A stretch of 64,000 nt of DNA, from positions 13,265-77,264 of IMG/VR virus record IMGVR_UViG_3300013125_000006; one strand, 5' to 3'. The stretch is from a virus. Positions 1 through 64,000 of this stretch are shown here, piece after piece. A model generated the notes under the pieces. That model saw nothing but the letters and a program-made list of their open reading frames with translations, did no database searches and was not told where the DNA came from. The position numbers were made by a program, and so were the translations under genes. How positions within the stretch are numbered: position 1 is the first letter of the stretch; each line of letters starts with the position of its first letter.

Positions 1-1
1 A

Positions 2-1138
2 ACTGTAGAAGAATTGTGGGGTAAAATATTAAAATTAGAACAGGAGAGAATTAATAGAATGGCCCAATTTAAAAAACTTAAATTTGGGGGAATTTTTAAA
101 TTCCAAGCAGGAAGTAGTTTTAATATACTAGGTGAAAAATCTATAAAGGATCTTATAAAAGAATTGCCAAAAGGATTAGATAGAACCGGTTTGGCAAATC
201 TTACAATGTATGCTAATACTATAAATACAAATAGATATATTGGAGATCAACAAAGAAAAGCAACTGCAAATTCGATTTATAAAATACCATATTTAGAAAA
301 AGTAAATATGAGAATTGGTAGTGAGCCTTTAATAGAGGCTAATTCCCAAGCAAATAAAATGAGGTCTCAAGGAGCTAGAATTGCTACTACAACTTCTGAT
401 ATTGATAAGGGAAATGCTGTTAGATTAGAAGCTGAAAATAAAGCTTCTGATATAATGACTAAAGGAAATTTAATAAACACTGATAGAATTGATAAATTAA
501 GAAATTATCAAATTGATAACAACCAGAAAGTAGATCAAACAAATTTATCTATAGCAGGTAAAAACAGAGGAATTGTTGCAGAAGCTATGAAGAATATCAA
601 TTTAATAAACTCTAATCAAGCCCTAGCACAAAATGCAGCATTTACTAATTTAGTGAGAGGAATTGATAAAAATGCATCTGTAAGAGATTATAAAACTGCA
701 TTGGAGGAATATACTAACTTATCAAATAGTGATGTATTAAAAGCAAAGATTAAAGAGTATGAAAATTTAAGTGGTCAAAAAGGTTTAGAAGAAGTTCAAG
801 CTAAGTATGATAATTTGAAAAATACTTTAGGTAAAGACTTTACTACTCCTTTAGAAGAATCTACTCCATATCTAGAAAGAAAGAAAAAGCTTGAAGACTT
901 ACAAAAAGAACTTGAAATACTTTACGAGCCTATAAAAAAAGCTCAGATAAATTTACAAGGAAAACAAGCTTTATTATATATGAAGAAAGGCGGAGGCCTT
1001 ACAAAAGAAGATAAAATTGAATTAGAAAATATAAAGTTCAATCACAAAAAAGCTTTGGATGAACTAAGATCTTTCTATAAAACAATTTTACAAAATAATG
1101 AGTTAATGCAAAAAGCTTTAATAAAAGTATTTAAGTAA
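2..1138 (+). CDS. Putative virion cargo/structural protein, 5'-partial
   Basis: Frame is open from position 2 to TAA at 1136-1138. Helical N/Q/A-rich sequence with KxxxGG-like motifs (KKLKFGG, YMKKGGG). Lies directly upstream of the giant cargo genes. Confidence 0.7.
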   Translation, partial: TVEELWGKILKLEQERINRMAQFKKLKFGGIFKFQAGSSFNILGEKSIKDLIKELPKGLDRTGLANLTMYANTINTNRYIGDQQRKATANSIYKIPYLEKVNMRIGSEPLIEANSQANKMRSQGARIATTTSDIDKGNAVRLEAENKASDIMTKGNLINTDRIDKLRNYQIDNNQKVDQTNLSIAGKNRGIVAEAMKNINLINSNQALAQNAAFTNLVRGIDKNASVRDYKTALEEYTNLSNSDVLKAKIKEYENLSGQKGLEEVQAKYDNLKNTLGKDFTTPLEESTPYLERKKKLEDLQKELEILYEPIKKAQINLQGKQALLYMKKGGGLTKEDKIELENIKFNHKKALDELRSFYKTILQNNELMQKALIKVFK

Positions 1139-3045
1139 TGAAGAAAAAAATTAAAAGATTGGCAGATGGGGGTGGATTCGCAGCATTCACCCCTATTATT
1201 CATTCAGCCCCAACTCCACAAATTTCACAACCTGCAAAACAGACTGGCAGTACTGAGCCAGAATCAAATTCAATTATAGATGAAAAAATGTTGGAATACC
1301 TATATAAGAATAGGGGACTTGTAAATGATGTTAACAAGTTAGTATCTGATTTAATTAAATTAGAATCATCTTCTACTACACCATATTTAAATAAACAGAA
1401 CAGGATTGCAGCACTACAAATAACAGCTAGAATAAATGAAGTAAGTCAAAATAAAGAGAGTTGGAATGATGCAATAAAAATAGCTAAAGAAGCCGGAGGG
1501 TTAAGTGAGATAGCAGTTGATACATATGGAAGAATATTCTCAAAAACTCCTGATAATCAAATAAAATCTTATTCTCTTGAAGAATATAAAACTAAAAAAG
1601 ATAAAATAAGACCATTAAGCGTACAAGAATTAATGTATGAAAGACAGTATAATCCAAATCTTACTGGTAAGAATGAAGTATTTACTGTAGCTGAAAATGC
1701 AATAGGAATAAACAATATTACAGATCATATAAAAAATATAGTAACATCATTAGCAATAGAATCTGATGAATCTGAAAAATTCTATGAAAAAGAGAAAGTA
1801 ATTAATTACTTACAATCAAAAAATATTAAAAATCCAACTAAACAGGAAATAGAAGGATTAGTTGTTTTAAATGAAATAGCAAATTCTCCTGGAGATTATG
1901 TATCTGTAAATAAAAAAATAACCTCACAAAGAGGAAATATAGAAAAAGCATTGGGATATATTTGGAGTACTTTAGGAACTCCGGCACAACAAAAATTAAG
2001 AGCAGTATCTATAACAAATAATATAGATAATCCCTTACAACTAATTTATGATATGCTTAATGTTCATACAGACCATTCAGAATCATTATCTATAACACCA
2101 AAGACATTACCAAAATCAAAAGAAGAATCTAAGAATTCAGATAAATCTATAAGTTTATCTGTCCCAGAATTATTTCATGGAGATAGGTTGCATACACCAG
2201 GAATGTTTTATGAAATAAATAATCCATCAGCAAAAGTATCTTTAAAAGTAACTGCAACAGGAATAGGATCATTATTTAGTCTTACTAAAAATGGAGAAAT
2301 CTTAGGTCCAGAAACTTTAAATAGAGTGCTAATATCTGATAATTATCAATCAATACTTAATCAAGAAAAAGTATATTTAGGAGATGAAAAAGTAGACCCA
2401 ATGCTATTAAGAGAGTTAGCTTATACAGGACAACAAGTTGCAAAGGTATATATGCCAGTAAGAGCAGATGGATCTCCAGATTTAGGACAAATGGAAAAAT
2501 TTAACACTATTTTCCAGGAATTTTCAAAAAATAAAAATTCATGAACAAAAGAACAGGCTGAAAAATACTTTAAGCAAAATGGATTTTCTAATGTTATAAT
2601 AAAACAAATCTCTAATCAAGATGGAACCGTAGATAAAGTAATTGCAGAATCTGGAAATGTAAGACCTTTCTTGGCAATACCTGTAATAACTAGTTCATCA
2701 TCTGATTTATCAGATAATCCTTGAATGACTAAAATTATTGGACCAGGACTAGATGCAGCAGAGCTATTATTAGAAGAAGCTTTTACAGTTTATGGAGGAA
2801 CTCCTTCAAAACCAACAAAAAAACTACAAATACCACACTCAACTTTTGGAGGAAAAGATCCATATCAAGGTGTGGCATTTATAGCATATAGACCAGAAGC
2901 AAATGCTATATTAAGTGCAACACAAAGACACTTAATTGGTACAGCCCCAACAGATGAAGACTTATATAGAAATTTAAACTTTAGTACAGCATCACAAAAT
3001 CCGTCTGGAATAAATTCATCTTCTGATGTACTTAAGGATAATTAA
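1138..3045 (+). CDS. Putative virion cargo protein (~635 aa; TGA=Trp at 2542 and 2722)
   Basis: ORFs 1138..2544 and 2725..3045 are in one frame, separated only by TGAs (NS*TKEQ, DNP*MTK). The intervening frame is open and the gene ends in TAA. Confidence 0.8.
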
Positions 3046-3060
3046 AAATAATAATGTAAT

Positions 3061-6000
3061 ATGGAAATATCAAAACCTAATGATATATTAATTGCTACGA
3101 TAAATAGTCCAGGATCTACTCCGTATGATTTTTTATCAAATAATATAAGAGGTGATAATACATCATTTTTTACAAAAGATGAGTATAAACAAACAAGTTA
3201 TATACAAGATGCATTTAAGGATGATAAAGGAAAATTTGATGAAATAGCTTTTGATAAAGCTTATGATTTGGCAAAAAATAATTTTTACTTAATAACTAAT
3301 GCAGAATATTTAAAATCTCTCAATGAAATAGAATATAGTCCATTTGATGTTACTAGACCAAAAGAGGCTAAAACTATTAAAGTAGGAGCTTCTTTTGAGA
3401 AGGAATATAATCCTTTTGAAGAGAAAAAAGGATGGACTGGAATAGGCTCAGTAGATTTGAGTAATTTATCAATGAGAGAATTGGCTCAAAAAGGAAAAAT
3501 ATATGATCCAACAACAAAGACATGGTCAGAAGAATCAATTAATGATTTATCATTAGTAGATAAATTATTTGGAGATACTTATGTATATGCACAATATGAT
3601 GAAGATGGACAACATTTAGATCTATCTTCTGGGATGATTGTATCTCATAAAAAAGGAGACTGGAAAATAAATGAAGAAGGAAATCTATTTATTGAAAAAT
3701 TAGCCGGAAGAGAAATATATGGAAAACAGGTTGTAAATCCGATGGATGTTTTAACTACTGATGGATCTATAGTTAATAATTTTGATTTCCTAGATTCAGA
3801 TGGAAGAGAAAAGTCAATTGGAGGAACAATATTAAAAACAGCTGTTGAAATAGCACCATTACTAATACCAGAAATTGGTATATTTAGAGGAGCTATGTCG
3901 ATACCAGCTTTATACGGAGGATTAAGAGCTTCTATAGGACTAGCAACTGCTATGCCAACCTTATATAAATCAATGGAAGGATTGTTAGTAGGAGATAGTA
4001 ATACTACTGTTACTCAAGGTGCAACACAGCTAGAGGGATGACTATCTAAGTATGCTCAATCTAGTGTGTCAGATGAAGGCTCAGAATCTTTATTTGGAGT
4101 TGAGCAAATGACACAAATGGTTTCTAGTATATTTTCACAAATATATGAACAAAGAGCTGCTGCAAGTTTATCTAAACTAATATACAGAGGAGATAAATTA
4201 GTAGAGGGAGAAACAAAAAGACTTGCTAATGAAATAAATCAAAAATTAGTATCAGAAGCTTTAGAAGGTAAGATAAAATTTGAGGATATAGGAGCATTGT
4301 CTCAAGCTGCAATGGAAAAAATCCCAACATTACAATCAGTAATAAAAAAACAAAGTGATTTATCAAAGGCTCTTTCTCTTGGTTATATGGCAATTGTATC
4401 AACCAGTGATATTTATGGTCAAGCAATAGAAGGTGGATATGATAGAAGGACAGCTGGTTTTGCAGCTTTAGCAGCAGCAGCTGGACAATATGGTATAATG
4501 ATGAATAACAGAATGGGAACATGGTTTTTAGATAAAACTACAGGATATTCAGAAGAAACCAACAAAGCCCTTATGAGAAAATCAGTATTGCCATGATTAA
4601 AAGACATAGAAACAGGATTTAAATCTGTAAAAGTAAATGTAACTGAAGGTAAAAAAGAACTTGGAAATGTATTTGGAAAAATAAAAAATTCAATGCAAGG
4701 CATATTTATGAATCCAGCAGTAGTTGGAGAAGCAATGTGGAAAAATGCTTTAGTAGAAGGTGTCGAAGAGGTTACAGAACAAGTTGTACTAGATGCAACT
4801 AAAGGAATAGTAGATACTATGTCTTATCTTGGATTAACAAAGAAACAAGGTTCGTTAGGTGGATGGAATAATATATTTAGTAAACAAGGCTTTGAAAATT
4901 ACTTAGCTAACTTTGTTGGAGGTATTGTAGGTGGTGGATTATTTGAATTCCATAGATCGGTATTAGCTCCCTGGATTGATCCGTCTATTATGAATAAAGA
5001 AACACAAAAGTCTTTATATGAACTTATTGCTGCTGGACATAAGGATGATATTATAGATATTATTAATTCAAAGAAATCAAGTTTTGGAAATAATTATGTT
5101 ACTCCAGTATCTGAAAATGGAGAATTTAAAGAAGCTGGAAAAGATAATATATCTCAAGCCGATTTAATAGCTGAAAAAGCAATTGAAATGGTTAATATAA
5201 TTGATGGAATATTAAATAGCCATGATTTGATAAAAGACGATTCTGAAATAATAAATAAAGCAATTAGAGATAAAATAATTATAGATCAGTTAAATGCTAC
5301 AAAGCCTGAAAATTCTACAATAGGATTAGAAGGATTAGTTCTAGAGGACTATAAGTCAAATATGGTAAAAATAGTAGAACTAGAATCACAAATGAAAAAT
5401 TTAACTGATTCAGTAGAGGATACTAAAATAAAGTCATTACTTAAATCAGAATTAAAGAATTATGTAGATAATGTAAATTTAATATTAGAAGGTAAAAAAG
5501 GAGTAGAATATTTAACTAAATCTTTATTATATTTGGTAAAAGACGTACATTCTCCATTTTTAAAAATAAGTAAGCCAGATTTTGTAAAAGAAACATATAA
5601 TGTAAATTACTTCGATCTGCCAACATCAGGAATAGGACTTACAAAAGAAAGAATGGATAAAGAATGAGATGAATATATTACATCAAAAGACCTTAAAAAG
5701 GATTTAAATACAATTTATAAAGTATATACTGGTTTAGAGCAGATTTTAAATGATCCGATAGCAAAATATTCTGAAACAGGTTATGATGTAGAAAGGTTAA
5801 AAACCATACAAAATATCTTTGATTTAAAAAAGACAATAGACTTGTTTAATACAGAATCTTCTCCTGAACAAAAGACTTTAGCATTACAGAGGTTTATAAA
5901 AATAAATGAAGAATTACAAAATAGCAAGATAGTAGCTCCTTGGACTGTATATCATAATGATATGTATAATCAGTTAAATAATTTAGGACTTATAAAGAAA

Positions 6001-9000
6001 GCTACTATTAATGTTGATGAAAATGGAGAAGAAACATATGAGTTAAGTAATTTTGATGATTCTGAATTAAATACAAATACTGAAGAGGGAATAACTGTAA
6101 AACAGAAATTACAATCTATTATAGAATCTTATTTTAAATTATTTAATATAAATCCTTTAAATGCTGAATCAGTAATAGAAAAATTAAATACTCAAATAAC
6201 TTTAGAAAATAAAGAAGTACTAAATCAGATTTCAAATATACAGAAAAAAGGAATATTATCAGAAGAAGATTTGAATAAAATAGAGGAATTAAAGTCTAAA
6301 TTATATAACTTTAAAATAGGTAATATAAATGAAACTCCAAGAATTAAAGAATTATTAGAGATATCCAATTTAAAAATTACTAACAAATTAGGAGAGTTAG
6401 GAATAACCATGGATGAATATAATAAGTATTTATTCAATAAGAGCAATGAGAATGTATTTTCTAAAACTTTTGAAGAATTATTATCCAAGTTTGAAACAAA
6501 AGATTGAACCGATTTAAACAAAGATCAATTACTTGAATTTTTAACAGAATTAAATACTCTTGGAATAATTGACTTTTCTTTAACAGAGATGTCTTCAATT
6601 TCTTCAAATGCAAGAGAAATTATAGAAAATGAAGTGTCAAAACTTAATAACTCTGAATTATCTGAATCTGAACTTTTTGACATAAAAATTTTATTAGAAC
6701 CATTTATAAATACAATTAAAAATATTATAGATTCTAATAATTCAATGCTTAATAATGACTCCTCCAAATCTTTTGAGGAATTTATTAATGATGAAGTAAA
6801 TTCAGTTAATGAACAGAAAGAAAAATTAAAGCCAGAAATATTTAAATTACATAATTATGCATTAGATTTATTAATAAAAGAATTGGAATCAGGCAATGCG
6901 GATAAAGAAGTTTTTCTGGAGACAGAAAAACTAATTAATGATGAAAAAATAGATTTAATAGCAAGAATATTTCCCAATATAAAAGATTTTGAATATTCAA
7001 AATTAGAGGAAACTATAGATTCTATAGTTCTTTTACAAAGTAACTTACTAAATGAATTTGAAGACTTTGAAAATGACATAGGAACATATTCAGAGCTTAG
7101 TGAAATAAGAAAGTTAATTGAAGGAGAGGAAGAGGCTTTTAAGAATGATTCAAATTATAAAGGAATTTTTCCAAATATAGAAACATTAAACTTCATTAAA
7201 AATAATTATGATTTGGGATTATCTTTAGCATCACTAAATGTTGCCCTTAAAGATTCTATTAAATCACTTAGTGATAATAAAATTGTTATTGATAAAATAA
7301 ATAAATTTAATGATTTAGTCTCCAAAGGAATATCTTTGAAATCAAATCCTTTATATGATTTTATTAGGAATTTTGTATTAACTTTGTCATCTGGTTCGGA
7401 AAGCAAAACTACTAAAATTTTTGATATACTTGAAAGAGAGGAAACTATGTTAAAATCTTTATCAAGTGTAACTAATTACTTGGCAGAGGATATTAAAACT
7501 CAGGATTTTTTACAGGCTATTGATTATTTAAAAATGATTAAGGCAGTAATAAATGCCATGTCTACAACTAAAGTAAGTTTTGGTGAACCTTATGGATTTA
7601 TTCAGAGTAGAATAAATTATGCAAATAAATATGATAAAGAGAATGATGTTTTAAAATTAAAAACAATTTCTTCTGATTTAGCATCATTAATGGCGCAAGA
7701 TGTAGATATACTAATTACTAAACTTGGATTCTTAAAAGAATTATCAATGTTTAATAAGGGAAAAATGACACTTGAACAAGAAGAAATAAGATCAAGAGTC
7801 GAAAATCTCCTAGTTGATAATTGGAGAATATCAATGTCTAAAATAAATCCATCATTTTTACCACTTGAAAAAATAAAAGAAATATTAGCATCTACTGAAA
7901 GTAATTCAAAAAAATTAATGCAAATAGAAAATGTAGTATTTTTGCATAATGTAAACAACAAAGAAAAAGCTTTAGAGGAGTTTATAAAAAATCTTGATTT
8001 TGCAGATTCTGATGAATTTTCTCAGATGGATAGAAATATATCTAAATTAGAACAGTGAGATTTGGCTGTTTATTATGCCACTACTCTTGCAATGAAATCT
8101 GAGGATTTTAGTATAAGATCTTTTATTACAGTAAATAGTGAATTTAATAAAGCACCATTCTTTACACAAGAATTTGCAGCAAAAGTAGTAAAAGCAAGTA
8201 CTATTAATCCCGAATTATTTGCTAAAATTTTAGAATTAAAGAAAAATTCAGCAAAAACTACAACAGATTTTATTACAATAGTACTTGGAGGAGCTGGAAC
8301 AGGAAAAACATCTGCAATATTTGGAATGGATATTGACAATTTTAGACAAACAAATAATAATACAAATATATGAATTTCAGCTCCGGCTGATTTACAAAAA
8401 AATAATTTAGTAAAAACATTAGAAAATTCTGTTGGAAAAAATAAGCTTACAATAGAAGATTTTAATAAAGCTAAACTATTTGAAAAATTAGGCATTTCAG
8501 AAATAGCAGAAAAAATAATATCTGAAATTTCTCAAATAGAAGATGATAAGGTAGTTAAGGAATATGTTAAACTTGAAAATGGTATTATTACTTTAACTGA
8601 TAAAGTATTAAGTAATGAATGAATTACTGATATAGAGGAAAATTTAAAAAATCTACCTAATTTATTATTAATTGACGAAGTAACCCATTTCTCATCTTTT
8701 GAACTATATTTATTAAATGCTATATCTAAACATTCTTATTATAATAAGAATTTAGGTTTTATGAAAATAATTGCAGCTGGAGATCCGACTCAATTAGGAT
8801 ATCTTGCTAATGTTAATAAGAATTTCTATAGTTATAATGTAGACGCAATAAATGCTATTTTTACCCCAAGATTATGGTCAAGTGTCAGATCTTCAAATGG
8901 ACAAAAGAGACTAAATAATGATAGATATATAAGAATAGTAAGAGAAATTGAAAAAATATATAAAAATAGTAAGGGATATTATGATAAAGCTGCAGAAGAT

Positions 9001-12000
9001 TCTTTAAGATATTTAAGGAACAATGTCGAATTAAATACTCTTTCATATTTTGAGGCTCAAAATGATTTTGCTGGAGATAAGATAGTAACAGCGCTTAATA
9101 AAGAAATAGTAACTACAATAAAGAGTCAGATGGATAAAAATCCTGAATTTACTTTAGGAGTACTTACTGAAGATGGAAAGCTTCCAGAAGATTGGAATAC
9201 TTTATTAAGTGAAGTTGGGTTAATAACACCAGAAGACACATCAAGAATAAAAATATTTACCCCAAGTAATATACAGGGAAGTGAAGTAGATTATTTTATT
9301 TTTGATGCAAATCTAATTAAAAAATATGACAAAATAAGAGACCAATTAAAAGCATTTTATACCTTTATGTCGAGATCTAAAGTTGGGTCTTTTATAATTG
9401 ACAGTAGTAATATACTAAGTAATTTAAATATATTCAATGGAAAGAAAGATTTATTTCCTTCTAACTTTGAATTAATGACACCTGAGGTAATAAAAAATGC
9501 AAAAGAGAAAAGAATAGAAGATCTTAAAAAACTTCTTGGAGAAAATCTACAAGTATCAGATTATGATAATTTTAAGTGAGATATTGGAGAATTATCTGAT
9601 CAAGAATTTACAGACTCAAGATTTGTAACTAGTGATATTCCAGAGCCATTGGATTTAAATGAAAATTCAGACGTATCTAAAGGAGAAAATTTAACACCAG
9701 AAGATTTAAAAAATGGCTTTAAAATATTAATGCATAGTTTTTACAATAATCCTAATGCAATAGTAGATACTAAGACTAAGACTATCAAAACTAATTCTAA
9801 TGCTATAAATTCAGACTTAAATTTTATTTCTGATATAGGCAGTGATAAATTTAATGGGGTGATTTCTAGTTGGATAAAATTAAAGAATTATGTATTAAAT
9901 AACCTATCACAAAAACAAATTAGAAGTAATGATTTTGAAGAATTCTTTAAGGAGGCTTTTAAAGGAGATGTAGATTCATCTGAATTAATTTCAATAGAAC
10001 CTATTTTAACTGCAACTAAGTATAATAAAAATATAAATACACCATTTGCTAAACATGGATTTAAAGAAGACAAAACCTTAGGAAATGGTAAAACATTTAT
10101 AACCTTATCTGCAAAATTAATATTAGGTCAAAAAGTACATTATATTACATTAGCTGCTTTTGGTACAGAGGAACAAATACTTAAGAAAGCTACAGAATAT
10201 AATGTTGACAATGTTAAAATTGAGGAAAAATTTAGAGAAATAGAAAAACTTCTTGAAGCTTCTCAAAATAATTTCTTAGAATTACCAATAGATGATATTG
10301 AAAATATAAAAATAATAACTAGTACAAGATTAGAAAAAGTATTTACTAACAGTAACAAAAGAGTTACTTATGACTTAAGTTCTCTAGAAGAAAATTTCCC
10401 AGGAATGAATATAAGTGAAATTAGATTTTTCCCAAGAAGTTTAGAAGAATTTAAAAAACTACTCAAAAAATATACTTTTGGGCCTGAGAGATTTTCAAAT
10501 CAAGGATTATCAGACAGTGAGATAGAAAAGAAGATAAAAGTTCTTTTTGAGGGAAATAGAGACAAAAATGGGAAATTAATAAAAGATGCTGATGGTAAAA
10601 CAAATTCAGGATTAAAAAATAAACCTTATATAGTAGTTTCAACTAAGGAAGATTTAGATGGAAACGAAAATGTAAACACAACACAAGCAGTTTTAATTCC
10701 AATAGGTTCAAATCAAAGAAATTTAGATACCTTAACAAAAGAGGTAGAAGATTTACTAGAAGAGAGAAGATTGGATATGGAAAATGGGTATACTAATAAC
10801 AAAAAAATAAGTCCAGAAATAAATGCAAAAACTGAAATTTTATTAAATAGATCAGATATATTAAGTGTATTGATAAAATGGGGAAAAACAAAGTATGATA
10901 ATGGAACATTATTAGATTTGTTAACTAAAGAAATAGAATTTTCATTGAGTGATACAGTAACAGGAAATAAAACTTCAGTATTTGATATCTTTTCTAGATT
11001 TAAAAATAGCAATGCAGAAACTTCTGTAGCCTCTAGGGAAAATATGAAAAAAGTTATAGACTTTGTAAAAGAAGCTCTGGCTAAAAATGAAAATGCAACA
11101 GTTGCAGAGATAAAAGAATCTGTAGTATCTAAAATGGATAAAATGACTGGATGGCATTGAACATTTTTCAATATTTTTGGATATGAAAAGATCATATCAG
11201 ATTTAGAGGATGAGAAATTTTTAGAGCTAATGTTAAAAGGAGAAATTAATGACAAAGTTTTAGAAGTCTTTAATAATTCTAAAGGCCATGAAGAAATGAA
11301 AACTATCCTGAGTACTTTGGTACAAAGTTTAACTGGATTTAAATTCTATTATTCAATCCCAATTAAGCCAGCAAAAATAGAAGGAGGACCATTTATTGTA
11401 AATCCTGCCATTGATGGCTCTAATGGATTTAAGAAAGAATTATTTGCTGATAAATTTTTCATAAATGTAGCCCCAGAAGGACCAAGATTGTTATTAAATA
11501 TAAATACATTTTTAACGGCAGTTCCAATAGACCAATCACAAGTTATTTCTACTCCGCCTGCTCCGCCTGCTTCAAAAACTACTAAAAAAGCGACTAAAAA
11601 TAAAGTAGTTCCAGAAGTATTGGATCAAACTTTAGTCTCTGATGTTAAGTTAAATTCTTCTCTAAATGAAGATTTAAAATTAGCAAATTCTTTAGTAAAA
11701 GAATATGAGAAAATAGTAGGAGTAGTTAATCCTATGGATACTATGACTAGAATAGCAAATTTCTTAAATAAAAATTTCAAATGAGGAATTTCAGAAATAG
11801 TTAGTGATGGTGAAAATTTCAAATTTACTACTCCAAATGGAGACTTTGAAATTAAGGCAGAAATTGTTGGAAATAAAATTAATAATTTATTAGATCAATT
11901 TGTAACTGCATATTTCGTAGGAAAGCATATTAATCCATCTGAGAATTTTGAAGACTTTGTATATAAAATAGGAAGTCAAATAATATCAGAAGATATTAGA

Positions 12001-12273
12001 GAAAATCTAAGTTTGGTATTAAAATCAATTAGTAAAATAGTTGGAGAAGAAAAACTTATTAAATTAATAGAAGATAATGTATCTAATTCAGCATATGATA
12101 TGTTAGATGATGTATCTAAAATAGAAGTATTAATAAATGGATTAGGATTATCTGTTTCAAAAAGTGGAATTTCAATCAAAGAGTTATGGGAATTTCTACA
12201 AATAAGTAAAACTGATCCTCAATTAAAAGCAATAAAAGAACAAATTAATAATTTGTTAGAAACCTGTAAATAA
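3061..12273 (+). CDS. Giant virion cargo/ejection protein (~3070 aa) with SF1 helicase-like domain; 10 in-frame TGA
   Basis: All ORF pieces from 3061 to 12273 share one frame and are broken only by TGA (4039, 4594, 5665, 6505, 8056, 8371, 8620, 9577, 11158, 11782). Motifs: Walker A GGAGTGKT (~8287), Walker B LLIDE (~8670), AGDPTQL, QGSEVD and FMSRSK. Gly/Ala-rich hydrophobic helices in the N-terminal part. Confidence 0.85.
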
Positions 12274-12282
12274 ATATTATAA

Positions 12283-15200
12283 ATGAGTAAATGTGATGTA
12301 AAATATATAGGAAAAATAATTAGTCAAATAGACGATTTCTTTCTTATAGAAGAAGACAAAAGCCTAGAAAATTTAGAATCATATGTCAAAGAAGGGATTC
12401 CTGGGTTACACCAGGACTTCTCTTTGGAGACCTATATTAAAAATTCAAAAGACTTTAGTGATATGTTTTCTGGATTAGTTGAATTATATGATCTATCTTT
12501 AGACACCTATATAAAAGGAATAGATTCAAAATTTATAAACACAAAAAGTAATGTATCAAGAAATTTTTCAACAGATAGAATAGTTGATTTATTCCATACC
12601 TTACCATTAGCAAAAGCAAGATTTGAAAACTTTTCAATTAAAAAGATTTTAACTGCCTTTTTAATAGGACAAAAGTCATCAAATAAATTCGTATCTTCTA
12701 ATTCAGAAATTTCTAAAAATTTTACTGCATTAAAGAATGATTTGTTTTTAAAAATACAAGATTTTTTAAGTAGTAAGAATATTATTAAAAAATCTGAAAT
12801 ACAGGATTTATACAATAGTAATGGAGATATAATAGACTATAATCATTATAAAAAAATAATGAATCTTATAGATGATTATTTCTTCTCGGATGAATCAAAG
12901 TTAATTAAGACATATTCAAATAAAAAAGGTATTCCAAACTTATCCATGGATACAGTAGAAAATTCAGATTTATTTGATTCCTACAATGCTAGTATATTAT
13001 TATCTAATTTTGACTCTGTATTACAGGAATATTTTAGTGGAATAGTGGATATAAATTATAACTTATTTAATAATCTAAGAAGTAATTTAGAATCAGGAGA
13101 CAAATATTCTAAGAAAATAGAAGGAATAAAAACAGAGTATTGGAGAAAAGATACTCATGAGACTGAAAGCAGTGAAGAGGGAGAAAGTAAACTTATAAAG
13201 CTACTTGTTTCCACAATTCCAATATATAATAAGAAAGGTATTGATAGCGGAGTAACTATGGAAATGAAAGATCTATATCTTATAGCTGCAATGATTTCTG
13301 ATTTTGAAATTGTAAACGGAAATAGATTAAAAAATAAAGAAGGAAGCAATTTTATATATTTCAATGAATCTCCTAAAAAAGCATTGTTACAGTATTTGGA
13401 TAATGTGGATAAAGCTTTTAATGGTTTAGATGGGGATACTTTATATAAAGAACATTTTCAATATAATTATGAGTTTATACTATCACTAAAAAAGTTTATA
13501 GAATCAGAAGAATTAAATATATTATCTAAAGAAGATAATTCTAAGGAATCTATTATAGAAATGATAGCCCAAGTTATAAATAATAATTTTGGAGCATCCT
13601 ATCTCACATATAATTCTAATGGTAAATATACTATTAGAGAAATGTATAAACAAAATTTTAATACAATTCATTTGCAAGATTCTGTATTTGAGAAAATCTT
13701 AAGATCTAAAAATGAAAAATTATATGATGTAGAGAAGAATAAAGATGAAATAGATGAACTTTTTAAAAATATAAATGATGGAACAAATTTACTGCTAATT
13801 CCAAAAGAAGCTAAGATTGCAATAAATAGTTATATTGGAAAAAGGACAGGAATATATTTATCTTATCTAGGATTTGACGATTTAATAGTAGATATTAGAA
13901 AACATCAAGAGAACCTTACAGTAACAGGATTCAAAAATATGCTTACAAATTTTAGTAATGCTGTCATTGAAGATAGGGCAAGAATAAAAAAAGCAGTAGA
14001 AAATAAACAAATAACTGATACTAGTAAAGATATAAATTCTGGGGATTACATACAATCTCTAAATAATAATTCTTTATTTAAAGGACATATAAATGCATTT
14101 CTAATAAATTATCCAGTAAAAGCAGTTATGAATATTAATTTATTAAGTGGTGAGAAATTACCAACTTTTAAACTGGCTAATCTTACTCAAAAAGATACAG
14201 AAATATTTGAATTACAGAGAGATTTTGAAAAATCTGGAACTTCGTTATTTAAGAGTCTTCTAATAAAAGATACTCCAGCTATATTAGGAACAGGAACTAA
14301 ATTAGAGCTGATAAATGGAGAAGACAATAAATCTGCATCAAAATTTAATATTCAAGAAAATTTTACATCAGACTTTCAATTGGATTTCTTAAAAAATATA
14401 GAGAGTAATGGAAACTTTTCAATAATGCTAGGGAATTACTCTGATAAAAATACTATATTGACAAAAATAATCAATGGAAGTTTTAAAATTCAAGGTAATT
14501 CAAAGACTATTTTACAATATTCTCAAAAAGAATTATTAAATATTGTAAAATTACAAGGAGGAAGTTTTTATAAAAATACGTTAGTAAATGTATTAGCTGA
14601 TTTAAATTTCTTATTAGGAAGAACTGATAAAAGAGTAGTAGAAACCAATGTTAAGAAAATAGAATCTGATATAAAAGAATTGAATATAATATTAGAAAAT
14701 ACTGATGTAAGAACATTATCAAAAAAAGCATCAGATAATGGTATTAAAATATTAGAAGAACTACATTTTTCAAAATATGAAGGAAAATTTAAATTAAATC
14801 AGTTACTTGTTGACAACTATAGAATATTTAATGATGATGATTTATTTAATGATTTTGTAAAATTACAAGAAAATGAAGTAATAAGGAAATTTAAAAAATA
14901 TAATAAATCATCAGAAATTAAATTTCTTAAAGATATTGACTTAAAAAAAATATCTGAGAAATTAGGAATAGAAGAAAAAGAATTTCCAAAGAAGGAAACA
15001 AATGGAAAGGAAAATATAGATTATACACAAATAGAATCTTCTGGAGAACTTAATCCATTACTTAAAAAATGGTTATGAACAAATGCTTTATTTAGAAATG
15101 AATATTTATTTGTAACAGGAAAAGGTGAATATATGCATCCTCATAAAGTCAAGAGTTTATCTTTTAGAGGAAATTCTAATGGATTATTATCAAAAAATGA

Positions 15201-18200
15201 TAAAGAAAAAACCGCATATTGGAAAAATTTCCAAGAAGAAATGAGTGGAAGATTATCTTCTATGGCTAAACGTAATGTAATTTATACAGCAACAATAGAA
15301 TCACCAGTAAGAAATAGCAAGTTAGGAGTTCCTGATGATATAAATATGGCTGTAATAGATGATCACAGAGATGAATTATTTAATATAACTGGAAATACAA
15401 AAAATCAGGAAGTACATGATGGTTCTTCTTATATAAATTATATATACAGTTTAATGCTCGATAATTCTTTTCCAGGAAAAGGATATAATGGAACAAAAAA
15501 ACAATTTGCAACATTTGTTACTGAGTCTGGAGTAACCATAAAGAAAGACGCAGAAAGTGTAATAACAAATAGAAAAATACTTGATTCAAGAAATTCAAAG
15601 ATATCTTTTTTAGGAAAGCAAAAACAAATGCTTGGAATTGATGTTCAATTACCAGCTTCTTTTAAATTTAACGAATCTTTTAAAAATGAATTCTTCTTTA
15701 ATAAATTAGGAGTTATATATAGAATAGAAACTATAGATATTACTAAAAATAACTATGCAATGGTTGTATCAAGGAAAAATGGAAATAAATGGACATTAGA
15801 ACAGGAGCCAATTTCTGGAAAATTTAATAATTTATATCAATTATGGGAATTATTTGGAGCACAATATTCAACTGATATAGACAATAATTTTAATGAGGGT
15901 TCAAATGAACTATTGTATAGAATAGTAACTACTCAGAATGGGGAAGGAAAATATCCATTAAAAAATGCAATGATTCATGTATTATCAAATATCTCAGCTG
16001 TAAAAGCAGGAGCTGCAAATGTTAATGATAGAAAACTATGAACATCAGATGAACCATTAGCCTATACATCATTTAAAAATAGATTTATGGGACCTCAGCT
16101 TGATGCTTCTCATGATGCTAATGATTCAAGAATTAAAGAAATTACTCAGGTAATATCTTCCTTAGCTCAAAATTCTGATACAGCACATTTAGCACAAGAA
16201 GCATATGAGGATATAGCAACTGTAATAAAGAATGCAGCTAAACCATATGTAAAATATATGAAATTTGGCAAGGATATAAATAAATCTGATTTATATAAAT
16301 ATTTATCAGAGAAATTTGTAAAAACAATAGAAAATTCTAAAGGAGATAATATAGCAAAAATACTTGTTCAATCTTTTTCTCAAGATACTATAATACCTTT
16401 TAGTAACCAAAATTTCTTTATTCCTTTTGTAAGAGATGTAATAACAAGAATGAATAATGAGTTTATTTCAAGGTACTATTCTGGAATAGGGGCTGTTTTA
16501 ATTCCATCACATGGTATTATACAAGTATATGATATTCCACAGGCAGATGGTACAGTAAAAATAATGACTCAAGCAGATATAACTAAGGAAGCTTTAAGTG
16601 CAGGTATATTTGAAGGAGTAGCTTCAAATGATGAACTTATAGAAGCCCACATAAGAAAAATAGCTCCACCACAAGACATAACTTGGGGCGAAATAATGCT
16701 TGGAGATACTGTAGAAGTACCAAAAGAACCAAGAGCTGAAGCCAGAGAATTATTAAAAAATAATTTGGGTTTATTACAATCATTAAAAGATCAATATGGA
16801 GACAATGAATTATATATAAATCAATTAGTTTCTAGATATTTAGATTGAAATTTTGGAAATAATAAAATACCGAAAGAAATAGATTTTAATAATTTTAACA
16901 TTTTCTTAGCAGAAGATGCTTTATCAAATGATACGAGTATTGAAATGCAGGAAGTAACCTTGAGTAATCCTGATATATATTATTATTATAAAGAATTACA
17001 TAGTGGAAATGAACCTGTAAGAAAATTAACTAGACCAAGAGACTTAAAACCAAGTGAAATAACTTTTACATGAAATGGAAGAAAAAATCTATTTGATTTG
17101 GATTCTATAAGGCTTAGATATAAGTTCGAGAAGATGTATAAAAATAAAATGCTTAATGAATCTGACAAAGAGTTTATTCATTTAAGTAATTTTTATACTA
17201 AAGTTTCAAATGGCAGAAATCTTATTGAGGACTTTAAAACTGATAGCACTCAAGCAAGTAATATATTAATTAAGTACCTAAATCTATGAACAAAAAGAAA
17301 TTTAAACTTATTAGAACTTAATAGGGTAATGAAATCTGTAAATACTTCCACAATGGATGAAATTTTCGGGGAAGATAATTTAGTAAAATTATTTAGGGAA
17401 GTTAAAGATAGTTACATGAATATAACAGAAGAAATATCTGATTATGATTTTAAAGCTGCAGAATTAATACTAGGTAATTTATATAATTCTAAATTCAACA
17501 CTGATAGTAATAGTTCAATATATGAAATAAAATCTAAAGGAAGTGAATACTTTAAAGAATCTTTAGAAAAATTATTTGAAGAGGATTCATTTAAAGCAGA
17601 TATGAAGTTAATAGTAGAAGGAGTAGATCATCCAATATATATAAAATATACTGATAAACTTCCAGGAAATGATTATAAATTAAATATAAAACTAGAAAGA
17701 CCTCTTGATAATGGGGATATTACTAGAAAATTTGTTAGACTTAATGAAAAGGGAGAAAAAATATATGTAATTCCAGACCATAATTATGTAAGAGCTATAG
17801 AGCAAGACGGAAGAGAAGTTATTTATGTAAAAGCTGCCTCATCAGTTAAATCTAAAGAAGGTAAAATTCTAAATATTGAAGAACCCTTTAAAGAAAATTT
17901 AGCTAATCTTATAAATTCTTTTGAAGGATCTATAAGAACTATAGTTCCATTAATGGGTTCTGACAGTGATATAGTTGATAAACTTAAATTAAATAAAGTT
18001 ACTTTAAATGAATTTTCAAAATTTTCTAATTATGTTCCAATAGATAAAAATAATTTAGATACTGAATGATTTGAATTACATAAAAAACATATAATAGATA
18101 AATTGAGTAAAAAAATGTATGCTTCTTGAGAAAAATCTCATGAATTTGTAGTTGCACGTATCCCTGCTCAATCTATGCAATCATTTATGCAAATGCAAAA

Positions 18201-21200
18201 TATTGCTTATATGCAAGGAAATTCAAATGATGCATTTGTATCAGTTTGGCAAATATGATTACAAGGCAGTGACTTTAGATAATATTGGAGTCACTATAAT
18301 AAATCTCGTTAACTGCGGGGAACTCCTGAGAGTTTTTACTACAAACTTAGACTAGTAATAGATCTAAGGGCTATAATTAACTATTATAGATATTGTAAAA
18401 AGGTAAAAAATTGGACAATCCGCATCCAAGCGTCCTAGATAAAATTTATAAAAATATAGACTTTTAAATGGATAAAATTTTATAAATTTGTATTTAGGAT
18501 GAAGGTTCATCGACTATCCCGGAGGGGAGTAGAAACTTTCATTTAGTATTAATTATTAAATGAATTCATTATGTTTAAAAGAAAAATTACTAAAAAGTTA
18601 AATGTAGAACAAAAGCAATTACTTATTGCTTTATTATTAGGAGATGGAACTATTTCATCTAATTATGTTTTTAAACTTTCTCATGGAGAGGATCAATTAG
18701 AATATTTAAATTGGAAGATACTACTTCTAGATAGTTTAAATATAAAAAATAATGGTTTAAAAACATATATATCAAATTCAGGATATAATACTGGTAAAAA
18801 AGTTTTATATTCGCAAATGTCTTTAAATGCTACTATAAAAGCATTAAGAAGATCTGTTTATTTACCCAAAAAGACTTTATCAAGAAATCTTTTAAATTGG
18901 TTAAATACTCAGGGACTTGCAATTTGGTATATGGATGATGGACATATTAATGTTAATACTTCTAAGCAAAGGACTACTATCCAACATACAATAAAGTTTG
19001 CAACTTGTGTAAAGCTAGAAATAGCAACTATAATTATTCAATATTTTTTAGAAAAATGGGATATAAAATTTAGACTTTTAAATGAAGGGAAAAATACATA
19101 TTCTATTGCTTCTAGTACGGAAGCTGATGCTGAAAAATTTTGTAAAATTGTAAAACCTTACATACAACAAGTTCCTAGTTTATTATATAAAATAAGAAAA
19201 GATTTAACTAAAGAAGAATTTATTCAAAAACAAAATGAAGGTTTCGAAATGCGAGACATTATATATTAAATATAATGAAGATATAGTCAGTCTTTGTATG
19301 AAAGTATAAAGGTTAAACGGATATTGATAAAGCTTATATGCTTGGATCTGGATTTAGTTCTAATGGACAATTTGAAGCTATATCTAAGATAAGTAATTAT
19401 TCTAGTATAGATCAATTAAATGTGCTGGAAAAATTTCCAATACCAACCAATAAGAAAATAGAATTATCTACAGATGGTCTAGATTTAACAAACGAAACCA
19501 AAGAATTTTTTACTTATAGTAAAGAAGAGTCATTAACAGATGTCATAGATAATATTGAAGAAACAATTGCAATGAATGAATTATCTGTAAAGCAATTAAA
19601 TTTACTAAATATTATAATAAGAAAAGTTAATGATTATGTAAAAAATACTGGAAATAGAAATGTTTTTACAACTGATAATAATAAGGATGCAAAAATATTA
19701 ATAAATTTAATAAATAAGCATAATCTAGATAATGGGTATGTAAAAAATAAACACTCTGTAAAAAATTCCATTGTATCAAAAATAAAACAAATCATATCTT
19801 CTCCAAGTAATCAAATTTTAGCAAATATTCCAGTAGATGTTGAAGTTTGGCAAAATGCTGCTAATGCAGCAATAGCCTCAAAAAACATAGAAAAAGAATT
19901 TTTGTCTTCATATGATATGTTTAGTTATTATAAACAACAAAGAGACGCATCAGTAGGTAAGGATGATGTTGGTATAGCTGCTAATGGACTTAAAGTACTG
20001 TTTGCATTAACTAGTTATTATAACAATTACTTCAATAATTTTTCTTCAAATAATTCAGAGGATATAAGAAGAAGTAATAAAACATTTATAAAAGAATTTA
20101 AATTCTCAAATGGAAAAACTTACAAAATTGGTGCTATTAGTGATGTAGGTATGGATGATTCTCAAAAAGCTGCAATAGAAAAAGCTATTGGTAATTTTGA
20201 TGCATTTAGAAATGATGCAGCAATTTCTTTATCTAGTTTTACATCTGCAGCAACTGATAATGCTAAAGAATTACTTATGGCAAAAATTAATGCAACAGTA
20301 GAATTAGCTTCAATGCATATCTATTTACTTACATTAGGATTTACTCCTGGTCAAGTTTCTGAAATAATGACATCTGAAATAATAGATGATGTAATCAGTT
20401 CATTAGAAAGTAACTCTTTACTAGGTGAAAATAGTAGTATTATACCAGTTATATTTAAGAACTTAGAAGGGACATATAAAAACAATGAATCAAAATCAAA
20501 TGACTTAGCAGTACTAAAAGATATATATGATGGAGCACAGGAAATTAAATTCTTAGCAAAAATCTTAGGAGCCAATCAAAAGAGATCTGCAAATGTAGAA
20601 AAAATAAATGACTTTTTAACATCTTTAGAAACTACTCTATATGCTAGAGAAAATAATGTGTTTGGCAATGATTTAAGACTTCTTAATGAGTGAAATAAAT
20701 ATAAAGATTCTCCAGATAAAGGAAAAGCTAAGGAAGTAAGAGAAGTATTTAAGGGATTGGTTGATAAAATTATGCAACATAATAAAGCATTAAATTCAAA
20801 ACTGGATAGAAAATATGTAGAAGATTTACTTGAAAAAGCTAGCAATGTATCAGTAAGTTATGTAGATGAACAGGGGAAAAGACATTCTAAGTATGTAAGT
20901 ATTATAGGAGGAAATTTTGATTTTAGATATTTTGTAGATGGATCAAAAGAGAATGATGAATACAGAAAATTAACAAAACAATATTATAATTTAATAAAAA
21001 ATACTTATAATATATTTGATGTAATTGATGAAGTCCCACATTTTAAAGAAATGATAAATGGAATAATGCTTTCTCATAATATCTTAATGAATACTTCTAT
21101 TAAATATGCAACTGCATTTACAGTAGTAAAAGATGTATTAAGGGAAAATTCTCATAGAGTAGTATTTAGTGGTAAGGAGGATAATCCTAACCCAAGTATA

Positions 21201-22274
21201 AAAAATCAAATGGGAAATCCAGGATTATATCCACGTATAAGTGATCAAATGATAACTAAATCATTATCTGGTATAGATGTTATGTTAAAATCAAAGTGGT
21301 TAAAAAGTGAAGCTACTTCTAAATTAACTTTTAATGTAACTAGTTTAATAAAACAATTAAATGATTATAATAGAGAAGCTAAAAAAGATGTAATAAAAAA
21401 TTATTTAGTATATACGTCTGACGAAGCTTGGAGTAATGATAATGTATCAAACTTTTCAAAGAAAGTAAATGAAGAAGATGCAGAAGATACAATAATAACA
21501 TTAGACACTAATTATGGCATTGCAAATTTCAAAAGATTAATGGAAGATATATTACTCCCATTATTACAAAAAAATTCTAATATATTATTAGACTCCTTAA
21601 AAATACAAGAAGTAAAAAATATATTTGGATTAAGAACTTCTGGAATAGTGTCTACATTTTCATTAGGAGAATTAAACAATGCAGTAGTTAGAGATAAAGC
21701 CCAAAAATTAATAAAAGCATTTAATGATTTAGACAACAACTCAAGTACTAAAAATTTAGTAAAAAATTCAGCAAATGAATTATTAAGATGAAAGGATTTA
21801 TTCTATGTGTATAATTTATTATTAAATAATGAAAAATATGGAAGTTTAAGATTAACCCCACTATTTGAGGATTATATAAAAGAAAAAGATTCTTTAGGAT
21901 ATGATTATGTGATGTTTTCTTCAAAGATAGATTCAGGAGAAATAAATTTATTTAGCATAGAGGATATTATGAACGAATATCCTGAATACAAGACAGCTTT
22001 AGAATCTGGGGATACTGAAACAGTAGAAATCATAAAAAGAAAAGCATTTAAACAACTTTCAAATGATATATTATTCTACGCTTTACAAAGTGGAGGAAAA
22101 TTAACTATAAACAATGGGGCAAGGACTAATGAGAAATTATCTGTTACAAATGGAGATTTCTTAGTAGTAACATCAATTACAGAAAGTCAAGATGCTAAGA
22201 AAACACAATCTGAATTTAGTGAGGTACTAAGATTACTAAAAAGCAGAGGATTTATAATTAAATTTGAATGTTAA
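12283..22274 (+). CDS. Virion-packaged double-psi-beta-barrel RNA polymerase (~2982 aa). Exons 12283-18276 and 19320-22274; 10 in-frame TGA
   Basis: Splicing restores ARIPAQ...(W)LQGSDF|DIDKAY, the DFDID catalytic motif of crAss-like/phi14:2 gp66-type RNAPs. Other conserved-looking blocks: VHDGSSY, KDDVGIAANG, SAATDNAKELL. TGAs at 15076, 16039, 16846, 17071, 17287, 18067, 18127, 18256, 20691 and 21789. Confidence 0.9.
18277..19319 (+). mobile_element. Group I intron within the RNAP catalytic motif
   Basis: 5' exon ends in U (agtgacttt) and pairs with the IGS ggagtcact. Core elements: aactgcggg, aatccgcatccaag, ttcatcgactat and aagatatagtc. The intron ends in G and its removal restores the frame and DFDID. 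Confidence 0.92.
18571..19269 (+). CDS. Intron-encoded LAGLIDADG homing endonuclease
   Basis: Motifs IALLLGDG and LAIWYMDDG; lies inside the RNAP intron. Confidence 0.9.
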   Translation: MFKRKITKKLNVEQKQLLIALLLGDGTISSNYVFKLSHGEDQLEYLNWKILLLDSLNIKNNGLKTYISNSGYNTGKKVLYSQMSLNATIKALRRSVYLPKKTLSRNLLNWLNTQGLAIWYMDDGHINVNTSKQRTTIQHTIKFATCVKLEIATIIIQYFLEKWDIKFRLLNEGKNTYSIASSTEADAEKFCKIVKPYIQQVPSLLYKIRKDLTKEEFIQKQNEGFEMRDIIY

Positions 22275-22277
22275 ATA

Positions 22278-25200
22278 ATGGGAAAGTGTAAGTATATTTT
22301 AGAATTACCTGGAGGGGGAGTCATAACACTCCCCTCAGGTTTTGAAACTTTGGAAAAAAGTAAAACAATAGATAAATTATATGATAAATATTTTTCATCT
22401 AATAATGATGAAGAACAGCAGGAAGTGTTAAGAGAATTATCTGGGTCAATAAAAGCTGAAACTAAATATAAAATAACCCCTGAAAAAATAAAAACTATTA
22501 TATTAAAAAATAAAGACAAAGAAACCTTCTATAAAGAAATAAATAATATAATAGAAAATTCAGGTTCTTTTGATTCTCTTGGATCTGTATTATATGATTA
22601 TTTATCAGAGGATAAAGGAAAGAACTATAATAAAAGGTTATCAGAACTAAAGCAGAAATTACAGAAACCTAGAAAATTAAGTTACTTTCAAAATATAGGA
22701 GCTTCTGGAACATTAGGTTTAACAAATTTAGTACAAGAAAGATATAGAGTAAATTCCAAAAATGAAGAAAATAAAATATTTGGATTTTACAATGATACTA
22801 CTAAAAATCTATTAACTTTCTTAAAAATTCTTGCTGACACCTATAAAAATAAAAATAGAGAGAATACTATATATGGAATACAGGGACAATTTCTAGTAAA
22901 TGCATGGTCCATGGATGATATAGTATTATATGAACTTAACAATGATTTGTCTCTATTCTTAGGACTGTTTAAAAGAGAAGCATTAAAAGTAGATAAATCA
23001 AAACTTATGCCAATCTTAAAAGAAATAAATAAGATTATAAAGTTTAAAAAGTATGGAAAAATAGACATTAATGAAGAAGATTTTGATATAAATAAATTTT
23101 TTATAGGGGAATTGGAAAATAATAAAGTGCAGCAGTCACAATTAGAAAAATTATTGGCATTAAGTACTGATAAAGATATATCAAAACAAATTGATCAAAT
23201 ACTTAATTTAGTTGCATTAACAATAAATCCAGAAAGTTTGGGATTAATAAAATCAATTAAAAATTTATTCTGGCAATTATTTCCAGAGACATATGGAAAG
23301 AACAATATATTAAAAGCTGTTGAAACTGAGAAATTTATAAGTAAAGAATTAGAAATAGAAAAGGTATACAAGAATGATTTACTTCCATTTGATAGAATGA
23401 GTTCTCAAGTCAGAGATCATAACTATTCAATAATACAAACAATAGAGGGAGACTTATATGAGAATAGTGTAAAAAATATTATACCATATCAGGATATAGT
23501 AAAGTTTCCTAGTGGTGACAAGGGTGTATTTGCATTAGTAACTCATATTTTTAAAAGAGGAGAAAATGTAATAGTCTATGGTAAATTTAGAAATCAATAT
23601 GGGGAAATAGAAAGAATTGATAATGTTTTTAAACCGGGAGAACTTCAATATAGAAAACTGGAAGATCCAATATCACCAATGATAGAGGATGAAATAGTAT
23701 TACCAAATGATGGGATGATGATAATATCAAAAGCTGAAATGAATCCAAAGATAGTAAAAGAAATAATATCTAAAGGAGATTTGGTAAATGGAAATCTAGT
23801 AGTAGGAATATATCCAAATGTAATATATGTGCAGACTCCAGATAAAAAAATAAAATCAATTGGGTATGGAAAAATAAAATCAATGAAAGCTCTCAAAGCT
23901 TCCCAACTAAATAATGATAAAAAAATAGAACCAAATAAATTTGTACAAATAAATGATGGAACTCAGTTAACAAAAGGAGATTATTTTTTATTTGAGTTAG
24001 ATGGAAAAAAATTCTATAAGAAAATACTATTGGCGGATGATACATATGTATACTCAATTGTAAAAGGTACAAAAGGAGCCGCGATAATGCAGACTGAAAA
24101 GAAGAATTTAATAGGCTTAAAGGATGCAGAAGGTAAACTTACTATTGAGGATATATTAAGATTAAAAGAGGAAGTTAAAAATATTACTAGAAGTACAGCA
24201 ACAATGTCTTCTTTCAGCAATAAAGAGCAAGCTAGACCAGGAGATTTTTTCTTTTTTATGGATGGAAATACAAAAAAATATGGGGAAGTCTTGGAAGATA
24301 ATAAAGTAATAACATATAATGAAGATATTACTGATAAAATAATTCTAAACTTAGATAAATTACCAGAAGTATTATTTTTTACTGATAGAGATATTTCTAC
24401 AGATTATTTTTTATTTACTATAAGAAGTAACCAATTTGAAATTTCATTTAAAGAATATCCTGATAATGTAGCACTTGAAAAACAAGTTATATATGTAATA
24501 CCAAAAAATTCAGATTTAAATAGTATTAAATTATTAACAGGAGGATATGCAAATATAGGAAGTTACATAGAACCAGAATATTTTAACCCAGAAAAACATA
24601 TAGATATTACAGATCTAATGAAAGAAAAATTAGGGCTGGATAAAAATCAAAATATGTGAGTTACTAAAAAATCTTCGGAAAGTAATAAATTCAAAAGAAA
24701 TTTAGAATCTTTAATGGAAATAAAATATTTTGATTCTCTAGATTTACAAACTAAAAAAGAACTAGGAGTATTATTTCCTGGAGTATATTTTTCTTTATAT
24801 AAAGCTAATGAAATAGATTCAAAAATTTATAGAGTAACTTCAGTTAATGAAGACAAAGTAATTGCTCATTTTAATAGTATAAGTCCAACTGGAAAAATAA
24901 TAACAGTTGAAAAAGAATTTAATATTGATGATCTTTTAAATAGGGGAAATGATAAAAATGCAATAGTAGGAAGTATAGCAAATTTATACATACAAGAAGG
25001 AAATAGAAAAATAGGAGCAGTATTAAAAGAAGTAAATAAAGTGTCTGAAGAGGCAAAATTGGAATCTAGACCAGCTACTAATAAAGCAATAAATAAACTA
25101 ATTAAAAGTTTATCAAAAATATCTAAGAAATTAGATATGGAAGTTTCTTTAGTAGAGGAAAAAGAAGGAAATTTTAAATCAAACCAAAAAGCAAAAATAG

Positions 25201-25682
25201 AGACAAATAAAAAGGGAGAAACAAGAATATTAATAAATAAAAATATAGGACAAACAGAAGATGTTGTGCACGAATTTTTACACTTATTTTTAACTCCTTT
25301 AAGATATAAACATCCAGAAATATATCATTCTCTTATTCAAACTGTGATTAAAAATCCAGATATGAACATAACTGATGCAGAAGAAATATTTGTTTCATAT
25401 GTAGCATCAAAACTAGAAAGTCAGGAAGATTTTTTAGAAAGTTTCCAGGACATGGAATCTTTTGTAAATGGATTAAAAGTGGCATTAGGAGAAGTAAATG
25501 ATGATTATATAGTAAGCTTTGAAGAAGATCCTATAGAATTATTAAAAACCCCATTAATGGACCTATTTCAAATAGATAGGAATGATATAAGCAGTGAATT
25601 AATGAATTTAGGAATGGTTACAACTGAGCCAATGATGAGAGAATGAATGAAAAATAATAATATAATCTTAAATTGTAGTTAA
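22278..25682 (+). CDS. Virion cargo protein (~1134 aa) with C-terminal zincin (HExxH) motif; TGA at 24657 and 25644
   Basis: ORFs 22278 and 24714 share a frame and are joined over TGA. Motif VVHEFLHLF at ~25265. True stop is TAA at 25680-25682 (...IILNCS*). Confidence 0.82.
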
Positions 25683-25683
25683 A

Positions 25684-28600
25684 ATGGGACAATGTTTTTA
25701 TTATAAAAATGGCGAAAAAGTAGAAAATATTCAGGATATAATAAAAAGTTTTTTCAAAGACAACTTTCAATTAAAAAATGCCGCAATATTTAGTAGTACA
25801 GAAATTCAGTCAAGTACAATAGATGCTATAAAGAAAATAAAAGACACAAATTCATTTTCTAATAACGAAGAATTATCTGTTACTGATTTAATTACAAAAC
25901 AAAATGTTGGTCTTTTTAATTTGTTAGGAATATCCACAAAAGGAGGAAGATTGGCCCCAGAATATATTGAAGAAAATAGAATTTACAGTTATGTGAAAGA
26001 AAAATTAGATTCTATAAAAGATGATGTTGATATAACAGGATTAGAATATACTCAAAATAAATTAGAAACTTTAAAGAATACCCCTGAGTTTTCAGGAGTT
26101 TCAGAAAATAAATTAGTATACTTATTAAGTCAAATAGAATCTGATATTAAATATGAAGAGGAAACTAAGAACTTCGGAATATTATTGCATGATGTAATAT
26201 CTTCAAAAATAAGAGATACTGGCTATAAGAATAAGGTGTTAAAATATATAAAGGATAATAAAGGGAATAGCATATTAGGAGACTATTCAGATGAAGAATG
26301 AGTAAATAAAATTGATGAAATTTCTGATTCAATAGTAGAGAAAATAAAAAACATAGAAAAATCTGGGGCTTTTATAACTGAAATTTTTCTATCAAGTCTA
26401 CCAAATACTCCTATAAATACATATTCAAAAGGATTAAAGGGTAAAATAGACTTAATAGCTGTAGACTCAAATGGAGATCCTCATATCTTTGAAATAAAAG
26501 TATCCAAAACAAATTACGATGATTGGGACGCAGCAAAAACATTAACATTAGATTGGCAGCTTGCTTTATATAGACAATTGCTTGGACAACACGTAAATAT
26601 AAACAAAACAATGCTATACGTTATTCCTGTTTGACTAAGTGTAAAAGGTAATCCAAATGGAATTATTGTTCAAAATATTGTAAATAGAAAGTCAATAAGA
26701 AATAGTGGATTGAACGATACTGGAAGCATAACAGTAGCAGCTAATAAAATAATTCCAAGGGCAGTAATAGCAGATTATGATCCAGAAAGAATGGATATTT
26801 TAACAGATCAATTACATAAATTAATCCCAAATTATGAAGTTAAGACTGGGATAGAGGATTATGATGTAGATTCAATAATTGAAGCAGCAAGGAAAAGGTA
26901 TGACAAAGAAAAAGTTTGAAGAAAATGGAACAATTTTGATGATGCACCTGGACTCAAAAAAGGTTATATAGAGGCTGCAACAGAAGAGGAATTTAGAGAT
27001 CAAATTGAAAAATATGTAGCACATGTAAAGACTCAAGTAAATAGAAATGTATCTATATTAAAAGATGCTATTATATCAGCTATAAAAACTAATAATCCTA
27101 TTCAAACAAGTTCTTATAATTCTGAGAAAGACATCACGACTAATCACCTACTCAAAGAATATTTAAACGAAGAGTGGTCTGTAATTGATAGTATTCCTGA
27201 GGCATTAGCTATGGGATTAATAGTATTGAAAAATAATAAGAATGGAAACATAAATTTAATTAGTTTATCAGCAAATCAATTTTATGCAACTGCATTAGAA
27301 AATGATTTACCAAATGTGAATTATGGAGATTTAGAGTTTTTAAAATCATTTTTATTTATAAATACTTTTAAAGATATGCTGATGCCACTTGGTAGTGGAA
27401 AATTAGCTCAAATAATAATATATAATCCATTAAATAATCAAGTATATTCTAGGAATACCTATAATAAATTTGATGAATTTGTAGATAGAATGTATACTAT
27501 AGGGTTTAGGGAGGAATTAAAACTAGATAAAGAAAAGCACATAGCTGGAATAACAGATATTGCTTTGTATAATCTAGATGCAAATTTAAGAAAATTTGAT
27601 GGCTCTAATAAAGATGAAATAAATGAAATTTTTGCAAAGTTTAGAGAAACTAGTTTAGATGAAATAGATTTGGAACAGTTGATTGATATACAAAGAACTT
27701 TGTATGAAAAATTTCCAGACTATAAATTAAAAACTATAAATCCAACTTTAAACTTTGATGATCCAAAAGAAGTTTTATTGGCATTGTTACAAGTAGCAAT
27801 AGTATCAAAATCTCAAATGGATTTAACAGGGGATTTTCAAAGACTTTCAAAGTTCAGCTTTGGATTTTCAGATTTTAAAAGTTTAATAGCTGCATTATAT
27901 ACTGATAATTTAGAGAAATATAATAGAGAAGGAAAAAGAATACAAGGAATTGTTCAAGGGCTTATATGAACAACTCCAGATTGAGTTGCTTCAAAAGACT
28001 TAAAAAACATAAATAAAATAATGTCCACTGCGAATCAGCATATAGGAGAATCTATGGTAGCAATATCAGAAATTATATATGGGCATACAAAAAAATATTA
28101 TAAAGAGATAGGATTTAAAGAATTTAACCGAGGAGTTATCGGAGAAACACAAAGTAAATACAAAGATTTGTGGCTTCAAAAAGACGGAAAAGTATCAAAT
28201 GAATTCAAAACCAAGAATCCATATGTAGTTGATAATGAAAATATACTTACTGATGCTCAACGAGAATATTTAAAAAATATATTGTTTATAATAAATGTAT
28301 TTCAATATCACATACCAGATTCTGAGGCAAAAAAATTAGACCCTAATAAATTAGAGTCTTTAATGGAAAATGCCACACTTAAAGAAGCTATTGAAAGTGG
28401 TGAGTATTTTGAAATGCCTGTAATAAGGAGGGAAGAAATTTCTAGAGTCGGCGGGATTGTAGAATCTCCTGGAAAGTTATGGCAAGATAAAATAAAGCCA
28501 TTTATGGGAGAGATAAACGATTTAGTAGATCCAAGAGAACTTCTTCCAGATCAATTGGATATTATTGAAAAACAAAAGATGGGATTTTATGAAATGTATG

Positions 28601-30288
28601 ATGTATATGGTAGGCAAGATAGTAACTATATTGCAAAAGCAATTGAAAAACATACAGTAAATTATTTTGAATGGAACTTAGATACAATTGCACATAGAGT
28701 TGCATTTAATAAAATCAGAAAATTTACTATGGATAAAAAACTTCCTATTATAAATGCTTACATATGATGGATTAAATTTTTAGCTGGAAAAGAAAATGAA
28801 GATATATCAAATCAATTGGAGTATATCTCAAATCAGATGAGTCTGTCTATATATGATGAACCAATAATTGATGATGAATTTAAAGATTATGCAAAAGTAA
28901 CAGCAACTTTGAAAAGATTATCTACTGCAATGTTATTAGCCTTTAGACCTGCGTTATTTGTAAAGGAAATGACCATAGGATTATTTAAAGGAATGTCTTT
29001 AGCAGCTACTCAAATATATGGAAAAGATCAATTTACAGTGCAGGATTTAAGTTCAGCATATGCAAAACTATTAGCAATAGACCATAAATTCTCTGAAGAA
29101 TTTAATTTAATTGATAGACTAAATCACTATTACAGATTTGCGAATATGGATGTTAATACAATATCTAAAAAATTGCAAACTGATAGACATGGACTATTCA
29201 GAGGAGTTGGAAGATATATGTATATGTGTAATACAATTCCAGATTATTATAATAGGTTATCTATATTTTTAGCTAAAATGATTCATGATGGAAGTTATGA
29301 AGCACATAATTTAATTGATGGAAAATTTATATATGATGCTACTAAAGATAAGAGATTTGAATATTATCTTGCTAATAGAAAAAACCATATGAAGAATGGA
29401 AAATATATTGCTGCTCAAAGTGATAAAAAATACAATGAGCAAAGGCAGAGATATCTAATTCTCCAAGATCAATTAAATAAGGAATATAGCGGAGAAAGAG
29501 TGTTTACAGAATATGATGAAGAATTAGTTCCAAAAGCATATTCAGAAATAGAAAGAACAAGTTTAAAATCTTTCTCTGATATGGCTTATGGATATTATGA
29601 TAAAGATGCTCAATCACAAGCAAATAATACTTGGTGAGGAATGACATGATTACAGTTCATGCAATTCTGGCCAGGTAAAATGAAAATGTGATTTGCTACT
29701 CCATCAGAAGAAAGTCCAATGGGAAAAATTCAACACAAATATATAGTAGATAAAGATGGTACTAAAATATACCAATACCATAAAACAATAGAATCAGAAA
29801 ATGGAAATATATATACAGAAGAAACTGAGGAAGATACTGGTGATCCAGTATTAGAATGGGTGGGAACTCCTTATGAAGGATTATATTATTCTGTCGTAGG
29901 AACTTTAAAAGATATATTTACATTAAATTTTTCACACATAAAGAATTCAGAAGAAAGAAATAGAAGAGCTTTAATGGCACTTGCTGATGCTGGATTAATA
30001 TTTATGTTATTTAAATTTGTTCAAATACTACTTGATTCTTTTATAGAAGAAAATGGAACAGATGGAATATCTGGAAGTTTAGCTTCAATGTCTAGCTCCA
30101 TAAATAAGAAGGTAACAAATGAATATAATGTATATCAGAGTACACTTGGAGGAGTTAGTTCAGAGCCTGTATTTTTATCTTGAGGAAAGAAAACAGCTAG
30201 TGATGTATGATCTGCATTGAATGGGGATAAAGATATCACTGAGGTAATGACTAGAAATGTCGGTGCTGCAGAAGTATTCAAATGGTAA
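25684..30288 (+). CDS. Giant virion cargo protein (~1534 aa) with PD-(D/E)xK (RecB-like) nuclease domain; 11 in-frame TGA
   Basis: Single frame to TAA at 30286. Motifs GILLHDVI ... GKIDLIAVDSNGDPHIFEIKVS ... WQLALYRQLL (26175-26585, mostly missed by the ORF track). Hydrophobic C-terminal helix ALADAGLIFMLFKFVQILL. Confidence 0.83.
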
Positions 30289-30291
30289 TGT

Positions 30292-30335
30292 AAAAAAAAA
30301 TAGCCCTACTGCGCAATTGCGGTAGGGCTATTTTT
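30292..30335. terminator. Bidirectional intrinsic terminator at the convergence of the two gene blocks
   Basis: Inverted repeat aaaaatagccctac ... gtagggctattttt, flanked by A and T tracts, between convergent stop codons. Confidence 0.88.
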
Positions 30336-30981
30336 ATATTAAGGAATTTGCATAATATTCTCTTATTGGAGAATAAAGTTTCATCCTTTCAAAATGTGTT
30401 GCAAAACTTTTTGCTGCGTCTTTTGCAGTAGAAGTTTTAAGAAGTTCTTTTAATGCCTTATTTTCATAAGTTTGTAATTCCTCCCAAATAAAATCAAGTT
30501 GAATTTTTGGGTCTGAATAATCTGCACCATTATTTTTAGCAAATTGTATTAAATTATTAAATCTATTATTATGCCATTGAGCAAGTCCATAAGAAGTTTT
30601 ATTGTCTCCATAAACTGATGGATTAAAATTAGATTCTGCCTGTAAATTTCCAGCAATTCCTGCTGCTTGTTCTTTAGATAATCCCTTAGAAACAAAATAA
30701 TTTACTACATATTTCCCAAATTCATTTATAGGTATCTTAGTAGTATTAGATGATTTTTTTGGAATAGTAGGAATATTTAATCCAATAAAATTTATAGATT
30801 CTTTAGTTTCATCTGGAGGTTCTGGAATACTTTCAGATTTAGCTTCCTCAAATTGTAAAAAATTTGATATAGCTGGATTTTCAGGAGTTATATCATTATC
30901 TAGATAATATTTAACAATATCCTCTTTATCAGGATTAGGCGTAAGTTCAATTGGTTTAAAGGTTGCAAAATTTGATTCCAT
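30334..30981 (-). CDS. Phage tail-type lysozyme (Phage_lysozyme2-like) domain protein
   Basis: GLSKEQAAGIAGNLQAESNFNP, SYGLAQW, QLDFIWEEL and FATHFER. Start is probably the ATG at 30981 (MESNF), not 31062. Confidence 0.82.
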   Translation of the reverse strand: MESNFATFKPIELTPNPDKEDIVKYYLDNDITPENPAISNFLQFEEAKSESIPEPPDETKESINFIGLNIPTIPKKSSNTTKIPINEFGKYVVNYFVSKGLSKEQAAGIAGNLQAESNFNPSVYGDNKTSYGLAQWHNNRFNNLIQFAKNNGADYSDPKIQLDFIWEELQTYENKALKELLKTSTAKDAAKSFATHFERMKLYSPIREYYANSLI

Positions 30982-31000
30982 TTTATGTAATTTTAAAACG

Positions 31001-31008
31001 CAAAAATA
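31001..31008 (-). promoter_or_regulatory. Bacteroidetes-type -7 promoter element (TATTTTTG)
   Basis: Matches TAnnTTTG, 20 nt upstream of the lysozyme ATG and just after a terminator. Confidence 0.5.
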
Positions 31009-31043
31009 ATACAAATAAATTAAAATAATTGTATAATTAATGT

Positions 31044-31088
31044 AAAAAAAATTTGGGGACAAACGATTACTCGTAAGTCCCCAAATTT
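31044..31088 (-). terminator. Intrinsic terminator
   Basis: Stem aaatttggggac/gtccccaaattt followed by a T-run on the - strand. Confidence 0.75.
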
Positions 31089-31123
31089 AAAAATACAAAA
31101 AAAAAATAAACAAAACACAAAAA

Positions 31124-31384
31124 TTAATACACATAGGTATTAATAATTATTCCTTTCTTATCAAATGCAGTAAGAACAGTCAAATCAACTGAATTTGCTG
31201 CATCTATAAGAGCTCTTCTAAGATCAAAGATTCCATTATTAATTAGAGTCAAGATCCCATTTAATTCTTCAGCAGAAATATTTTTATTCTTTTTAAATAA
31301 AACGTAGTCTACTATGAATTTATTAACATCTTCTAATTCTACTTTCTTTGATGTAAGTATTTTTTTAATTAAATTCTTGTCCAT
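31124..31384 (-). CDS. Hypothetical protein
   Basis: 86-aa ORF in a tightly packed operon. Confidence 0.6.
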   Translation of the reverse strand: MDKNLIKKILTSKKVELEDVNKFIVDYVLFKKNKNISAEELNGILTLINNGIFDLRRALIDAANSVDLTVLTAFDKKGIIINTYVY

Positions 31385-31394
31385 TAAAAATATT

Positions 31395-31811
31395 CTAAAG
31401 TTCTATTTTAACGTACTTTTCATACATATTCATTATAACATCAATTCCAACCGATTTCTCGCGCTCAGAATCTCTTCTAATACATTCTTCAACTGGGGTA
31501 TCAAAATACTTCTCCGTGAAGGAAATACCTTTTATATCAGAAATCCTTTTCCAATATTTATAGTGAATTTTTGAAAAATTCGTATCATCAACAATAAGAG
31601 ATTTTCCAGTCCACAAAATTGCTAGACCCATTTCTCTTTCTATGTTTAATACCAGATCTTCAAAATCTCTAGAATATTTAGGATTGCCTAATAATATTCT
31701 TAAATCATCTTTATTTATTCTTACATAATTTGGATTATCTAAACAAAATTGCTTAGCCCAAGTTGTTTTTCCACTTCCAGGTAATCCAACACAAAAAATT
31801 ATTTCTTGCAT
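31395..31811 (-). CDS. Polynucleotide 5'-kinase domain protein (T4 PseT N-terminal/AAA_33-like)
   Basis: GLPGSGKTTWA, RINKDDLR, IVDDTN and ECIRRD. Confidence 0.85.
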   Translation of the reverse strand: MQEIIFCVGLPGSGKTTWAKQFCLDNPNYVRINKDDLRILLGNPKYSRDFEDLVLNIEREMGLAILWTGKSLIVDDTNFSKIHYKYWKRISDIKGISFTEKYFDTPVEECIRRDSEREKSVGIDVIMNMYEKYVKIEL

Positions 31812-32017
31812 ATCACAAAATGTTCTATTATCATGTCTCCTTTATTAGGGCCAAAATAAGCTATTTCTCCTTTAATATAATCAACTAAAATAGCTTTATA
31901 AATTTTGCCTCTTTTAAATTTACCAAAATTTTCTAAGAATTTGCATCCATAATATACAAAAATATGATTTGTATTATTTGAAATTAATTCTTCATATGTT
32001 ATAGGAAGGATGTTCAT
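31799..32017 (-). CDS. Hypothetical protein
   Basis: 72-aa ORF overlapping both neighbours. Confidence 0.55.
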   Translation of the reverse strand: MNILPITYEELISNNTNHIFVYYGCKFLENFGKFKRGKIYKAILVDYIKGEIAYFGPNKGDMIIEHFVICKK

Positions 32018-32819
32018 TAGATATAATATTTAATAATTCATAAGTCTTTCCTAGTAAATCCTCCATAGAACCATTATTTATAATATCATAATCAAATTTA
32101 TAGTTATTCAGCTCATTTTCAGAAATATGTTTACTAGAAAAATTTTCAGGGACATCAGTCCTAATTATCTTGATTATAATGCCTTCAACTCTTTTAATAG
32201 CCTGCACTTCATTTTTAAATCTAACATCAGTTATAATCCAATCTGGGGAAATATCTTCATAATCTGGAGATTCTACTCCTCCTTCATAGAAAATTGGATT
32301 ATTATAAGCATATTTATTCATTAGAGCATTTACCCAAATATCTGGATGTATGACATTTCTCATTGCATTAGTGCCAATTTCCTGCAAAAAAGATCTGATT
32401 GTAGGAAATTCAGCACGAATAGCTCCATCAGTAATATAATTATGGGCGTAATCCGCATCTTCAATTGAGGAAAAAATAAATTTTTTAAAATACAAATTAT
32501 GGTCTGCATCTGTGTATTGTCTTTCAAAATAATATCTGTACCAGCTAGGATTCAAAAATTTAGCCTTAACTTCTGGAAGTTCTAAGTCCTCTATAGAAAT
32601 ATTAAATATTATAGAGCATACCTGTTTCAATGCATAGGCAAATTTTTTAATAGCCCACCCACATTTTAAATCATGTCCATTATTTATATAACTATTGAAA
32701 TCTTCTAAAGAAGATGGATTAGTATATCCATTTCTTTTTCTATCAATATGATATTGAAACATTTTACCTACAGTATCCTTTCCAGATCCTATTTTTCCAT
32801 GTATTCCTATTATTGCCAT
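31992..32819 (-). CDS. Deoxynucleoside monophosphate kinase (T4 gp1-like)
   Basis: GKIGSGKDT, FAYALK, LQEIGT, ITDVRFKNE and HISE. Ends in a TGA that appears to act as a stop. Confidence 0.88.
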   Translation of the reverse strand: MAIIGIHGKIGSGKDTVGKMFQYHIDRKRNGYTNPSSLEDFNSYINNGHDLKCGWAIKKFAYALKQVCSIIFNISIEDLELPEVKAKFLNPSWYRYYFERQYTDADHNLYFKKFIFSSIEDADYAHNYITDGAIRAEFPTIRSFLQEIGTNAMRNVIHPDIWVNALMNKYAYNNPIFYEGGVESPDYEDISPDWIITDVRFKNEVQAIKRVEGIIIKIIRTDVPENFSSKHISENELNNYKFDYDIINNGSMEDLLGKTYELLNIISNEHPSYNI

Positions 32820-32848
32820 ATTAATAAATATTAACTGAAAGATTATTA

Positions 32849-33022
32849 CTATACATATAATAGCAGGCAGTTAGAAGGATTAAAGTAAACAGAATATTCT
32901 TTATTTATATATTCATATAATTCGTATTCATCCATATCAATTATAATATTTTTATCTATACTGAATATACTTACATTTTCATTCTCATAATCTAAGATTA
33001 CAACTTTAAATCTATTCTCCAT
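32849..33022 (-). CDS. Small hypothetical protein (~57 aa)
   Basis: MENRFKVVILDY... fills the gap between two genes; below the size cutoff of the ORF track. Confidence 0.4.
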   Translation of the reverse strand: MENRFKVVILDYENENVSIFSIDKNIIIDMDEYELYEYINKEYSVYFNPSNCLLLYV

Positions 33023-33197
33023 ATTTTATCCTTTCCTCACATTCATCACAATATTGTGCAGGGATCTTTATATTACCTTTAGATGCTTCAATTTCTTCTG
33101 GAGTAAAAAACTCTTCTTCCTTAATTACTATATTACATTTAGAGCATATCAATACTCTAACATTTTTTATAGATTTAAATTTAGCTTTGTGCTTCAC
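33012..33197 (-). CDS. Small Cys-rich (Zn-binding) hypothetical protein
   Basis: CSKC ... CDEC. Confidence 0.55.
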   Translation of the reverse strand: MKHKAKFKSIKNVRVLICSKCNIVIKEEEFFTPEEIEASKGNIKIPAQYCDECEERIKYGE

Positions 33198-33495
33198 TTT
33201 TTTCTAATTGAAATTTTAGATTTAATATTGATTCATATGTAGACATCCCACCTTCAAATGGATATTTATTTTTCCATTCATTTTCTATATATGTTTTTTC
33301 TGAAGAATTAGTTGGTAGCATAGTAGCAAGCCTTTCAGATTCAACAATAATATAATCAATTACATCTTCATAATATCTTTTTTCTGGAATAAAAAAAGCA
33401 CTAGATTCAGAAGATAATATAGCCTCTTTTTCAAACCAATCTTCTTCCATATAAGCCTGAACCTCAGGCCATTCAATCAAAATATATTTTTCCAT
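33181..33495 (-). CDS. Hypothetical protein
   Basis: 104-aa ORF with operon packing. Confidence 0.6.
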   Translation of the reverse strand: MEKYILIEWPEVQAYMEEDWFEKEAILSSESSAFFIPEKRYYEDVIDYIIVESERLATMLPTNSSEKTYIENEWKNKYPFEGGMSTYESILNLKFQLEKSEAQS

Positions 33496-33581
33496 AATTA
33501 TTTAATAATTTTTAAAAGGTACTCCTCCAAAAGTTCTGATAAACAAGTTCCCCCATTATAAAAACTGATATTCTGTGTAAC

Positions 33582-33801
33582 TCATAATTCCATTAAAAAT
33601 TTATATAACTCATAATTCCATCTAGCATCTGCAAGAGCATTATGTTCATTAATTTGTTTTGGGTAATTAGTGGTACTCTTAATAGTTTCTACCATCTGTA
33701 ATTAGATCTACTTTTTCTGATGCAAGGAATAGATCCAATTTATCTAATTTTTCTTCTAATTCGACTTGTTCGTCAATTAGTCTCCTTTTAAAATCACTCA
33801 T
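33582..33801 (-). pseudogene. Deletion remnant: N-terminus of a small coiled-coil gene abutting the C-terminus of an Rv2179c-like DEDD 3'-5' exonuclease
   Basis: MSDFKRRLIDEQVELEEKLDKLDLFL stops after 40 aa (33679). A different frame gives YPKQINEHNALADARWNYELYKFL with no start codon. Confidence 0.55.
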
Positions 33802-34901
33802 TATTTTTCTTTATTTTCTAAAAAGAATCTGTATTGAACAAATCCTCTTAAATTATTACACCAACCATAACGATTTCCGTTATTAGGATTTTCTCCAATT
33901 AATTCTTCTTCAAACATTTTTTTATGAACTATAGGATAGTTTTCATAGTTTACTATTCCCCACTGATCTAGTGTTGTTGGATATTTACCTTTAATAAAAG
34001 AATAATATTCTAATTCAGTCATACATTTAGCTACATGCTCAAATGGAGACATATGTTTATTCTTTAGCAGAGTGTGAAATAGTTCAATGTCTTTCTTATA
34101 ATTTATTTCGTCGTCAAAAGTCATATAAGATAAACGAGCACATCTAGCAACAGCTACTGCTACTTTCAGTTCATCTATATCATAACAATTATCAAGTTCA
34201 ACAATATCATAATCATGTAAAGCATTACTATCCATTTGATCTCCAAATGGTATATGCCATTCACCAGCTTGAAGTATCTGTGGAGTAGACTCATTACGAG
34301 CATCCCACATAGCTTCTGCTAATGCTTGAATATGAATTTCTGCTTGAGATTTATTAATACTTCTAAAACCTTCTTCAGATAATACACCAGCTAAACCATG
34401 AGTATTAAGATAATCTTTTTTACTTTTAAAGACATTTTCTTGATTATCTGTATATTTAGGACACCTTAATTCAAAAAAGTTTTCCCACTCTGTAGCCGTT
34501 ACTAAAGTAGTATGCCACATAAAAGGCTCTAATAATCTATTACAGAGTTGTTTGGTAACAAATTCTTCTTTATTGAGAATTTTAGCGGCTCTTACAGCGT
34601 CTTTTCTTGCGTATAACCATTCCTCTTTTGCAACATCAACCATAGTTTCATCAAGATATTCAACTCCTTGCATACCTTTATGATCTTTTTGCCAAGCTAT
34701 TGGTATAAAAGGGTCTTCTTCAACCATTTTAACCATTTTCTCAAATGGTATAGCCCTACTACTTGCAGAGTTTCTAGAAAATAATCTATGAGTCATTACT
34801 TCTCCATGAATGAATCTAGGATAAGTCAATAAAAACGTAGTTATCCTATGTCCTTGAGGTGAGATACTGTCTGCTACAATTTTAGCTTCTATTTTTTTCA
34901 T
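33801..34901 (-). CDS. thyX: FAD-dependent thymidylate synthase
   Basis: THRLFSRNSASSRA motif, KQLCNRLLEP, LRC and HMSPFEH. Confidence 0.88.
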   Translation of the reverse strand: MKKIEAKIVADSISPQGHRITTFLLTYPRFIHGEVMTHRLFSRNSASSRAIPFEKMVKMVEEDPFIPIAWQKDHKGMQGVEYLDETMVDVAKEEWLYARKDAVRAAKILNKEEFVTKQLCNRLLEPFMWHTTLVTATEWENFFELRCPKYTDNQENVFKSKKDYLNTHGLAGVLSEEGFRSINKSQAEIHIQALAEAMWDARNESTPQILQAGEWHIPFGDQMDSNALHDYDIVELDNCYDIDELKVAVAVARCARLSYMTFDDEINYKKDIELFHTLLKNKHMSPFEHVAKCMTELEYYSFIKGKYPTTLDQWGIVNYENYPIVHKKMFEEELIGENPNNGNRYGWCNNLRGFVQYRFFLENKEK

Positions 34902-34912
34902 TATAATAAAAA

Positions 34913-35161
34913 TTAAGAAATATCTTCACTCATATTATTGATGGGATTTGTTAAATCATTTTTAACACTTCCAATAAAAGGATTGTACGTTCTTCTAAAT
35001 CCAAATAATTTATTAATATCATTTTCATGATATAATATTTCACTAGATAGATAATATAATTTTCCCTTTAAATAATTTTTAATATATTTATTTTGTAGAA
35101 TAAGATGCTCTCTATATTCTTCAAAAGACATATTTTCTGATCTCTTAGTTATTATCTCCAT
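34913..35161 (-). CDS. Hypothetical protein
   Basis: 82-aa ORF. Confidence 0.55.
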   Translation of the reverse strand: MEIITKRSENMSFEEYREHLILQNKYIKNYLKGKLYYLSSEILYHENDINKLFGFRRTYNPFIGSVKNDLTNPINNMSEDIS

Positions 35162-35372
35162 CTAAAATCTCTATTTTAAATTTATCAGAATCAAATTCAT
35201 AAAAAATCTCTTCAATAGCATCACTGTCTGTTAAAGCTTTGATTATTAGTTCTTTTGAACAACTTTCTAAACTAGTAACTTCATCTAAATAATTGTAATT
35301 TAAGTACTCATTTACAATTTCTAATATAATTGAATCAGAAATATTAGTTTCACTTGTATACTTTATTTTCAT
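35145..35372 (-). CDS. Hypothetical acidic protein
   Basis: 75-aa ORF. Confidence 0.55.
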   Translation of the reverse strand: MKIKYTSETNISDSIILEIVNEYLNYNYLDEVTSLESCSKELIIKALTDSDAIEEIFYEFDSDKFKIEILDGDNN

Positions 35373-35799
35373 AATTTGTTTACTTTAAATTATGTTTAAT
35401 TTTTAACTTTTCTTTATCTGCATTTGTTATAGTAGTTTTATTTCTGCCTATATGCCAAAAGCCACATTTACTACATTTATATGCTATTCTTTTATGAATG
35501 GTCTCAGGTTTAATATTATAAAGAATAGCTGCATGAATTGCAGCTTTATCAGTTTCATATTTTACCTTATTTTATAAAACACTTCGCCAGAATTAACATC
35601 TTTATGAAAAAATGTTTTACATTCAAAAGCACCTGTTTCTATATCAGATGAATAACATTTAAAAGTATATTTCTTAGAATCGGAGGTTAAAATCAGAGAC
35701 CCATTTATTATTTCTGCATGATTAATTGAATCAATACTTCCAGGAAGAATTGATATAATTTAAAAAAGTGTTTTTATCCATAAAAGAATCATTTAAATT

Positions 35800-38411
35800 T
35801 TAATTTTCAGATTCGATATCTTCAACTCCTTCGTCAAGAAGTTTAGTTTCTCTTTCATAAAATCTGTTAGATTTTTGTTTATATGCCTCAAAATCAAGTC
35901 TCTCAATTCTTAGAACTATACCTTCCTCAGGAACTTTATTTTTACACATAAAACAATCCCTTTCATTATAAGTTTGTTTTATTTCTGTTAAGAACTCTTC
36001 ATTCCATTTTTGATCAGGAAAATTATGAGGCTCTTCTGCTAAATGATAGATGTAAGTAAAGCAGTCTTTAGCGAAACCATAATATAATTCAGGAACAGCA
36101 TTTAATCCATTCTTTTTACAGAAATCTTGTACTTGTTTAGCACTAAATTCTATAACTTTACCATCCACATTTGTAGAAGTAATACGATAGATATAAATAG
36201 CATGTTTATTAGCTTCACAACCATAGTCATAATCCTTTTGAATAGCTCCTCCGTTAGGTAAAAATCCAACAATCTCATAATACAGAGTCATTCCTTTTGT
36301 AAGAAATGGTTCTAATTCTTTATGAGCAATTCCCCAAATATCTTCTCCATAATAATGTTGAGCATTTGGATTGAGTTCTTCGTTCTTTATAACCTTGCGA
36401 CTTGAGTATAGATAATCGTAATTTTCAGTTCTTATATTTACTTTAAATTTCGATAATAATTTTTCAAACCAATTAAGTTTTCTCTTACATAAAACATAGG
36501 AAGAAATTCCACTCGTACCATGAAGTTTAAAGCTGATTTGAATTAAATCAGTTGGATTAATTCGATGTAAGTTTTTGTAAAGCATACTTGTCAGTATTGT
36601 TATCATAAAGGCTTTTTATCCTTTATTTCTAGGAATTTCTTCCTTACTATAGATTGCTTCAGATCTATAGATATTCTGATTTATTCATCAGATAGCTCAG
36701 CGTACATTTTCACCTACGACTTTACGTTTAGGTGTTGGATACTCTTGGAGGAATTATATTCTATTTCTAGATTCATCCTCTACGCGTTACACTACTTAAC
36801 TTTATTAAAGGTTAAGTTAGTTCGGTATTTCCAATATTTCTTTAAATTTATTATATTTTCTATTCATAAAAATTGTAGAATTTTTATATAAAAGATTAAA
36901 AATAGATTCAATTTCAGATTTTTGATGTATAGATATAGTTAAACAATTTTTATCAATTCTTTTACTTATAGTAAAATTAAATTTTTCTAAAAAGTTTGAA
37001 ATTTCTAATAATATACTATGATCTAAACTAATAATACTAAAATTATAATTAATATAATTATAAATTTTTTCTTCATCTTGTTTAGCAACATGTTTTTTAG
37101 ATACTTTACTATATCCTATATGTCCATCTCCATCAAAATAGCCTCTGATAAAATGAAACATTAGTTCTTCTGGAACAATATTAATTATAGATTTAGTTAA
37201 ATAAGTCTTATTTTCACCTAAACCAAAATCACATAAAGTGTTAACTATATCTTTAGAAGATATACTTAATTTACACATTGTATTAGTTTTTATTCCATAA
37301 TTATTAATCCTTTCATCAGAAAAATTTATATTCGCATTAGGAGATAATATATCTCGAATTTTTTCAAGAATATCTATATCTAATGTAGATATTCCTATAC
37401 TAAATTTATAACCTTGATGAGAATCACCTTTATATACACTACCATCAGCAATGTAAAAACCTAAAATATAAGCTTTTTCTTCTGAATCTATTTTATTAAA
37501 AAAATCATGTTTAATTGATTCTTTGACTATATTTAATCTTCTTTTTATTCCAAATTTATTAAAATATTTATACATTGTAGGTACAGATACTTGATAAATT
37601 TCACACAATTCTTTGAATTTTAATTCTCCGGAATAATATTTTTCTATTAATTCAGGATCAAATGATTTAATTTTTTCTTTTGCCATTTTTATATATTTTA
37701 TAAGTAATATACAAATATACTATATAAAAATCAATAAAAATATTAAATCATAAAATATTTTAAATATTAAAGCAAACTTAGGATTCACCGAGTTTACCCA
37801 ATAAAACTTTCTACATTTCTGTAAAAATCGACACACAATGTATCTTCATGAAATCTAAATTGATTTTCTATCAATTTACTTTCATATTTCTTCGCTCTCT
37901 TATTACCTTTACCACTTCCAGGAAGTCCAGGAGTTTTAGATTTTTTGATTACATATTTTCTACAAATCTCAATCCCATTAAGTTCATCGAAAGTATCACC
38001 AATATTAATATTGACTTCTTTTGGATACCATAATCCTGTTTTAGATGGATTGAAAGTATCTGGGAAAATATAAGCTAAACAACCTATAGGCATAAATAAT
38101 CCTTCAGATTTATGACCTCTAAATTTTACGCATCTTATTCTTCCATTTTCTTCAAAATAACCTTTCTTAGTATTGTCAGCATTTAATTCTGGTTTTCTAT
38201 AAAGATTATTTGCCTTTAAGAAAGACTCAGTTAACTGAGTTTCTAAAGGAAAGTATAATCCTATATCACCCTCTTTCGTACTTCTATCTACTATTACTTG
38301 GTTACCCATAATAATAGCAGCTTGTACAAAGTCACAGCCCGCTAATGGCACTAAAGTCTTAATCTCTACAACTACAGCTGCGTAATTATCATTTTTTGGC
38401 TTGTTTAACAT
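35800..38411 (-). CDS. RNA ligase (Rnl2/DRB0094-like with N-terminal OB domain). Exons 38411-37842 and 36591-35800
   Basis: Splicing gives FRFHED|TSMLYKNL. Motifs: KLHGTS (motif I), YYEIVG, EEGIVLR and KQKS. Confidence 0.85.
36592..37841 (-). mobile_element. Group I intron in the RNA ligase gene
   Basis: P1 gat|aca-ttg-tgtgtc with a U.G pair. 3' end ...gataaaaagcctttatgataacaatactG. Frame is restored on removal. Confidence 0.85.
36817..37686 (-). CDS. Intron-encoded LAGLIDADG homing endonuclease
   Basis: AYILGFYIADG and FIRGYFDGDG, with an N-terminal HTH-like segment. Confidence 0.9.
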   Translation of the reverse strand: MAKEKIKSFDPELIEKYYSGELKFKELCEIYQVSVPTMYKYFNKFGIKRRLNIVKESIKHDFFNKIDSEEKAYILGFYIADGSVYKGDSHQGYKFSIGISTLDIDILEKIRDILSPNANINFSDERINNYGIKTNTMCKLSISSKDIVNTLCDFGLGENKTYLTKSIINIVPEELMFHFIRGYFDGDGHIGYSKVSKKHVAKQDEEKIYNYINYNFSIISLDHSILLEISNFLEKFNFTISKRIDKNCLTISIHQKSEIESIFNLLYKNSTIFMNRKYNKFKEILEIPN

Positions 38412-38491
38412 TTTATTAATTTTAATCTTGTTCTTCTAATCTATTTTCTATTAACCCAGCTACAAATCTTAAATCTAGTAGACCATAAGTT

Positions 38492-38683
38492 TCACCAAAT
38501 GATTTTAATAGGTTCAGTGCCATTATACTTAGAAATAAATTCTTCAACTTTTGATTCATCAAAAATATATAATAGTATTCCACGATGGCCAGCTCCTAGT
38601 GTTTCTACTGAAAAGTTTAAATTACAATCTTTAAGCCAATCTTTTACATAGTCTTTATTATTCCAAAATTTCGTCTTTTCCAT
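38492..38683 (-). CDS. Hypothetical protein
   Basis: Probable start at MEKTKFW (38683) inside ORF 38492..38758; ends in TGA. Confidence 0.45.
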   Translation of the reverse strand: MEKTKFWNNKDYVKDWLKDCNLNFSVETLGAGHRGILLYIFDESKVEEFISKYNGTEPIKIIW

Positions 38684-39290
38684 AATATAATAAAGTTGTA
38701 CCAGACTTATGAATATCAGTAGGTTGTTTACATTGAAAAGGCTCAAATTCTTTAACATTAAAAGGGATAGTAATTAAATGGCAGCCATTTATAGTTTTAA
38801 TTATGTCTATAACATTGGCACCAATCTTTTCTGTTTTAGTATTTAATTTAGAAGAACATAATTCTATATGATGAATAACATTCTCTATTATATGAGCATC
38901 TTCAGTATCAATATCTACTATCCATAATTTCTCTGCATCTGTAGAAGTCTGTCCACAAGCAGAATTATATACACTAGAAACTGATTGATATGTTTCACTT
39001 ATCAAACAATCTGTTACTTTCTTAAGTGTAAGAAAAGCAACTTTTTTAAAACTTTTTCTATTTAAATCTATATATGCTCTAGCATTATAGAATTTACAAA
39101 GTTTTTGTATGCTTGAAAATCTTTCTTCCAATTGTTCATAAGATGTAGTATAATAGGTTTTAATTATTCTATCACAAACTGGCAAGTCAGGATTTTCTTT
39201 TCTTCTTTGAATTATTTGAAGAAAATAAAATTCATCTGAATTATTAATTCTTATATATGGAGAAAGTGATTTCAAATTATTAATTTCCAT
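38658..39290 (-). CDS. Conserved phage hypothetical protein
   Basis: FYFLQIIQRRKENP, WIVDID and TINGCHLIT; the DxD plus His pattern could indicate an AEP-like fold. Confidence 0.65.
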   Translation of the reverse strand: MEINNLKSLSPYIRINNSDEFYFLQIIQRRKENPDLPVCDRIIKTYYTTSYEQLEERFSSIQKLCKFYNARAYIDLNRKSFKKVAFLTLKKVTDCLISETYQSVSSVYNSACGQTSTDAEKLWIVDIDTEDAHIIENVIHHIELCSSKLNTKTEKIGANVIDIIKTINGCHLITIPFNVKEFEPFQCKQPTDIHKSGTTLLYYGKDEILE

Positions 39291-39294
39291 TTCT

Positions 39295-39738
39295 TTAATA
39301 TAATTGTTCTATAAATGTATCTTGAAATTCAAATAATGAATATGAAATAAGCTGTTGTAGAATTGCTTCATGATAATCTTCTTTGTTCCATTCATTCCAT
39401 TCAACATAGTCAAATATATAATCTCTATACTCATGATTTATATAATGATAAAGAATATCTTCTGGGGTTGTCTCAATTGTCACCCAAAGTTCATCATTTC
39501 TATAATTATACGATGGAGGACAATTTAATTCCCATTTAATAATCTTAAATGGAGTATGTTGATTTACAAGACTTACTATATACTCACAAAATCTATCAGT
39601 ATATTCTTTATATTGTTCTTCTGTAAATTCTTCTTCTAAATTCCCATCATTATCATATCGCTCAATATTTCCTGGGTCATAATCAGTATTATAAAACCCA
39701 GGAAATATTTCGTCTATTATACTAACTGTATATTCCAT
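39295..39738 (-). CDS. Hypothetical protein
   Basis: 147-aa acidic ORF. Confidence 0.6.
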   Translation of the reverse strand: MEYTVSIIDEIFPGFYNTDYDPGNIERYDNDGNLEEEFTEEQYKEYTDRFCEYIVSLVNQHTPFKIIKWELNCPPSYNYRNDELWVTIETTPEDILYHYINHEYRDYIFDYVEWNEWNKEDYHEAILQQLISYSLFEFQDTFIEQLY

Positions 39739-39739
39739 A

Positions 39740-40915
39740 TTAGTCTAAATCATAACGCACTGATTGGAATACGGGTTGTAATGGAATACCTTCTTTAGAC
39801 ATCTCAAAGTACTTTATAGTTCCTTTTTTACCTATTATTTCATCAATATTTTCTAGATACTCTGCTTTATGTTCTCTGGTTCCAACAGGTTTTGCTTCAA
39901 ATAATTTTCCATCCTCTGTTTGACATATAAAACAAAAATCTTCCTCTCTTAGTTTTTTAGAATAGTCAACAATCAAAAATTCATCATCTTGATACATCTT
40001 AACTTTTATCATATCAGAGCCCCTTTTACCAAATTGATATTCTTTATCAGGTTTTCTGGCAACTACTCCTTCAAATCCTTCTGAAACCCAGGCATCATGT
40101 AATTTCTGTATTTCTAGCCAACTATTAGTAAGAACATGTTCTAAAACTTTTATTTTCTTAGAATCATTAAATTCAATTTCAATGCTAGTCAATTCATTTA
40201 GACGATTAGTAAACACCATATTAGGAATAGCTAAATCATAAATCCAATACTCTAACTGCTCACATTTTGGAGACCAAGTTTCCAATCTTGCCAAACCAGA
40301 AATAACTTGTAGATATTGACCATGTATATATAATTCACCATCTAAAACTAGCTCAGGATGGTTTCTTAAATATGGAGTTAATTCATTAATTATATGTCTT
40401 GCTGCAATATTATAATTTTTACCACCTCGACTAATAGTAATGCAAGAATCTATTTCTGGAGAATACTTTATCATACATCTAACTCCATTCAATTTTCTAC
40501 TATTAAATAATGGTTTTTCAAAAATAGAATTTTGACATTTGTCGAATGATTTAGCAAGCATTGGTTTTAAATTTCCTTCTTGATCTGTTTTTAAACTTGG
40601 AACTAATTCGTCTAATTCAGAGGAAGTAATATTTTCAAACTTCTTTTTAGATAATAGCTCAAATTTTTTATAACCCTTATCTAAATACTTATTTATTATA
40701 CTATTAAATTCTAAAGTAGCTTGTTGTAGTACAGTTCTTTTAGCCTTTCCCCGATTTATTAACAATTCAGGTTGAGAAGTCATTTTACCACCATATTGTC
40801 CAGTTCTTCTGGATATTAAAAATGAATTTCCATCTTGTTTTAAAGAAGCTATAGCTACCTGAACTTTATCTCTGGCATTTCTAGTTACTAGAACTATTTC
40901 GTAAATTAAGGTCAT
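39740..40915 (-). CDS. ATP-dependent DNA ligase
   Basis: KPMLA, RKLNGVRC (motif I), LDGELY, FEGVV and KVK. Confidence 0.9.
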   Translation of the reverse strand: MTLIYEIVLVTRNARDKVQVAIASLKQDGNSFLISRRTGQYGGKMTSQPELLINRGKAKRTVLQQATLEFNSIINKYLDKGYKKFELLSKKKFENITSSELDELVPSLKTDQEGNLKPMLAKSFDKCQNSIFEKPLFNSRKLNGVRCMIKYSPEIDSCITISRGGKNYNIAARHIINELTPYLRNHPELVLDGELYIHGQYLQVISGLARLETWSPKCEQLEYWIYDLAIPNMVFTNRLNELTSIEIEFNDSKKIKVLEHVLTNSWLEIQKLHDAWVSEGFEGVVARKPDKEYQFGKRGSDMIKVKMYQDDEFLIVDYSKKLREEDFCFICQTEDGKLFEAKPVGTREHKAEYLENIDEIIGKKGTIKYFEMSKEGIPLQPVFQSVRYDLD

Positions 40916-41327
40916 TGTTTTTATATTTTTCTTGGCAAGATATACATAAATTTCTTACCCAACTTTTTATTGTTACTTTATCTGTATTATGTGTTCCACA
41001 AAATTCACAGGTATTATTGCATTCTGCAGTAGCATTATCTACAAGAAAAGTAAAGCATTTGAAGTCTCCTTTAATTCTTAAGGATGCAAATTTTTGCTTT
41101 ATATCTTCAATAAATAATCCTTTTTTTATATCAAATAAGAGAAATTCTAGAAATGAAAAATACTTATTTTTAGATAAATCATATAAAAGATTATAATACC
41201 ATAGCGGTATGAAAGAAGGTCTTATTATATAATCAATTGATTTAAACATATCATTTATAATTGGAATCCAAGGATCTGGAATAGTTAATTCTCCATCATA
41301 AAGATATCTATATTTAAGCAACTTCAT
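40881..41327 (-). CDS. Hypothetical protein with C-terminal Zn finger
   Basis: IKQKFASLR ... CEFCG ... CISC. Confidence 0.6.
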   Translation of the reverse strand: MKLLKYRYLYDGELTIPDPWIPIINDMFKSIDYIIRPSFIPLWYYNLLYDLSKNKYFSFLEFLLFDIKKGLFIEDIKQKFASLRIKGDFKCFTFLVDNATAECNNTCEFCGTHNTDKVTIKSWVRNLCISCQEKYKNNDLNLRNSSSN

Positions 41328-41812
41328 TATTTTCCAGTATGTCCAAACCCACCTAAACCTCTATCTGTTTCTGATAATGATTCAACTTCATTCCATATTG
41401 CATTCTCAAATTTATTAAATACAACTTGAGCAATCCTATCACCATCTAGTACTTGGTAAGAGGTATTAGACGTATTCATAAGAATGACTCCCCATAAATT
41501 TCTATAGTCAGAATCTATTGTTCCTGGGGAATTTAAAACTGTTATTCCATGTTTTAGTGCAAGACCACTTCTAGGTCTTATTTGAGCCTCATATCCAACT
41601 GGAATAGCAGTAGATATGCCAACAGGAATAAGAGCTCGTCCACCAGGAAAAATTACTAAAGTTTTAAATTCTGCATCAAAATTAGCATTATATAAATTAT
41701 TACTATTTTTAATGCTTTTTAAATCCGCTCTTAAATCCATTCCAGCAGAAAACTCAGTTTCATACTTTGGTAATTCATTACTAGAATGGTTTATTATTTC
41801 TATATTTATCAT
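41327..41812 (-). CDS. dut: dUTPase (trimeric)
   Basis: [24 protein letters not shown] and [10 protein letters not shown]. Confidence 0.95.
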
Positions 41813-41813
41813 A

Positions 41814-42140
41814 TTAAATTAAATTCATTTCATTTTCTACTTCAAGTATCTTTATTTCTTCAATTGTATGGAATCCATATTCAGTTGAAGGGAGATAATT
41901 TAAAAAAGTTTTATAACCATCTAAATGGCCATATAATTCTTCCGCATTTTCATCTAAATAATCTCCATAAGGAAAATTATTATAATGAGTAGCTCCTCTA
42001 ACAGTATATGGCTTAAAATTAGAAATTTCATTGATTACTGGAAGAATTAAGCTAAGATCTAGTTCAGAAATTTTATTTAATTCTCCTATATAATCACCAT
42101 CATTTACATCAACTTTTATATAAATATATTTTACACTCAT
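41814..42140 (-). CDS. Hypothetical protein
   Basis: 108-aa ORF. Confidence 0.6.
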
Positions 42141-42143
42141 ATT

Positions 42144-44537
42144 TTACTGTAATATATGTACATTATTTTTAGTTCTTGACAAAGCTACATATTGTAGCTG
42201 TCTTTTTTCTACATCATTTCTACATTGAGAAATGCTCCTCATATCTATTAACACATTATTTATCGAAGAACCTTGCTATTCTTCATTATTAGAAATATTT
42301 TCATATTTCATGTGGACTATATCTTGTATTTGTTTTGAACATGAATTTAAGGTTTTAAATAAATATCCTTTGCTGTTTATTTTCCCTTTATTTTTAAGAG
42401 CTTTAGTAATATTTCCAGTTTGAGCTGCATTTTTTTTATGCAATTCAACTCCAAAAATTATGTCTAAAAATTCAGTAATTTCATAAGGATAATTTACAAC
42501 CTTAATAATATTATCATCTCCATCAAATATAACAGATTTTTCCATAATTGATTTGCCCGCCATGGGATTATTTTTTCCCATTCTAGTTTTACTTAGATTC
42601 TCAGCAAATCCTCTTGGTTTAGATTTGGAATTTTTCATTGCAATTAATTCTGAAATTCTATCTTTATCAATAGTATCTTGTAAAGAAAATGTATCTCCTC
42701 CATTACCTCCTAAAGTTTGATTAGTTAAATTATATAATTTAGAAAATTTCTCTATATATTCAATTTCTTTATTATATAATGATTCTCCTTGAATTATCTC
42801 TAATAATTCTATTTTAGCAATTTCTGGTCATAAATTTTCAAAGTACTTAAATCTATTGTTTAGATTTCTAAGTCCTTTTAAATACTCCCTAAAATGAGCA
42901 TAATGCATTTTAAGTCTGTCTTTAGGAGCAGATTCTGTCGCTCCTATATAAAAAATTTCATCATTAAGTGGATTTTTTAAGCAATAAATAAATCCTAAAT
43001 CAACTATTCTATTATTTTCCATATTTTATAAATTTTAATTAATACTATACAAATGTACTAAAAATTATTCATAAAACATAACAAATACCCAACCTTTTCC
43101 AAATAGCTTATTAAAAGCTAAATGTACTCCTTTGCAGGATAGTCTCTGATCCTTTTTCCTAATTTAGGAAACTTGGATGCGGATTGTCCAATCTTATTTA
43201 ATTTTTACTATACTCTAAATAATTACTTTAGACCCTATATTATGTTACCATATATAGTTAGTATAAATAAGCTCTTAGGATATTCCCGCAGTTAAATTGG
43301 TTTTACAAGAGCCAAGATTTCAACTCTTATGTATTGTTACTGCATATCCATAGTCAATAGATTTCTTTCTTATTAATCTGTTTTCATAATATAAATTATT
43401 AGGAGTAGTAAAACTACTCAGAATTCTATAATATTCTTTCCAAAGCATACTAGACTTTCTAGACCCACGCATTTTATAATTAATAGCCTCAAGTCTAAAT
43501 GCTTCTATAGTTAACCCAAGTCTTTTCGTATCATTGTAAGATAATTCATTAGATAATATATTAAAATCTAAATTAACATTATCAGTAGAATCAAAAACAG
43601 TTAGATTAAATCCTGGAAAAATTCCAACATTTGGGATATTAATATTAATCTTCTTTGGCTCTTCAATAATTATATAATCCATTCCATTCCAAAAATTACC
43701 ATAGCCAAATTCAAAATTATCATAACAAGTTAGAATTTCATTTTTTCCATACTCTTCATTATTAAAATAGTAATTATGAAGTTTTTTATTAAATAATTCA
43801 ACTCTGTCATTAGTATATGATAGTATTTTTGTCTCCATAATATCAGTATTTTTTGTGGCTTCGTCTATATATTTTATACCCTCCCTAAGAAATTCTATAG
43901 GATTATTTGTAACATAAATAGAACCAAATTCTGATTCTCTAGTTTCAAAATTATTAATATAATTTTCTCTACTTAACAAGAGTATTTCAGATAATGCAGA
44001 ATCTTCCTTTTGTCTAAAAATATGTGTTAAATAAAATATATCTTCAGTATCAAAAACCTTGGAAAAGTAATCAGAATTTACAGGTCTTAACTGTGCAATA
44101 TCTCCTATAAATAATATCTTAGAATTATGTTTAACACACCTATCAATTAACAAATCATATAAATAATCATTAACCATAGACGCCTCATCAACAATTACTA
44201 AAGAATTGGATGGAAATTCCTCAGATGTTTTATGGATAAGAAATTTTAAATCATTAAAATCTAAATCTATTAATTCAATATTAGGAGCAAGAGAAAGAAG
44301 TTTATGTATTGTCAAGGCAGTACTCTGGGTAAAATTTTGAAGCACATTTTTAGCTTTGTGTGTAGGAGCACATAAAACATAATTCTTTCTAATTTTATAT
44401 AAAATATCTATTAATTCTGTGGTTAAAAAGCTTTTACCAGTTCCGGCAAATCCAGAAATGGTAAAAGCTATTTTTGTTTTGGATTCTAAAAACTCTAGTA
44501 TTAATTCCAAAGCTTTTTTTTGATCATCACTTAACAT
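42144..44537 (-). CDS. Dda/RecD-like SF1B DNA helicase. Exons 44537-43323 and 42275-42144
   Basis: GFAGTGKS, APTHKA, IVDEASM and GDIAQL. Splicing restores YAVTIHKS|QGSS and YVALSR. Confidence 0.9.
42276..43022 (-). CDS. Intron-encoded GIY-YIG homing endonuclease with NUMOD3-like region; TGA=Trp at 42828
   Basis: GFIYCL...FYIG. ORFs 42828..43022 and 42276..42638 share a frame, and the linker is open after the TGA (ENL*PEIAKIE...TNQTLGGNGG). Confidence 0.82.
42276..43322 (-). mobile_element. Group I intron in the helicase gene (motif V)
   Basis: P1 aagagt|t...ggctctt. Core elements aactgcggg, aatccgcatccaag, agagactat and aagatatagtcc. Terminal G at 42276. Confidence 0.88.
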
Positions 44538-44538
44538 A

Positions 44539-47500
44539 TTATCCACATTTACTTGACCCACAATCTCTGCATATCATACAACCTCCTTCATAGATAATAT
44601 TATGACTTCCACAGTTATCACATACTGCTCCTGTTGCTTCAGTTCCATCAGGCACAAACAGCTTCAAAGATCTTATTAATCCAGCTTGAAAGCTATTCAT
44701 ACCTTTATTGGTAAAAGTTAGTCCATCAACTACTTTAATAACCTTTTCAGTCGGAGTACCTTCACGTAATAATGCAGAAACAAATCTTGCATAATTCCAA
44801 TATTCTTTATTGAACACACGATTCAATCCTCCAACAGTATTTACATAACCATACTTATCAAGATATGAGAAATCATATCTAGAACCTTCTGGTAATGAGA
44901 CTTTAATGATTTTACCACTTTCTATATAAGAAGGAATTGGTAATTCATCTAGGTCATTTATTCCTGTAAAGATTTCATAAGCCTTATCTCCATAAACTCC
45001 AACAAAAGAAATCCAGTTCTTTTTATCTTCATTCTTGAATCTTAAGACTTTGCAATCTAATTCATCAGGTCTATGGTCACTCATTTTTGGGGTTTCTTCT
45101 TTTACAAGAATACCACTCCTACTTCCATCACGATAGCAATCGTTCTTATACTTTCATATAAGTTTGGACTATACCATAATCCTAGTGTCTAGGATTCTTC
45201 CATTATAGTCTCTGAACGTCTTGTAATCCATTTATATTTATAACAAGATACGGGACATTCTCCAATATAATCTAATAATTTATTTAATGATTGATTATTA
45301 AAATAATATTTATAACTCATATTTCCTCGTTTATCACAATGAGTAGTAACACTATTATCAATATTTTCTTTTAGTCAATTTAAAATAAATGGATTTAAAT
45401 GTTTACAAGTAATTGCTCCTGCATTATTTAATGTTCCATTTTGTTTTTTAACTCCTCCATCGCCAATATACCACCACAATAAATTTATATTAGTTAATAC
45501 AATATTTGGTAGTATTTTTCTATTTTGAGATTGAGTATCCATTATTTCTTTTGGATAAAATAAATTATATAAATCTAAAAATTCGGGCCGAGTTTCTGTT
45601 TGAAAACTATAACAACCTGATTGTCTATTTATTTGGATATTTCCACACTTAATTCCATTTTCAGAAAATAAGTTCATTATATATTCAATAACTTCTTTAT
45701 GTTTATCAGTATATTGGAAATATGGATTAATTCCTTTTGGAACTAAACGTAATCCACCATCACCTAATAACATTCCTATTAATTGTTGTGTAAAAATTCC
45801 AGAAAAATTAATTTCATTCTTTTTATTAAATTTTTTCACGCTTTCTTTAACAGACCTTGGAGTAATACCTAACTTAATAAGTTCCCTTCGTATTGTCCCA
45901 ATATTTAATGAATATTCTTGGGAAAGTTTATTCATACTCTCTCCATTTTCATATTTTGTTTTAATTTCTTCTAATAGATTAGAATTTCGCTGCTGATTGT
46001 CCATTTTATAAAATTTAAAGGTTTAACATAATTGACAAAGATACTAATAATCTTTGAATAAAATATTAAAAAATTTAAATTTTAACTATTACTATAATTT
46101 TCCTACCTTCACACTTATCCTCTCAGATTATGTTGTGGTTTATAGTATTTTAGGAGATTCCAGCAATTTAGAAAGTTTTCATTTGTTTGTTACCAAACAA
46201 AGCCGCCTATCTTTCGACGGTTATTCCTTTACAATTCATTTCATGAGCAAATTGATAGATATCTGAAATTGTCTTTTTTTCAGTATCTTTTGCCACATTA
46301 ACAGTTGAGCTTATAGAATGTGTAGTATATTTTTGTAACATAGACTGCACCATGACTCTTTCTTCTGCACTAAGATCTTGTGCAGTATTATTATGCCATG
46401 GAGATTGTTTAATTAATTCATCCAATTCCTCTTTAGAGAATTCAGATAAATCTCCTGTATCTGGGTTAGATGTTATTAATCTATTTTCATTATACCAAAC
46501 TTTTAATTTTGGATGAACAACATTATAGTTTTTAAATCCAACTCCATTTTGATCAACAAAATCTGGAATTTCTCCAACATTACACTTCTTTCTTCTAATA
46601 TAATATAAACTAAATACAGGTTCACAACCACTAGTAGTTCCTGCCATTATACTTATAGTTCCAGTTGGAGCGCATATGTTTTGTGTAAGTTCTTTATCTT
46701 ACACTCTCCTCATTTCTAAGGAGTATCGGACTATATCATCATCCTGATAATTAGGATGTTGGATTTTCGTGCGGGAGATTATTGTTAGGCTCACTCCCGT
46801 AGTCTCTGAACCTTCTAAACTCTTTTAACCTAAGTTTAGGTTGGCTGCTGATTAACTTGAACAATTTTTTTACAAAAATCAATAAAAATTTAAAAATTAT
46901 TAAAATATTGAATTGTTTTTAGCTTTCCAGCAATTTATCCAATTTTTCAAAACCTATTACTAGGTTAAGCCACCAAAATTAATGGTACTCCATGAAATAT
47001 TTCTTCTTCCGAATATTCTCATTCTCTGCCATTCAGAAGGAAATTCCTGCATTAAGAAATTAAAAAATTTATTATTACCAATATAGTTAACTTCATCTAG
47101 TTCCTCATTATTATTGGAATATTCTTTATTTCCATCATAATCTGGAAAAGGAGAATTTAATATAGCTAAATCTATAGTAGCATCTAACTCTGCCTTCATT
47201 TTTAATTTCATAAGTTCCCCAATAATAGGAGAATTATAGTTAAGATTAAGAGCAGCCATCATATCTCCTAATGCTGTTATTCCAGTACCAGTTCTTCTAC
47301 CAGCTTTTCCAATTTCATTAACTTTTTCCCAAAATTCTTTTTCTTTATTTTGTGAAATAGAAATTATTCTATTTATAGCCTCAATCTCTAAATCAACTAA
47401 AATATCAGCTATAATCTGTGCTTCATAAAACACTCTATATGCTAAGTCCTTATTAATTTTTGCAAGAGGTGTAAAAGGAGATTGAACAAGGGAGTATAAA

Positions 47501-49467
47501 TTAGAAGCTATTAACCTACAACTATCATATGGAGATAAGGGTATTTCTCCGCATTGAGCAGTCATGACATGATTAAATAAGGCGGAATGATTTTTATTAT
47601 CAGTTACACAATAAACATCACTATTTCCAATTAATTCTATAGATTCTATTTGAATAAATCTACTTGCATCTCTATTTGGATTTGCAATTAAAGGTATTCT
47701 ATGAGTAATTAAACCTAATTCAATTAATTGTTTAACATAATAAGCAGAAATTACCAGTCTATAACAAGTTTGACAAGCATAAATTTCTCCTTTAATTTCT
47801 TTCTGCTGTTCTTCTTTAATAATACCAATAGTACTTCTAATACCCAAGGTTATTAACATAGATTTAACATTTGTTAAAAATTCTTTATTAATGGATGTTA
47901 TTGCTAAAGATCCACCAGAATCATTTAATGTTCCATCAGAATCTAATAAACCTGCCAACCATGCTAATCTAGTTTCTTTACAAACTTGAGTAGGAACAAA
48001 AGTCTTTAATGGAGACATTTGATTAACAATAATAGTTCTAATTTTATTATTAACTAAATCTAAAGTTCCATATTCTTTTACATTTAGATATGGGATTAAA
48101 TCAATTTTTTCTCCATATAAATCTATAAAATACCTAGTATCTCTTCCTTTTTCTATGGAAATAGTGCCATCTCCTGCAAAAAATCCTTGAGTATATGCAT
48201 TTTTATCTACACCATAAGAATCAGAAAATTCTATCAAGGGGTATACAAATTTAGACAATTTATCTCCAATTTTACAATCTTTTAATTGTTTTCTAATACC
48301 ATCTTTTAAAATAAATTCATGATAATTGGTACAAGTTAAATCAGTACCATCAGAAAAAACAACTTTAAAAACTTGCTCATTATCAGAAGTTTGAAAGGGG
48401 GTTACTAAAGTCCATTCTTTGCCATTCCAAATTTCAATTTCCTGATTAAGTAAAGTTACAATTGATTTAAATCCCTCTTTGGTTAATAAAGTTGTTTCTG
48501 GTGTAACACAAGGATTTGTAGATACAGCCCTAAATTTATCATAGACAGAAGCTGGATCATTTTCAATTATATTATCCCAGAATAATATTCCAGGTTCTGC
48601 GCTAGACCAAGCACAATGAATTATAGAATCCCACAATTCTTTAGCTCTAACTTTTTTAATATATATTATTGAGTTATCTGTATGATCCTCAATATAAGTA
48701 AGTTCATTATAATTTACATTTAAATATTCTTCACTAAATATAGACAGGTCTTTCTCACAAGGCCATCTTAATATATAGTCTCTGTCATTTTCTACTGCAT
48801 CCATAAAATCTTTAGAGATCCTAACAGATACATTAGCTCCTGTTACTTTAGTTAAATCCTGTTTAATTTTAATAAATTCAGGACTATCAGGATGTTTTAT
48901 ATCAATGCTCAACATTAATGCACCTCTTCTACCATCTTGACCAATAGTATTTGTTACCTGACTATAAAGTTCCATAAAAGGAACTACACCGCCTGTCGTT
49001 TTAGCAGCATTATTAACAAAAGCACCAGCAGGTCTAAGATTAGATAAATCAGTTCCATTGCCACCTCTTCTTTTATAAATTTCTGACATTTCTCTTGCAG
49101 TATCAAAAATTTGTTCTATGGAATCTCCTGTTTTAGTAACAAAACAATTTGATAGTGAAACAGGTTTTCCACTACCTATACCAGCTAGAACAGAACCTCC
49201 TGGAATGATATATTTAAAATCTTTAAATAAATCTAAGAAAGATTCATATCTATCTTTATTAGAAAGTCTTTCTCTACCATATTCACTTAATGATTTCCAG
49301 GCATAGTCAGTTAATTGTTCTGAATTTTTTTTAAAATTATCTAGCCTTGCAAATTCAGAAGCTATTCTCCCAAAGAATTCATCCAATGTCTCTTTATTAT
49401 GTTGATATTTAGATACCCAAGCATCATATGCTAAATCATCCCCTAAAAAATAATTATTATTTTCCAT
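44539..49467 (-). CDS. nrdJ: Class II (B12-dependent) ribonucleotide reductase with intein. Exons 49467-46982, 46672-46217 and 45136-44539
   Basis: SLSNCF, RRGALM and TNP|C(intein)|CGEIPL. Splicing restores STI|APTGT and GITV|YRDGSR. C-terminal Zn ribbon CDNCG...CRDCG. Confidence 0.9.
45137..46216 (-). mobile_element. Group I intron 2 in RNR
   Basis: P1 ccgt|c-gaaa-gataggcgg. Elements aattgctgg, ttcagagactat and atagtcc. Terminal G; frame restored on removal. Confidence 0.87.
45189..46004 (-). CDS. Intron-encoded LAGLIDADG homing endonuclease; TGA=Trp at 45375
   Basis: IGMLLGDG and WWYIGDG. Reading through the TGA gives FILN*LKEN...IGECPVSCYKYKW, ending at TAG 45189. Confidence 0.85.
46673..46981 (-). 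mobile_element. Group I intron 1 in RNR (309 nt, no endonuclease ORF)
   Basis: Elements aattgctgg, aatcagcagccaa, ttcagagactac and gatatagtcc. U at the 5' splice site, terminal G; removal restores TIAPTGT. Confidence 0.87.
47554..48510 (-). mobile_element. Intein (~319 aa) with LAGLIDADG domain at the RNR catalytic Cys
   Basis: Block A CVTPET, block B CTNYHEF, endonuclease motifs QGFFAGDG and LAGLLDSDG, blocks F/G DVYCVT...HVMTAQ|C. Confidence 0.92.
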
Positions 49468-49469
49468 TT

Positions 49470-49736
49470 TTATTCTTTCAGTATTTTATTTATTTCTTCC
49501 AACCAATTTGGGTTACTTTCAGACCATATTGCAGCATATTCTTCTAAATTTTCATTTTCAAATACTATTAATGGAACAGCTTTTGTACCATGCCTAGTCA
49601 TAATTGGAATCGCTTTCTTAAGATCTTTTAAATAAGTGATATTATATTTTTCAACATATATTTTTTCATCTATTTTATTTACAATATCTAATATAAAATC
49701 AACATCATCATCATAGATTACTTTAAGAATTTTCAT
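49470..49736 (-). CDS. Thioredoxin-fold-like small protein lacking CxxC
   Basis: 88 aa, immediately upstream of RNR; AVPLIVFEN resembles the thioredoxin cis-Pro loop; no Cys. Confidence 0.45.
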   Translation of the reverse strand: MKILKVIYDDDVDFILDIVNKIDEKIYVEKYNITYLKDLKKAIPIMTRHGTKAVPLIVFENENLEEYAAIWSESNPNWLEEINKILKE

Positions 49737-49759
49737 ATTAATTAATTACAATTATAGAT

Positions 49760-50098
49760 TTATTCATATACTGTAATTGTTCCCTGCTTTGGAAATACCT
49801 CAGTAATAAAGCCAGGATAATCAAATCCAGTGTATGGACTATAATTATATTTAGCTTCAAAATACTTATTATCACTGATCCTTTTAAAGACTGATAAATT
49901 AGTAGTATATCCCTTTTCTAAGTCAACATAAATTTTATCTGAAATAATTGCAAAATCATCTGAAAAGTGATTTTTTATTTGATTTCCATTTAAGTCAAAA
50001 TACTCATTATATATTTCTTCTGAGCAATTATCAAAATAATACTCATTGATTAATGGCCCTATTTCAAATTCAGAAACTTTGATACGCTCTCTTTCCAT
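49760..50098 (-). CDS. Hypothetical protein
   Basis: 112-aa ORF. Confidence 0.6.
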   Translation of the reverse strand: MERERIKVSEFEIGPLINEYYFDNCSEEIYNEYFDLNGNQIKNHFSDDFAIISDKIYVDLEKGYTTNLSVFKRISDNKYFEAKYNYSPYTGFDYPGFITEVFPKQGTITVYE

Positions 50099-50155
50099 TA
50101 TTATACTTTTAATAAACGATTAATAATCATAGTTTTTTCAAACTTTATCTTATTT

Positions 50156-50520
50156 TTAATAATTTTCTTCTTTTATCCATTTATATCCTTTATATATCTC
50201 ATATCTTCCGTTATAACAATTTCTAATCATAGTAATAGAATATCCTAATTCTTGATGTATTTCAACAGCACAACTCCATCTTTTAACTATATCTCCTTTT
50301 AAATCTAATTGTAAGATTGGAATAGATCTTGGGTTCTTTTCTAAAGTTTTTCCATACATGGAATTTCCCTCTCCTTTTCTAGATTCACTCATTTTCTTTC
50401 TAGTTTTCTCTGAAAATTTAATACCTACTATACCATCTCCTCCATCAGTTGTATTATATCCAAATTGAGAATTAGTTGAATCAAATTTTTCGATAAATTC
50501 AACTTCTTTATCACAAATTA
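50156..50520 (-). pseudogene. N-terminally truncated free-standing GIY-YIG endonuclease (NUMOD3/NUMOD1 remnant)
   Basis: Open frame CDKEVEFIEKFDSTNSQFGYNTTDGGDG...KKMSESRKGEGNSMYGK...YKGYKW. No catalytic N-terminus and no upstream ATG. Confidence 0.65.
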
Positions 50521-50586
50521 TAGATAATTTTATGAAAAAACTATATTTTGAAAAAATTATAACATTAAAGATATAAATGTGTTTTA

Positions 50587-51348
50587 TTAAATAATTCCTA
50601 GTAATCTTCCAATTAATAGGGTCTTTTCTGGTTTATTAAGGATATCCTTTTTATCATCAGTAATAATTTGTGTAAAAGCATTATATACATCATATAAAGA
50701 TGGATCTATTCCTTCTGGAATAAAATAACTGCTTTCAGAATCAATAAATAATTGTTTATAGGCATCTATCGGAGTACTTACAGCTATCTTGACTTTTCCA
50801 AAGCCATAATCTTCATATTCTCTTAAAGAATGGTCTACCCATTCACCTAAATAAAGTTTTCTATCATTTCTACTTATATAGGTGTCTTTTAATGCCTCTA
50901 ATTTTACTGCAAAATTATTAGTAGCTTCTAATAAGCTTTTAATTGGGGAGTAATTAATAGGATCCCCTGGAACTAATTCTTGAGTATTTAGCCACTCTGG
51001 ATTAAATACAGTTAAATTAGTACAAGCCTGATTCAAATATCCTCTATATATTTTTACTATAGGTTTTTTAACATCTATCCCGTATAAAAATCCTACAACT
51101 TCATCATGTCTATCTATACTAAATTTTTTAGGCAACACTGCCTGTATTAAAACTCTATTATAGGTAATGTCTGCCATATCTTTACTCATAGTAACTTGGT
51201 CTGGCACTTTTACCTGAAATCTAAAGTCGGAAGTAAGTGGAGACATTCTTTCCAAAAAAGGCTCCACATAATTCCTAGTAGGAAAAAATTCTTTATTTTT
51301 TATTAAAGTACTTTTACCTTTTAATAATTCGTCTAATGTAATTTCCAT
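50587..51348 (-). CDS. Conserved crAss-like hypothetical protein (possibly DUF932-like)
   Basis: 253 aa; motifs NQACTNL and SLYDVYNAFTQ. Confidence 0.6.
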   Translation of the reverse strand: MEITLDELLKGKSTLIKNKEFFPTRNYVEPFLERMSPLTSDFRFQVKVPDQVTMSKDMADITYNRVLIQAVLPKKFSIDRHDEVVGFLYGIDVKKPIVKIYRGYLNQACTNLTVFNPEWLNTQELVPGDPINYSPIKSLLEATNNFAVKLEALKDTYISRNDRKLYLGEWVDHSLREYEDYGFGKVKIAVSTPIDAYKQLFIDSESSYFIPEGIDPSLYDVYNAFTQIITDDKKDILNKPEKTLLIGRLLGII

Positions 51349-51358
51349 TATTTTTATT

Positions 51359-54300
51359 TCAATTTAAATCAAGCTTATATTCAAGAATATTTTCAATAGA
51401 AACAAGATCAAAATTAACTCCTGCCTTAGTATTGCCAAAATTCTTGTGTATCCATTCAGAAGAACCAAAAAATGAAGCAACTGACTTATATCTAAATTTA
51501 TGAGCATAAGTAGTAGCAGATTGATGTAAATCTCCTTTAATAAAATGGATATTATCACTTAATTTATGATAATCAATATATTGATTTATCTGATTTTCTG
51601 TTTTATCATTTATAGTTAAAGGCATATTTTTAAACATATCTTTTGCATCTTTCAGTTTTGTTATCATAAAGGCTTTTTATCCTCTATTTCTGGGAGTTTC
51701 CTCCTTAGTGCCATTCGCACAACATTCTGATTTATTTATCAGACAGCTCAGCATATATTTTCACCTTTTAAGGTGGGGAACACTCGTGGGTACATTATAT
51801 TTATTCAGTACCTATGCGTTACACTACTAATTAACCTTTCGTAATTTAATTAGTTAGCACGGTATTAGCAGTTAAGCCTTCACCGTTTTTGCTCCCTCCA
51901 CTTATTAAGTTTCCTTAACAAGGGGCAATTTGAAATAACAATATCTTTCAAATTTTCTATTTAAGTAAATTGTTACATTACTATACAAGTAATTCAAAAA
52001 TATCATAGATTTTTTAGAAGAAGTTGATATACATCGTGTTTCTTCATTTTGATTACTATGATTATGACTTATTTTTAAGTCATGAAGTTCTAATGGTAAG
52101 TATGATTTTAATTTTTTAATAAAATTGAATGTACTGAGTACTTGTATTGATGGTATTACATGCTCTTTATCAGCATAACTAATACAACCATCTCCATCGA
52201 AATAACCCCTAATAAAATGTCTAATTAAATCTTTAGATTTAAAAATACTTTCATCTGGAAATTCCAATGTAAGCGATTTTCTAGGAGTACATCCATAAGT
52301 ATTAAGAGTATTTCATAAATGTTTACTAGACAAATAAAATCTACATCTATATGAATCAGTTTTAATTTCTTTATCTGATTTAAAGAACTCTTTTAACTTT
52401 ACTAAATGTTCATAATCAGATAATTTTAAAGATACTTCTAATTGGTAATTATTTTTCTTTCCATCAATTAATGGAGCTGAATCAATATATCCATCTGCAT
52501 ATATAAATCCTAACCAATAAGCTTTTTCTTCTGTATCAATTTCATCAAATACTGAATCATCAAACGTTACTTTTTTTCTAACTTCTATAGAAATGTTGTG
52601 AAATTCTTTTAAGTACTTACTTAAAGTACCAATAGATAAATTATGTTTAATTTCTAATTCTTTTAAAGTCAATTTATTATTTATAAAATACTCATCAGCG
52701 GCATTTTTTAAATTAATAATTACCTCAGTCTTTCTATTAGATTTGGCATATAAATATCCATAATTTTTTAAAATCTCAACTATCTCTTCTTTTTCTTTTT
52801 TAAATCTTTTAGACAATTGTATAATTGTCAGCTTTTCTTGTAAAAATGTTTCTATTATTTCCATATTTTTATAGTATAATACTACAAAGATACAAAAAAT
52901 TTTTTAATTTACCAAATAAATAATGTTAATTATTGTTAAATTACCATGACTTAGAATAAAAGTATGTCCTTCACAATAAAAATGTTCAATAAATTTATCA
53001 AATATTCTTACCTCTATATTAGGATTCAAATATGATAAAGAAGCTTCTAATGCTTTATTGGCTACATATCCAAAATCTCCATCCTTTTTGTTCAGTATAG
53101 TTCGCTAATCTATACCCGTATTTACTACAGCTTATATTTGTTATTAATATAAGAACAGACTATATCATCATCTTCAGCATTACCTGTTAAGAGTAGGGCA
53201 TTTCCACTTGCTTAAGTGTACTCGCATTTCAGCGATAGTCGTTGAACCTTCAAAGATATTTCTATCTAAGCTTGGCTGCTGATTACCATTTCAGGCGTCC
53301 CAGCAATTAACCCTAATTCACTTACTGATTTCTCAGTAAGAGCACAATTAATATCTTCAAATTTTGTCTTTTTTCTATTTCCAAAAATAATAGCATCTTT
53401 GTACATATAATCATAGAGTTTCTTAATTTGTACTCTACCAGAATATTCCATTGTACAAATATGTCTTTTTTCTTTGGCTTTAGAAAAATTTAATTTGGTT
53501 TTCTTAAAATTTAATTTTTCCAAAAAATTTTCTTGGTTGCCAAATAATTTAACAAAATTTAACATATTTTTCATGATTTCCACCTTCAACAGCAATATAC
53601 TTAATATTACTATAATATCCAGACTCACTCAATTCTTTAAATAATTCAAGCATTACTCCTATAAAAGTTTTATACTGATCTTTATTATTTAGGTTTTGTG
53701 GAAGACTATGTCCTCCTCTAGTAGTTTTTCCATCATAACCATCCAAAGAATCTCCAACATTACAAATAATTATCTTTGTTGCTTTAGACAATAATGTTAA
53801 TTCAAATATTTTTTGTACAGTTCTTTGCATTCTAGAGTATACTTCATTAGAATCATAATTATTATCATAGATCGAGTAAGGCGATACATCGGCTCCGATA
53901 TGCATATCACTTAAATATACTATAAGAGAATATTCAGAAGTATGCTTAGGTTTTTTAATATCAAAAGAAAAATCAAATTTTATATCTTGCAAAAACTCTC
54001 TAAAATTTATTATTGACTCTCTTAAATCAATATTATCTTTTAAAGTTTCTTTATACTTTTGTTCATTAATACTTTCCTTTTGAAGCATATATCTTTTAAG
54101 GAAATTATTTTCCTTCATCTGAATAGTAAGCTGTACAAGTTCATCTTCTGTATGCTCCTCTACTACATGAGGTGCAAAAGGAACAGAGCCACTGTGAGTA
54201 AGATTAAAGGCTTTTAATACCTTTTTAAATTGCTGAAAAGTATATAAAGGAAAGTAAGTAGCAACAACCTTTTGAGAAAGTCCTGCTCCTTCATTTGAGT

Positions 54301-54481
54301 AAAGTCTAAACATTAAGTCAACTTCTTCTCTAGAGAAGCTTCCAACTAAAGGAGGTTTTTTTCTATTTAATATAGTAAAATTATATTTAGAAATTCTACC
54401 ATTCTCACGAATTGTTTCTACCTTTGACCTTTCCTCCATAGAATCATCTATGGTTCCATCATATATTTTGTTTTGGTCCAT
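51359..54481 (-). CDS. Calcineurin-like metallophosphoesterase/nuclease. Exons 54481-53573, 53083-52943 and 51652-51359
   Basis: SDMHIG and VGDSLDG. Splicing restores GGNH|DG and SHG|KD. GDLHQ lies in exon 3. Confidence 0.85.
51905..52864 (-). CDS. Intron-encoded LAGLIDADG homing endonuclease; TGA=Trp at 52313
   Basis: AYWLGFIYADG and FIRGYFDGDG lie in two same-frame ORFs joined by SKHL*NTLNTYGCTPRKSLTLEFP. Confidence 0.88.
52885..52916 (-). promoter_or_regulatory. Bacteroidetes primary-sigma promoter (TTTG-N20-TATCTTTG) upstream of the intron endonuclease
   Basis: -33 TTTG (52913-52916) and -7 TAnnTTTG (52885-52892) with 20-nt spacing, 20 nt upstream of the ATG. Confidence 0.65.
53084..53572 (-). 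mobile_element. Group I intron 1 in the phosphoesterase gene, with a decayed LAGLIDADG C-terminal remnant
   Basis: Elements aattgctggg, aatcagcagccaag, ttcaacgactatc and gatatagtc. Removal restores GNHD. Remnant IKKLYDYMYKDAIIFGNRKKTKF. Confidence 0.82.
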
Positions 54482-54520
54482 TCAATATTTTTTATAGCTG
54501 TTACGCTGTTAGCAATTGTT

Positions 54521-54565
54521 AAAAAAAAATAAAGGGCTAAAAAGATTTTTAACTTAATAGCCCTT
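54521..54565 (-). terminator. Probable intrinsic terminator
   Basis: Stem aagggcta/tagccctt followed by T9 on the - strand. Confidence 0.6.
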
Positions 54566-54642
54566 AGATAGTTTAGCGTCGCCATCGACGATTAAGAGAT
54601 TCTGTAAAGCAGGCGCCTTAATTTTCGCCACTATATTTTATT

Positions 54643-55332
54643 TTACTCCTGTACGAAGAAAATAAATTTACCAACTTTAGCTGATTTTGAAGGAGTATAT
54701 TGTCCATAAGCAGCATATTTCTGTCCAGAAGTAACTTCTTTAACGATTTCAATAATGTAATCTCTGTTGTTTTCTTCAATAAGCTCTTTCATTAATTTGA
54801 GAGCGGCTTCTTTTTTCTGTGCTTGTCCTCTAACAGCGCCAGTAGAAACTACTTTTACCTGAGGAATTTCAACCTCTTTTGTTTTAAGTTCAACTTCGCC
54901 AGTTTCTTTATTTGTAACTTCAACTGTAATAGTTTCAGTTTTATAAGGAGTTCTTACTTCAACTTCTTTTTCTTCACCAGTTTCTTTATCAGTCACTTTT
55001 TTCATTTCAGTGTGATATTTAACTGCTAATTCGGCTTCTTTAATTTGATAAGTAGTCGAAGTTTTACGTTTTCCGATAGTAGCTTCATTAATAACACTAT
55101 ACGGACGAGTACGTGTATCATCAGATGCTCCTTCAACAACTATGTAAGCTCCAACAGCTTTTTTATCTTTAATATAAGCAGCCATAAAAGTTGCCAAAGA
55201 CTTTGCTCCAAGTGGAGAACCAGCTTTCTTCCATGATTGAGTTGCGTTTTTTAATCTGTCTAAGGTTACGTCTAAACCTGTTGATTCTAATGCTTTTTCT
55301 TTACTGTAGCCTTGTGCTTCTACTGTTTTCAT
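54643..55332 (-). CDS. Conserved hypothetical protein, probably highly expressed
   Basis: 229 aa with distinct codon usage (cgt, gct, aac), its own TAnnTTTG element and a downstream terminator. Confidence 0.7.
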   Translation of the reverse strand: MKTVEAQGYSKEKALESTGLDVTLDRLKNATQSWKKAGSPLGAKSLATFMAAYIKDKKAVGAYIVVEGASDDTRTRPYSVINEATIGKRKTSTTYQIKEAELAVKYHTEMKKVTDKETGEEKEVEVRTPYKTETITVEVTNKETGEVELKTKEVEIPQVKVVSTGAVRGQAQKKEAALKLMKELIEENNRDYIIEIVKEVTSGQKYAAYGQYTPSKSAKVGKFIFFVQE

Positions 55333-55399
55333 AATTCATTTTCATTTTTAAATTTAAAATTTTCTAATTATCTACTAATGGATTATCTGAATTGTTTTG

Positions 55400-55407
55400 C
55401 AAAGATA
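55400..55407 (-). promoter_or_regulatory. Bacteroidetes-type -7 promoter element (TATCTTTG)
   Basis: Intergenic, upstream of the ATG at 55332. Confidence 0.55.
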
Positions 55408-55441
55408 GTATATTTGCACGAAAAAAATTGCATAAAGAATG

Positions 55442-56386
55442 TTAATTTATGTTAAAACCAACTTTTTTATTAGTTCTAACAAAATAATTTTTTTTGCCTT
55501 TTGGAGTTTTTATTTTAGAAATGGATTCCTCTATAGAATATCCAAATATATAAGCGCAAATATATATTTCCTTTAAATCAGCTATTGAACATCCTGATGA
55601 ATTAGAAACTAAATACTCTAAATCTGACTCAGGAACTAGCTTGTTAATAAAATACTCTTTTCTTACATCTTCACTTGGAAGAGGTATTTCTAATCTAATA
55701 TCGAACCTACTGGGTCTCAATAATGTATCAGGAATCTCTTCAATATTATTAGAAGTAGCTATAACTATGTGGTGATTAATTTTTGATTTTCCATCTAGGA
55801 AGTCCAATAAATCAGCCTCTAAGTCTAAATATTTATCAATATCTTCTAATACAGTAACTAATAAAGTATCTGGTTGTATTTTTCTAAAAGCCCCAGTAAT
55901 AAACTCTATGTATTCCTCAAGATTACGAATGCCATTAACTGTAAATACTACTCCACCCTTATTAATTACCAACTCTGAAATCTGAGTTATTATTGAGGTC
56001 TTTCCAGTTCCAGGATATCCCTCCAAGAAAATTCCCCTTTTGTGAACAAGGTTTTTTTCTTTATATAAATTAGATTTATCCCAAAAAGATTCAATCTCCA
56101 TTACTATATCATTTACGATAGATCCTCTGAATTTAAATAATTCATCAGAAGTAATAGAAGTTTTCTGACAGAAATATCCATCAGTCTTATTAAAACCAAC
56201 TGAATATATCGCTGGTTCTAACTTGTTTAAAATAGATAAATTAGTGGAGGGTTTAAAAAATTCTCCATCTTTTACCCAAAGAGATATATCTGATTCAGAG
56301 TATTCTTCTATAGCTCGAATTTCTGGTTCAAAAGCATTAGCAATGTATACTTCGGTATTATTTCCTACTTCTAAAATGGTATCCAT
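55442..56386 (-). CDS. AAA+ ATPase
   Basis: GYPGTGKT, VLEDID, ATSN and RPSRFD. Confidence 0.88.
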   Translation of the reverse strand: MDTILEVGNNTEVYIANAFEPEIRAIEEYSESDISLWVKDGEFFKPSTNLSILNKLEPAIYSVGFNKTDGYFCQKTSITSDELFKFRGSIVNDIVMEIESFWDKSNLYKEKNLVHKRGIFLEGYPGTGKTSIITQISELVINKGGVVFTVNGIRNLEEYIEFITGAFRKIQPDTLLVTVLEDIDKYLDLEADLLDFLDGKSKINHHIVIATSNNIEEIPDTLLRPSRFDIRLEIPLPSEDVRKEYFINKLVPESDLEYLVSNSSGCSIADLKEIYICAYIFGYSIEESISKIKTPKGKKNYFVRTNKKVGFNIN

Positions 56387-56757
56387 GTATTTAAGAGTTC
56401 TTTTATTTTGTTTATAATTTCTTGGGAAGTCTTTAATCCACAGCTATCTATAATCTCTATTCCATAAGATAAATCTTTGCTTAAAATTGCAACAGATTCC
56501 AAAAACTTATAGAAGCTTGAATCATCCTTCTTTTGATTTGTTATTTTTAGAAGAATATCTAAGTGAGTAATTTTATTATCCTTCAATTTCATTTTCTGGT
56601 ATACTAAAGCCAATAAAGATAAAAGTATCAATCTATCATTTAAGTTTTTAGTTCCTAAATATCCGGTAGAAAAGCAAGAAGAGTATATTTCTTCTCTTTC
56701 TTCAAATGGAAGACTAAGTATAATATTTTTTAAATTGAATAATTCTGCTTTTTCCAT
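56371..56757 (-). CDS. Hypothetical protein
   Basis: 128-aa ORF overlapping its neighbours. Confidence 0.6.
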   Translation of the reverse strand: MEKAELFNLKNIILSLPFEEREEIYSSCFSTGYLGTKNLNDRLILLSLLALVYQKMKLKDNKITHLDILLKITNQKKDDSSFYKFLESVAILSKDLSYGIEIIDSCGLKTSQEIINKIKELLNTWIPF

Positions 56758-57761
56758 ATTAAGAAAGAGGTTAATAATTTATTAAATTCACCTAATCCTG
56801 CTTTTATATATTTACCATTTACTGGATATATTTTAGAAGAAAATTCAGGCATAGTCTCAACTACAAGCATATTTACTTTAGGTTTATACTGTATGTCTTT
56901 TAATGCTAAGGCAGCTTGTAAAAGCCATATATATATTCCAACTTGTCTATAATAATGATATTTTTGAAATGAGCCATTATACCAAATAGATTCTTCATCC
57001 TTTTTTACATAATTTCCCATAAAATACTTAACAGGTTTACTAGAAGATTTTAAATCGTTTAATGTCACAGTTTTATTAAAATGATCAATTAAAAAATTAT
57101 CAAATTTAGCTTTAAAGTCTACTAAAAATATTTCTCCTTCTATAGTAACCTCTAAAGTACATAATATTGCATATTCATTAAAAGACTCTATTATACCAAA
57201 TGTATCTTCTGAAGGATTAACTAATTCAAAAATCTCAGAAGAAACTAGACTAGACATACATTTTAAATATTTCTCTTTGTTTGTATCAGATAGAAATAAA
57301 GTTTTTTTGCTTTCATGTTCCTCAAATTTTAATAATTTAAGATAGAAAGAAATTCCTTCTTTAATTGCTTTTTTAATCCTTTTTTCAGAAAAACTACTTG
57401 CATAATAATTAGCAGATAAAGAAGCTTTTTTAATAGAATCTAATATAGAAAATCCCAATCTTCTGAATTTAAGAACATCAAATAAAAATAATCCAAATTT
57501 ACCAGACGGTTTATTAAAATCTGATATTAAATATGAATCAGGTTGTAATATCATTGAATGAATAGCTGTACCTAATTCAAATGAATCAGAATATTCAGTA
57601 TTGAAGGAGGAGTTAAAATTACTGAAATCTCCTCCTTCGTCTGAATTTATTAAAGATAATCTAGAATTAGACATATAATCAGTATAGTTATTAAAATACT
57701 CTTCATCAGTTAATTTTAACAATACAATTGACTCTGGAATTATTCTAATTTTTGACTGCAT
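56730..57761 (-). CDS. PD-(D/E)xK exonuclease (RecE/ExoVIII-like)
   Basis: SNSRL, LGTAIH, KAKFD...NDLKSS and YYRQVGIY. Confidence 0.8.
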   Translation of the reverse strand: MQSKIRIIPESIVLLKLTDEEYFNNYTDYMSNSRLSLINSDEGGDFSNFNSSFNTEYSDSFELGTAIHSMILQPDSYLISDFNKPSGKFGLFLFDVLKFRRLGFSILDSIKKASLSANYYASSFSEKRIKKAIKEGISFYLKLLKFEEHESKKTLFLSDTNKEKYLKCMSSLVSSEIFELVNPSEDTFGIIESFNEYAILCTLEVTIEGEIFLVDFKAKFDNFLIDHFNKTVTLNDLKSSSKPVKYFMGNYVKKDEESIWYNGSFQKYHYYRQVGIYIWLLQAALALKDIQYKPKVNMLVVETMPEFSSKIYPVNGKYIKAGLGEFNKLLTSFLIWKKQNYSI

Positions 57762-58242
57762 TATATTTTTTAATTATTGTTTCAAACTTCAAATCTCTAA
57801 TTCTATATTTTGTTTTTAAATGCTTATTTTGAGGAGTATCCATTAATAAACAAAAAATTCCATTATCCCAACATTCTATAAAAGTCTCTATTTTATCATC
57901 TATAAATATATCACATTTTAAAGACTTTAAAATATTTATTTTACTTTCTCCCCATTTAACATGCCTTACTTTACTTCTTCCAGGAAAATTTCTTAATTTC
58001 AGAGTATCTTTTGTCCATTTTAAAGGGATTCCTCTGGCAGATACATATCCAGAAGGAGTAAAATCAGGCATATGCTTTACTTTCAAAGATAGCCAAAAAC
58101 TTTTGTTTTTACGTAACTCCTCTAAATGATCTTTTATATCTTCATATGGAATCCAACTAGTAGGCATGGGTAATTTATATTTTTCAATATAAGCCTCATG
58201 CCATTTCAATACTACATCATCAACATCTAAATAAATGTTCAT
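57745..58242 (-). CDS. HAD-family 5'(3')-deoxyribonucleotidase-like protein
   Basis: YLDVDDV, SAR and FIDDK. Confidence 0.78.
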   Translation of the reverse strand: MNIYLDVDDVVLKWHEAYIEKYKLPMPTSWIPYEDIKDHLEELRKNKSFWLSLKVKHMPDFTPSGYVSARGIPLKWTKDTLKLRNFPGRSKVRHVKWGESKINILKSLKCDIFIDDKIETFIECWDNGIFCLLMDTPQNKHLKTKYRIRDLKFETIIKKYNAVKN

Positions 58243-58254
58243 CTTAATTGTTTT

Positions 58255-58707
58255 TTATGTATAATATAATTTTAATAATTCATAGAAAAATTTCTTTGGT
58301 ATGATTGCATATTCTCCTAATGAAGTAATATTTACATTGCCTTCTTTCTTTTCCTGCACATTCCAAACAATGCATAAAGGTTTATCACTTTTTCCTACTT
58401 CTGCATTAATCTTTTTAACACTTGGAGTAGTTTGAGTTTTCTTTGTTTGAAAATAACAAGGAAGTACATTATCTGGATCTGCTATATCAATTTTCATATC
58501 ATCTAATTTCTTAGATTCACTTCTAGCAGTACATAAATTTTCATTACCTGTTAATTCTTTTAATTCATTAACTATTTGCCTTTCATATGCTGAACCTTTT
58601 GTCTTAGAATATGCACCAGATTTTTTCTTTTTTGGTTGAGGTTTTTCCTCAAGTCAGTTAGTACTTTCTAACTCTTCTAAAGAATTTGCTTTCTCTTTTC
58701 TAGCCAT
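58255..58707 (-). CDS. Holliday junction resolvase-like PD-(D/E)xK nuclease (~150 aa); TGA at codon 18 (58654)
   Basis: The ATG at 58707 overlaps the primase end. MARKEK...ESTN*LEEKP...SKTKGSAYERQIVNEL...DDMKIDI...FQTK shows an Hjc-like KGxxxER helix and a D...QxK active site. Confidence 0.72.
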
Positions 58708-59681
58708 TCGTTTACTAAATTTAATGTTTTTAAAATGCCATATTTTTTTACATAATCTGTAAAATCTTTTACTTTTGGCATAAGTAAAATTTTAATATCT
58801 GGAAATTGTGCTTTTATTTTTTTAGCAGCTTTTATACCAGCTAAATCCCTATCATAGAGTAAATAGATATCTAAAAATTTCTCCTTCAACTTTAAATACT
58901 GAGATTCAGTTAAAAAAATATTTTCAGAATTGGGAGCAATTGAAGTTATACCAAATTCATATAAAGACATTACATCTTTTAATGATTTAGTTACTACAAT
59001 ATAATCCCCACTCTTGGGTAATTGCTTAGCTCCTTGTATTAAAGTAGAGCTCCAATTACTTAGAAATCTATATTTAATTTTAGTGGGCATATATAATCTC
59101 CATAATTCTTCACTATGACTATTCTCTCCTCCATAATAGCCATATATAGGACTACTATTAGAAGAACTGCCAAAATAAACTCCATTGAGAAATACAGATT
59201 TTATAGAATATACTTTAAATTTTTTTAGGGTAGATAAACTTATACCAAAAGATTGCCACCAAGTTAATTCCTTACTAGAAAATTCTTTTGTTTCAACTGA
59301 TATTATAGCACTAGAAGTTTCTTCTAAAACACTACCAGTATAGGGAATTAATGGAGGATTTTTTTCAATTTTTTCAAAATTTACATATCCAAAATCATTA
59401 GCAATAATTCTTAAAGCTTTATAATAACTTACATTATAAATATACATTACAGCTCCTATAAAATCAAAAGTTGGGCCTGCAAAATCTTTATATTTTAAAA
59501 GCCCAGCTTTGTTTTTATAGAAAGCACAAGTAGGTTTTTTATCAACTCTTATGATAGGGGGACTGCAAAACAATCCTTTTTTAACAGGTATTCCTAAATA
59601 ATGCTCAAAATAAGTTTCTTGAGTATTTTTAGAAAGTAAAAATTCTTTTGTTATTTTGGGAGCCTGCTCTAAACTAAACAC
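58677..59681 (-). CDS. DNA primase (TOPRIM)
   Basis: RVDKKPTC, YKDFA, VTKSLKDVM and LYDRDLAGIKAA; located in the replication cluster with DnaB. Confidence 0.8.
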   Translation of the reverse strand: MFSLEQAPKITKEFLLSKNTQETYFEHYLGIPVKKGLFCSPPIIRVDKKPTCAFYKNKAGLLKYKDFAGPTFDFIGAVMYIYNVSYYKALRIIANDFGYVNFEKIEKNPPLIPYTGSVLEETSSAIISVETKEFSSKELTWWQSFGISLSTLKKFKVYSIKSVFLNGVYFGSSSNSSPIYGYYGGENSHSEELWRLYMPTKIKYRFLSNWSSTLIQGAKQLPKSGDYIVVTKSLKDVMSLYEFGITSIAPNSENIFLTESQYLKLKEKFLDIYLLYDRDLAGIKAAKKIKAQFPDIKILLMPKVKDFTDYVKKYGILKTLNLVNEWLEKRKQIL

Positions 59682-59695
59682 CCATTATATAATTT

Positions 59696-60394
59696 TTATA
59701 GTCCAGATACGTCAAAGTTTAAATCTAGATTTGGACCATCCTCAACAGAAGGAGTAAATGTCTCTACTCTTGCGGGAGCAGCATTTGATTCATTATTTAT
59801 GTTTTGTAATTCATAGGTAGAAAATGCTACTTTATCTCCTATAAAATTATTTTTTACATAAGGTAGTCCCTCTCTAGTTAAACCAGCAAAGAATCCAGGA
59901 AATGTGGCTTCACCAGTTTTCTTATTTTTTAATAACTTGATTTTTGTGGTAGTTCCTTTTCCAGAATCAAGTATTTTTGTAACTAATTTTCTTAGTTCAT
60001 CCCAATTACTAGCACCCAAATTTCTTTCTTTTGAATCTATCTGCTTTCCAACAGTAGGAGCAATTGAGTCTATAGCATGTTTAAATAATAACATCATGCT
60101 TTCTACATTTGAAGGCTGTGGTATTTTCTCAATTTTTCCATCTTTATTTTTTATTTCTGACTCTCTTCTATTAAAATCTTCAGGACGAGGTTCCCAAACA
60201 GTATGTTCATAAACTCCATCTTCATTAGAAAATTTTAAAATTAGTTGCTTGTAAAGTGCAGTAGGATCTTTTACTCCTGCTATGTCTTTTAATTCACAGC
60301 CATCGAACTTTACAGTATAAATATTATTTCCATCTAATTTAGGTTTTGTAGTACTTTGTGATGCGTTAGCTGTTGCGCTAAATGAAAAATCCAT
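59696..60394 (-). CDS. Putative single-stranded DNA-binding protein
   Basis: Beta-rich N-terminus, acidic/hydrophobic tail (EDGPNLDLNFDVSGL), and position between the AAA_24 ATPase and primase. Function is inferred. Confidence 0.5.
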   Translation of the reverse strand: MDFSFSATANASQSTTKPKLDGNNIYTVKFDGCELKDIAGVKDPTALYKQLILKFSNEDGVYEHTVWEPRPEDFNRRESEIKNKDGKIEKIPQPSNVESMMLLFKHAIDSIAPTVGKQIDSKERNLGASNWDELRKLVTKILDSGKGTTTKIKLLKNKKTGEATFPGFFAGLTREGLPYVKNNFIGDKVAFSTYELQNINNESNAAPARVETFTPSVEDGPNLDLNFDVSGL

Positions 60395-60399
60395 AAATA

Positions 60400-60978
60400 T
60401 TAATTATTTAAGGTAAATGTTAACTCGTCTATCTCTGCTATTTCTTCATTATCTATTAATAAAATAGGTTCAACTTTATCTGCTTTTTCAATTGCCTCAG
60501 CAATAGTTTTAGTAGATGTGGTTCCACTAGTTGGAACAAGTTTCCATATATCTTCTTTGTATTCTTCTATTGTAAACTCTGTGCCTAATTCAGATAAAAC
60601 TAAATTTTGCTTACCTTTATATCCTATAGAAAAAGCTTTAGTAACTTTATTACCACTTCCTTCTTCGCTAAAAGAAACATCTTTTCCAATTATAGGAATA
60701 AAAGTTTTGCTATTTTTACTTATAGGTTCCCATTTAATTACAATCCTATCCTCATATTCAATATTCATTACAGCTACAGCCTTATTATTAAATAGAAGTT
60801 TATTAGGTTCTAATGTAATTATGGGAGTGCTAGCAAGTTCTTCAACAACCTCAGATTTTTTTCTAGTAGTTCTTTTAGCTTTTTCAACACCATCTACTGA
60901 ACATTGAACATTAGATACAGATTCATTTTCTGGGTCAAAATCGAATGTAACAATAACTTTCTTAATTATTTTATCCAT
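60400..60978 (-). CDS. Hypothetical protein
   Basis: Probable start MDKII at 60978, overlapping the upstream stop. Confidence 0.6.
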   Translation of the reverse strand: MDKIIKKVIVTFDFDPENESVSNVQCSVDGVEKAKRTTRKKSEVVEELASTPIITLEPNKLLFNNKAVAVMNIEYEDRIVIKWEPISKNSKTFIPIIGKDVSFSEEGSGNKVTKAFSIGYKGKQNLVLSELGTEFTIEEYKEDIWKLVPTSGTTSTKTIAEAIEKADKVEPILLIDNEEIAEIDELTFTLNN

Positions 60979-63446
60979 TATATTCGTTAATTTTATCAAT
61001 TACTAATTGTAAATCATTATCTATATAAAGATCATCAAAACAGCCAAATGGAGTTTTTGCAGTATTAGAACCATCAGAGTTAGTAATAAATTTATATTCA
61101 ATAACCCCATCATCATTTGTTCTCTTTGTAGTAAAAAGTACATATGTAAACAATCCTTCAACTGTTATCATATTATCTATCATTTTTCCAAGAGTTTTAA
61201 TTTTATAAGAAGGGTTAAGAGTATCTCCAACATTTTCTGAATGTGCAAGAATGAATACCTTCAAATCCTGTCTTGCATTCATCGATTCTTTTAATACTGA
61301 ATAAAAATGCTGTGCCATTTGGGTAAATTTCTCATCAATTGTGTTATTCTGCGCATGACTGCACAACTCTTTATGTTTCCATAAAGTTCAGACTATATCT
61401 TAATTTTTATTTCTTTTTATCCCTTTTGGAATAGTTAAAGCCTCAATAGGTTCCCATTTATGTTTAGATACTCTATTATTAACTAATTCAAATTCCATAT
61501 TATAAAATTCGCACCATTGTTTCAAAGTCTTAGACTCTTCTCCAATAGTAATAAGTTTTTTAAATGGATCTTTTTGAATTGCTTCTTCAAAAGATAAACC
61601 ACTTCTGTAAATTCTTTGATAAAGAGTTGTATATTTTATACCAAATTCTTTAGCCCAATCTTTTAATACCATTGTTTTACCATTATAAGTAACAATATCA
61701 TTAAAATCTTCTCTGTTTTTACTTTGTGTAGTTCTGTCTGCCCAAATACAATTCTCTTTAGAATAATCTTTAAGATTATCAATTCTTTCTAAAGTAAATC
61801 CTTCTGGACAATTACCTAAATCTGAATAAAATGTTTCAAAAGAATTCATCCATTCAGGACAAACCTGAATATTATTTTCTTTATACTTTCCTTTTGTTGC
61901 CGATGGAGAATAACATCTAGATTTCATAGATTTCCATTGTTTATATTCCGGCATTTTACTTTTTCCTTTAATTTTTTCCATGTGCTATTTTGTTAAATTA
62001 TAATTTACAAAGATAGCGAATAATTTTTATAAAAATCCTAACCATTTCCAAAAAAGTTATTATTAACTTTAATGTACTCTCCTTCATGGAGATAGTCGTT
62101 GAACCTTTTTCCAAAAGTTAATTTGGAAACTTGGATGCGGATTGACCAATTCTTTTTGATTTTACCATACCTTTCATCATTACTGAAAGCCATTATGTAT
62201 ATTACTATCATAATTTGGTTAAAAAGACTCTAAGGTTATTCCCGCAGTTAGATTAGTTTGGGCATGTTTATTCACCCTTTTTCAGTGGCACGATCCATCG
62301 CTTCAAACATTTATATTCAACAGTGTTCGTTAATCACTGCCCGCTAATTTTACTTAGCTACTATATGTTACCATATAGATTAGACTATATCATCATCTTT
62401 ATTAAGATGTCTGGCGCTTCCAATCACTTGATTGTACTTCCTTTCGGAATAGTCGTTGCACCTTCCTCGTTTAAGAGGCTTGGCTCAGGATTGTCCATTA
62501 TTGGAGTTTCCCTGAATTCACCAGATTTGCTAACAGTTATCACTAACTGTTGGGCCTTTGAAATTTTGATCATAAGATCAGTAAGAACCTTTATATAATT
62601 TACCACTTGCTAAAGCTCTATTAATTCCTTTATCAGCACCACCAGGTTTTATTCCAAACTCTGAAACCCAAGCTTCAATATTTGGTTTAATTCCCTCATA
62701 AGTATTAATAATCTCTAAAGAACTATTAAAGCGATATATAGTTTTATATCGTTTCTTCAAATTATCAAGATTTGCATAATATTTTTTATTAGCTTCTGAT
62801 AATTTTCGTTTGGTTTCTTCAGTTGGAATATGAGTTATAACATCCTGCTCTTTATTATAAACAGGTTTTAGTAAATTAATATAATGTTGTTCTTTGAAGT
62901 ATTGTTCATCTATGTTACATAGTTCTATAATCACCAATTCAAAACATTTCTCTCCATATTTATTATATGAATTTTGTAAATGTTCATTCTTGTGAACTCC
63001 TTTACGAAGTTCTCTTCTATGCTTATAAAATCTCTGTTGAATGTTTTTAGAGCTGCCTATATAAAAATTTGCATTATTACAAATAATTTTATAGACTCCA
63101 CAAACATTTTTATATCCTAACATAGATTCACTAAATTTCATTTCAATCTTTTTTTAGCCATTAAATATTGACTATCATCAATTATAATTTGTTTTATATG
63201 AGGCATTTTAACACTTACATACTTTATAATCTGATTAATTTTATCAATACTACTTGTATTATATAAATTTCCAACAAACTCTTTATTTTCATTTATAGTA
63301 AGTTGAATATAATTCTTTTTAAAGTTTTTTATAGGTAAATTTTTTCCTGCAACATTTATAATAAATGTTTCTTTTGGGTTTAAGTTCCTTAAACTAGTGG
63401 ATTTACCAGAACCACTTTCACCAACAATTGCACCTAATTCGGCCAT
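60971..63446 (-). CDS. Sak4-like/AAA_24 P-loop ATPase. Exons 63446-63156, 62307-62274 and 61335-60971
   Basis: GESGSGKST. Splicing gives IDDSQYLMA|FEAMDRATEKG-Y|EKFTQ. Also LAHSE and TAKTP. Confidence 0.87.
61336..62273 (-). mobile_element. Group I intron 2 in the AAA_24 ATPase gene
   Basis: P1 gggU|gaataaacat-gccc. Elements aactgcggg, aatccgcatccaag, ttcaacgactatc and aagatatagtc. Terminal G. Confidence 0.87.
61400..61981 (-). CDS. Intron-encoded HNH-type (beta-beta-alpha-Me) homing endonuclease
   Basis: WKSMKSRC, VCPEW, TLERIDNLKDYSKENCIWA and QSKNR, followed by repeated TLKQW-type DNA-binding modules. Confidence 0.82.
   Translation of the reverse strand: MEKIKGKSKMPEYKQWKSMKSRCYSPSATKGKYKENNIQVCPEWMNSFETFYSDLGNCPEGFTLERIDNLKDYSKENCIWADRTTQSKNREDFNDIVTYNGKTMVLKDWAKEFGIKYTTLYQRIYRSGLSFEEAIQKDPFKKLITIGEESKTLKQWCEFYNMEFELVNNRVSKHKWEPIEALTIPKGIKRNKN
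62308..63155 (-). mobile_element. Group I intron 1 in the AAA_24 ATPase gene
   Basis: Exon ends in tggcU. The distal IGS tcaaaggcc pairs with both exons (ggct and tttga). Core elements caacgactat and gatatagtc. Terminal G at 62308. Confidence 0.85.
62530..63141 (-). CDS. Intron-encoded GIY-YIG homing endonuclease; TGA=Trp at 62578
   Basis: GVYKI...FYIGSS...R...H. Reading through the TGA completes a NUMOD1-like YKGSY*SY, ending at TAG 62530. Confidence 0.82.
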
Positions 63447-63455
63447 ATTATTTAG

Positions 63456-63641
63456 TTAGAAATTAAATAAATTTTTATCTGATTTAATTTCATCATCTAT
63501 ATTTTTTGAAACATTGGTGGATAAAGTTAAATACGATTCATAGTCTATTATAGAGTCTGGCTTTGGAAGTTCCATAAACATACCAACCTCTCCATAAAAT
63601 GCTACTCCCTTATTAACATCAGCTTGTCCATATCTATTTTT
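63456..63641 (-). CDS. dnaB: Last exon of a DnaB-like replicative helicase
   Basis: KNRYGQAD...FYGEVGMFMELPKP (H4-region KNRxG motif) starts right after an intron terminal G. The upstream exon is outside the window. Confidence 0.7.
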   Translation of the reverse strand, partial: KNRYGQADVNKGVAFYGEVGMFMELPKPDSIIDYESYLTLSTNVSKNIDDEIKSDKNLFNF

Positions 63642-64000
63642 CAGTTTGTTATCATAGAAGTTCTTTATCTTCTATATCTGCAATTTCATTAATTATATTT
63701 GCAGCTCCGACTATATCATCACCTTCTTTAAAAGTTAAGGTGTTGGGCGCTCGTGTCTTTATTATATTCCCTTTAGGGTTTCAAAAGTTAGTCTGTGAAC
63801 CTTCTAAGGATGTTAACCCTTAACTTGGCTGCTGATTGTCTATTTCTAGATTTTCCGGCAATTCACCCAATTCATTATTAATATTTCTATTAATTTGCTC
63901 AACACTTCTCCATAAATAATTTTTATAAAGTTTTTCAGTGTCTATTTGATTTTTAATACAACTGGTATTTTTAGGAGACATTCCTAGATAACGTAATGCA
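63642..64000 (-). mobile_element. Group I intron in the DnaB-like gene (partial), with the C-terminus of an endonuclease ORF (63820-63999)
   Basis: Elements gaattgccgg, aatcagcagccaag, ttcacagactaa and gatatagtcgg; ends tatgataacaaactG. ORF tail KLYKNYLWR is NUMOD1-like. Confidence 0.78.

Follow-up and report, generated by a model that had tools for sequence, protein, structure and literature searches.

Facing terminal cysteines suggest a head-to-tail disulfide chain among the giant cargo proteins of Crassvirales

Four consecutive giant proteins encoded by an uncultured phage are almost free of cysteine, and nearly all of the cysteines that they do contain sit at the protein ends that face one another in gene order. 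The same arrangement is kept across Crassvirales. Judging from sequence, we consider it probable that inter-protein disulfides join these proteins head to tail into a linear, threadable pseudo-polyprotein. The 64,000-nucleotide stretch analyzed here (the window) covers positions 13,265 to 77,264 of IMG/VR record IMGVR_UViG_3300013125_000006, and all of its features given below lie on the + strand.

Results

Four giant genes with a very low cysteine content

We called genes A-D with genetic code 4, in which TGA is read as tryptophan. Gene A (3061-12273), the first link of the putative chain, encodes 3070 aa with a P-loop/helicase-like region (AAA_19 match, E 7e-6). Gene B, the virion RNA polymerase (RNAP), is interrupted by an intron of approximate bounds (~18277-~19319) that splits the catalytic DFD/IDK of its DFDID motif. 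Exon 1 (12283-~18276, end approximate) starts MSKC and ends …WLQGSDF, exon 2 (~19320-22274) starts DIDKAYMLG, and unsplit relatives read LQGSDFD[VI]DKAYILG. With the intron removed, protein B has ~2,977 aa. The intron matched no intron family in Rfam, and it holds a LAGLIDADG ORF (18571-19269) that is not part of B. Gene C (22278-25682; 1134 aa) encodes a zincin with HExxH at 998-1002; among 44 homologs H998, E999 and H1002 show no variation, so the RNAP gene has a zincin-like HExxH gene as its neighbour. Gene D (25684-30288; 1534 aa), the last link, contains a PD-(D/E)XK nuclease domain. The labels helicase, RNAP, zincin and nuclease that a sequence-only reading of this DNA had assigned to A, B, C and D hold at the motif level. 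A-D had no match in PHROGs, and a Foldseek search of the PDB with the model of C found nothing better than very weak similarity (TM below 0.1) to β-barrel repeats of the Spt5/Tudor type. Upstream, positions 1-3045 carry cargo-like genes without cysteine, namely a 1419-aa ORF that starts upstream of the window in the record, and of which the window holds the 3' part, and a 635-aa ORF (1138-3045); they provide context for cysteine depletion specific to cargo. An upstream 1426-aa protein matched a virion structural PHROG.

Together A-D comprise ~8,715 residues and 7 cysteines, in agreement with the ~8,700 aa and 7 cysteines counted in the sequence-only reading, which had also correctly placed six of the seven at the three junctions (…TCK/MSKC, …FEC/MGKC and …NCS/MGQC, the first member of each ending at the stop codon). 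The single cysteine of A is Cys3069 (…LLETCK), a TGT codon at 12265-12267 on the donor end of junction A-B. B carries Cys4 (12292-12294) and a cysteine as its final residue (…IIKFEC; 22269-22271), and the only cysteines of C are Cys4 (22287-22289) and Cys1133 (…IILNCS; 25674-25676). D has Cys4 (25693-25695) and Cys1182 (29227-29229), the latter being, as first read, the only internal cysteine of the four proteins; it has no C-terminal cysteine. Both outer ends are likewise free of cysteine, the N-terminus of A reading MEISKP and the C-terminus of D …EVFKW. Within the span of A-D the only other cysteines are two in the LAGLIDADG ORF.

This placement is not due to chance. The probability that at least 6 of 7 cysteines fall within the 24 facing-end positions is 3e-15. 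In-frame TGY codons number 7 in 8720, compared to 102 in frame +1 and 327 in frame +2, and the early genes of the window contain cysteine at 1.3% (124/9401), a rate at which A-D would be expected to have ~115. The C-terminal cysteine of C is indeed hidden, as had been pointed out, unless the TGA at 25644-25646 is read through. This codon specifies Trp1123, a nearly invariant tryptophan in the 44 homologs, and homolog fragments called with table 11 stop at the same position (…EPMMRE). Because the cysteine appears only when TGA is read as tryptophan, the terminal-cysteine rule also exposes stop-codon recoding.

The terminal cysteines are conserved

Within the window's wider clade, 17 loci spanning three genetic codes keep the rule. 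In the TGA=W loci (L002-L011), the C-terminus of A is C(K); B begins MxxC and finishes with C(x); C begins MxxC or MxC and finishes with Cx; and D begins MxC or MxxC, its C-terminus being free of cysteine. B departs slightly in L011, where it starts MxC, and in L010, where its cysteine is at position 6. C-termini of A in relatives include …KKC, …QCK and …RCK. Distant loci that use TAG=Q or the standard code (L012-L018) keep the terminal cysteines despite 2-15 other cysteines in these proteins. The proposal that the N-terminal cysteine is always residue 4 is true of the window, but its position ranges from 3 to 7 in relatives.

We examined the protein C family most broadly, in a library of 1.8 billion proteins. 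Among 46 full-length representatives the N-terminal cysteine is present in 44, the C-terminal one in 43 and both in 42, and only 12 of the family's 99 cysteines, over 54,747 aa, are internal. The only apparent case of an N-terminal cysteine without a C-terminal one, P0067, is truncated by ~65 residues; its locus was sought in viral and metagenome contigs and was not found. Of the remaining exceptions, P0023 was called short at its N-terminus, P0031 was cut off at the TGA and P0115 is a marginal match. Cys4 of C is invariant, as is HExxH, and Cys4 of D is invariant alongside the nuclease-core residues G264, K272 and S274. Single-protein searches with C in IMG/VR and a phage collection found nothing, so a profile was needed. 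Fused B-C or C-D forms were sought in the window's clade and none was found, which is weak evidence. We also considered a shifted break point between clades with a long and a short C and rejected it, as a profile of C aligned with the zincin portion of short C only and had no match among the B proteins next to it.

The rule follows protein breaks in cultured crassviruses

The cultured crassviruses show the same pattern. In Cellulophaga phage phi14:2, whose gp078-gp077-gp076 are gp67-66-65 in Drobysheva et al., gp078 has one cysteine, its last residue, gp077 (RNAP) has only Cys3 and Cys2179, and gp076 has only Cys3. In ΦcrAss001, gp47 has only Cys2339 of 2341 residues, gp50 has Cys5, Cys1334 and Cys2404 of 2412, and gp49 has only Cys5. 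The first of these genes, gp47, lies on the strand opposite to gp50 and gp49 and still keeps the rule, so the signal acts at the protein level. In IMG/VR, relatives of ΦcrAss001 were found at 80 loci (36-100% identity) and every one obeys it, as do ΦcrAss002 and 47 related loci. The terminal cysteines are conserved across Crassvirales, both here and in the clade of the window. Published work on the cargo proteins of ΦcrAss001 and phi14:2 contained no mention of the pattern that we could find.

If the cysteines serve a protein break, fused homologs should lack the junction pair, and this expectation is borne out. ΦcrAss002 gp33 is an RNAP fused with a gp49-like protein; the junction falls at ~2450-2700, and there is no cysteine from 2140 to 3119. 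In the 47 relatives the cysteine-free stretch at the fused junction is ~1,950 aa long. At the one break that remains in phages of this type the pair is kept (…FVCS/MSC). Interruptions of the RNAP gene by introns, including that in window gene B, carry no pair, and the number of cysteine pairs equals the number of protein breaks. We found no natural case of paired loss at an unfused junction.

Phmmer detected no similarity between ΦcrAss001 and window proteins, nor did hmmsearch with the C and D profiles among cultured crassvirus proteins, so the orthology of chain positions between the window and the cultured phages rests on motifs and gene order. Giant cargo proteins have been detected by mass spectrometry in ΦcrAss001 and phi14:2 virions, and by analogy A-D of the window are presumably packaged and ejected. 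The cargo proteins are invisible in ΦcrAss001 cryo-EM maps; inter-subunit disulfides between structural proteins occur elsewhere in these virions.

A structural precedent in a cyanopodophage

In the cryo-EM structure of cyanopodophage A4, Cys1715 of gp27 is disulfide-bonded to Cys5 of gp26 in a pre-ejectosome inside the capsid (PNAS 2025, PMC12002296). In A4 and Anabaena phage A-4L these are the sole cysteines of the two proteins, gp27 being 1717 residues long. This bond supports the head-to-tail reading of the window. Phmmer searches (E<=1) of the A4 proteins against window and cultured crassvirus proteins gave no match; the likeness lies in mechanism rather than in family. The earlier supposition that such a chain had not been described therefore stands for Crassvirales in the literature that we searched, but not for phages in general.

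Discussion

The conservation of the rule across the order, its independence of gene adjacency and strand, the match between pairs and breaks, and the fused junctions without a pair all support a head-to-tail reading. In the model that we favour, A, B, C and D would be packed in the capsid as cargo and ejected into the host. Selection would have purged them of cysteine, a depletion already known in the ejected proteins of N4-like phages, while retaining one within a few residues of each terminus that faces a neighbour in the chain. In an oxidized virion, the C-terminus of A would most likely pair with the N-terminus of B, that of B with the N-terminus of C, and that of C with the N-terminus of D, giving a linear chain of ~8,700 residues (~1 MDa) with 1:1:1:1 stoichiometry. 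With its links at the very ends, such a chain would have the topology of a single polypeptide. The four proteins could be packaged together and pass through the narrow tail in a set order, after which reduction in the cytoplasm would free the separate enzymes. The cytoplasm in which virions assemble is itself reducing, so bond formation would have to wait until the proteins are in the capsid or the cell has lysed. The original claim that facing cysteines tie the cargo together in gene order has gained comparative support, whereas the bond itself, the choice of partner cysteine, the order of ejection and the reductive release are points that we infer.

Could the cysteines be kept without any covalent link, for docking of strand-like termini or for some use once the proteins have been ejected, redox sensing or polymerase activation for example? 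A cargo disulfide has never been observed in a crassvirus, and recombinant phi14:2 RNAP was purified, assayed and crystallized with DTT or TCEP and is active alone on DNA. We nevertheless think this unlikely, because cysteines that are specifically invariant in otherwise purged proteins point to thiol chemistry, and in A4 this signature proved to be a disulfide. That chemistry might involve another partner. The cysteines could bond a protein of the capsid, portal or scaffold, share a metal site, or carry a lipid or other group that serves in packaging or in insertion into a membrane. Such a role would leave unexplained the constant lack of an N-terminal cysteine in the first protein and of a C-terminal one in the last, as well as the disappearance of both cysteines at a fused junction. 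It is quite unlikely on these grounds, even though ΦcrAss001 structural proteins are joined by disulfides and terminal cysteines are chemically versatile. The shared metal site that had been offered as a variant found no support, as there are only two ligands with no conserved histidine or second cysteine nearby; a signal peptide or lipobox is also absent.

A very unlikely arrangement is one in which the N-terminal cysteine of B, and likewise of C, bonds the C-terminal cysteine of the same protein, leaving that of A free or paired with the N-terminal cysteine of D. Pair counting alone is compatible with it, since the numbers fit equally well in three- and four-protein systems, and both ends resemble short β-strands able to pair. 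But phages of the ΦcrAss002 type have two proteins with one terminal cysteine each, on different chains; fusion removes both junction cysteines while the N-terminal cysteine of the RNAP stays; the wiring seen in A4 is between proteins; and a closed loop would be harder to thread through a tail. The AlphaFold2 monomer of C places the N-terminus in a β-hairpin (strands 3-9 and 15-23) and leaves the C-terminal tail (1127-1134) as unpaired coil, so the two termini are not paired with each other in the model. For the N-terminus of D the prediction is a short, low-confidence hairpin (6-8 and 11-13, pLDDT ~50-60), to which we give no weight. We assign a negligible probability to a nucleotide-level signal, whether ribosomes hop between matched TGT codons for take-off and landing or a coupling element joins translation of the ORFs. 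In the window two TGT codons do flank each stop within 18-27 nt, but gp47 of ΦcrAss001 and the first gene of most of its 80 relatives lie opposite the RNAP gene and still end in cysteine, an ATG always precedes the N-terminal cysteine by 2-6 codons, and spacing and frame differ from locus to locus. Programmed translational bypass of the T4 gene 60 type, which needs matched codons on one mRNA, is refuted by the opposite-strand genes. Trans-splicing by a split intein, with a ~100-aa N-intein starting with cysteine and a C-intein ending HN before Cys+1, was also rejected: the cysteine is last or next-to-last upstream and residue 4 downstream in the window, and Pfam revealed no Hint or intein domain in A-D.

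Crassviruses are the most abundant phages of the human gut. How they store and deliver their huge RNA-polymerase cargo was restated as an open question in 2026 (PMC13434306). One cysteine pair per protein break offers a concrete model for handling this cargo, and it predicts a DTT-sensitive species of ~690 kDa in ΦcrAss001. If true, head-to-tail linkage would account for the order and stoichiometry of ejection and for the module's tolerance of frequent gene fission and fusion. More tentatively, crassviruses in general, and perhaps further podophages whose ejection proteins are giant, may manage ~0.7-1 MDa of cargo by stitching it with disulfides into a reversible pseudo-polyprotein, fixing its stoichiometry, feeding it in order and relying on cytoplasmic reduction to separate the proteins and activate the virion RNA polymerase. 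Fission and fusion of the genes would then be free in evolution, because a cysteine pair can replace a peptide bond. We find a scope this wide possible but rather doubtful. The rule also aids annotation by marking the true start codon, and in ΦcrAss002 the annotated gp33 is probably too long by 32 codons.

Comparison with known systems

The ejection operon of Schitoviridae (N4 gp50, DEV gp71-73) resembles the window in that its giant ejected proteins, including the virion RNA polymerase, are almost free of cysteine, a suppression ascribed to passage through the periplasm (PMC11445570). Unlike the window, it has no conserved terminal cysteines and no proposed covalent chain. In A4, two consecutive giant ejection proteins carry a cysteine at most ~5 residues from the facing ends and are otherwise almost cysteine-free, a signature that the window shares. 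A4 differs in belonging to the Saffermanviridae, in having one link rather than three, and in lacking an RNA polymerase among these proteins; its pair sits in a fivefold pre-ejectosome ring, and the report draws no comparative rule (PMC12002296). The sets gp47-gp50-gp49 of ΦcrAss001, gp078-gp077-gp076 of phi14:2 and gp32-gp33 of ΦcrAss002 share with the window both the terminal-cysteine rule and a DFDxD RNA polymerase with a zincin-bearing neighbour among the giant proteins. The window stands apart from them in its four chain links, its separate zincin and PD-(D/E)XK nuclease proteins, its use of TGA as tryptophan and the intron in its catalytic motif. The fused polyprotein gp33 of ΦcrAss002, noted by Drobysheva et al., holds the same modules in one chain, with a peptide bond where the window would have a disulfide. 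Those authors proposed that the fused polyprotein is released by proteolytic cleavage rather than by reduction; a disulfide chain would mimic it after translation.

Cysteines at the facing ends of four giant proteins

The window contains four consecutive giant genes for putative cargo proteins, A to D, all on the + strand and all read in code 4: gene A (3061-12273; 3070 aa) has a P-loop AAA_19 match, gene B (12283-22274, interrupted) encodes a crAss-type virion RNA polymerase, gene C (22278-25682; 1134 aa) is a zincin with an invariant HExxH, and gene D (25684-30288; 1534 aa) carries a PD-(D/E)XK nuclease domain. The sequence-only reading had mapped seven cysteines in these proteins, six of them at facing ends, the termini turned towards the next protein in gene order, and that map holds exactly. 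Over ~8,715 residues, the only cysteines are Cys3069 of A (which ends in ETCK), Cys4 (MSKC) and the C-terminal residue itself (KFEC) of B, Cys4 (MGKC) and Cys1133 (ending LNCS) of C, and Cys4 (MGQC) and Cys1182 of D; the outer ends, the N-terminus of A and the C-terminus of D, have none. The chance of at least 6 of 7 cysteines landing in the 24 facing-end positions is P = 3e-15.

TGY codons occupy 7 of 8,720 in-frame positions of A-D; the two remaining frames contain 102 and 327. Cysteine makes up 1.3% of the residues encoded by the window's early genes. Each of the tail genes located upstream in the record has 4-6 cysteines at scattered positions, and a cargo-like block starting further upstream is cysteine-free. 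The internal Cys1182 of D (29227-29229) recurs nearby in two loci of the wider clade, L007 (residue 1201) and L010 (1188), and is absent from L008, L009 and L011.

Genetic code and the RNA polymerase intron

The window spans bases 13265-77264 of a 77,264-bp IMG/VR virus record (43% complete by CheckV) and has a GC content of ~26%. Up to 30288, the late/virion genes of the + strand are open solely with TGA read as Trp; the early/replication genes on the - strand (30334-64000) need almost no such reading. The recoding is restricted to the former, with 2-11 TGA per giant gene when the two B exons are counted separately. ARAGORN detected no tRNA anywhere in the window; a suppressor tRNA, if there is one, must therefore be encoded elsewhere in the genome. 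As the sequence-only reading had proposed, the C-terminal cysteine of C lies behind an in-frame TGA at 25644; at this codon the homologs have a Trp that is almost invariant, and homolog fragments called with table 11 end at the same place. Among the - strand genes, the ribonucleotide reductase large-subunit gene (46960-49467) matches endonuclease and terminase-like PHROGs instead at residues ~411-566, a region that may represent an intein or an inserted homing endonuclease.

Gene B is interrupted by an intron (~18277-19319, + strand): exon 1 ends in WLQGSDF and exon 2 starts with DIDKAYMLG, where unsplit relatives read LQGSDFD[VI]DKAYILG. It holds a LAGLIDADG_2 endonuclease ORF at 18571-19269 (Pfam E 2e-21), matches no Rfam intron family, and sits exactly within the polymerase catalytic motif (DFD-IDK), a split site identical in L011. 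None of the RNA polymerase gene introns in the window and in the relatives L056, L075, L094 and L099 has a cysteine pair at the interruption, as would follow if the rule concerned genuine protein ends only.

Conservation of the terminal cysteines

Relatives of B (36-55% identity) begin MSTC, MSTPC or MSKC, and this cysteine is often their only one. The TGA=W loci of the clade, L002-L011, repeat the whole pattern, including a D with an N-terminal and no C-terminal cysteine. Searched with HMMER against 1.8 billion representatives, protein C returned 110 relatives, 46 of them full-length. Of these, 44/46 have the N-terminal cysteine, 43/46 the C-terminal one and 42/46 both; 35/46 have exactly these two and no other. 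The four that miss at least one comprise three truncated calls (P0023, P0031 and P0067) and one marginal hit (P0115), and only 12 of the 99 cysteines in the 46 full-length proteins are internal, over 54,747 residues. In the more remote phages L012-L018 (TAG=Q or standard code), the zincin protein is short (~360 aa) and the giants are not cysteine-poor, yet every facing end still has its cysteine.

Elsewhere in Crassvirales, where the sequence-only reading had suggested looking, the rule recurs in Cellulophaga phage phi14:2, in ΦcrAss001 and in 80 IMG/VR loci. The single cysteine of phi14:2 gp078 is its last residue, gp077 (the crystallised RNA polymerase) has Cys3 and Cys2179 only, and gp076 has Cys3 only. 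Their BLASTP partners in ΦcrAss001 are, respectively, gp47, with only Cys2339 of 2341 residues; gp50, with Cys5, Cys2404 of 2412 and one internal cysteine; and gp49, with only Cys5. Because gp47 is encoded on one strand and both gp50 and gp49 on the other, the signal resides in the proteins rather than in DNA or mRNA at the junction. All 80 of the 80 loci related to the ΦcrAss001 polymerase (36-100% identity) obey the rule, with the first gene on either strand.

Sequence and profile searches found no link between the window's proteins and those of cultured crassviruses, so the equivalence of chain positions rests on motifs and gene order. In ΦcrAss001 (gp47, residue 2157) and ΦcrAss002 (gp32, residue 1814), the first chain protein has an HExxH close to its C-terminus; in phi14:2 the motif is in the last one (gp076, residue 245). 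Lineages may differ in which chain member carries the zincin domain, or the matches may be due to chance.

Breaks and fusions

If the cysteines mark protein breaks, fused homologs should lack the pair, and ΦcrAss002 bears this out. Its gp33 (4245 aa) is an RNA polymerase fused to a gp49-like protein, with the junction at about residue 2450-2700 and no cysteine between residues 2140 and 3119. In 47 relatives, a ~1,950-residue stretch around the junction is cysteine-free, except for one cysteine each in L130 (2651) and L139 (3364). The remaining break retains its pair: gp32 ends in FVCS and the giant starts with MSC, 32 codons inside the annotated gp33 ORF. This start is conserved in the 47 related loci and corresponds to codons 33-35 of that ORF; the annotated start (gp33 start region, 11242-11340 of the ΦcrAss002 locus) is probably 32 codons too far upstream. 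A set of two proteins thus carries one cysteine pair and a set of three carries two; the four proteins of the window carry three.

A putative head-to-tail disulfide and its precedent

The most economical interpretation is that a head-to-tail disulfide bridges every protein break, and a link at the extreme ends would leave the chain linear and threadable. In ΦcrAss001, gp47 (262.5 kDa), gp50 (276.9 kDa) and gp49 (154.5 kDa) would then make up a chain of about 690 kDa. The two terminal cysteines of one protein might instead form an N-to-C staple within a single chain. The AlphaFold2 model of C (mean pLDDT 82.5) folds the N-terminus into a β-hairpin (3-9, 15-23) and leaves the C-terminal tail unpaired, which argues, weakly, against such a staple. 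At residues ~400-900 (23480-25000), the same model shows consecutive small β-barrels, which Foldseek matched very weakly to Spt5 KOW/Tudor-like repeats.

Findings in other phages lend context and support to the proposed head-to-tail disulfide. Other inter-subunit disulfides are present in ΦcrAss001 virions, whose cargo proteins gp45, 46, 47, 49 and 50 were found by mass spectrometry and are unresolved in the maps. Reduced and non-reduced data on ΦcrAss001 exist from Bayfield et al. Cysteine depletion in the ejected proteins of N4-like phages has been ascribed to passage through the periplasm (PMC11445570). Among the papers searched, none describes the terminal-cysteine pattern in Crassvirales. 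Head-to-tail linkage of this kind has one solved precedent, cyanopodophage A4, in which cryo-EM revealed a bond between gp27 Cys1715 and gp26 Cys5 (PMC12002296); in the A-4L genome, the two proteins, of 1717 and 1114 aa respectively, contain no other cysteine. The A4 ejection proteins have no detectable homology to those of the window and share their terminal-cysteine signature. The window adds a four-protein, three-link version of the pattern, a C-terminal cysteine concealed by a recoded TGA, and an internal intron control.

Follow-up and report, generated by a model that had tools for sequence, protein, structure and literature searches.

In a crAss-like phage with TGA recoded to tryptophan (Trp), of which the 64,000-nucleotide stretch of viral DNA analysed here (the window) is a portion, the core genes of the early, minus strand are free of in-frame TGA. 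The exceptions on this strand are four homing endonuclease genes (HEGs) and the gene of a putative Hjc-like resolvase, with one such codon each (Table 1). We propose, with a probability of roughly 0.7, that the early genes of this phage are written in the standard code, that the HEGs and the resolvase depend on suppression of TGA, and that the resolvase TGA has been selected as a lock or throttle. The leader of the resolvase is the strongest part of the case.

Table 1 Features of the window that bear on the reading of TGA
Feature	Position	Strand	In-frame TGA	Evidence or content
Late block (reference late TGA share)	1–30288	+		Giant ORFs open only when TGA is a sense codon
TGA as stop, dNMP kinase gene	31992–31994	−		Family matches end 5′ of TGA
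LAGLIDADG HEG splitting RNA ligase (Rnl) gene	36817–37686	−	None	phrog_4645, E 2e-45; LAGLIDADG_3
GIY-YIG-like HEG	42276–43022	−	42828–42830 (codon 65 of 248)	phrog_314, E 5e-8, residues 10–225
LAGLIDADG_2 HEG	45189–46004	−	45375–45377 (codon 210 of 271)	PF03161, 58.8 bits (cut-off 25), residues 75–243
RNR large-subunit piece with in-frame intein	46960–49467	−	None (12 TGG)	Ribonuc_red_lgC
Double-motif LAGLIDADG HEG	51905–52864	−	52313–52315 (codon 184 of 319)	phrog_4645, E 2e-50, residues 9–308
Hjc-like PD-(D/E)XK resolvase-like gene	58255–58707	−	58654–58656 (codon 18 of 150)	
DNA primase	58677–59681	−	None (5 TGG)	phrog_12622, E 1e-39
HNH HEG between Sak4 pieces	61400–61981	−	None (6 TGG)	phrog_3377, E 6e-53
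Group I intron core	62361–62584	−		RF00028, 109.6 bits, E 1e-27
GIY-YIG HEG in Sak4-like gene	62530–63141	−	62578–62580 (codon 188 of 203)	PF01541, 43.1 bits (cut-off 22.6)

Genetic code of the early and late blocks

The plus-strand late ORFs contain 35 TGA and 46 TGG codons, and their same-frame code-11 pieces join into ORFs of 3070, 1999 and 1534 amino acids if TGA is read as Trp. A family search with the late proteins of the window returned zero matches; the alignment of TGA with Trp is shown directly for the HEG codons. Crass-like phages are known to read TGA as Trp mostly in late genes, and a suppressor tRNA(UCA) occurs in the clade (Yutin 2021, PMC7886860; Lera, PMC12386605). The 77-kb fragment to which the window belongs (43% complete) yielded neither an opal suppressor tRNA (anticodon UCA) nor any other tRNA, and the suppressor presumably lies within the missing 57% of the genome. 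Two relatives encode tRNA-Trp(UCA): in G002 it directly precedes the first late-strand gene, where the late block begins, and in G004 it sits on the late strand amid TGA-free genes. The distant relatives G009 and G010, which use the standard code, lack TGA in both the resolvase and the giant late ORFs.

TGA also serves as a stop on the early strand. The initial annotation had it terminate two genes there (31992 and 38492); both hold, and the count was too low, as 43320, 51359 and, in a fuller count of five, 63138 end in the same way. Each of these ORFs has a reserve TAA or TAG 5–16 codons downstream.

Distribution of TGA on the early strand

The 38 core minus-strand ORFs contain 89 TGG codons and no in-frame TGA, which bears out the earlier description of the replication and metabolic genes, and all five exceptional codons lie where they had been reported. 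With 4 TGA and 11 TGG, the window HEGs differ from the 38 other minus-strand ORFs (Fisher test, p = 3e-4 by codons and 1e-4 by genes). The small ORFs 33498–33695 and 53180–53347 also contain TGA; both lack homologs and are unlikely to be genes. The strong enrichment in HEGs extends to four related genomes (five in all: G000, G001, G002, G004 and G005). HEGs there carry 19 TGA versus 26 TGG and other conserved early genes 8 versus 450 (p = 3e-16); the late genes carry 394 versus 186.

Nuclease activity is not, however, what discriminates the genes with early-strand TGA, and the proposal that TGA occurs only in nucleases is not supported as stated. Among the relatives, TGA is found in the G001 helicase (Trp14), the tail lysozyme of G001 and G002, and the PNK of G005, and a Zeta-group genome has it inside PolB and the PolB intron ORFs (Yutin et al. 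2021, PMC7886860). The HNH HEG is a counter-example from the nuclease side: its orthologs in G001 and G004 likewise have 0 TGA and 6 TGG, and under the HEG-wide share such an absence from three genomes, the window included, has a probability of 0.58^18, or about 5e-5. The RecE-like and Mre11-like nucleases are TGA-free, too. The endonuclease domain of the RNR intein (approximately residues 355–632, with LAGLIDADG_3 at 499–581, Hom_end and weak Intein_splicing matches) also lacks TGA, as expected when it is co-translated with an early gene. The HEG in the RNA ligase gene is uninformative, because it contains neither TGA nor any Trp codon. The absence of TGA from this HEG, the HNH HEG and the RecE-like nuclease had been entered as a caveat, correctly. 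The whole proteins of the five genes with TGA can be made only when TGA is decoded.

TGA codons of the homing endonucleases

Family envelopes span the TGA of each HEG at near full length, and truncations by TAA or TAG are absent. The double-motif LAGLIDADG HEG gives the clearest alignment, with W at the TGA column in 119 of 119 homologs. Here, the codon separates two LAGLIDADG domains (LAGLIDADG_1 at 117–187 and LAGLIDADG_3 at 213–235, both Pfam; the ORF matches PF14528 with 27.7 bits, cut-off 22.5). The GIY-YIG-like ORF at 42276 has 42 full-length homologs (51–66% identity), which display W (17), F (18) or Y (6) at this column, the closest ones W; its membership of the GIY-YIG family is weaker, as it has no Pfam match of its own, only phrog_314 and homologs with PF01541. 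In the LAGLIDADG_2 HEG, W occupies the column in the three full-length homologs that are most similar (70–81% identity), whereas distant ones have Q. A 209-aa call on another contig (P0168), 90% identical to this HEG, implies an identical TGA there.

In the Sak4 GIY-YIG HEG, the GIY-YIG/phrog_314 match covers residues 11–194, and the 15-residue tail that follows the TGA is conserved in G001, which has TGA at this column, and in G005, which has TGG. Judged by this conservation, TGA 62578 is a sense codon. More generally, the alignments identify the window TGAs as Trp codons in intact genes, which is the outcome that the initial annotation had set against nonsense mutation.

All four HEGs had been described as intron endonucleases. 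This is confirmed by Rfam for the Sak4 GIY-YIG gene only, where the group I intron core overlaps the 3′ end of the ORF and TGA 62578 lies 4–6 nt inside the 5′ boundary of the core. Two more lie between the parts of split host genes: the LAGLIDADG_2 HEG is flanked by RNR pieces (46207–46647 and 44539–45084), and the double-motif HEG splits an Mre11/SbcD-like exonuclease gene (53549–54481 and 51359–51667) whose G004 counterpart is uninterrupted. The HEG at 42276, which adjoins a Dda-like helicase and orf108, appears free-standing.

The resolvase and its leader TGA

The resolvase ATG overlaps the end of the upstream primase gene by 31 nt, and tblastn matches in crAss-like phages are annotated as 'DNA primase' together with 'Holliday junction resolvase', a pairing thus already annotated in Crassvirales. 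Residues E42, D74, Q87 and K89 are invariant and follow the expected catalytic order (E, D, Q87-x-K89). The best structural matches of the predicted protein (AF2, pLDDT 77.5, below 50 for residues 1–21) are Hje (Z 5.2, rmsd 4.1, 91 aligned) and Hjc (Z 5.1), with 91–92 residues aligned; many other PD-(D/E)XK nucleases score Z 4–4.5. Foldseek returned zero matches for this structure at E ≤ 0.001, and the similarity to PDDEXK_15 (21 bits) is under the cut-off of 27.

The TGA sits in a disordered leader rich in Lys and Glu. It is present in 19 distinct resolvase genes in 16 nucleotide contexts, and none has TGG instead; lineages without it carry TTA, AGT, AAT, ACT or GAA at this site or have no leader. 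The conserved internal Trp, by comparison, is encoded by 23 TGG and 6 TGA. As a control, the third position of all 17 invariant K/E/Q columns in the 19 genes is A in some genes and G in others, and a single codon is retained in just 1 of 50 invariant columns. Considering that the leader site is never TGG, that non-Trp codons replace it and that the controls vary, neither a requirement for Trp nor neutrality explains the site, and selection appears to maintain the leader TGA. This TGA is not universal to recoded phages, since the resolvases of the recoded relatives G002 and G006 are TGA-free, that of G002 being encoded without the leader.

Alternative explanations

The most serious competitor, to which we give somewhat less than an even chance, holds that the codons regulate nothing important: the HEGs, possibly together with the resolvase, are late-acting in any case, TGA is therefore not selected against, and TGG is converted to TGA by AT-biased mutation. 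Orthologous GIY-YIG genes indeed have TGA in some genomes and TGG in others at shared Trp columns, non-nuclease early-strand genes of relatives occasionally carry TGA, and G002 and G006 do without it in the resolvase. Furthermore, the HEG share of TGA in the five genomes (42%, perhaps too high because the HEG profiles were partly seeded from TGA-containing ORFs) does not exceed the late-gene share but lies below it (68%, p = 9e-4), as predicted by drift. The resolvase leader resists this account: its TGA is found in 19 of 19 genes, yet all 17 comparable A/G silent sites vary, and when lost it gives way to non-Trp codons and never to TGG, the codon mostly used for the internal Trp. It is for the resolvase leader only that an adaptive gate can be separated from mere tolerance. 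For the HEG codons, drift under late expression fits the data equally well, and a benefit of gating is unproven.

Import of the HEGs from TGA-rich sources, either recoded phages or code-4 hosts, would make TGA a mark of origin. HEGs are mobile; their occurrence and positions vary among G000–G005, even Lera and ct1yV3, two Zeta phages that are nearly identical, differ in this respect, and the TGA-free HNH gene could have come recently from a standard-code source. We nevertheless consider this explanation unlikely. Most homologs in the protein collection, called at full length, have an ordinary Trp at the TGA columns, which suggests that TGG changed to TGA within the recoded lineage. A HEG required early would shed TGA fast regardless of origin, and the non-mobile resolvase is left unexplained.

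It is very improbable that a short upstream peptide really ends at the leader TGA, uncoupling primase ribosomes, and that the resolvase starts non-canonically downstream, regardless of suppression. The overlap of the leader ATG with the primase end, the disorder and poor conservation of the leader and the leaderless G002 protein would suit such an arrangement. However, from the TGA as far as the catalytic helix KGSAYERQIV the window sequence has no ATG, GTG, TTG, CTG, ATT or ATA, the frame is open across TGA in all relatives, and TGA-less lineages retain the frame with a sense codon (TTA).

The least credible reading is that of nonsense mutations, in a dead resolvase and in HEGs that the homing cycle has left as pseudogenes. 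It draws on the frequent decay of HEGs, the resemblance of one TGA apiece to a first hit, and the G005 PNK, whose TGAs stand opposite R/E and K/V instead of W and may be genuine nonsense, but it is largely refuted because the window TGAs all fall on Trp or aromatic columns, protein-level conservation continues downstream of every one, family matches are full length and free of TAA/TAG breaks (which argues that neither the HEGs nor the resolvase are decaying) and of frameshifts, and the resolvase domain is intact behind a TGA kept in 16 contexts.

A model for suppressor-dependent expression

Combining these findings, we return to the proposal of a standard-code early block with suppressor-dependent HEGs and resolvase. 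The minus-strand genes of replication and nucleotide metabolism, needed before the switch, would be written to read correctly in the standard code of the host, and TGA would be a sense codon where the gene product is not needed early. Without suppression, host release factor 2 (RF2) would stop each of the five proteins at TGA. As the initial annotation correctly described for the 42.8k and 52.3k HEGs and the resolvase, this would leave 17 residues of the resolvase and would cut the catalytic or second LAGLIDADG domain in three HEGs; in the fourth, the Sak4 GIY-YIG HEG, only the 15-residue tail would be lost. Full-length products would require an active phage opal-suppressor tRNA(UCA), and suppression probably starts late in infection. 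For the HEGs, TGG would drift to TGA where early translation is dispensable, leaving a trace of late, suppressor-dependent expression. For the resolvase, the TGA would be a lock or throttle, keeping a putative junction-cutting nuclease off early replication and recombination intermediates, a delay that we infer to be beneficial. The initial annotation is thus confirmed in its observation and partly supported in its interpretation.

Comparison with known systems

Archaeal Hjc and Hje are the best structural matches of the window resolvase and share the expected order of E42, D74 and Q87-x-K89. Sequence similarity to Hjc is marginal (E 0.3–0.5), the third motif has Gln here and Glu in Hjc, and Hjc lacks the disordered leader of 35 residues.

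In phage T4, gene 49 (endonuclease VII) is reportedly under the same late translational control as the intron HEGs, a finding ascribed to Barth et al. in 1988. [quoted passage not shown] The analogy is functional only: HEGs on early transcripts are translated only late, but the T4 device consists of RNA structure and late promoters and the one proposed here of a reassigned stop codon.

The studies of late recoding in crAss-like phages (PMC7886860; PMC12386605) share with our analysis TGA as Trp mostly in late genes and an abundance of introns, inteins and HEGs. They contain no analysis of which early-block genes carry TGA, and TGA in PolB opposes a restriction to nucleases.

The closest precedent is the TGA-recoded Agate phages, in which an intron HEG, residing within an early gene of standard code, uses TGA in preference to TGG (p = 1.3e-3; Borges et al., 10.1101/2021.08.26.457843). 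In-frame stops should, as the authors state, block endonuclease production until late (Borges et al., 10.1101/2021.08.26.457843; Nat Microbiol 2022), and the gating idea for early-gene intron endonucleases is therefore already published and not new. As with the Agate group I intron HEG, the Sak4 GIY-YIG HEG lies in an early gene, and the HEGs taken together are enriched in TGA relative to neighbouring early genes. Here, however, the phage belongs to a crAss-like clade, the codons occur in several HEG families (two LAGLIDADG and two GIY-YIG genes, with a free-standing one among them), a further HEG family is consistently TGA-free, and TGA marks a resolvase, which is absent from the paper of Borges et al.

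Distribution of in-frame TGA codons on the early strand

When TGA is read as tryptophan, an internal TGA occurs in five minus-strand open reading frames (ORFs) of the window, precisely those named in the initial annotation (four homing endonuclease genes, HEGs, and the Hjc-like resolvase gene), and in each of them the match to the protein family crosses the TGA. These five genes also carry a warning for annotation, as gene callers set to the standard code truncate them or miss them. The 38 remaining minus-strand ORFs, referred to here as the core, display no in-frame TGA and 89 TGG codons. The TGA:TGG ratio is 4:11 in the six minus-strand HEGs, 1:1 in the resolvase, and 35:46 in the late ORFs of the window, and the Fisher test of HEGs versus core gives p=3e-4 on codons and p=1e-4 on genes. 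The LAGLIDADG domain borne by the RNR intein, which must be co-translated with an early protein, is TGA-free. The RNR gene is split into at least three pieces and contains a separate LAGLIDADG_2 HEG as well.

Coordinates of features in the window and in related genomes
Feature	Genome or record	Position	Strand	Remark
Giant late ORFs	window	1-30288	+	
Replication/metabolic genes	window	30334-64000	-	primase, RNR, ThyX, DNA and RNA ligases, dUTPase, Dda-like helicase, Sak4-like, RecE-like, Mre11-like
Tail lysozyme	window	30334-31062	-	PF18013, 121 bits; last gene of the 'early' strand
TGA stops	window	31992, 38492, 43320, 51359	-	later TAA/TAG resemble backup stops
Group I intron	window	46706-46991		comes after the RNR intein piece
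RNR large-subunit piece	window	46960-49467	-	intein with LAGLIDADG endonuclease domain, residues about 355-632
HNH endonuclease	window	61400-61981	-	TGA-free, 6 TGG
HNH endonuclease	G001	33933-34514		TGA-free, 6 TGG
HNH endonuclease	G004	59906-60490		TGA-free, 6 TGG
Weak group I intron matches	window	61369-61514, 62093-62246	-	around HNH gene; E 2e-4 and 2e-3
Group I intron	window	63687-63923	-	third strong match, near window edge
tRNA-Trp(UCA)	G002	60526-60599	-	late strand; directly upstream of first TGA-containing late gene
tRNA-Trp(UCA)	G004	12525-12597	-	late strand; among TGA-free genes preceding TGA-rich ones
PNK homolog	G005	3962-4381	-	two in-frame TGAs
Resolvase homolog locus	MT835492.1	29408-32716		human gut
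Resolvase homolog locus	MT836281.1	439-3741		human gut

Two meanings of TGA in one genome

The window corresponds to bases 13265-77264 of a 77-kb IMG/VR fragment that has a GC content of ~27% and is estimated to be 43% complete. We assign the phage to the crAss-like phages because its primase and the neighboring gene match a pair annotated in that group as DNA primase and Holliday junction resolvase. The giant plus-strand ORFs are continuous only if TGA is a sense codon, a 3070-aa ORF being a fusion of ten consecutive same-frame pieces of code 11; a PHROGs search returned no match for the giant late proteins. The initial annotation suggested that TGA terminates at least two early genes. These stops are real and their number is five, each with an in-frame TAA or TAG 5-16 codons further on. 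As these early ORFs stop at TGA and other genes read it as sense, TGA has two meanings in this genome. The trailing TAA and TAG codons look like elements that would limit C-terminal extension under TGA decoding. In relatives, most clearly in G005, TGA is found 1-4 codons ahead of TAA or TAG in many early genes.

No tRNA genes were found in the 77-kb fragment, and two relatives, G002 and G004, encode tRNA-Trp(UCA). That the host itself natively uses code 4 or 25 was rejected, as the early genes are devoid of TGA except as a backed-up stop and relatives encode their own tRNA(UCA).

Tryptophan columns at the in-frame TGA codons

Decay of the TGA-bearing genes into pseudogenes was likewise rejected: the TGA columns are tryptophan or aromatic in homologs and the sequence that follows the TGA is conserved. 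Each of the three HEGs with a mid-gene TGA has full-length homologs, at 50-80% identity. The TGA column of the LAGLIDADG gene at 51905 is tryptophan in 119 of 119 homologs. That of the GIY-YIG-like gene at 42276 is W in 17, F in 18 and Y in 6, the closest homologs having W, and at the LAGLIDADG_2 gene at 45189 the three closest homologs have W and the distant ones Q. The TGA at 62578, in the GIY-YIG gene of the Sak4 intron, is followed by 15 residues kept in the relatives G001 and G005, where the column is TGA and TGG, respectively; judged from this alignment, it is a sense codon. The alignment check proposed in the initial annotation thus speaks for tryptophan and not for nonsense mutation.

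This last TGA is located within a group I intron match from Rfam, 4-6 nt from the 5′ edge of the match. Ribosomes on this gene would halt at the boundary of the ribozyme as long as TGA is not suppressed, and would proceed 48 nt into its core once it is. With the further matches listed in the table, the Sak4 region may contain two or three introns.

HEG enrichment in related genomes

Primase-based and resolvase-based scans of IMG/VR yielded about 50 related loci, and four larger contigs were taken whole. TGAs were counted only if covered by an alignment between genomes or by the envelope of an HEG profile. Across five genomes (G000, G001, G002, G004, and G005), the TGA:TGG ratio was 19:26 in HEGs, 8:450 in other conserved early genes, and 394:186 in late genes (HEGs versus other early genes, p=3e-16; HEGs versus late genes, p=9e-4). 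The 42% TGA share of HEGs may be high, as two of the HEG profiles had as seeds ORFs spotted via their TGAs, and TGA-free HEG families outside the profiles would fall among the 'other' early genes; several of the eight TGAs in the latter are exon-end artefacts. These counts make the proposed enrichment in nuclease genes, upheld here for HEGs, strong and general, and the TGA pattern on the early strand is real, has solid statistical support, and extends across the clade.

Its description as confined to nucleases was over-stated. Real exceptions outside HEGs are a helicase (Trp14, G001), the tail lysozyme, and PNK (G005). The tail lysozyme, TGA-free in the window, bears TGA in both G001 and G002, so expression class can be read only imperfectly from the strand. 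At the two PNK TGAs, the window and G001 have K/V and R/E, not Trp; genuine nonsense mutation or an unusual use of the codon would account for them. Conversely, the HNH endonuclease beside Sak4 is free of TGA in each of three genomes and differs in this from every other Trp-containing HEG family examined here; it may be expressed early, domesticated, or recently arrived. The rule behind TGA use is therefore 'genes not needed early' rather than 'nucleases'. Orthologous GIY-YIG genes have TGA and TGG swapped at the same Trp columns. Passive drift accounts for the HEG data no less well than an adaptive gate does, and nothing in them separates the two.

A conserved TGA in the resolvase leader

The resolvase ATG at 58707 overlaps the end of the primase gene and makes the TGA codon 18. 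In an AlphaFold model (pLDDT 77.5), the leader is disordered (below 50 at residues 1-21) and the domain is compact. The model matches the structures of Hje and Hjc best (Z 5.2 and 5.1), among many PD-(D/E)XK nucleases; Foldseek gave no match in the PDB at E<=0.001. Residues E42, D74, Q87, and K89 are invariant in homologs. An alternative start past the TGA was rejected, as no ATG, GTG, TTG, or near-cognate codon was found between it and the invariant KGSAYERQIV helix.

The leader codon is TGA in 19 of 31 distinct homologs, in 16 nucleotide contexts, and TGG in none. The other homologs have TTA, AGT, AAT, ACT, or GAA in that column or lack the leader, and no hidden TAG-containing leader was found in them. 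The conserved internal Trp is TGG in 23 homologs and TGA in 6. As a control that shares the tree and base composition of the leader site, we used the 17 invariant Lys/Glu/Gln columns of the same 19 genes: in all 17, the third base is A in some genes and G in others, whereas the leader codon has A in 19/19, and of 50 invariant columns only one uses the same codon throughout. The empirical p-value is only about 0.04-0.06. Because the leader is never TGG while silent A/G sites vary, the TGA to TGG change seems to be selected against, and it is the stop character of the codon, rather than tryptophan, that these alignments suggest is kept. Counted on a tree, the leader site changed about 6-7 times and the internal Trp switched between TGG and TGA 3 times; as so short a protein gives a tree with poor support, the silent-site control is preferred.

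As a counter-point, the resolvase lacks TGA in two recoded relatives, G002 and G006; in the standard-code relatives G009 and G010, it has neither leader nor TGA. Among GenBank phages, only two homologs were found, both distant and seemingly standard-code (MT835492 and MT836281). Their leaders contain a similar 'EW[LA]D' motif whose Trp, at the equivalent position, is encoded by TGG, so the leader Trp may be ancestral. In both, the frame is open for ~50-70 codons upstream of the resolvase domain; these stretches resemble each other ('KNG...IEExSE...'), and that of MT836281 has no canonical start. Among genes with the conserved internal Trp, this codon is TGA in 4/10 without and 2/19 with the leader TGA, which is suggestive only of an internal TGA offsetting the loss of the leader one.

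The leader TGA is the one element with evidence of selection. We propose, tentatively and with a probability of about 0.45, that it is a selected, position-specific 'opal lock' on the resolvase, kept by this crAss-like clade a few codons past the start. Translation of the resolvase from the early primase transcript would then have to await the suppressor tRNA, and branched replication intermediates would be protected from it until packaging.

Comparison with published systems

Late-gene recoding, introns, and HEGs have been described in crAss-like phages (Yutin et al., PMC7886860; Lera phage, PMC12386605), including a Zeta genome with TGA inside PolB (Yutin et al., PMC7886860). In TGA-recoded Agate phages, an early-gene group I intron endonuclease prefers TGA (p=1.3e-3), and its in-frame stops should block it until late; the preprint mentions neither resolvases nor other nucleases (Borges et al., bioRxiv 10.1101/2021.08.26.457843). 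The late-gate interpretation of the initial annotation is this published idea applied to a new clade; 'only nucleases' overstates it, and TGA is only a putative timing device in this phage. A literature search combining recoding with Holliday junction resolvase found no paper, and we found no publication describing the conserved leader TGA.

The HEG case repeats the published inference in another phage order-level group and also tempers it, as drift fits equally and the pattern is absent from one HEG family. Of the two, the resolvase is the more useful case, for it combines a single conserved stop, a dispensable leader, and a non-mobile gene, and a one-nucleotide change (TGA to TGG) is enough to probe the code-switch timing of protein production. 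Together, they offer a well-controlled further example for the view that a mid-infection genetic-code change schedules phage translation, and the late code can be used by genes physically situated in early operons.

According to a T4 review, intron HEGs on early transcripts are translated late via RBS-sequestering hairpins and restricted I-TevI translation protects intron splicing; its reference list includes Barth et al. 1988 on gene 49 (endonuclease VII) (PMC2988022). The TGA at 62578, at the intron-core boundary, fits this splicing-protection rationale, although it is not a conserved codon, G005 having TGG. T4 gene 49 is reportedly controlled by the same hairpin-type late translation. The end proposed here, late translation of HEGs, is the same as in T4, but it would be reached through a reassigned stop instead of hairpins.
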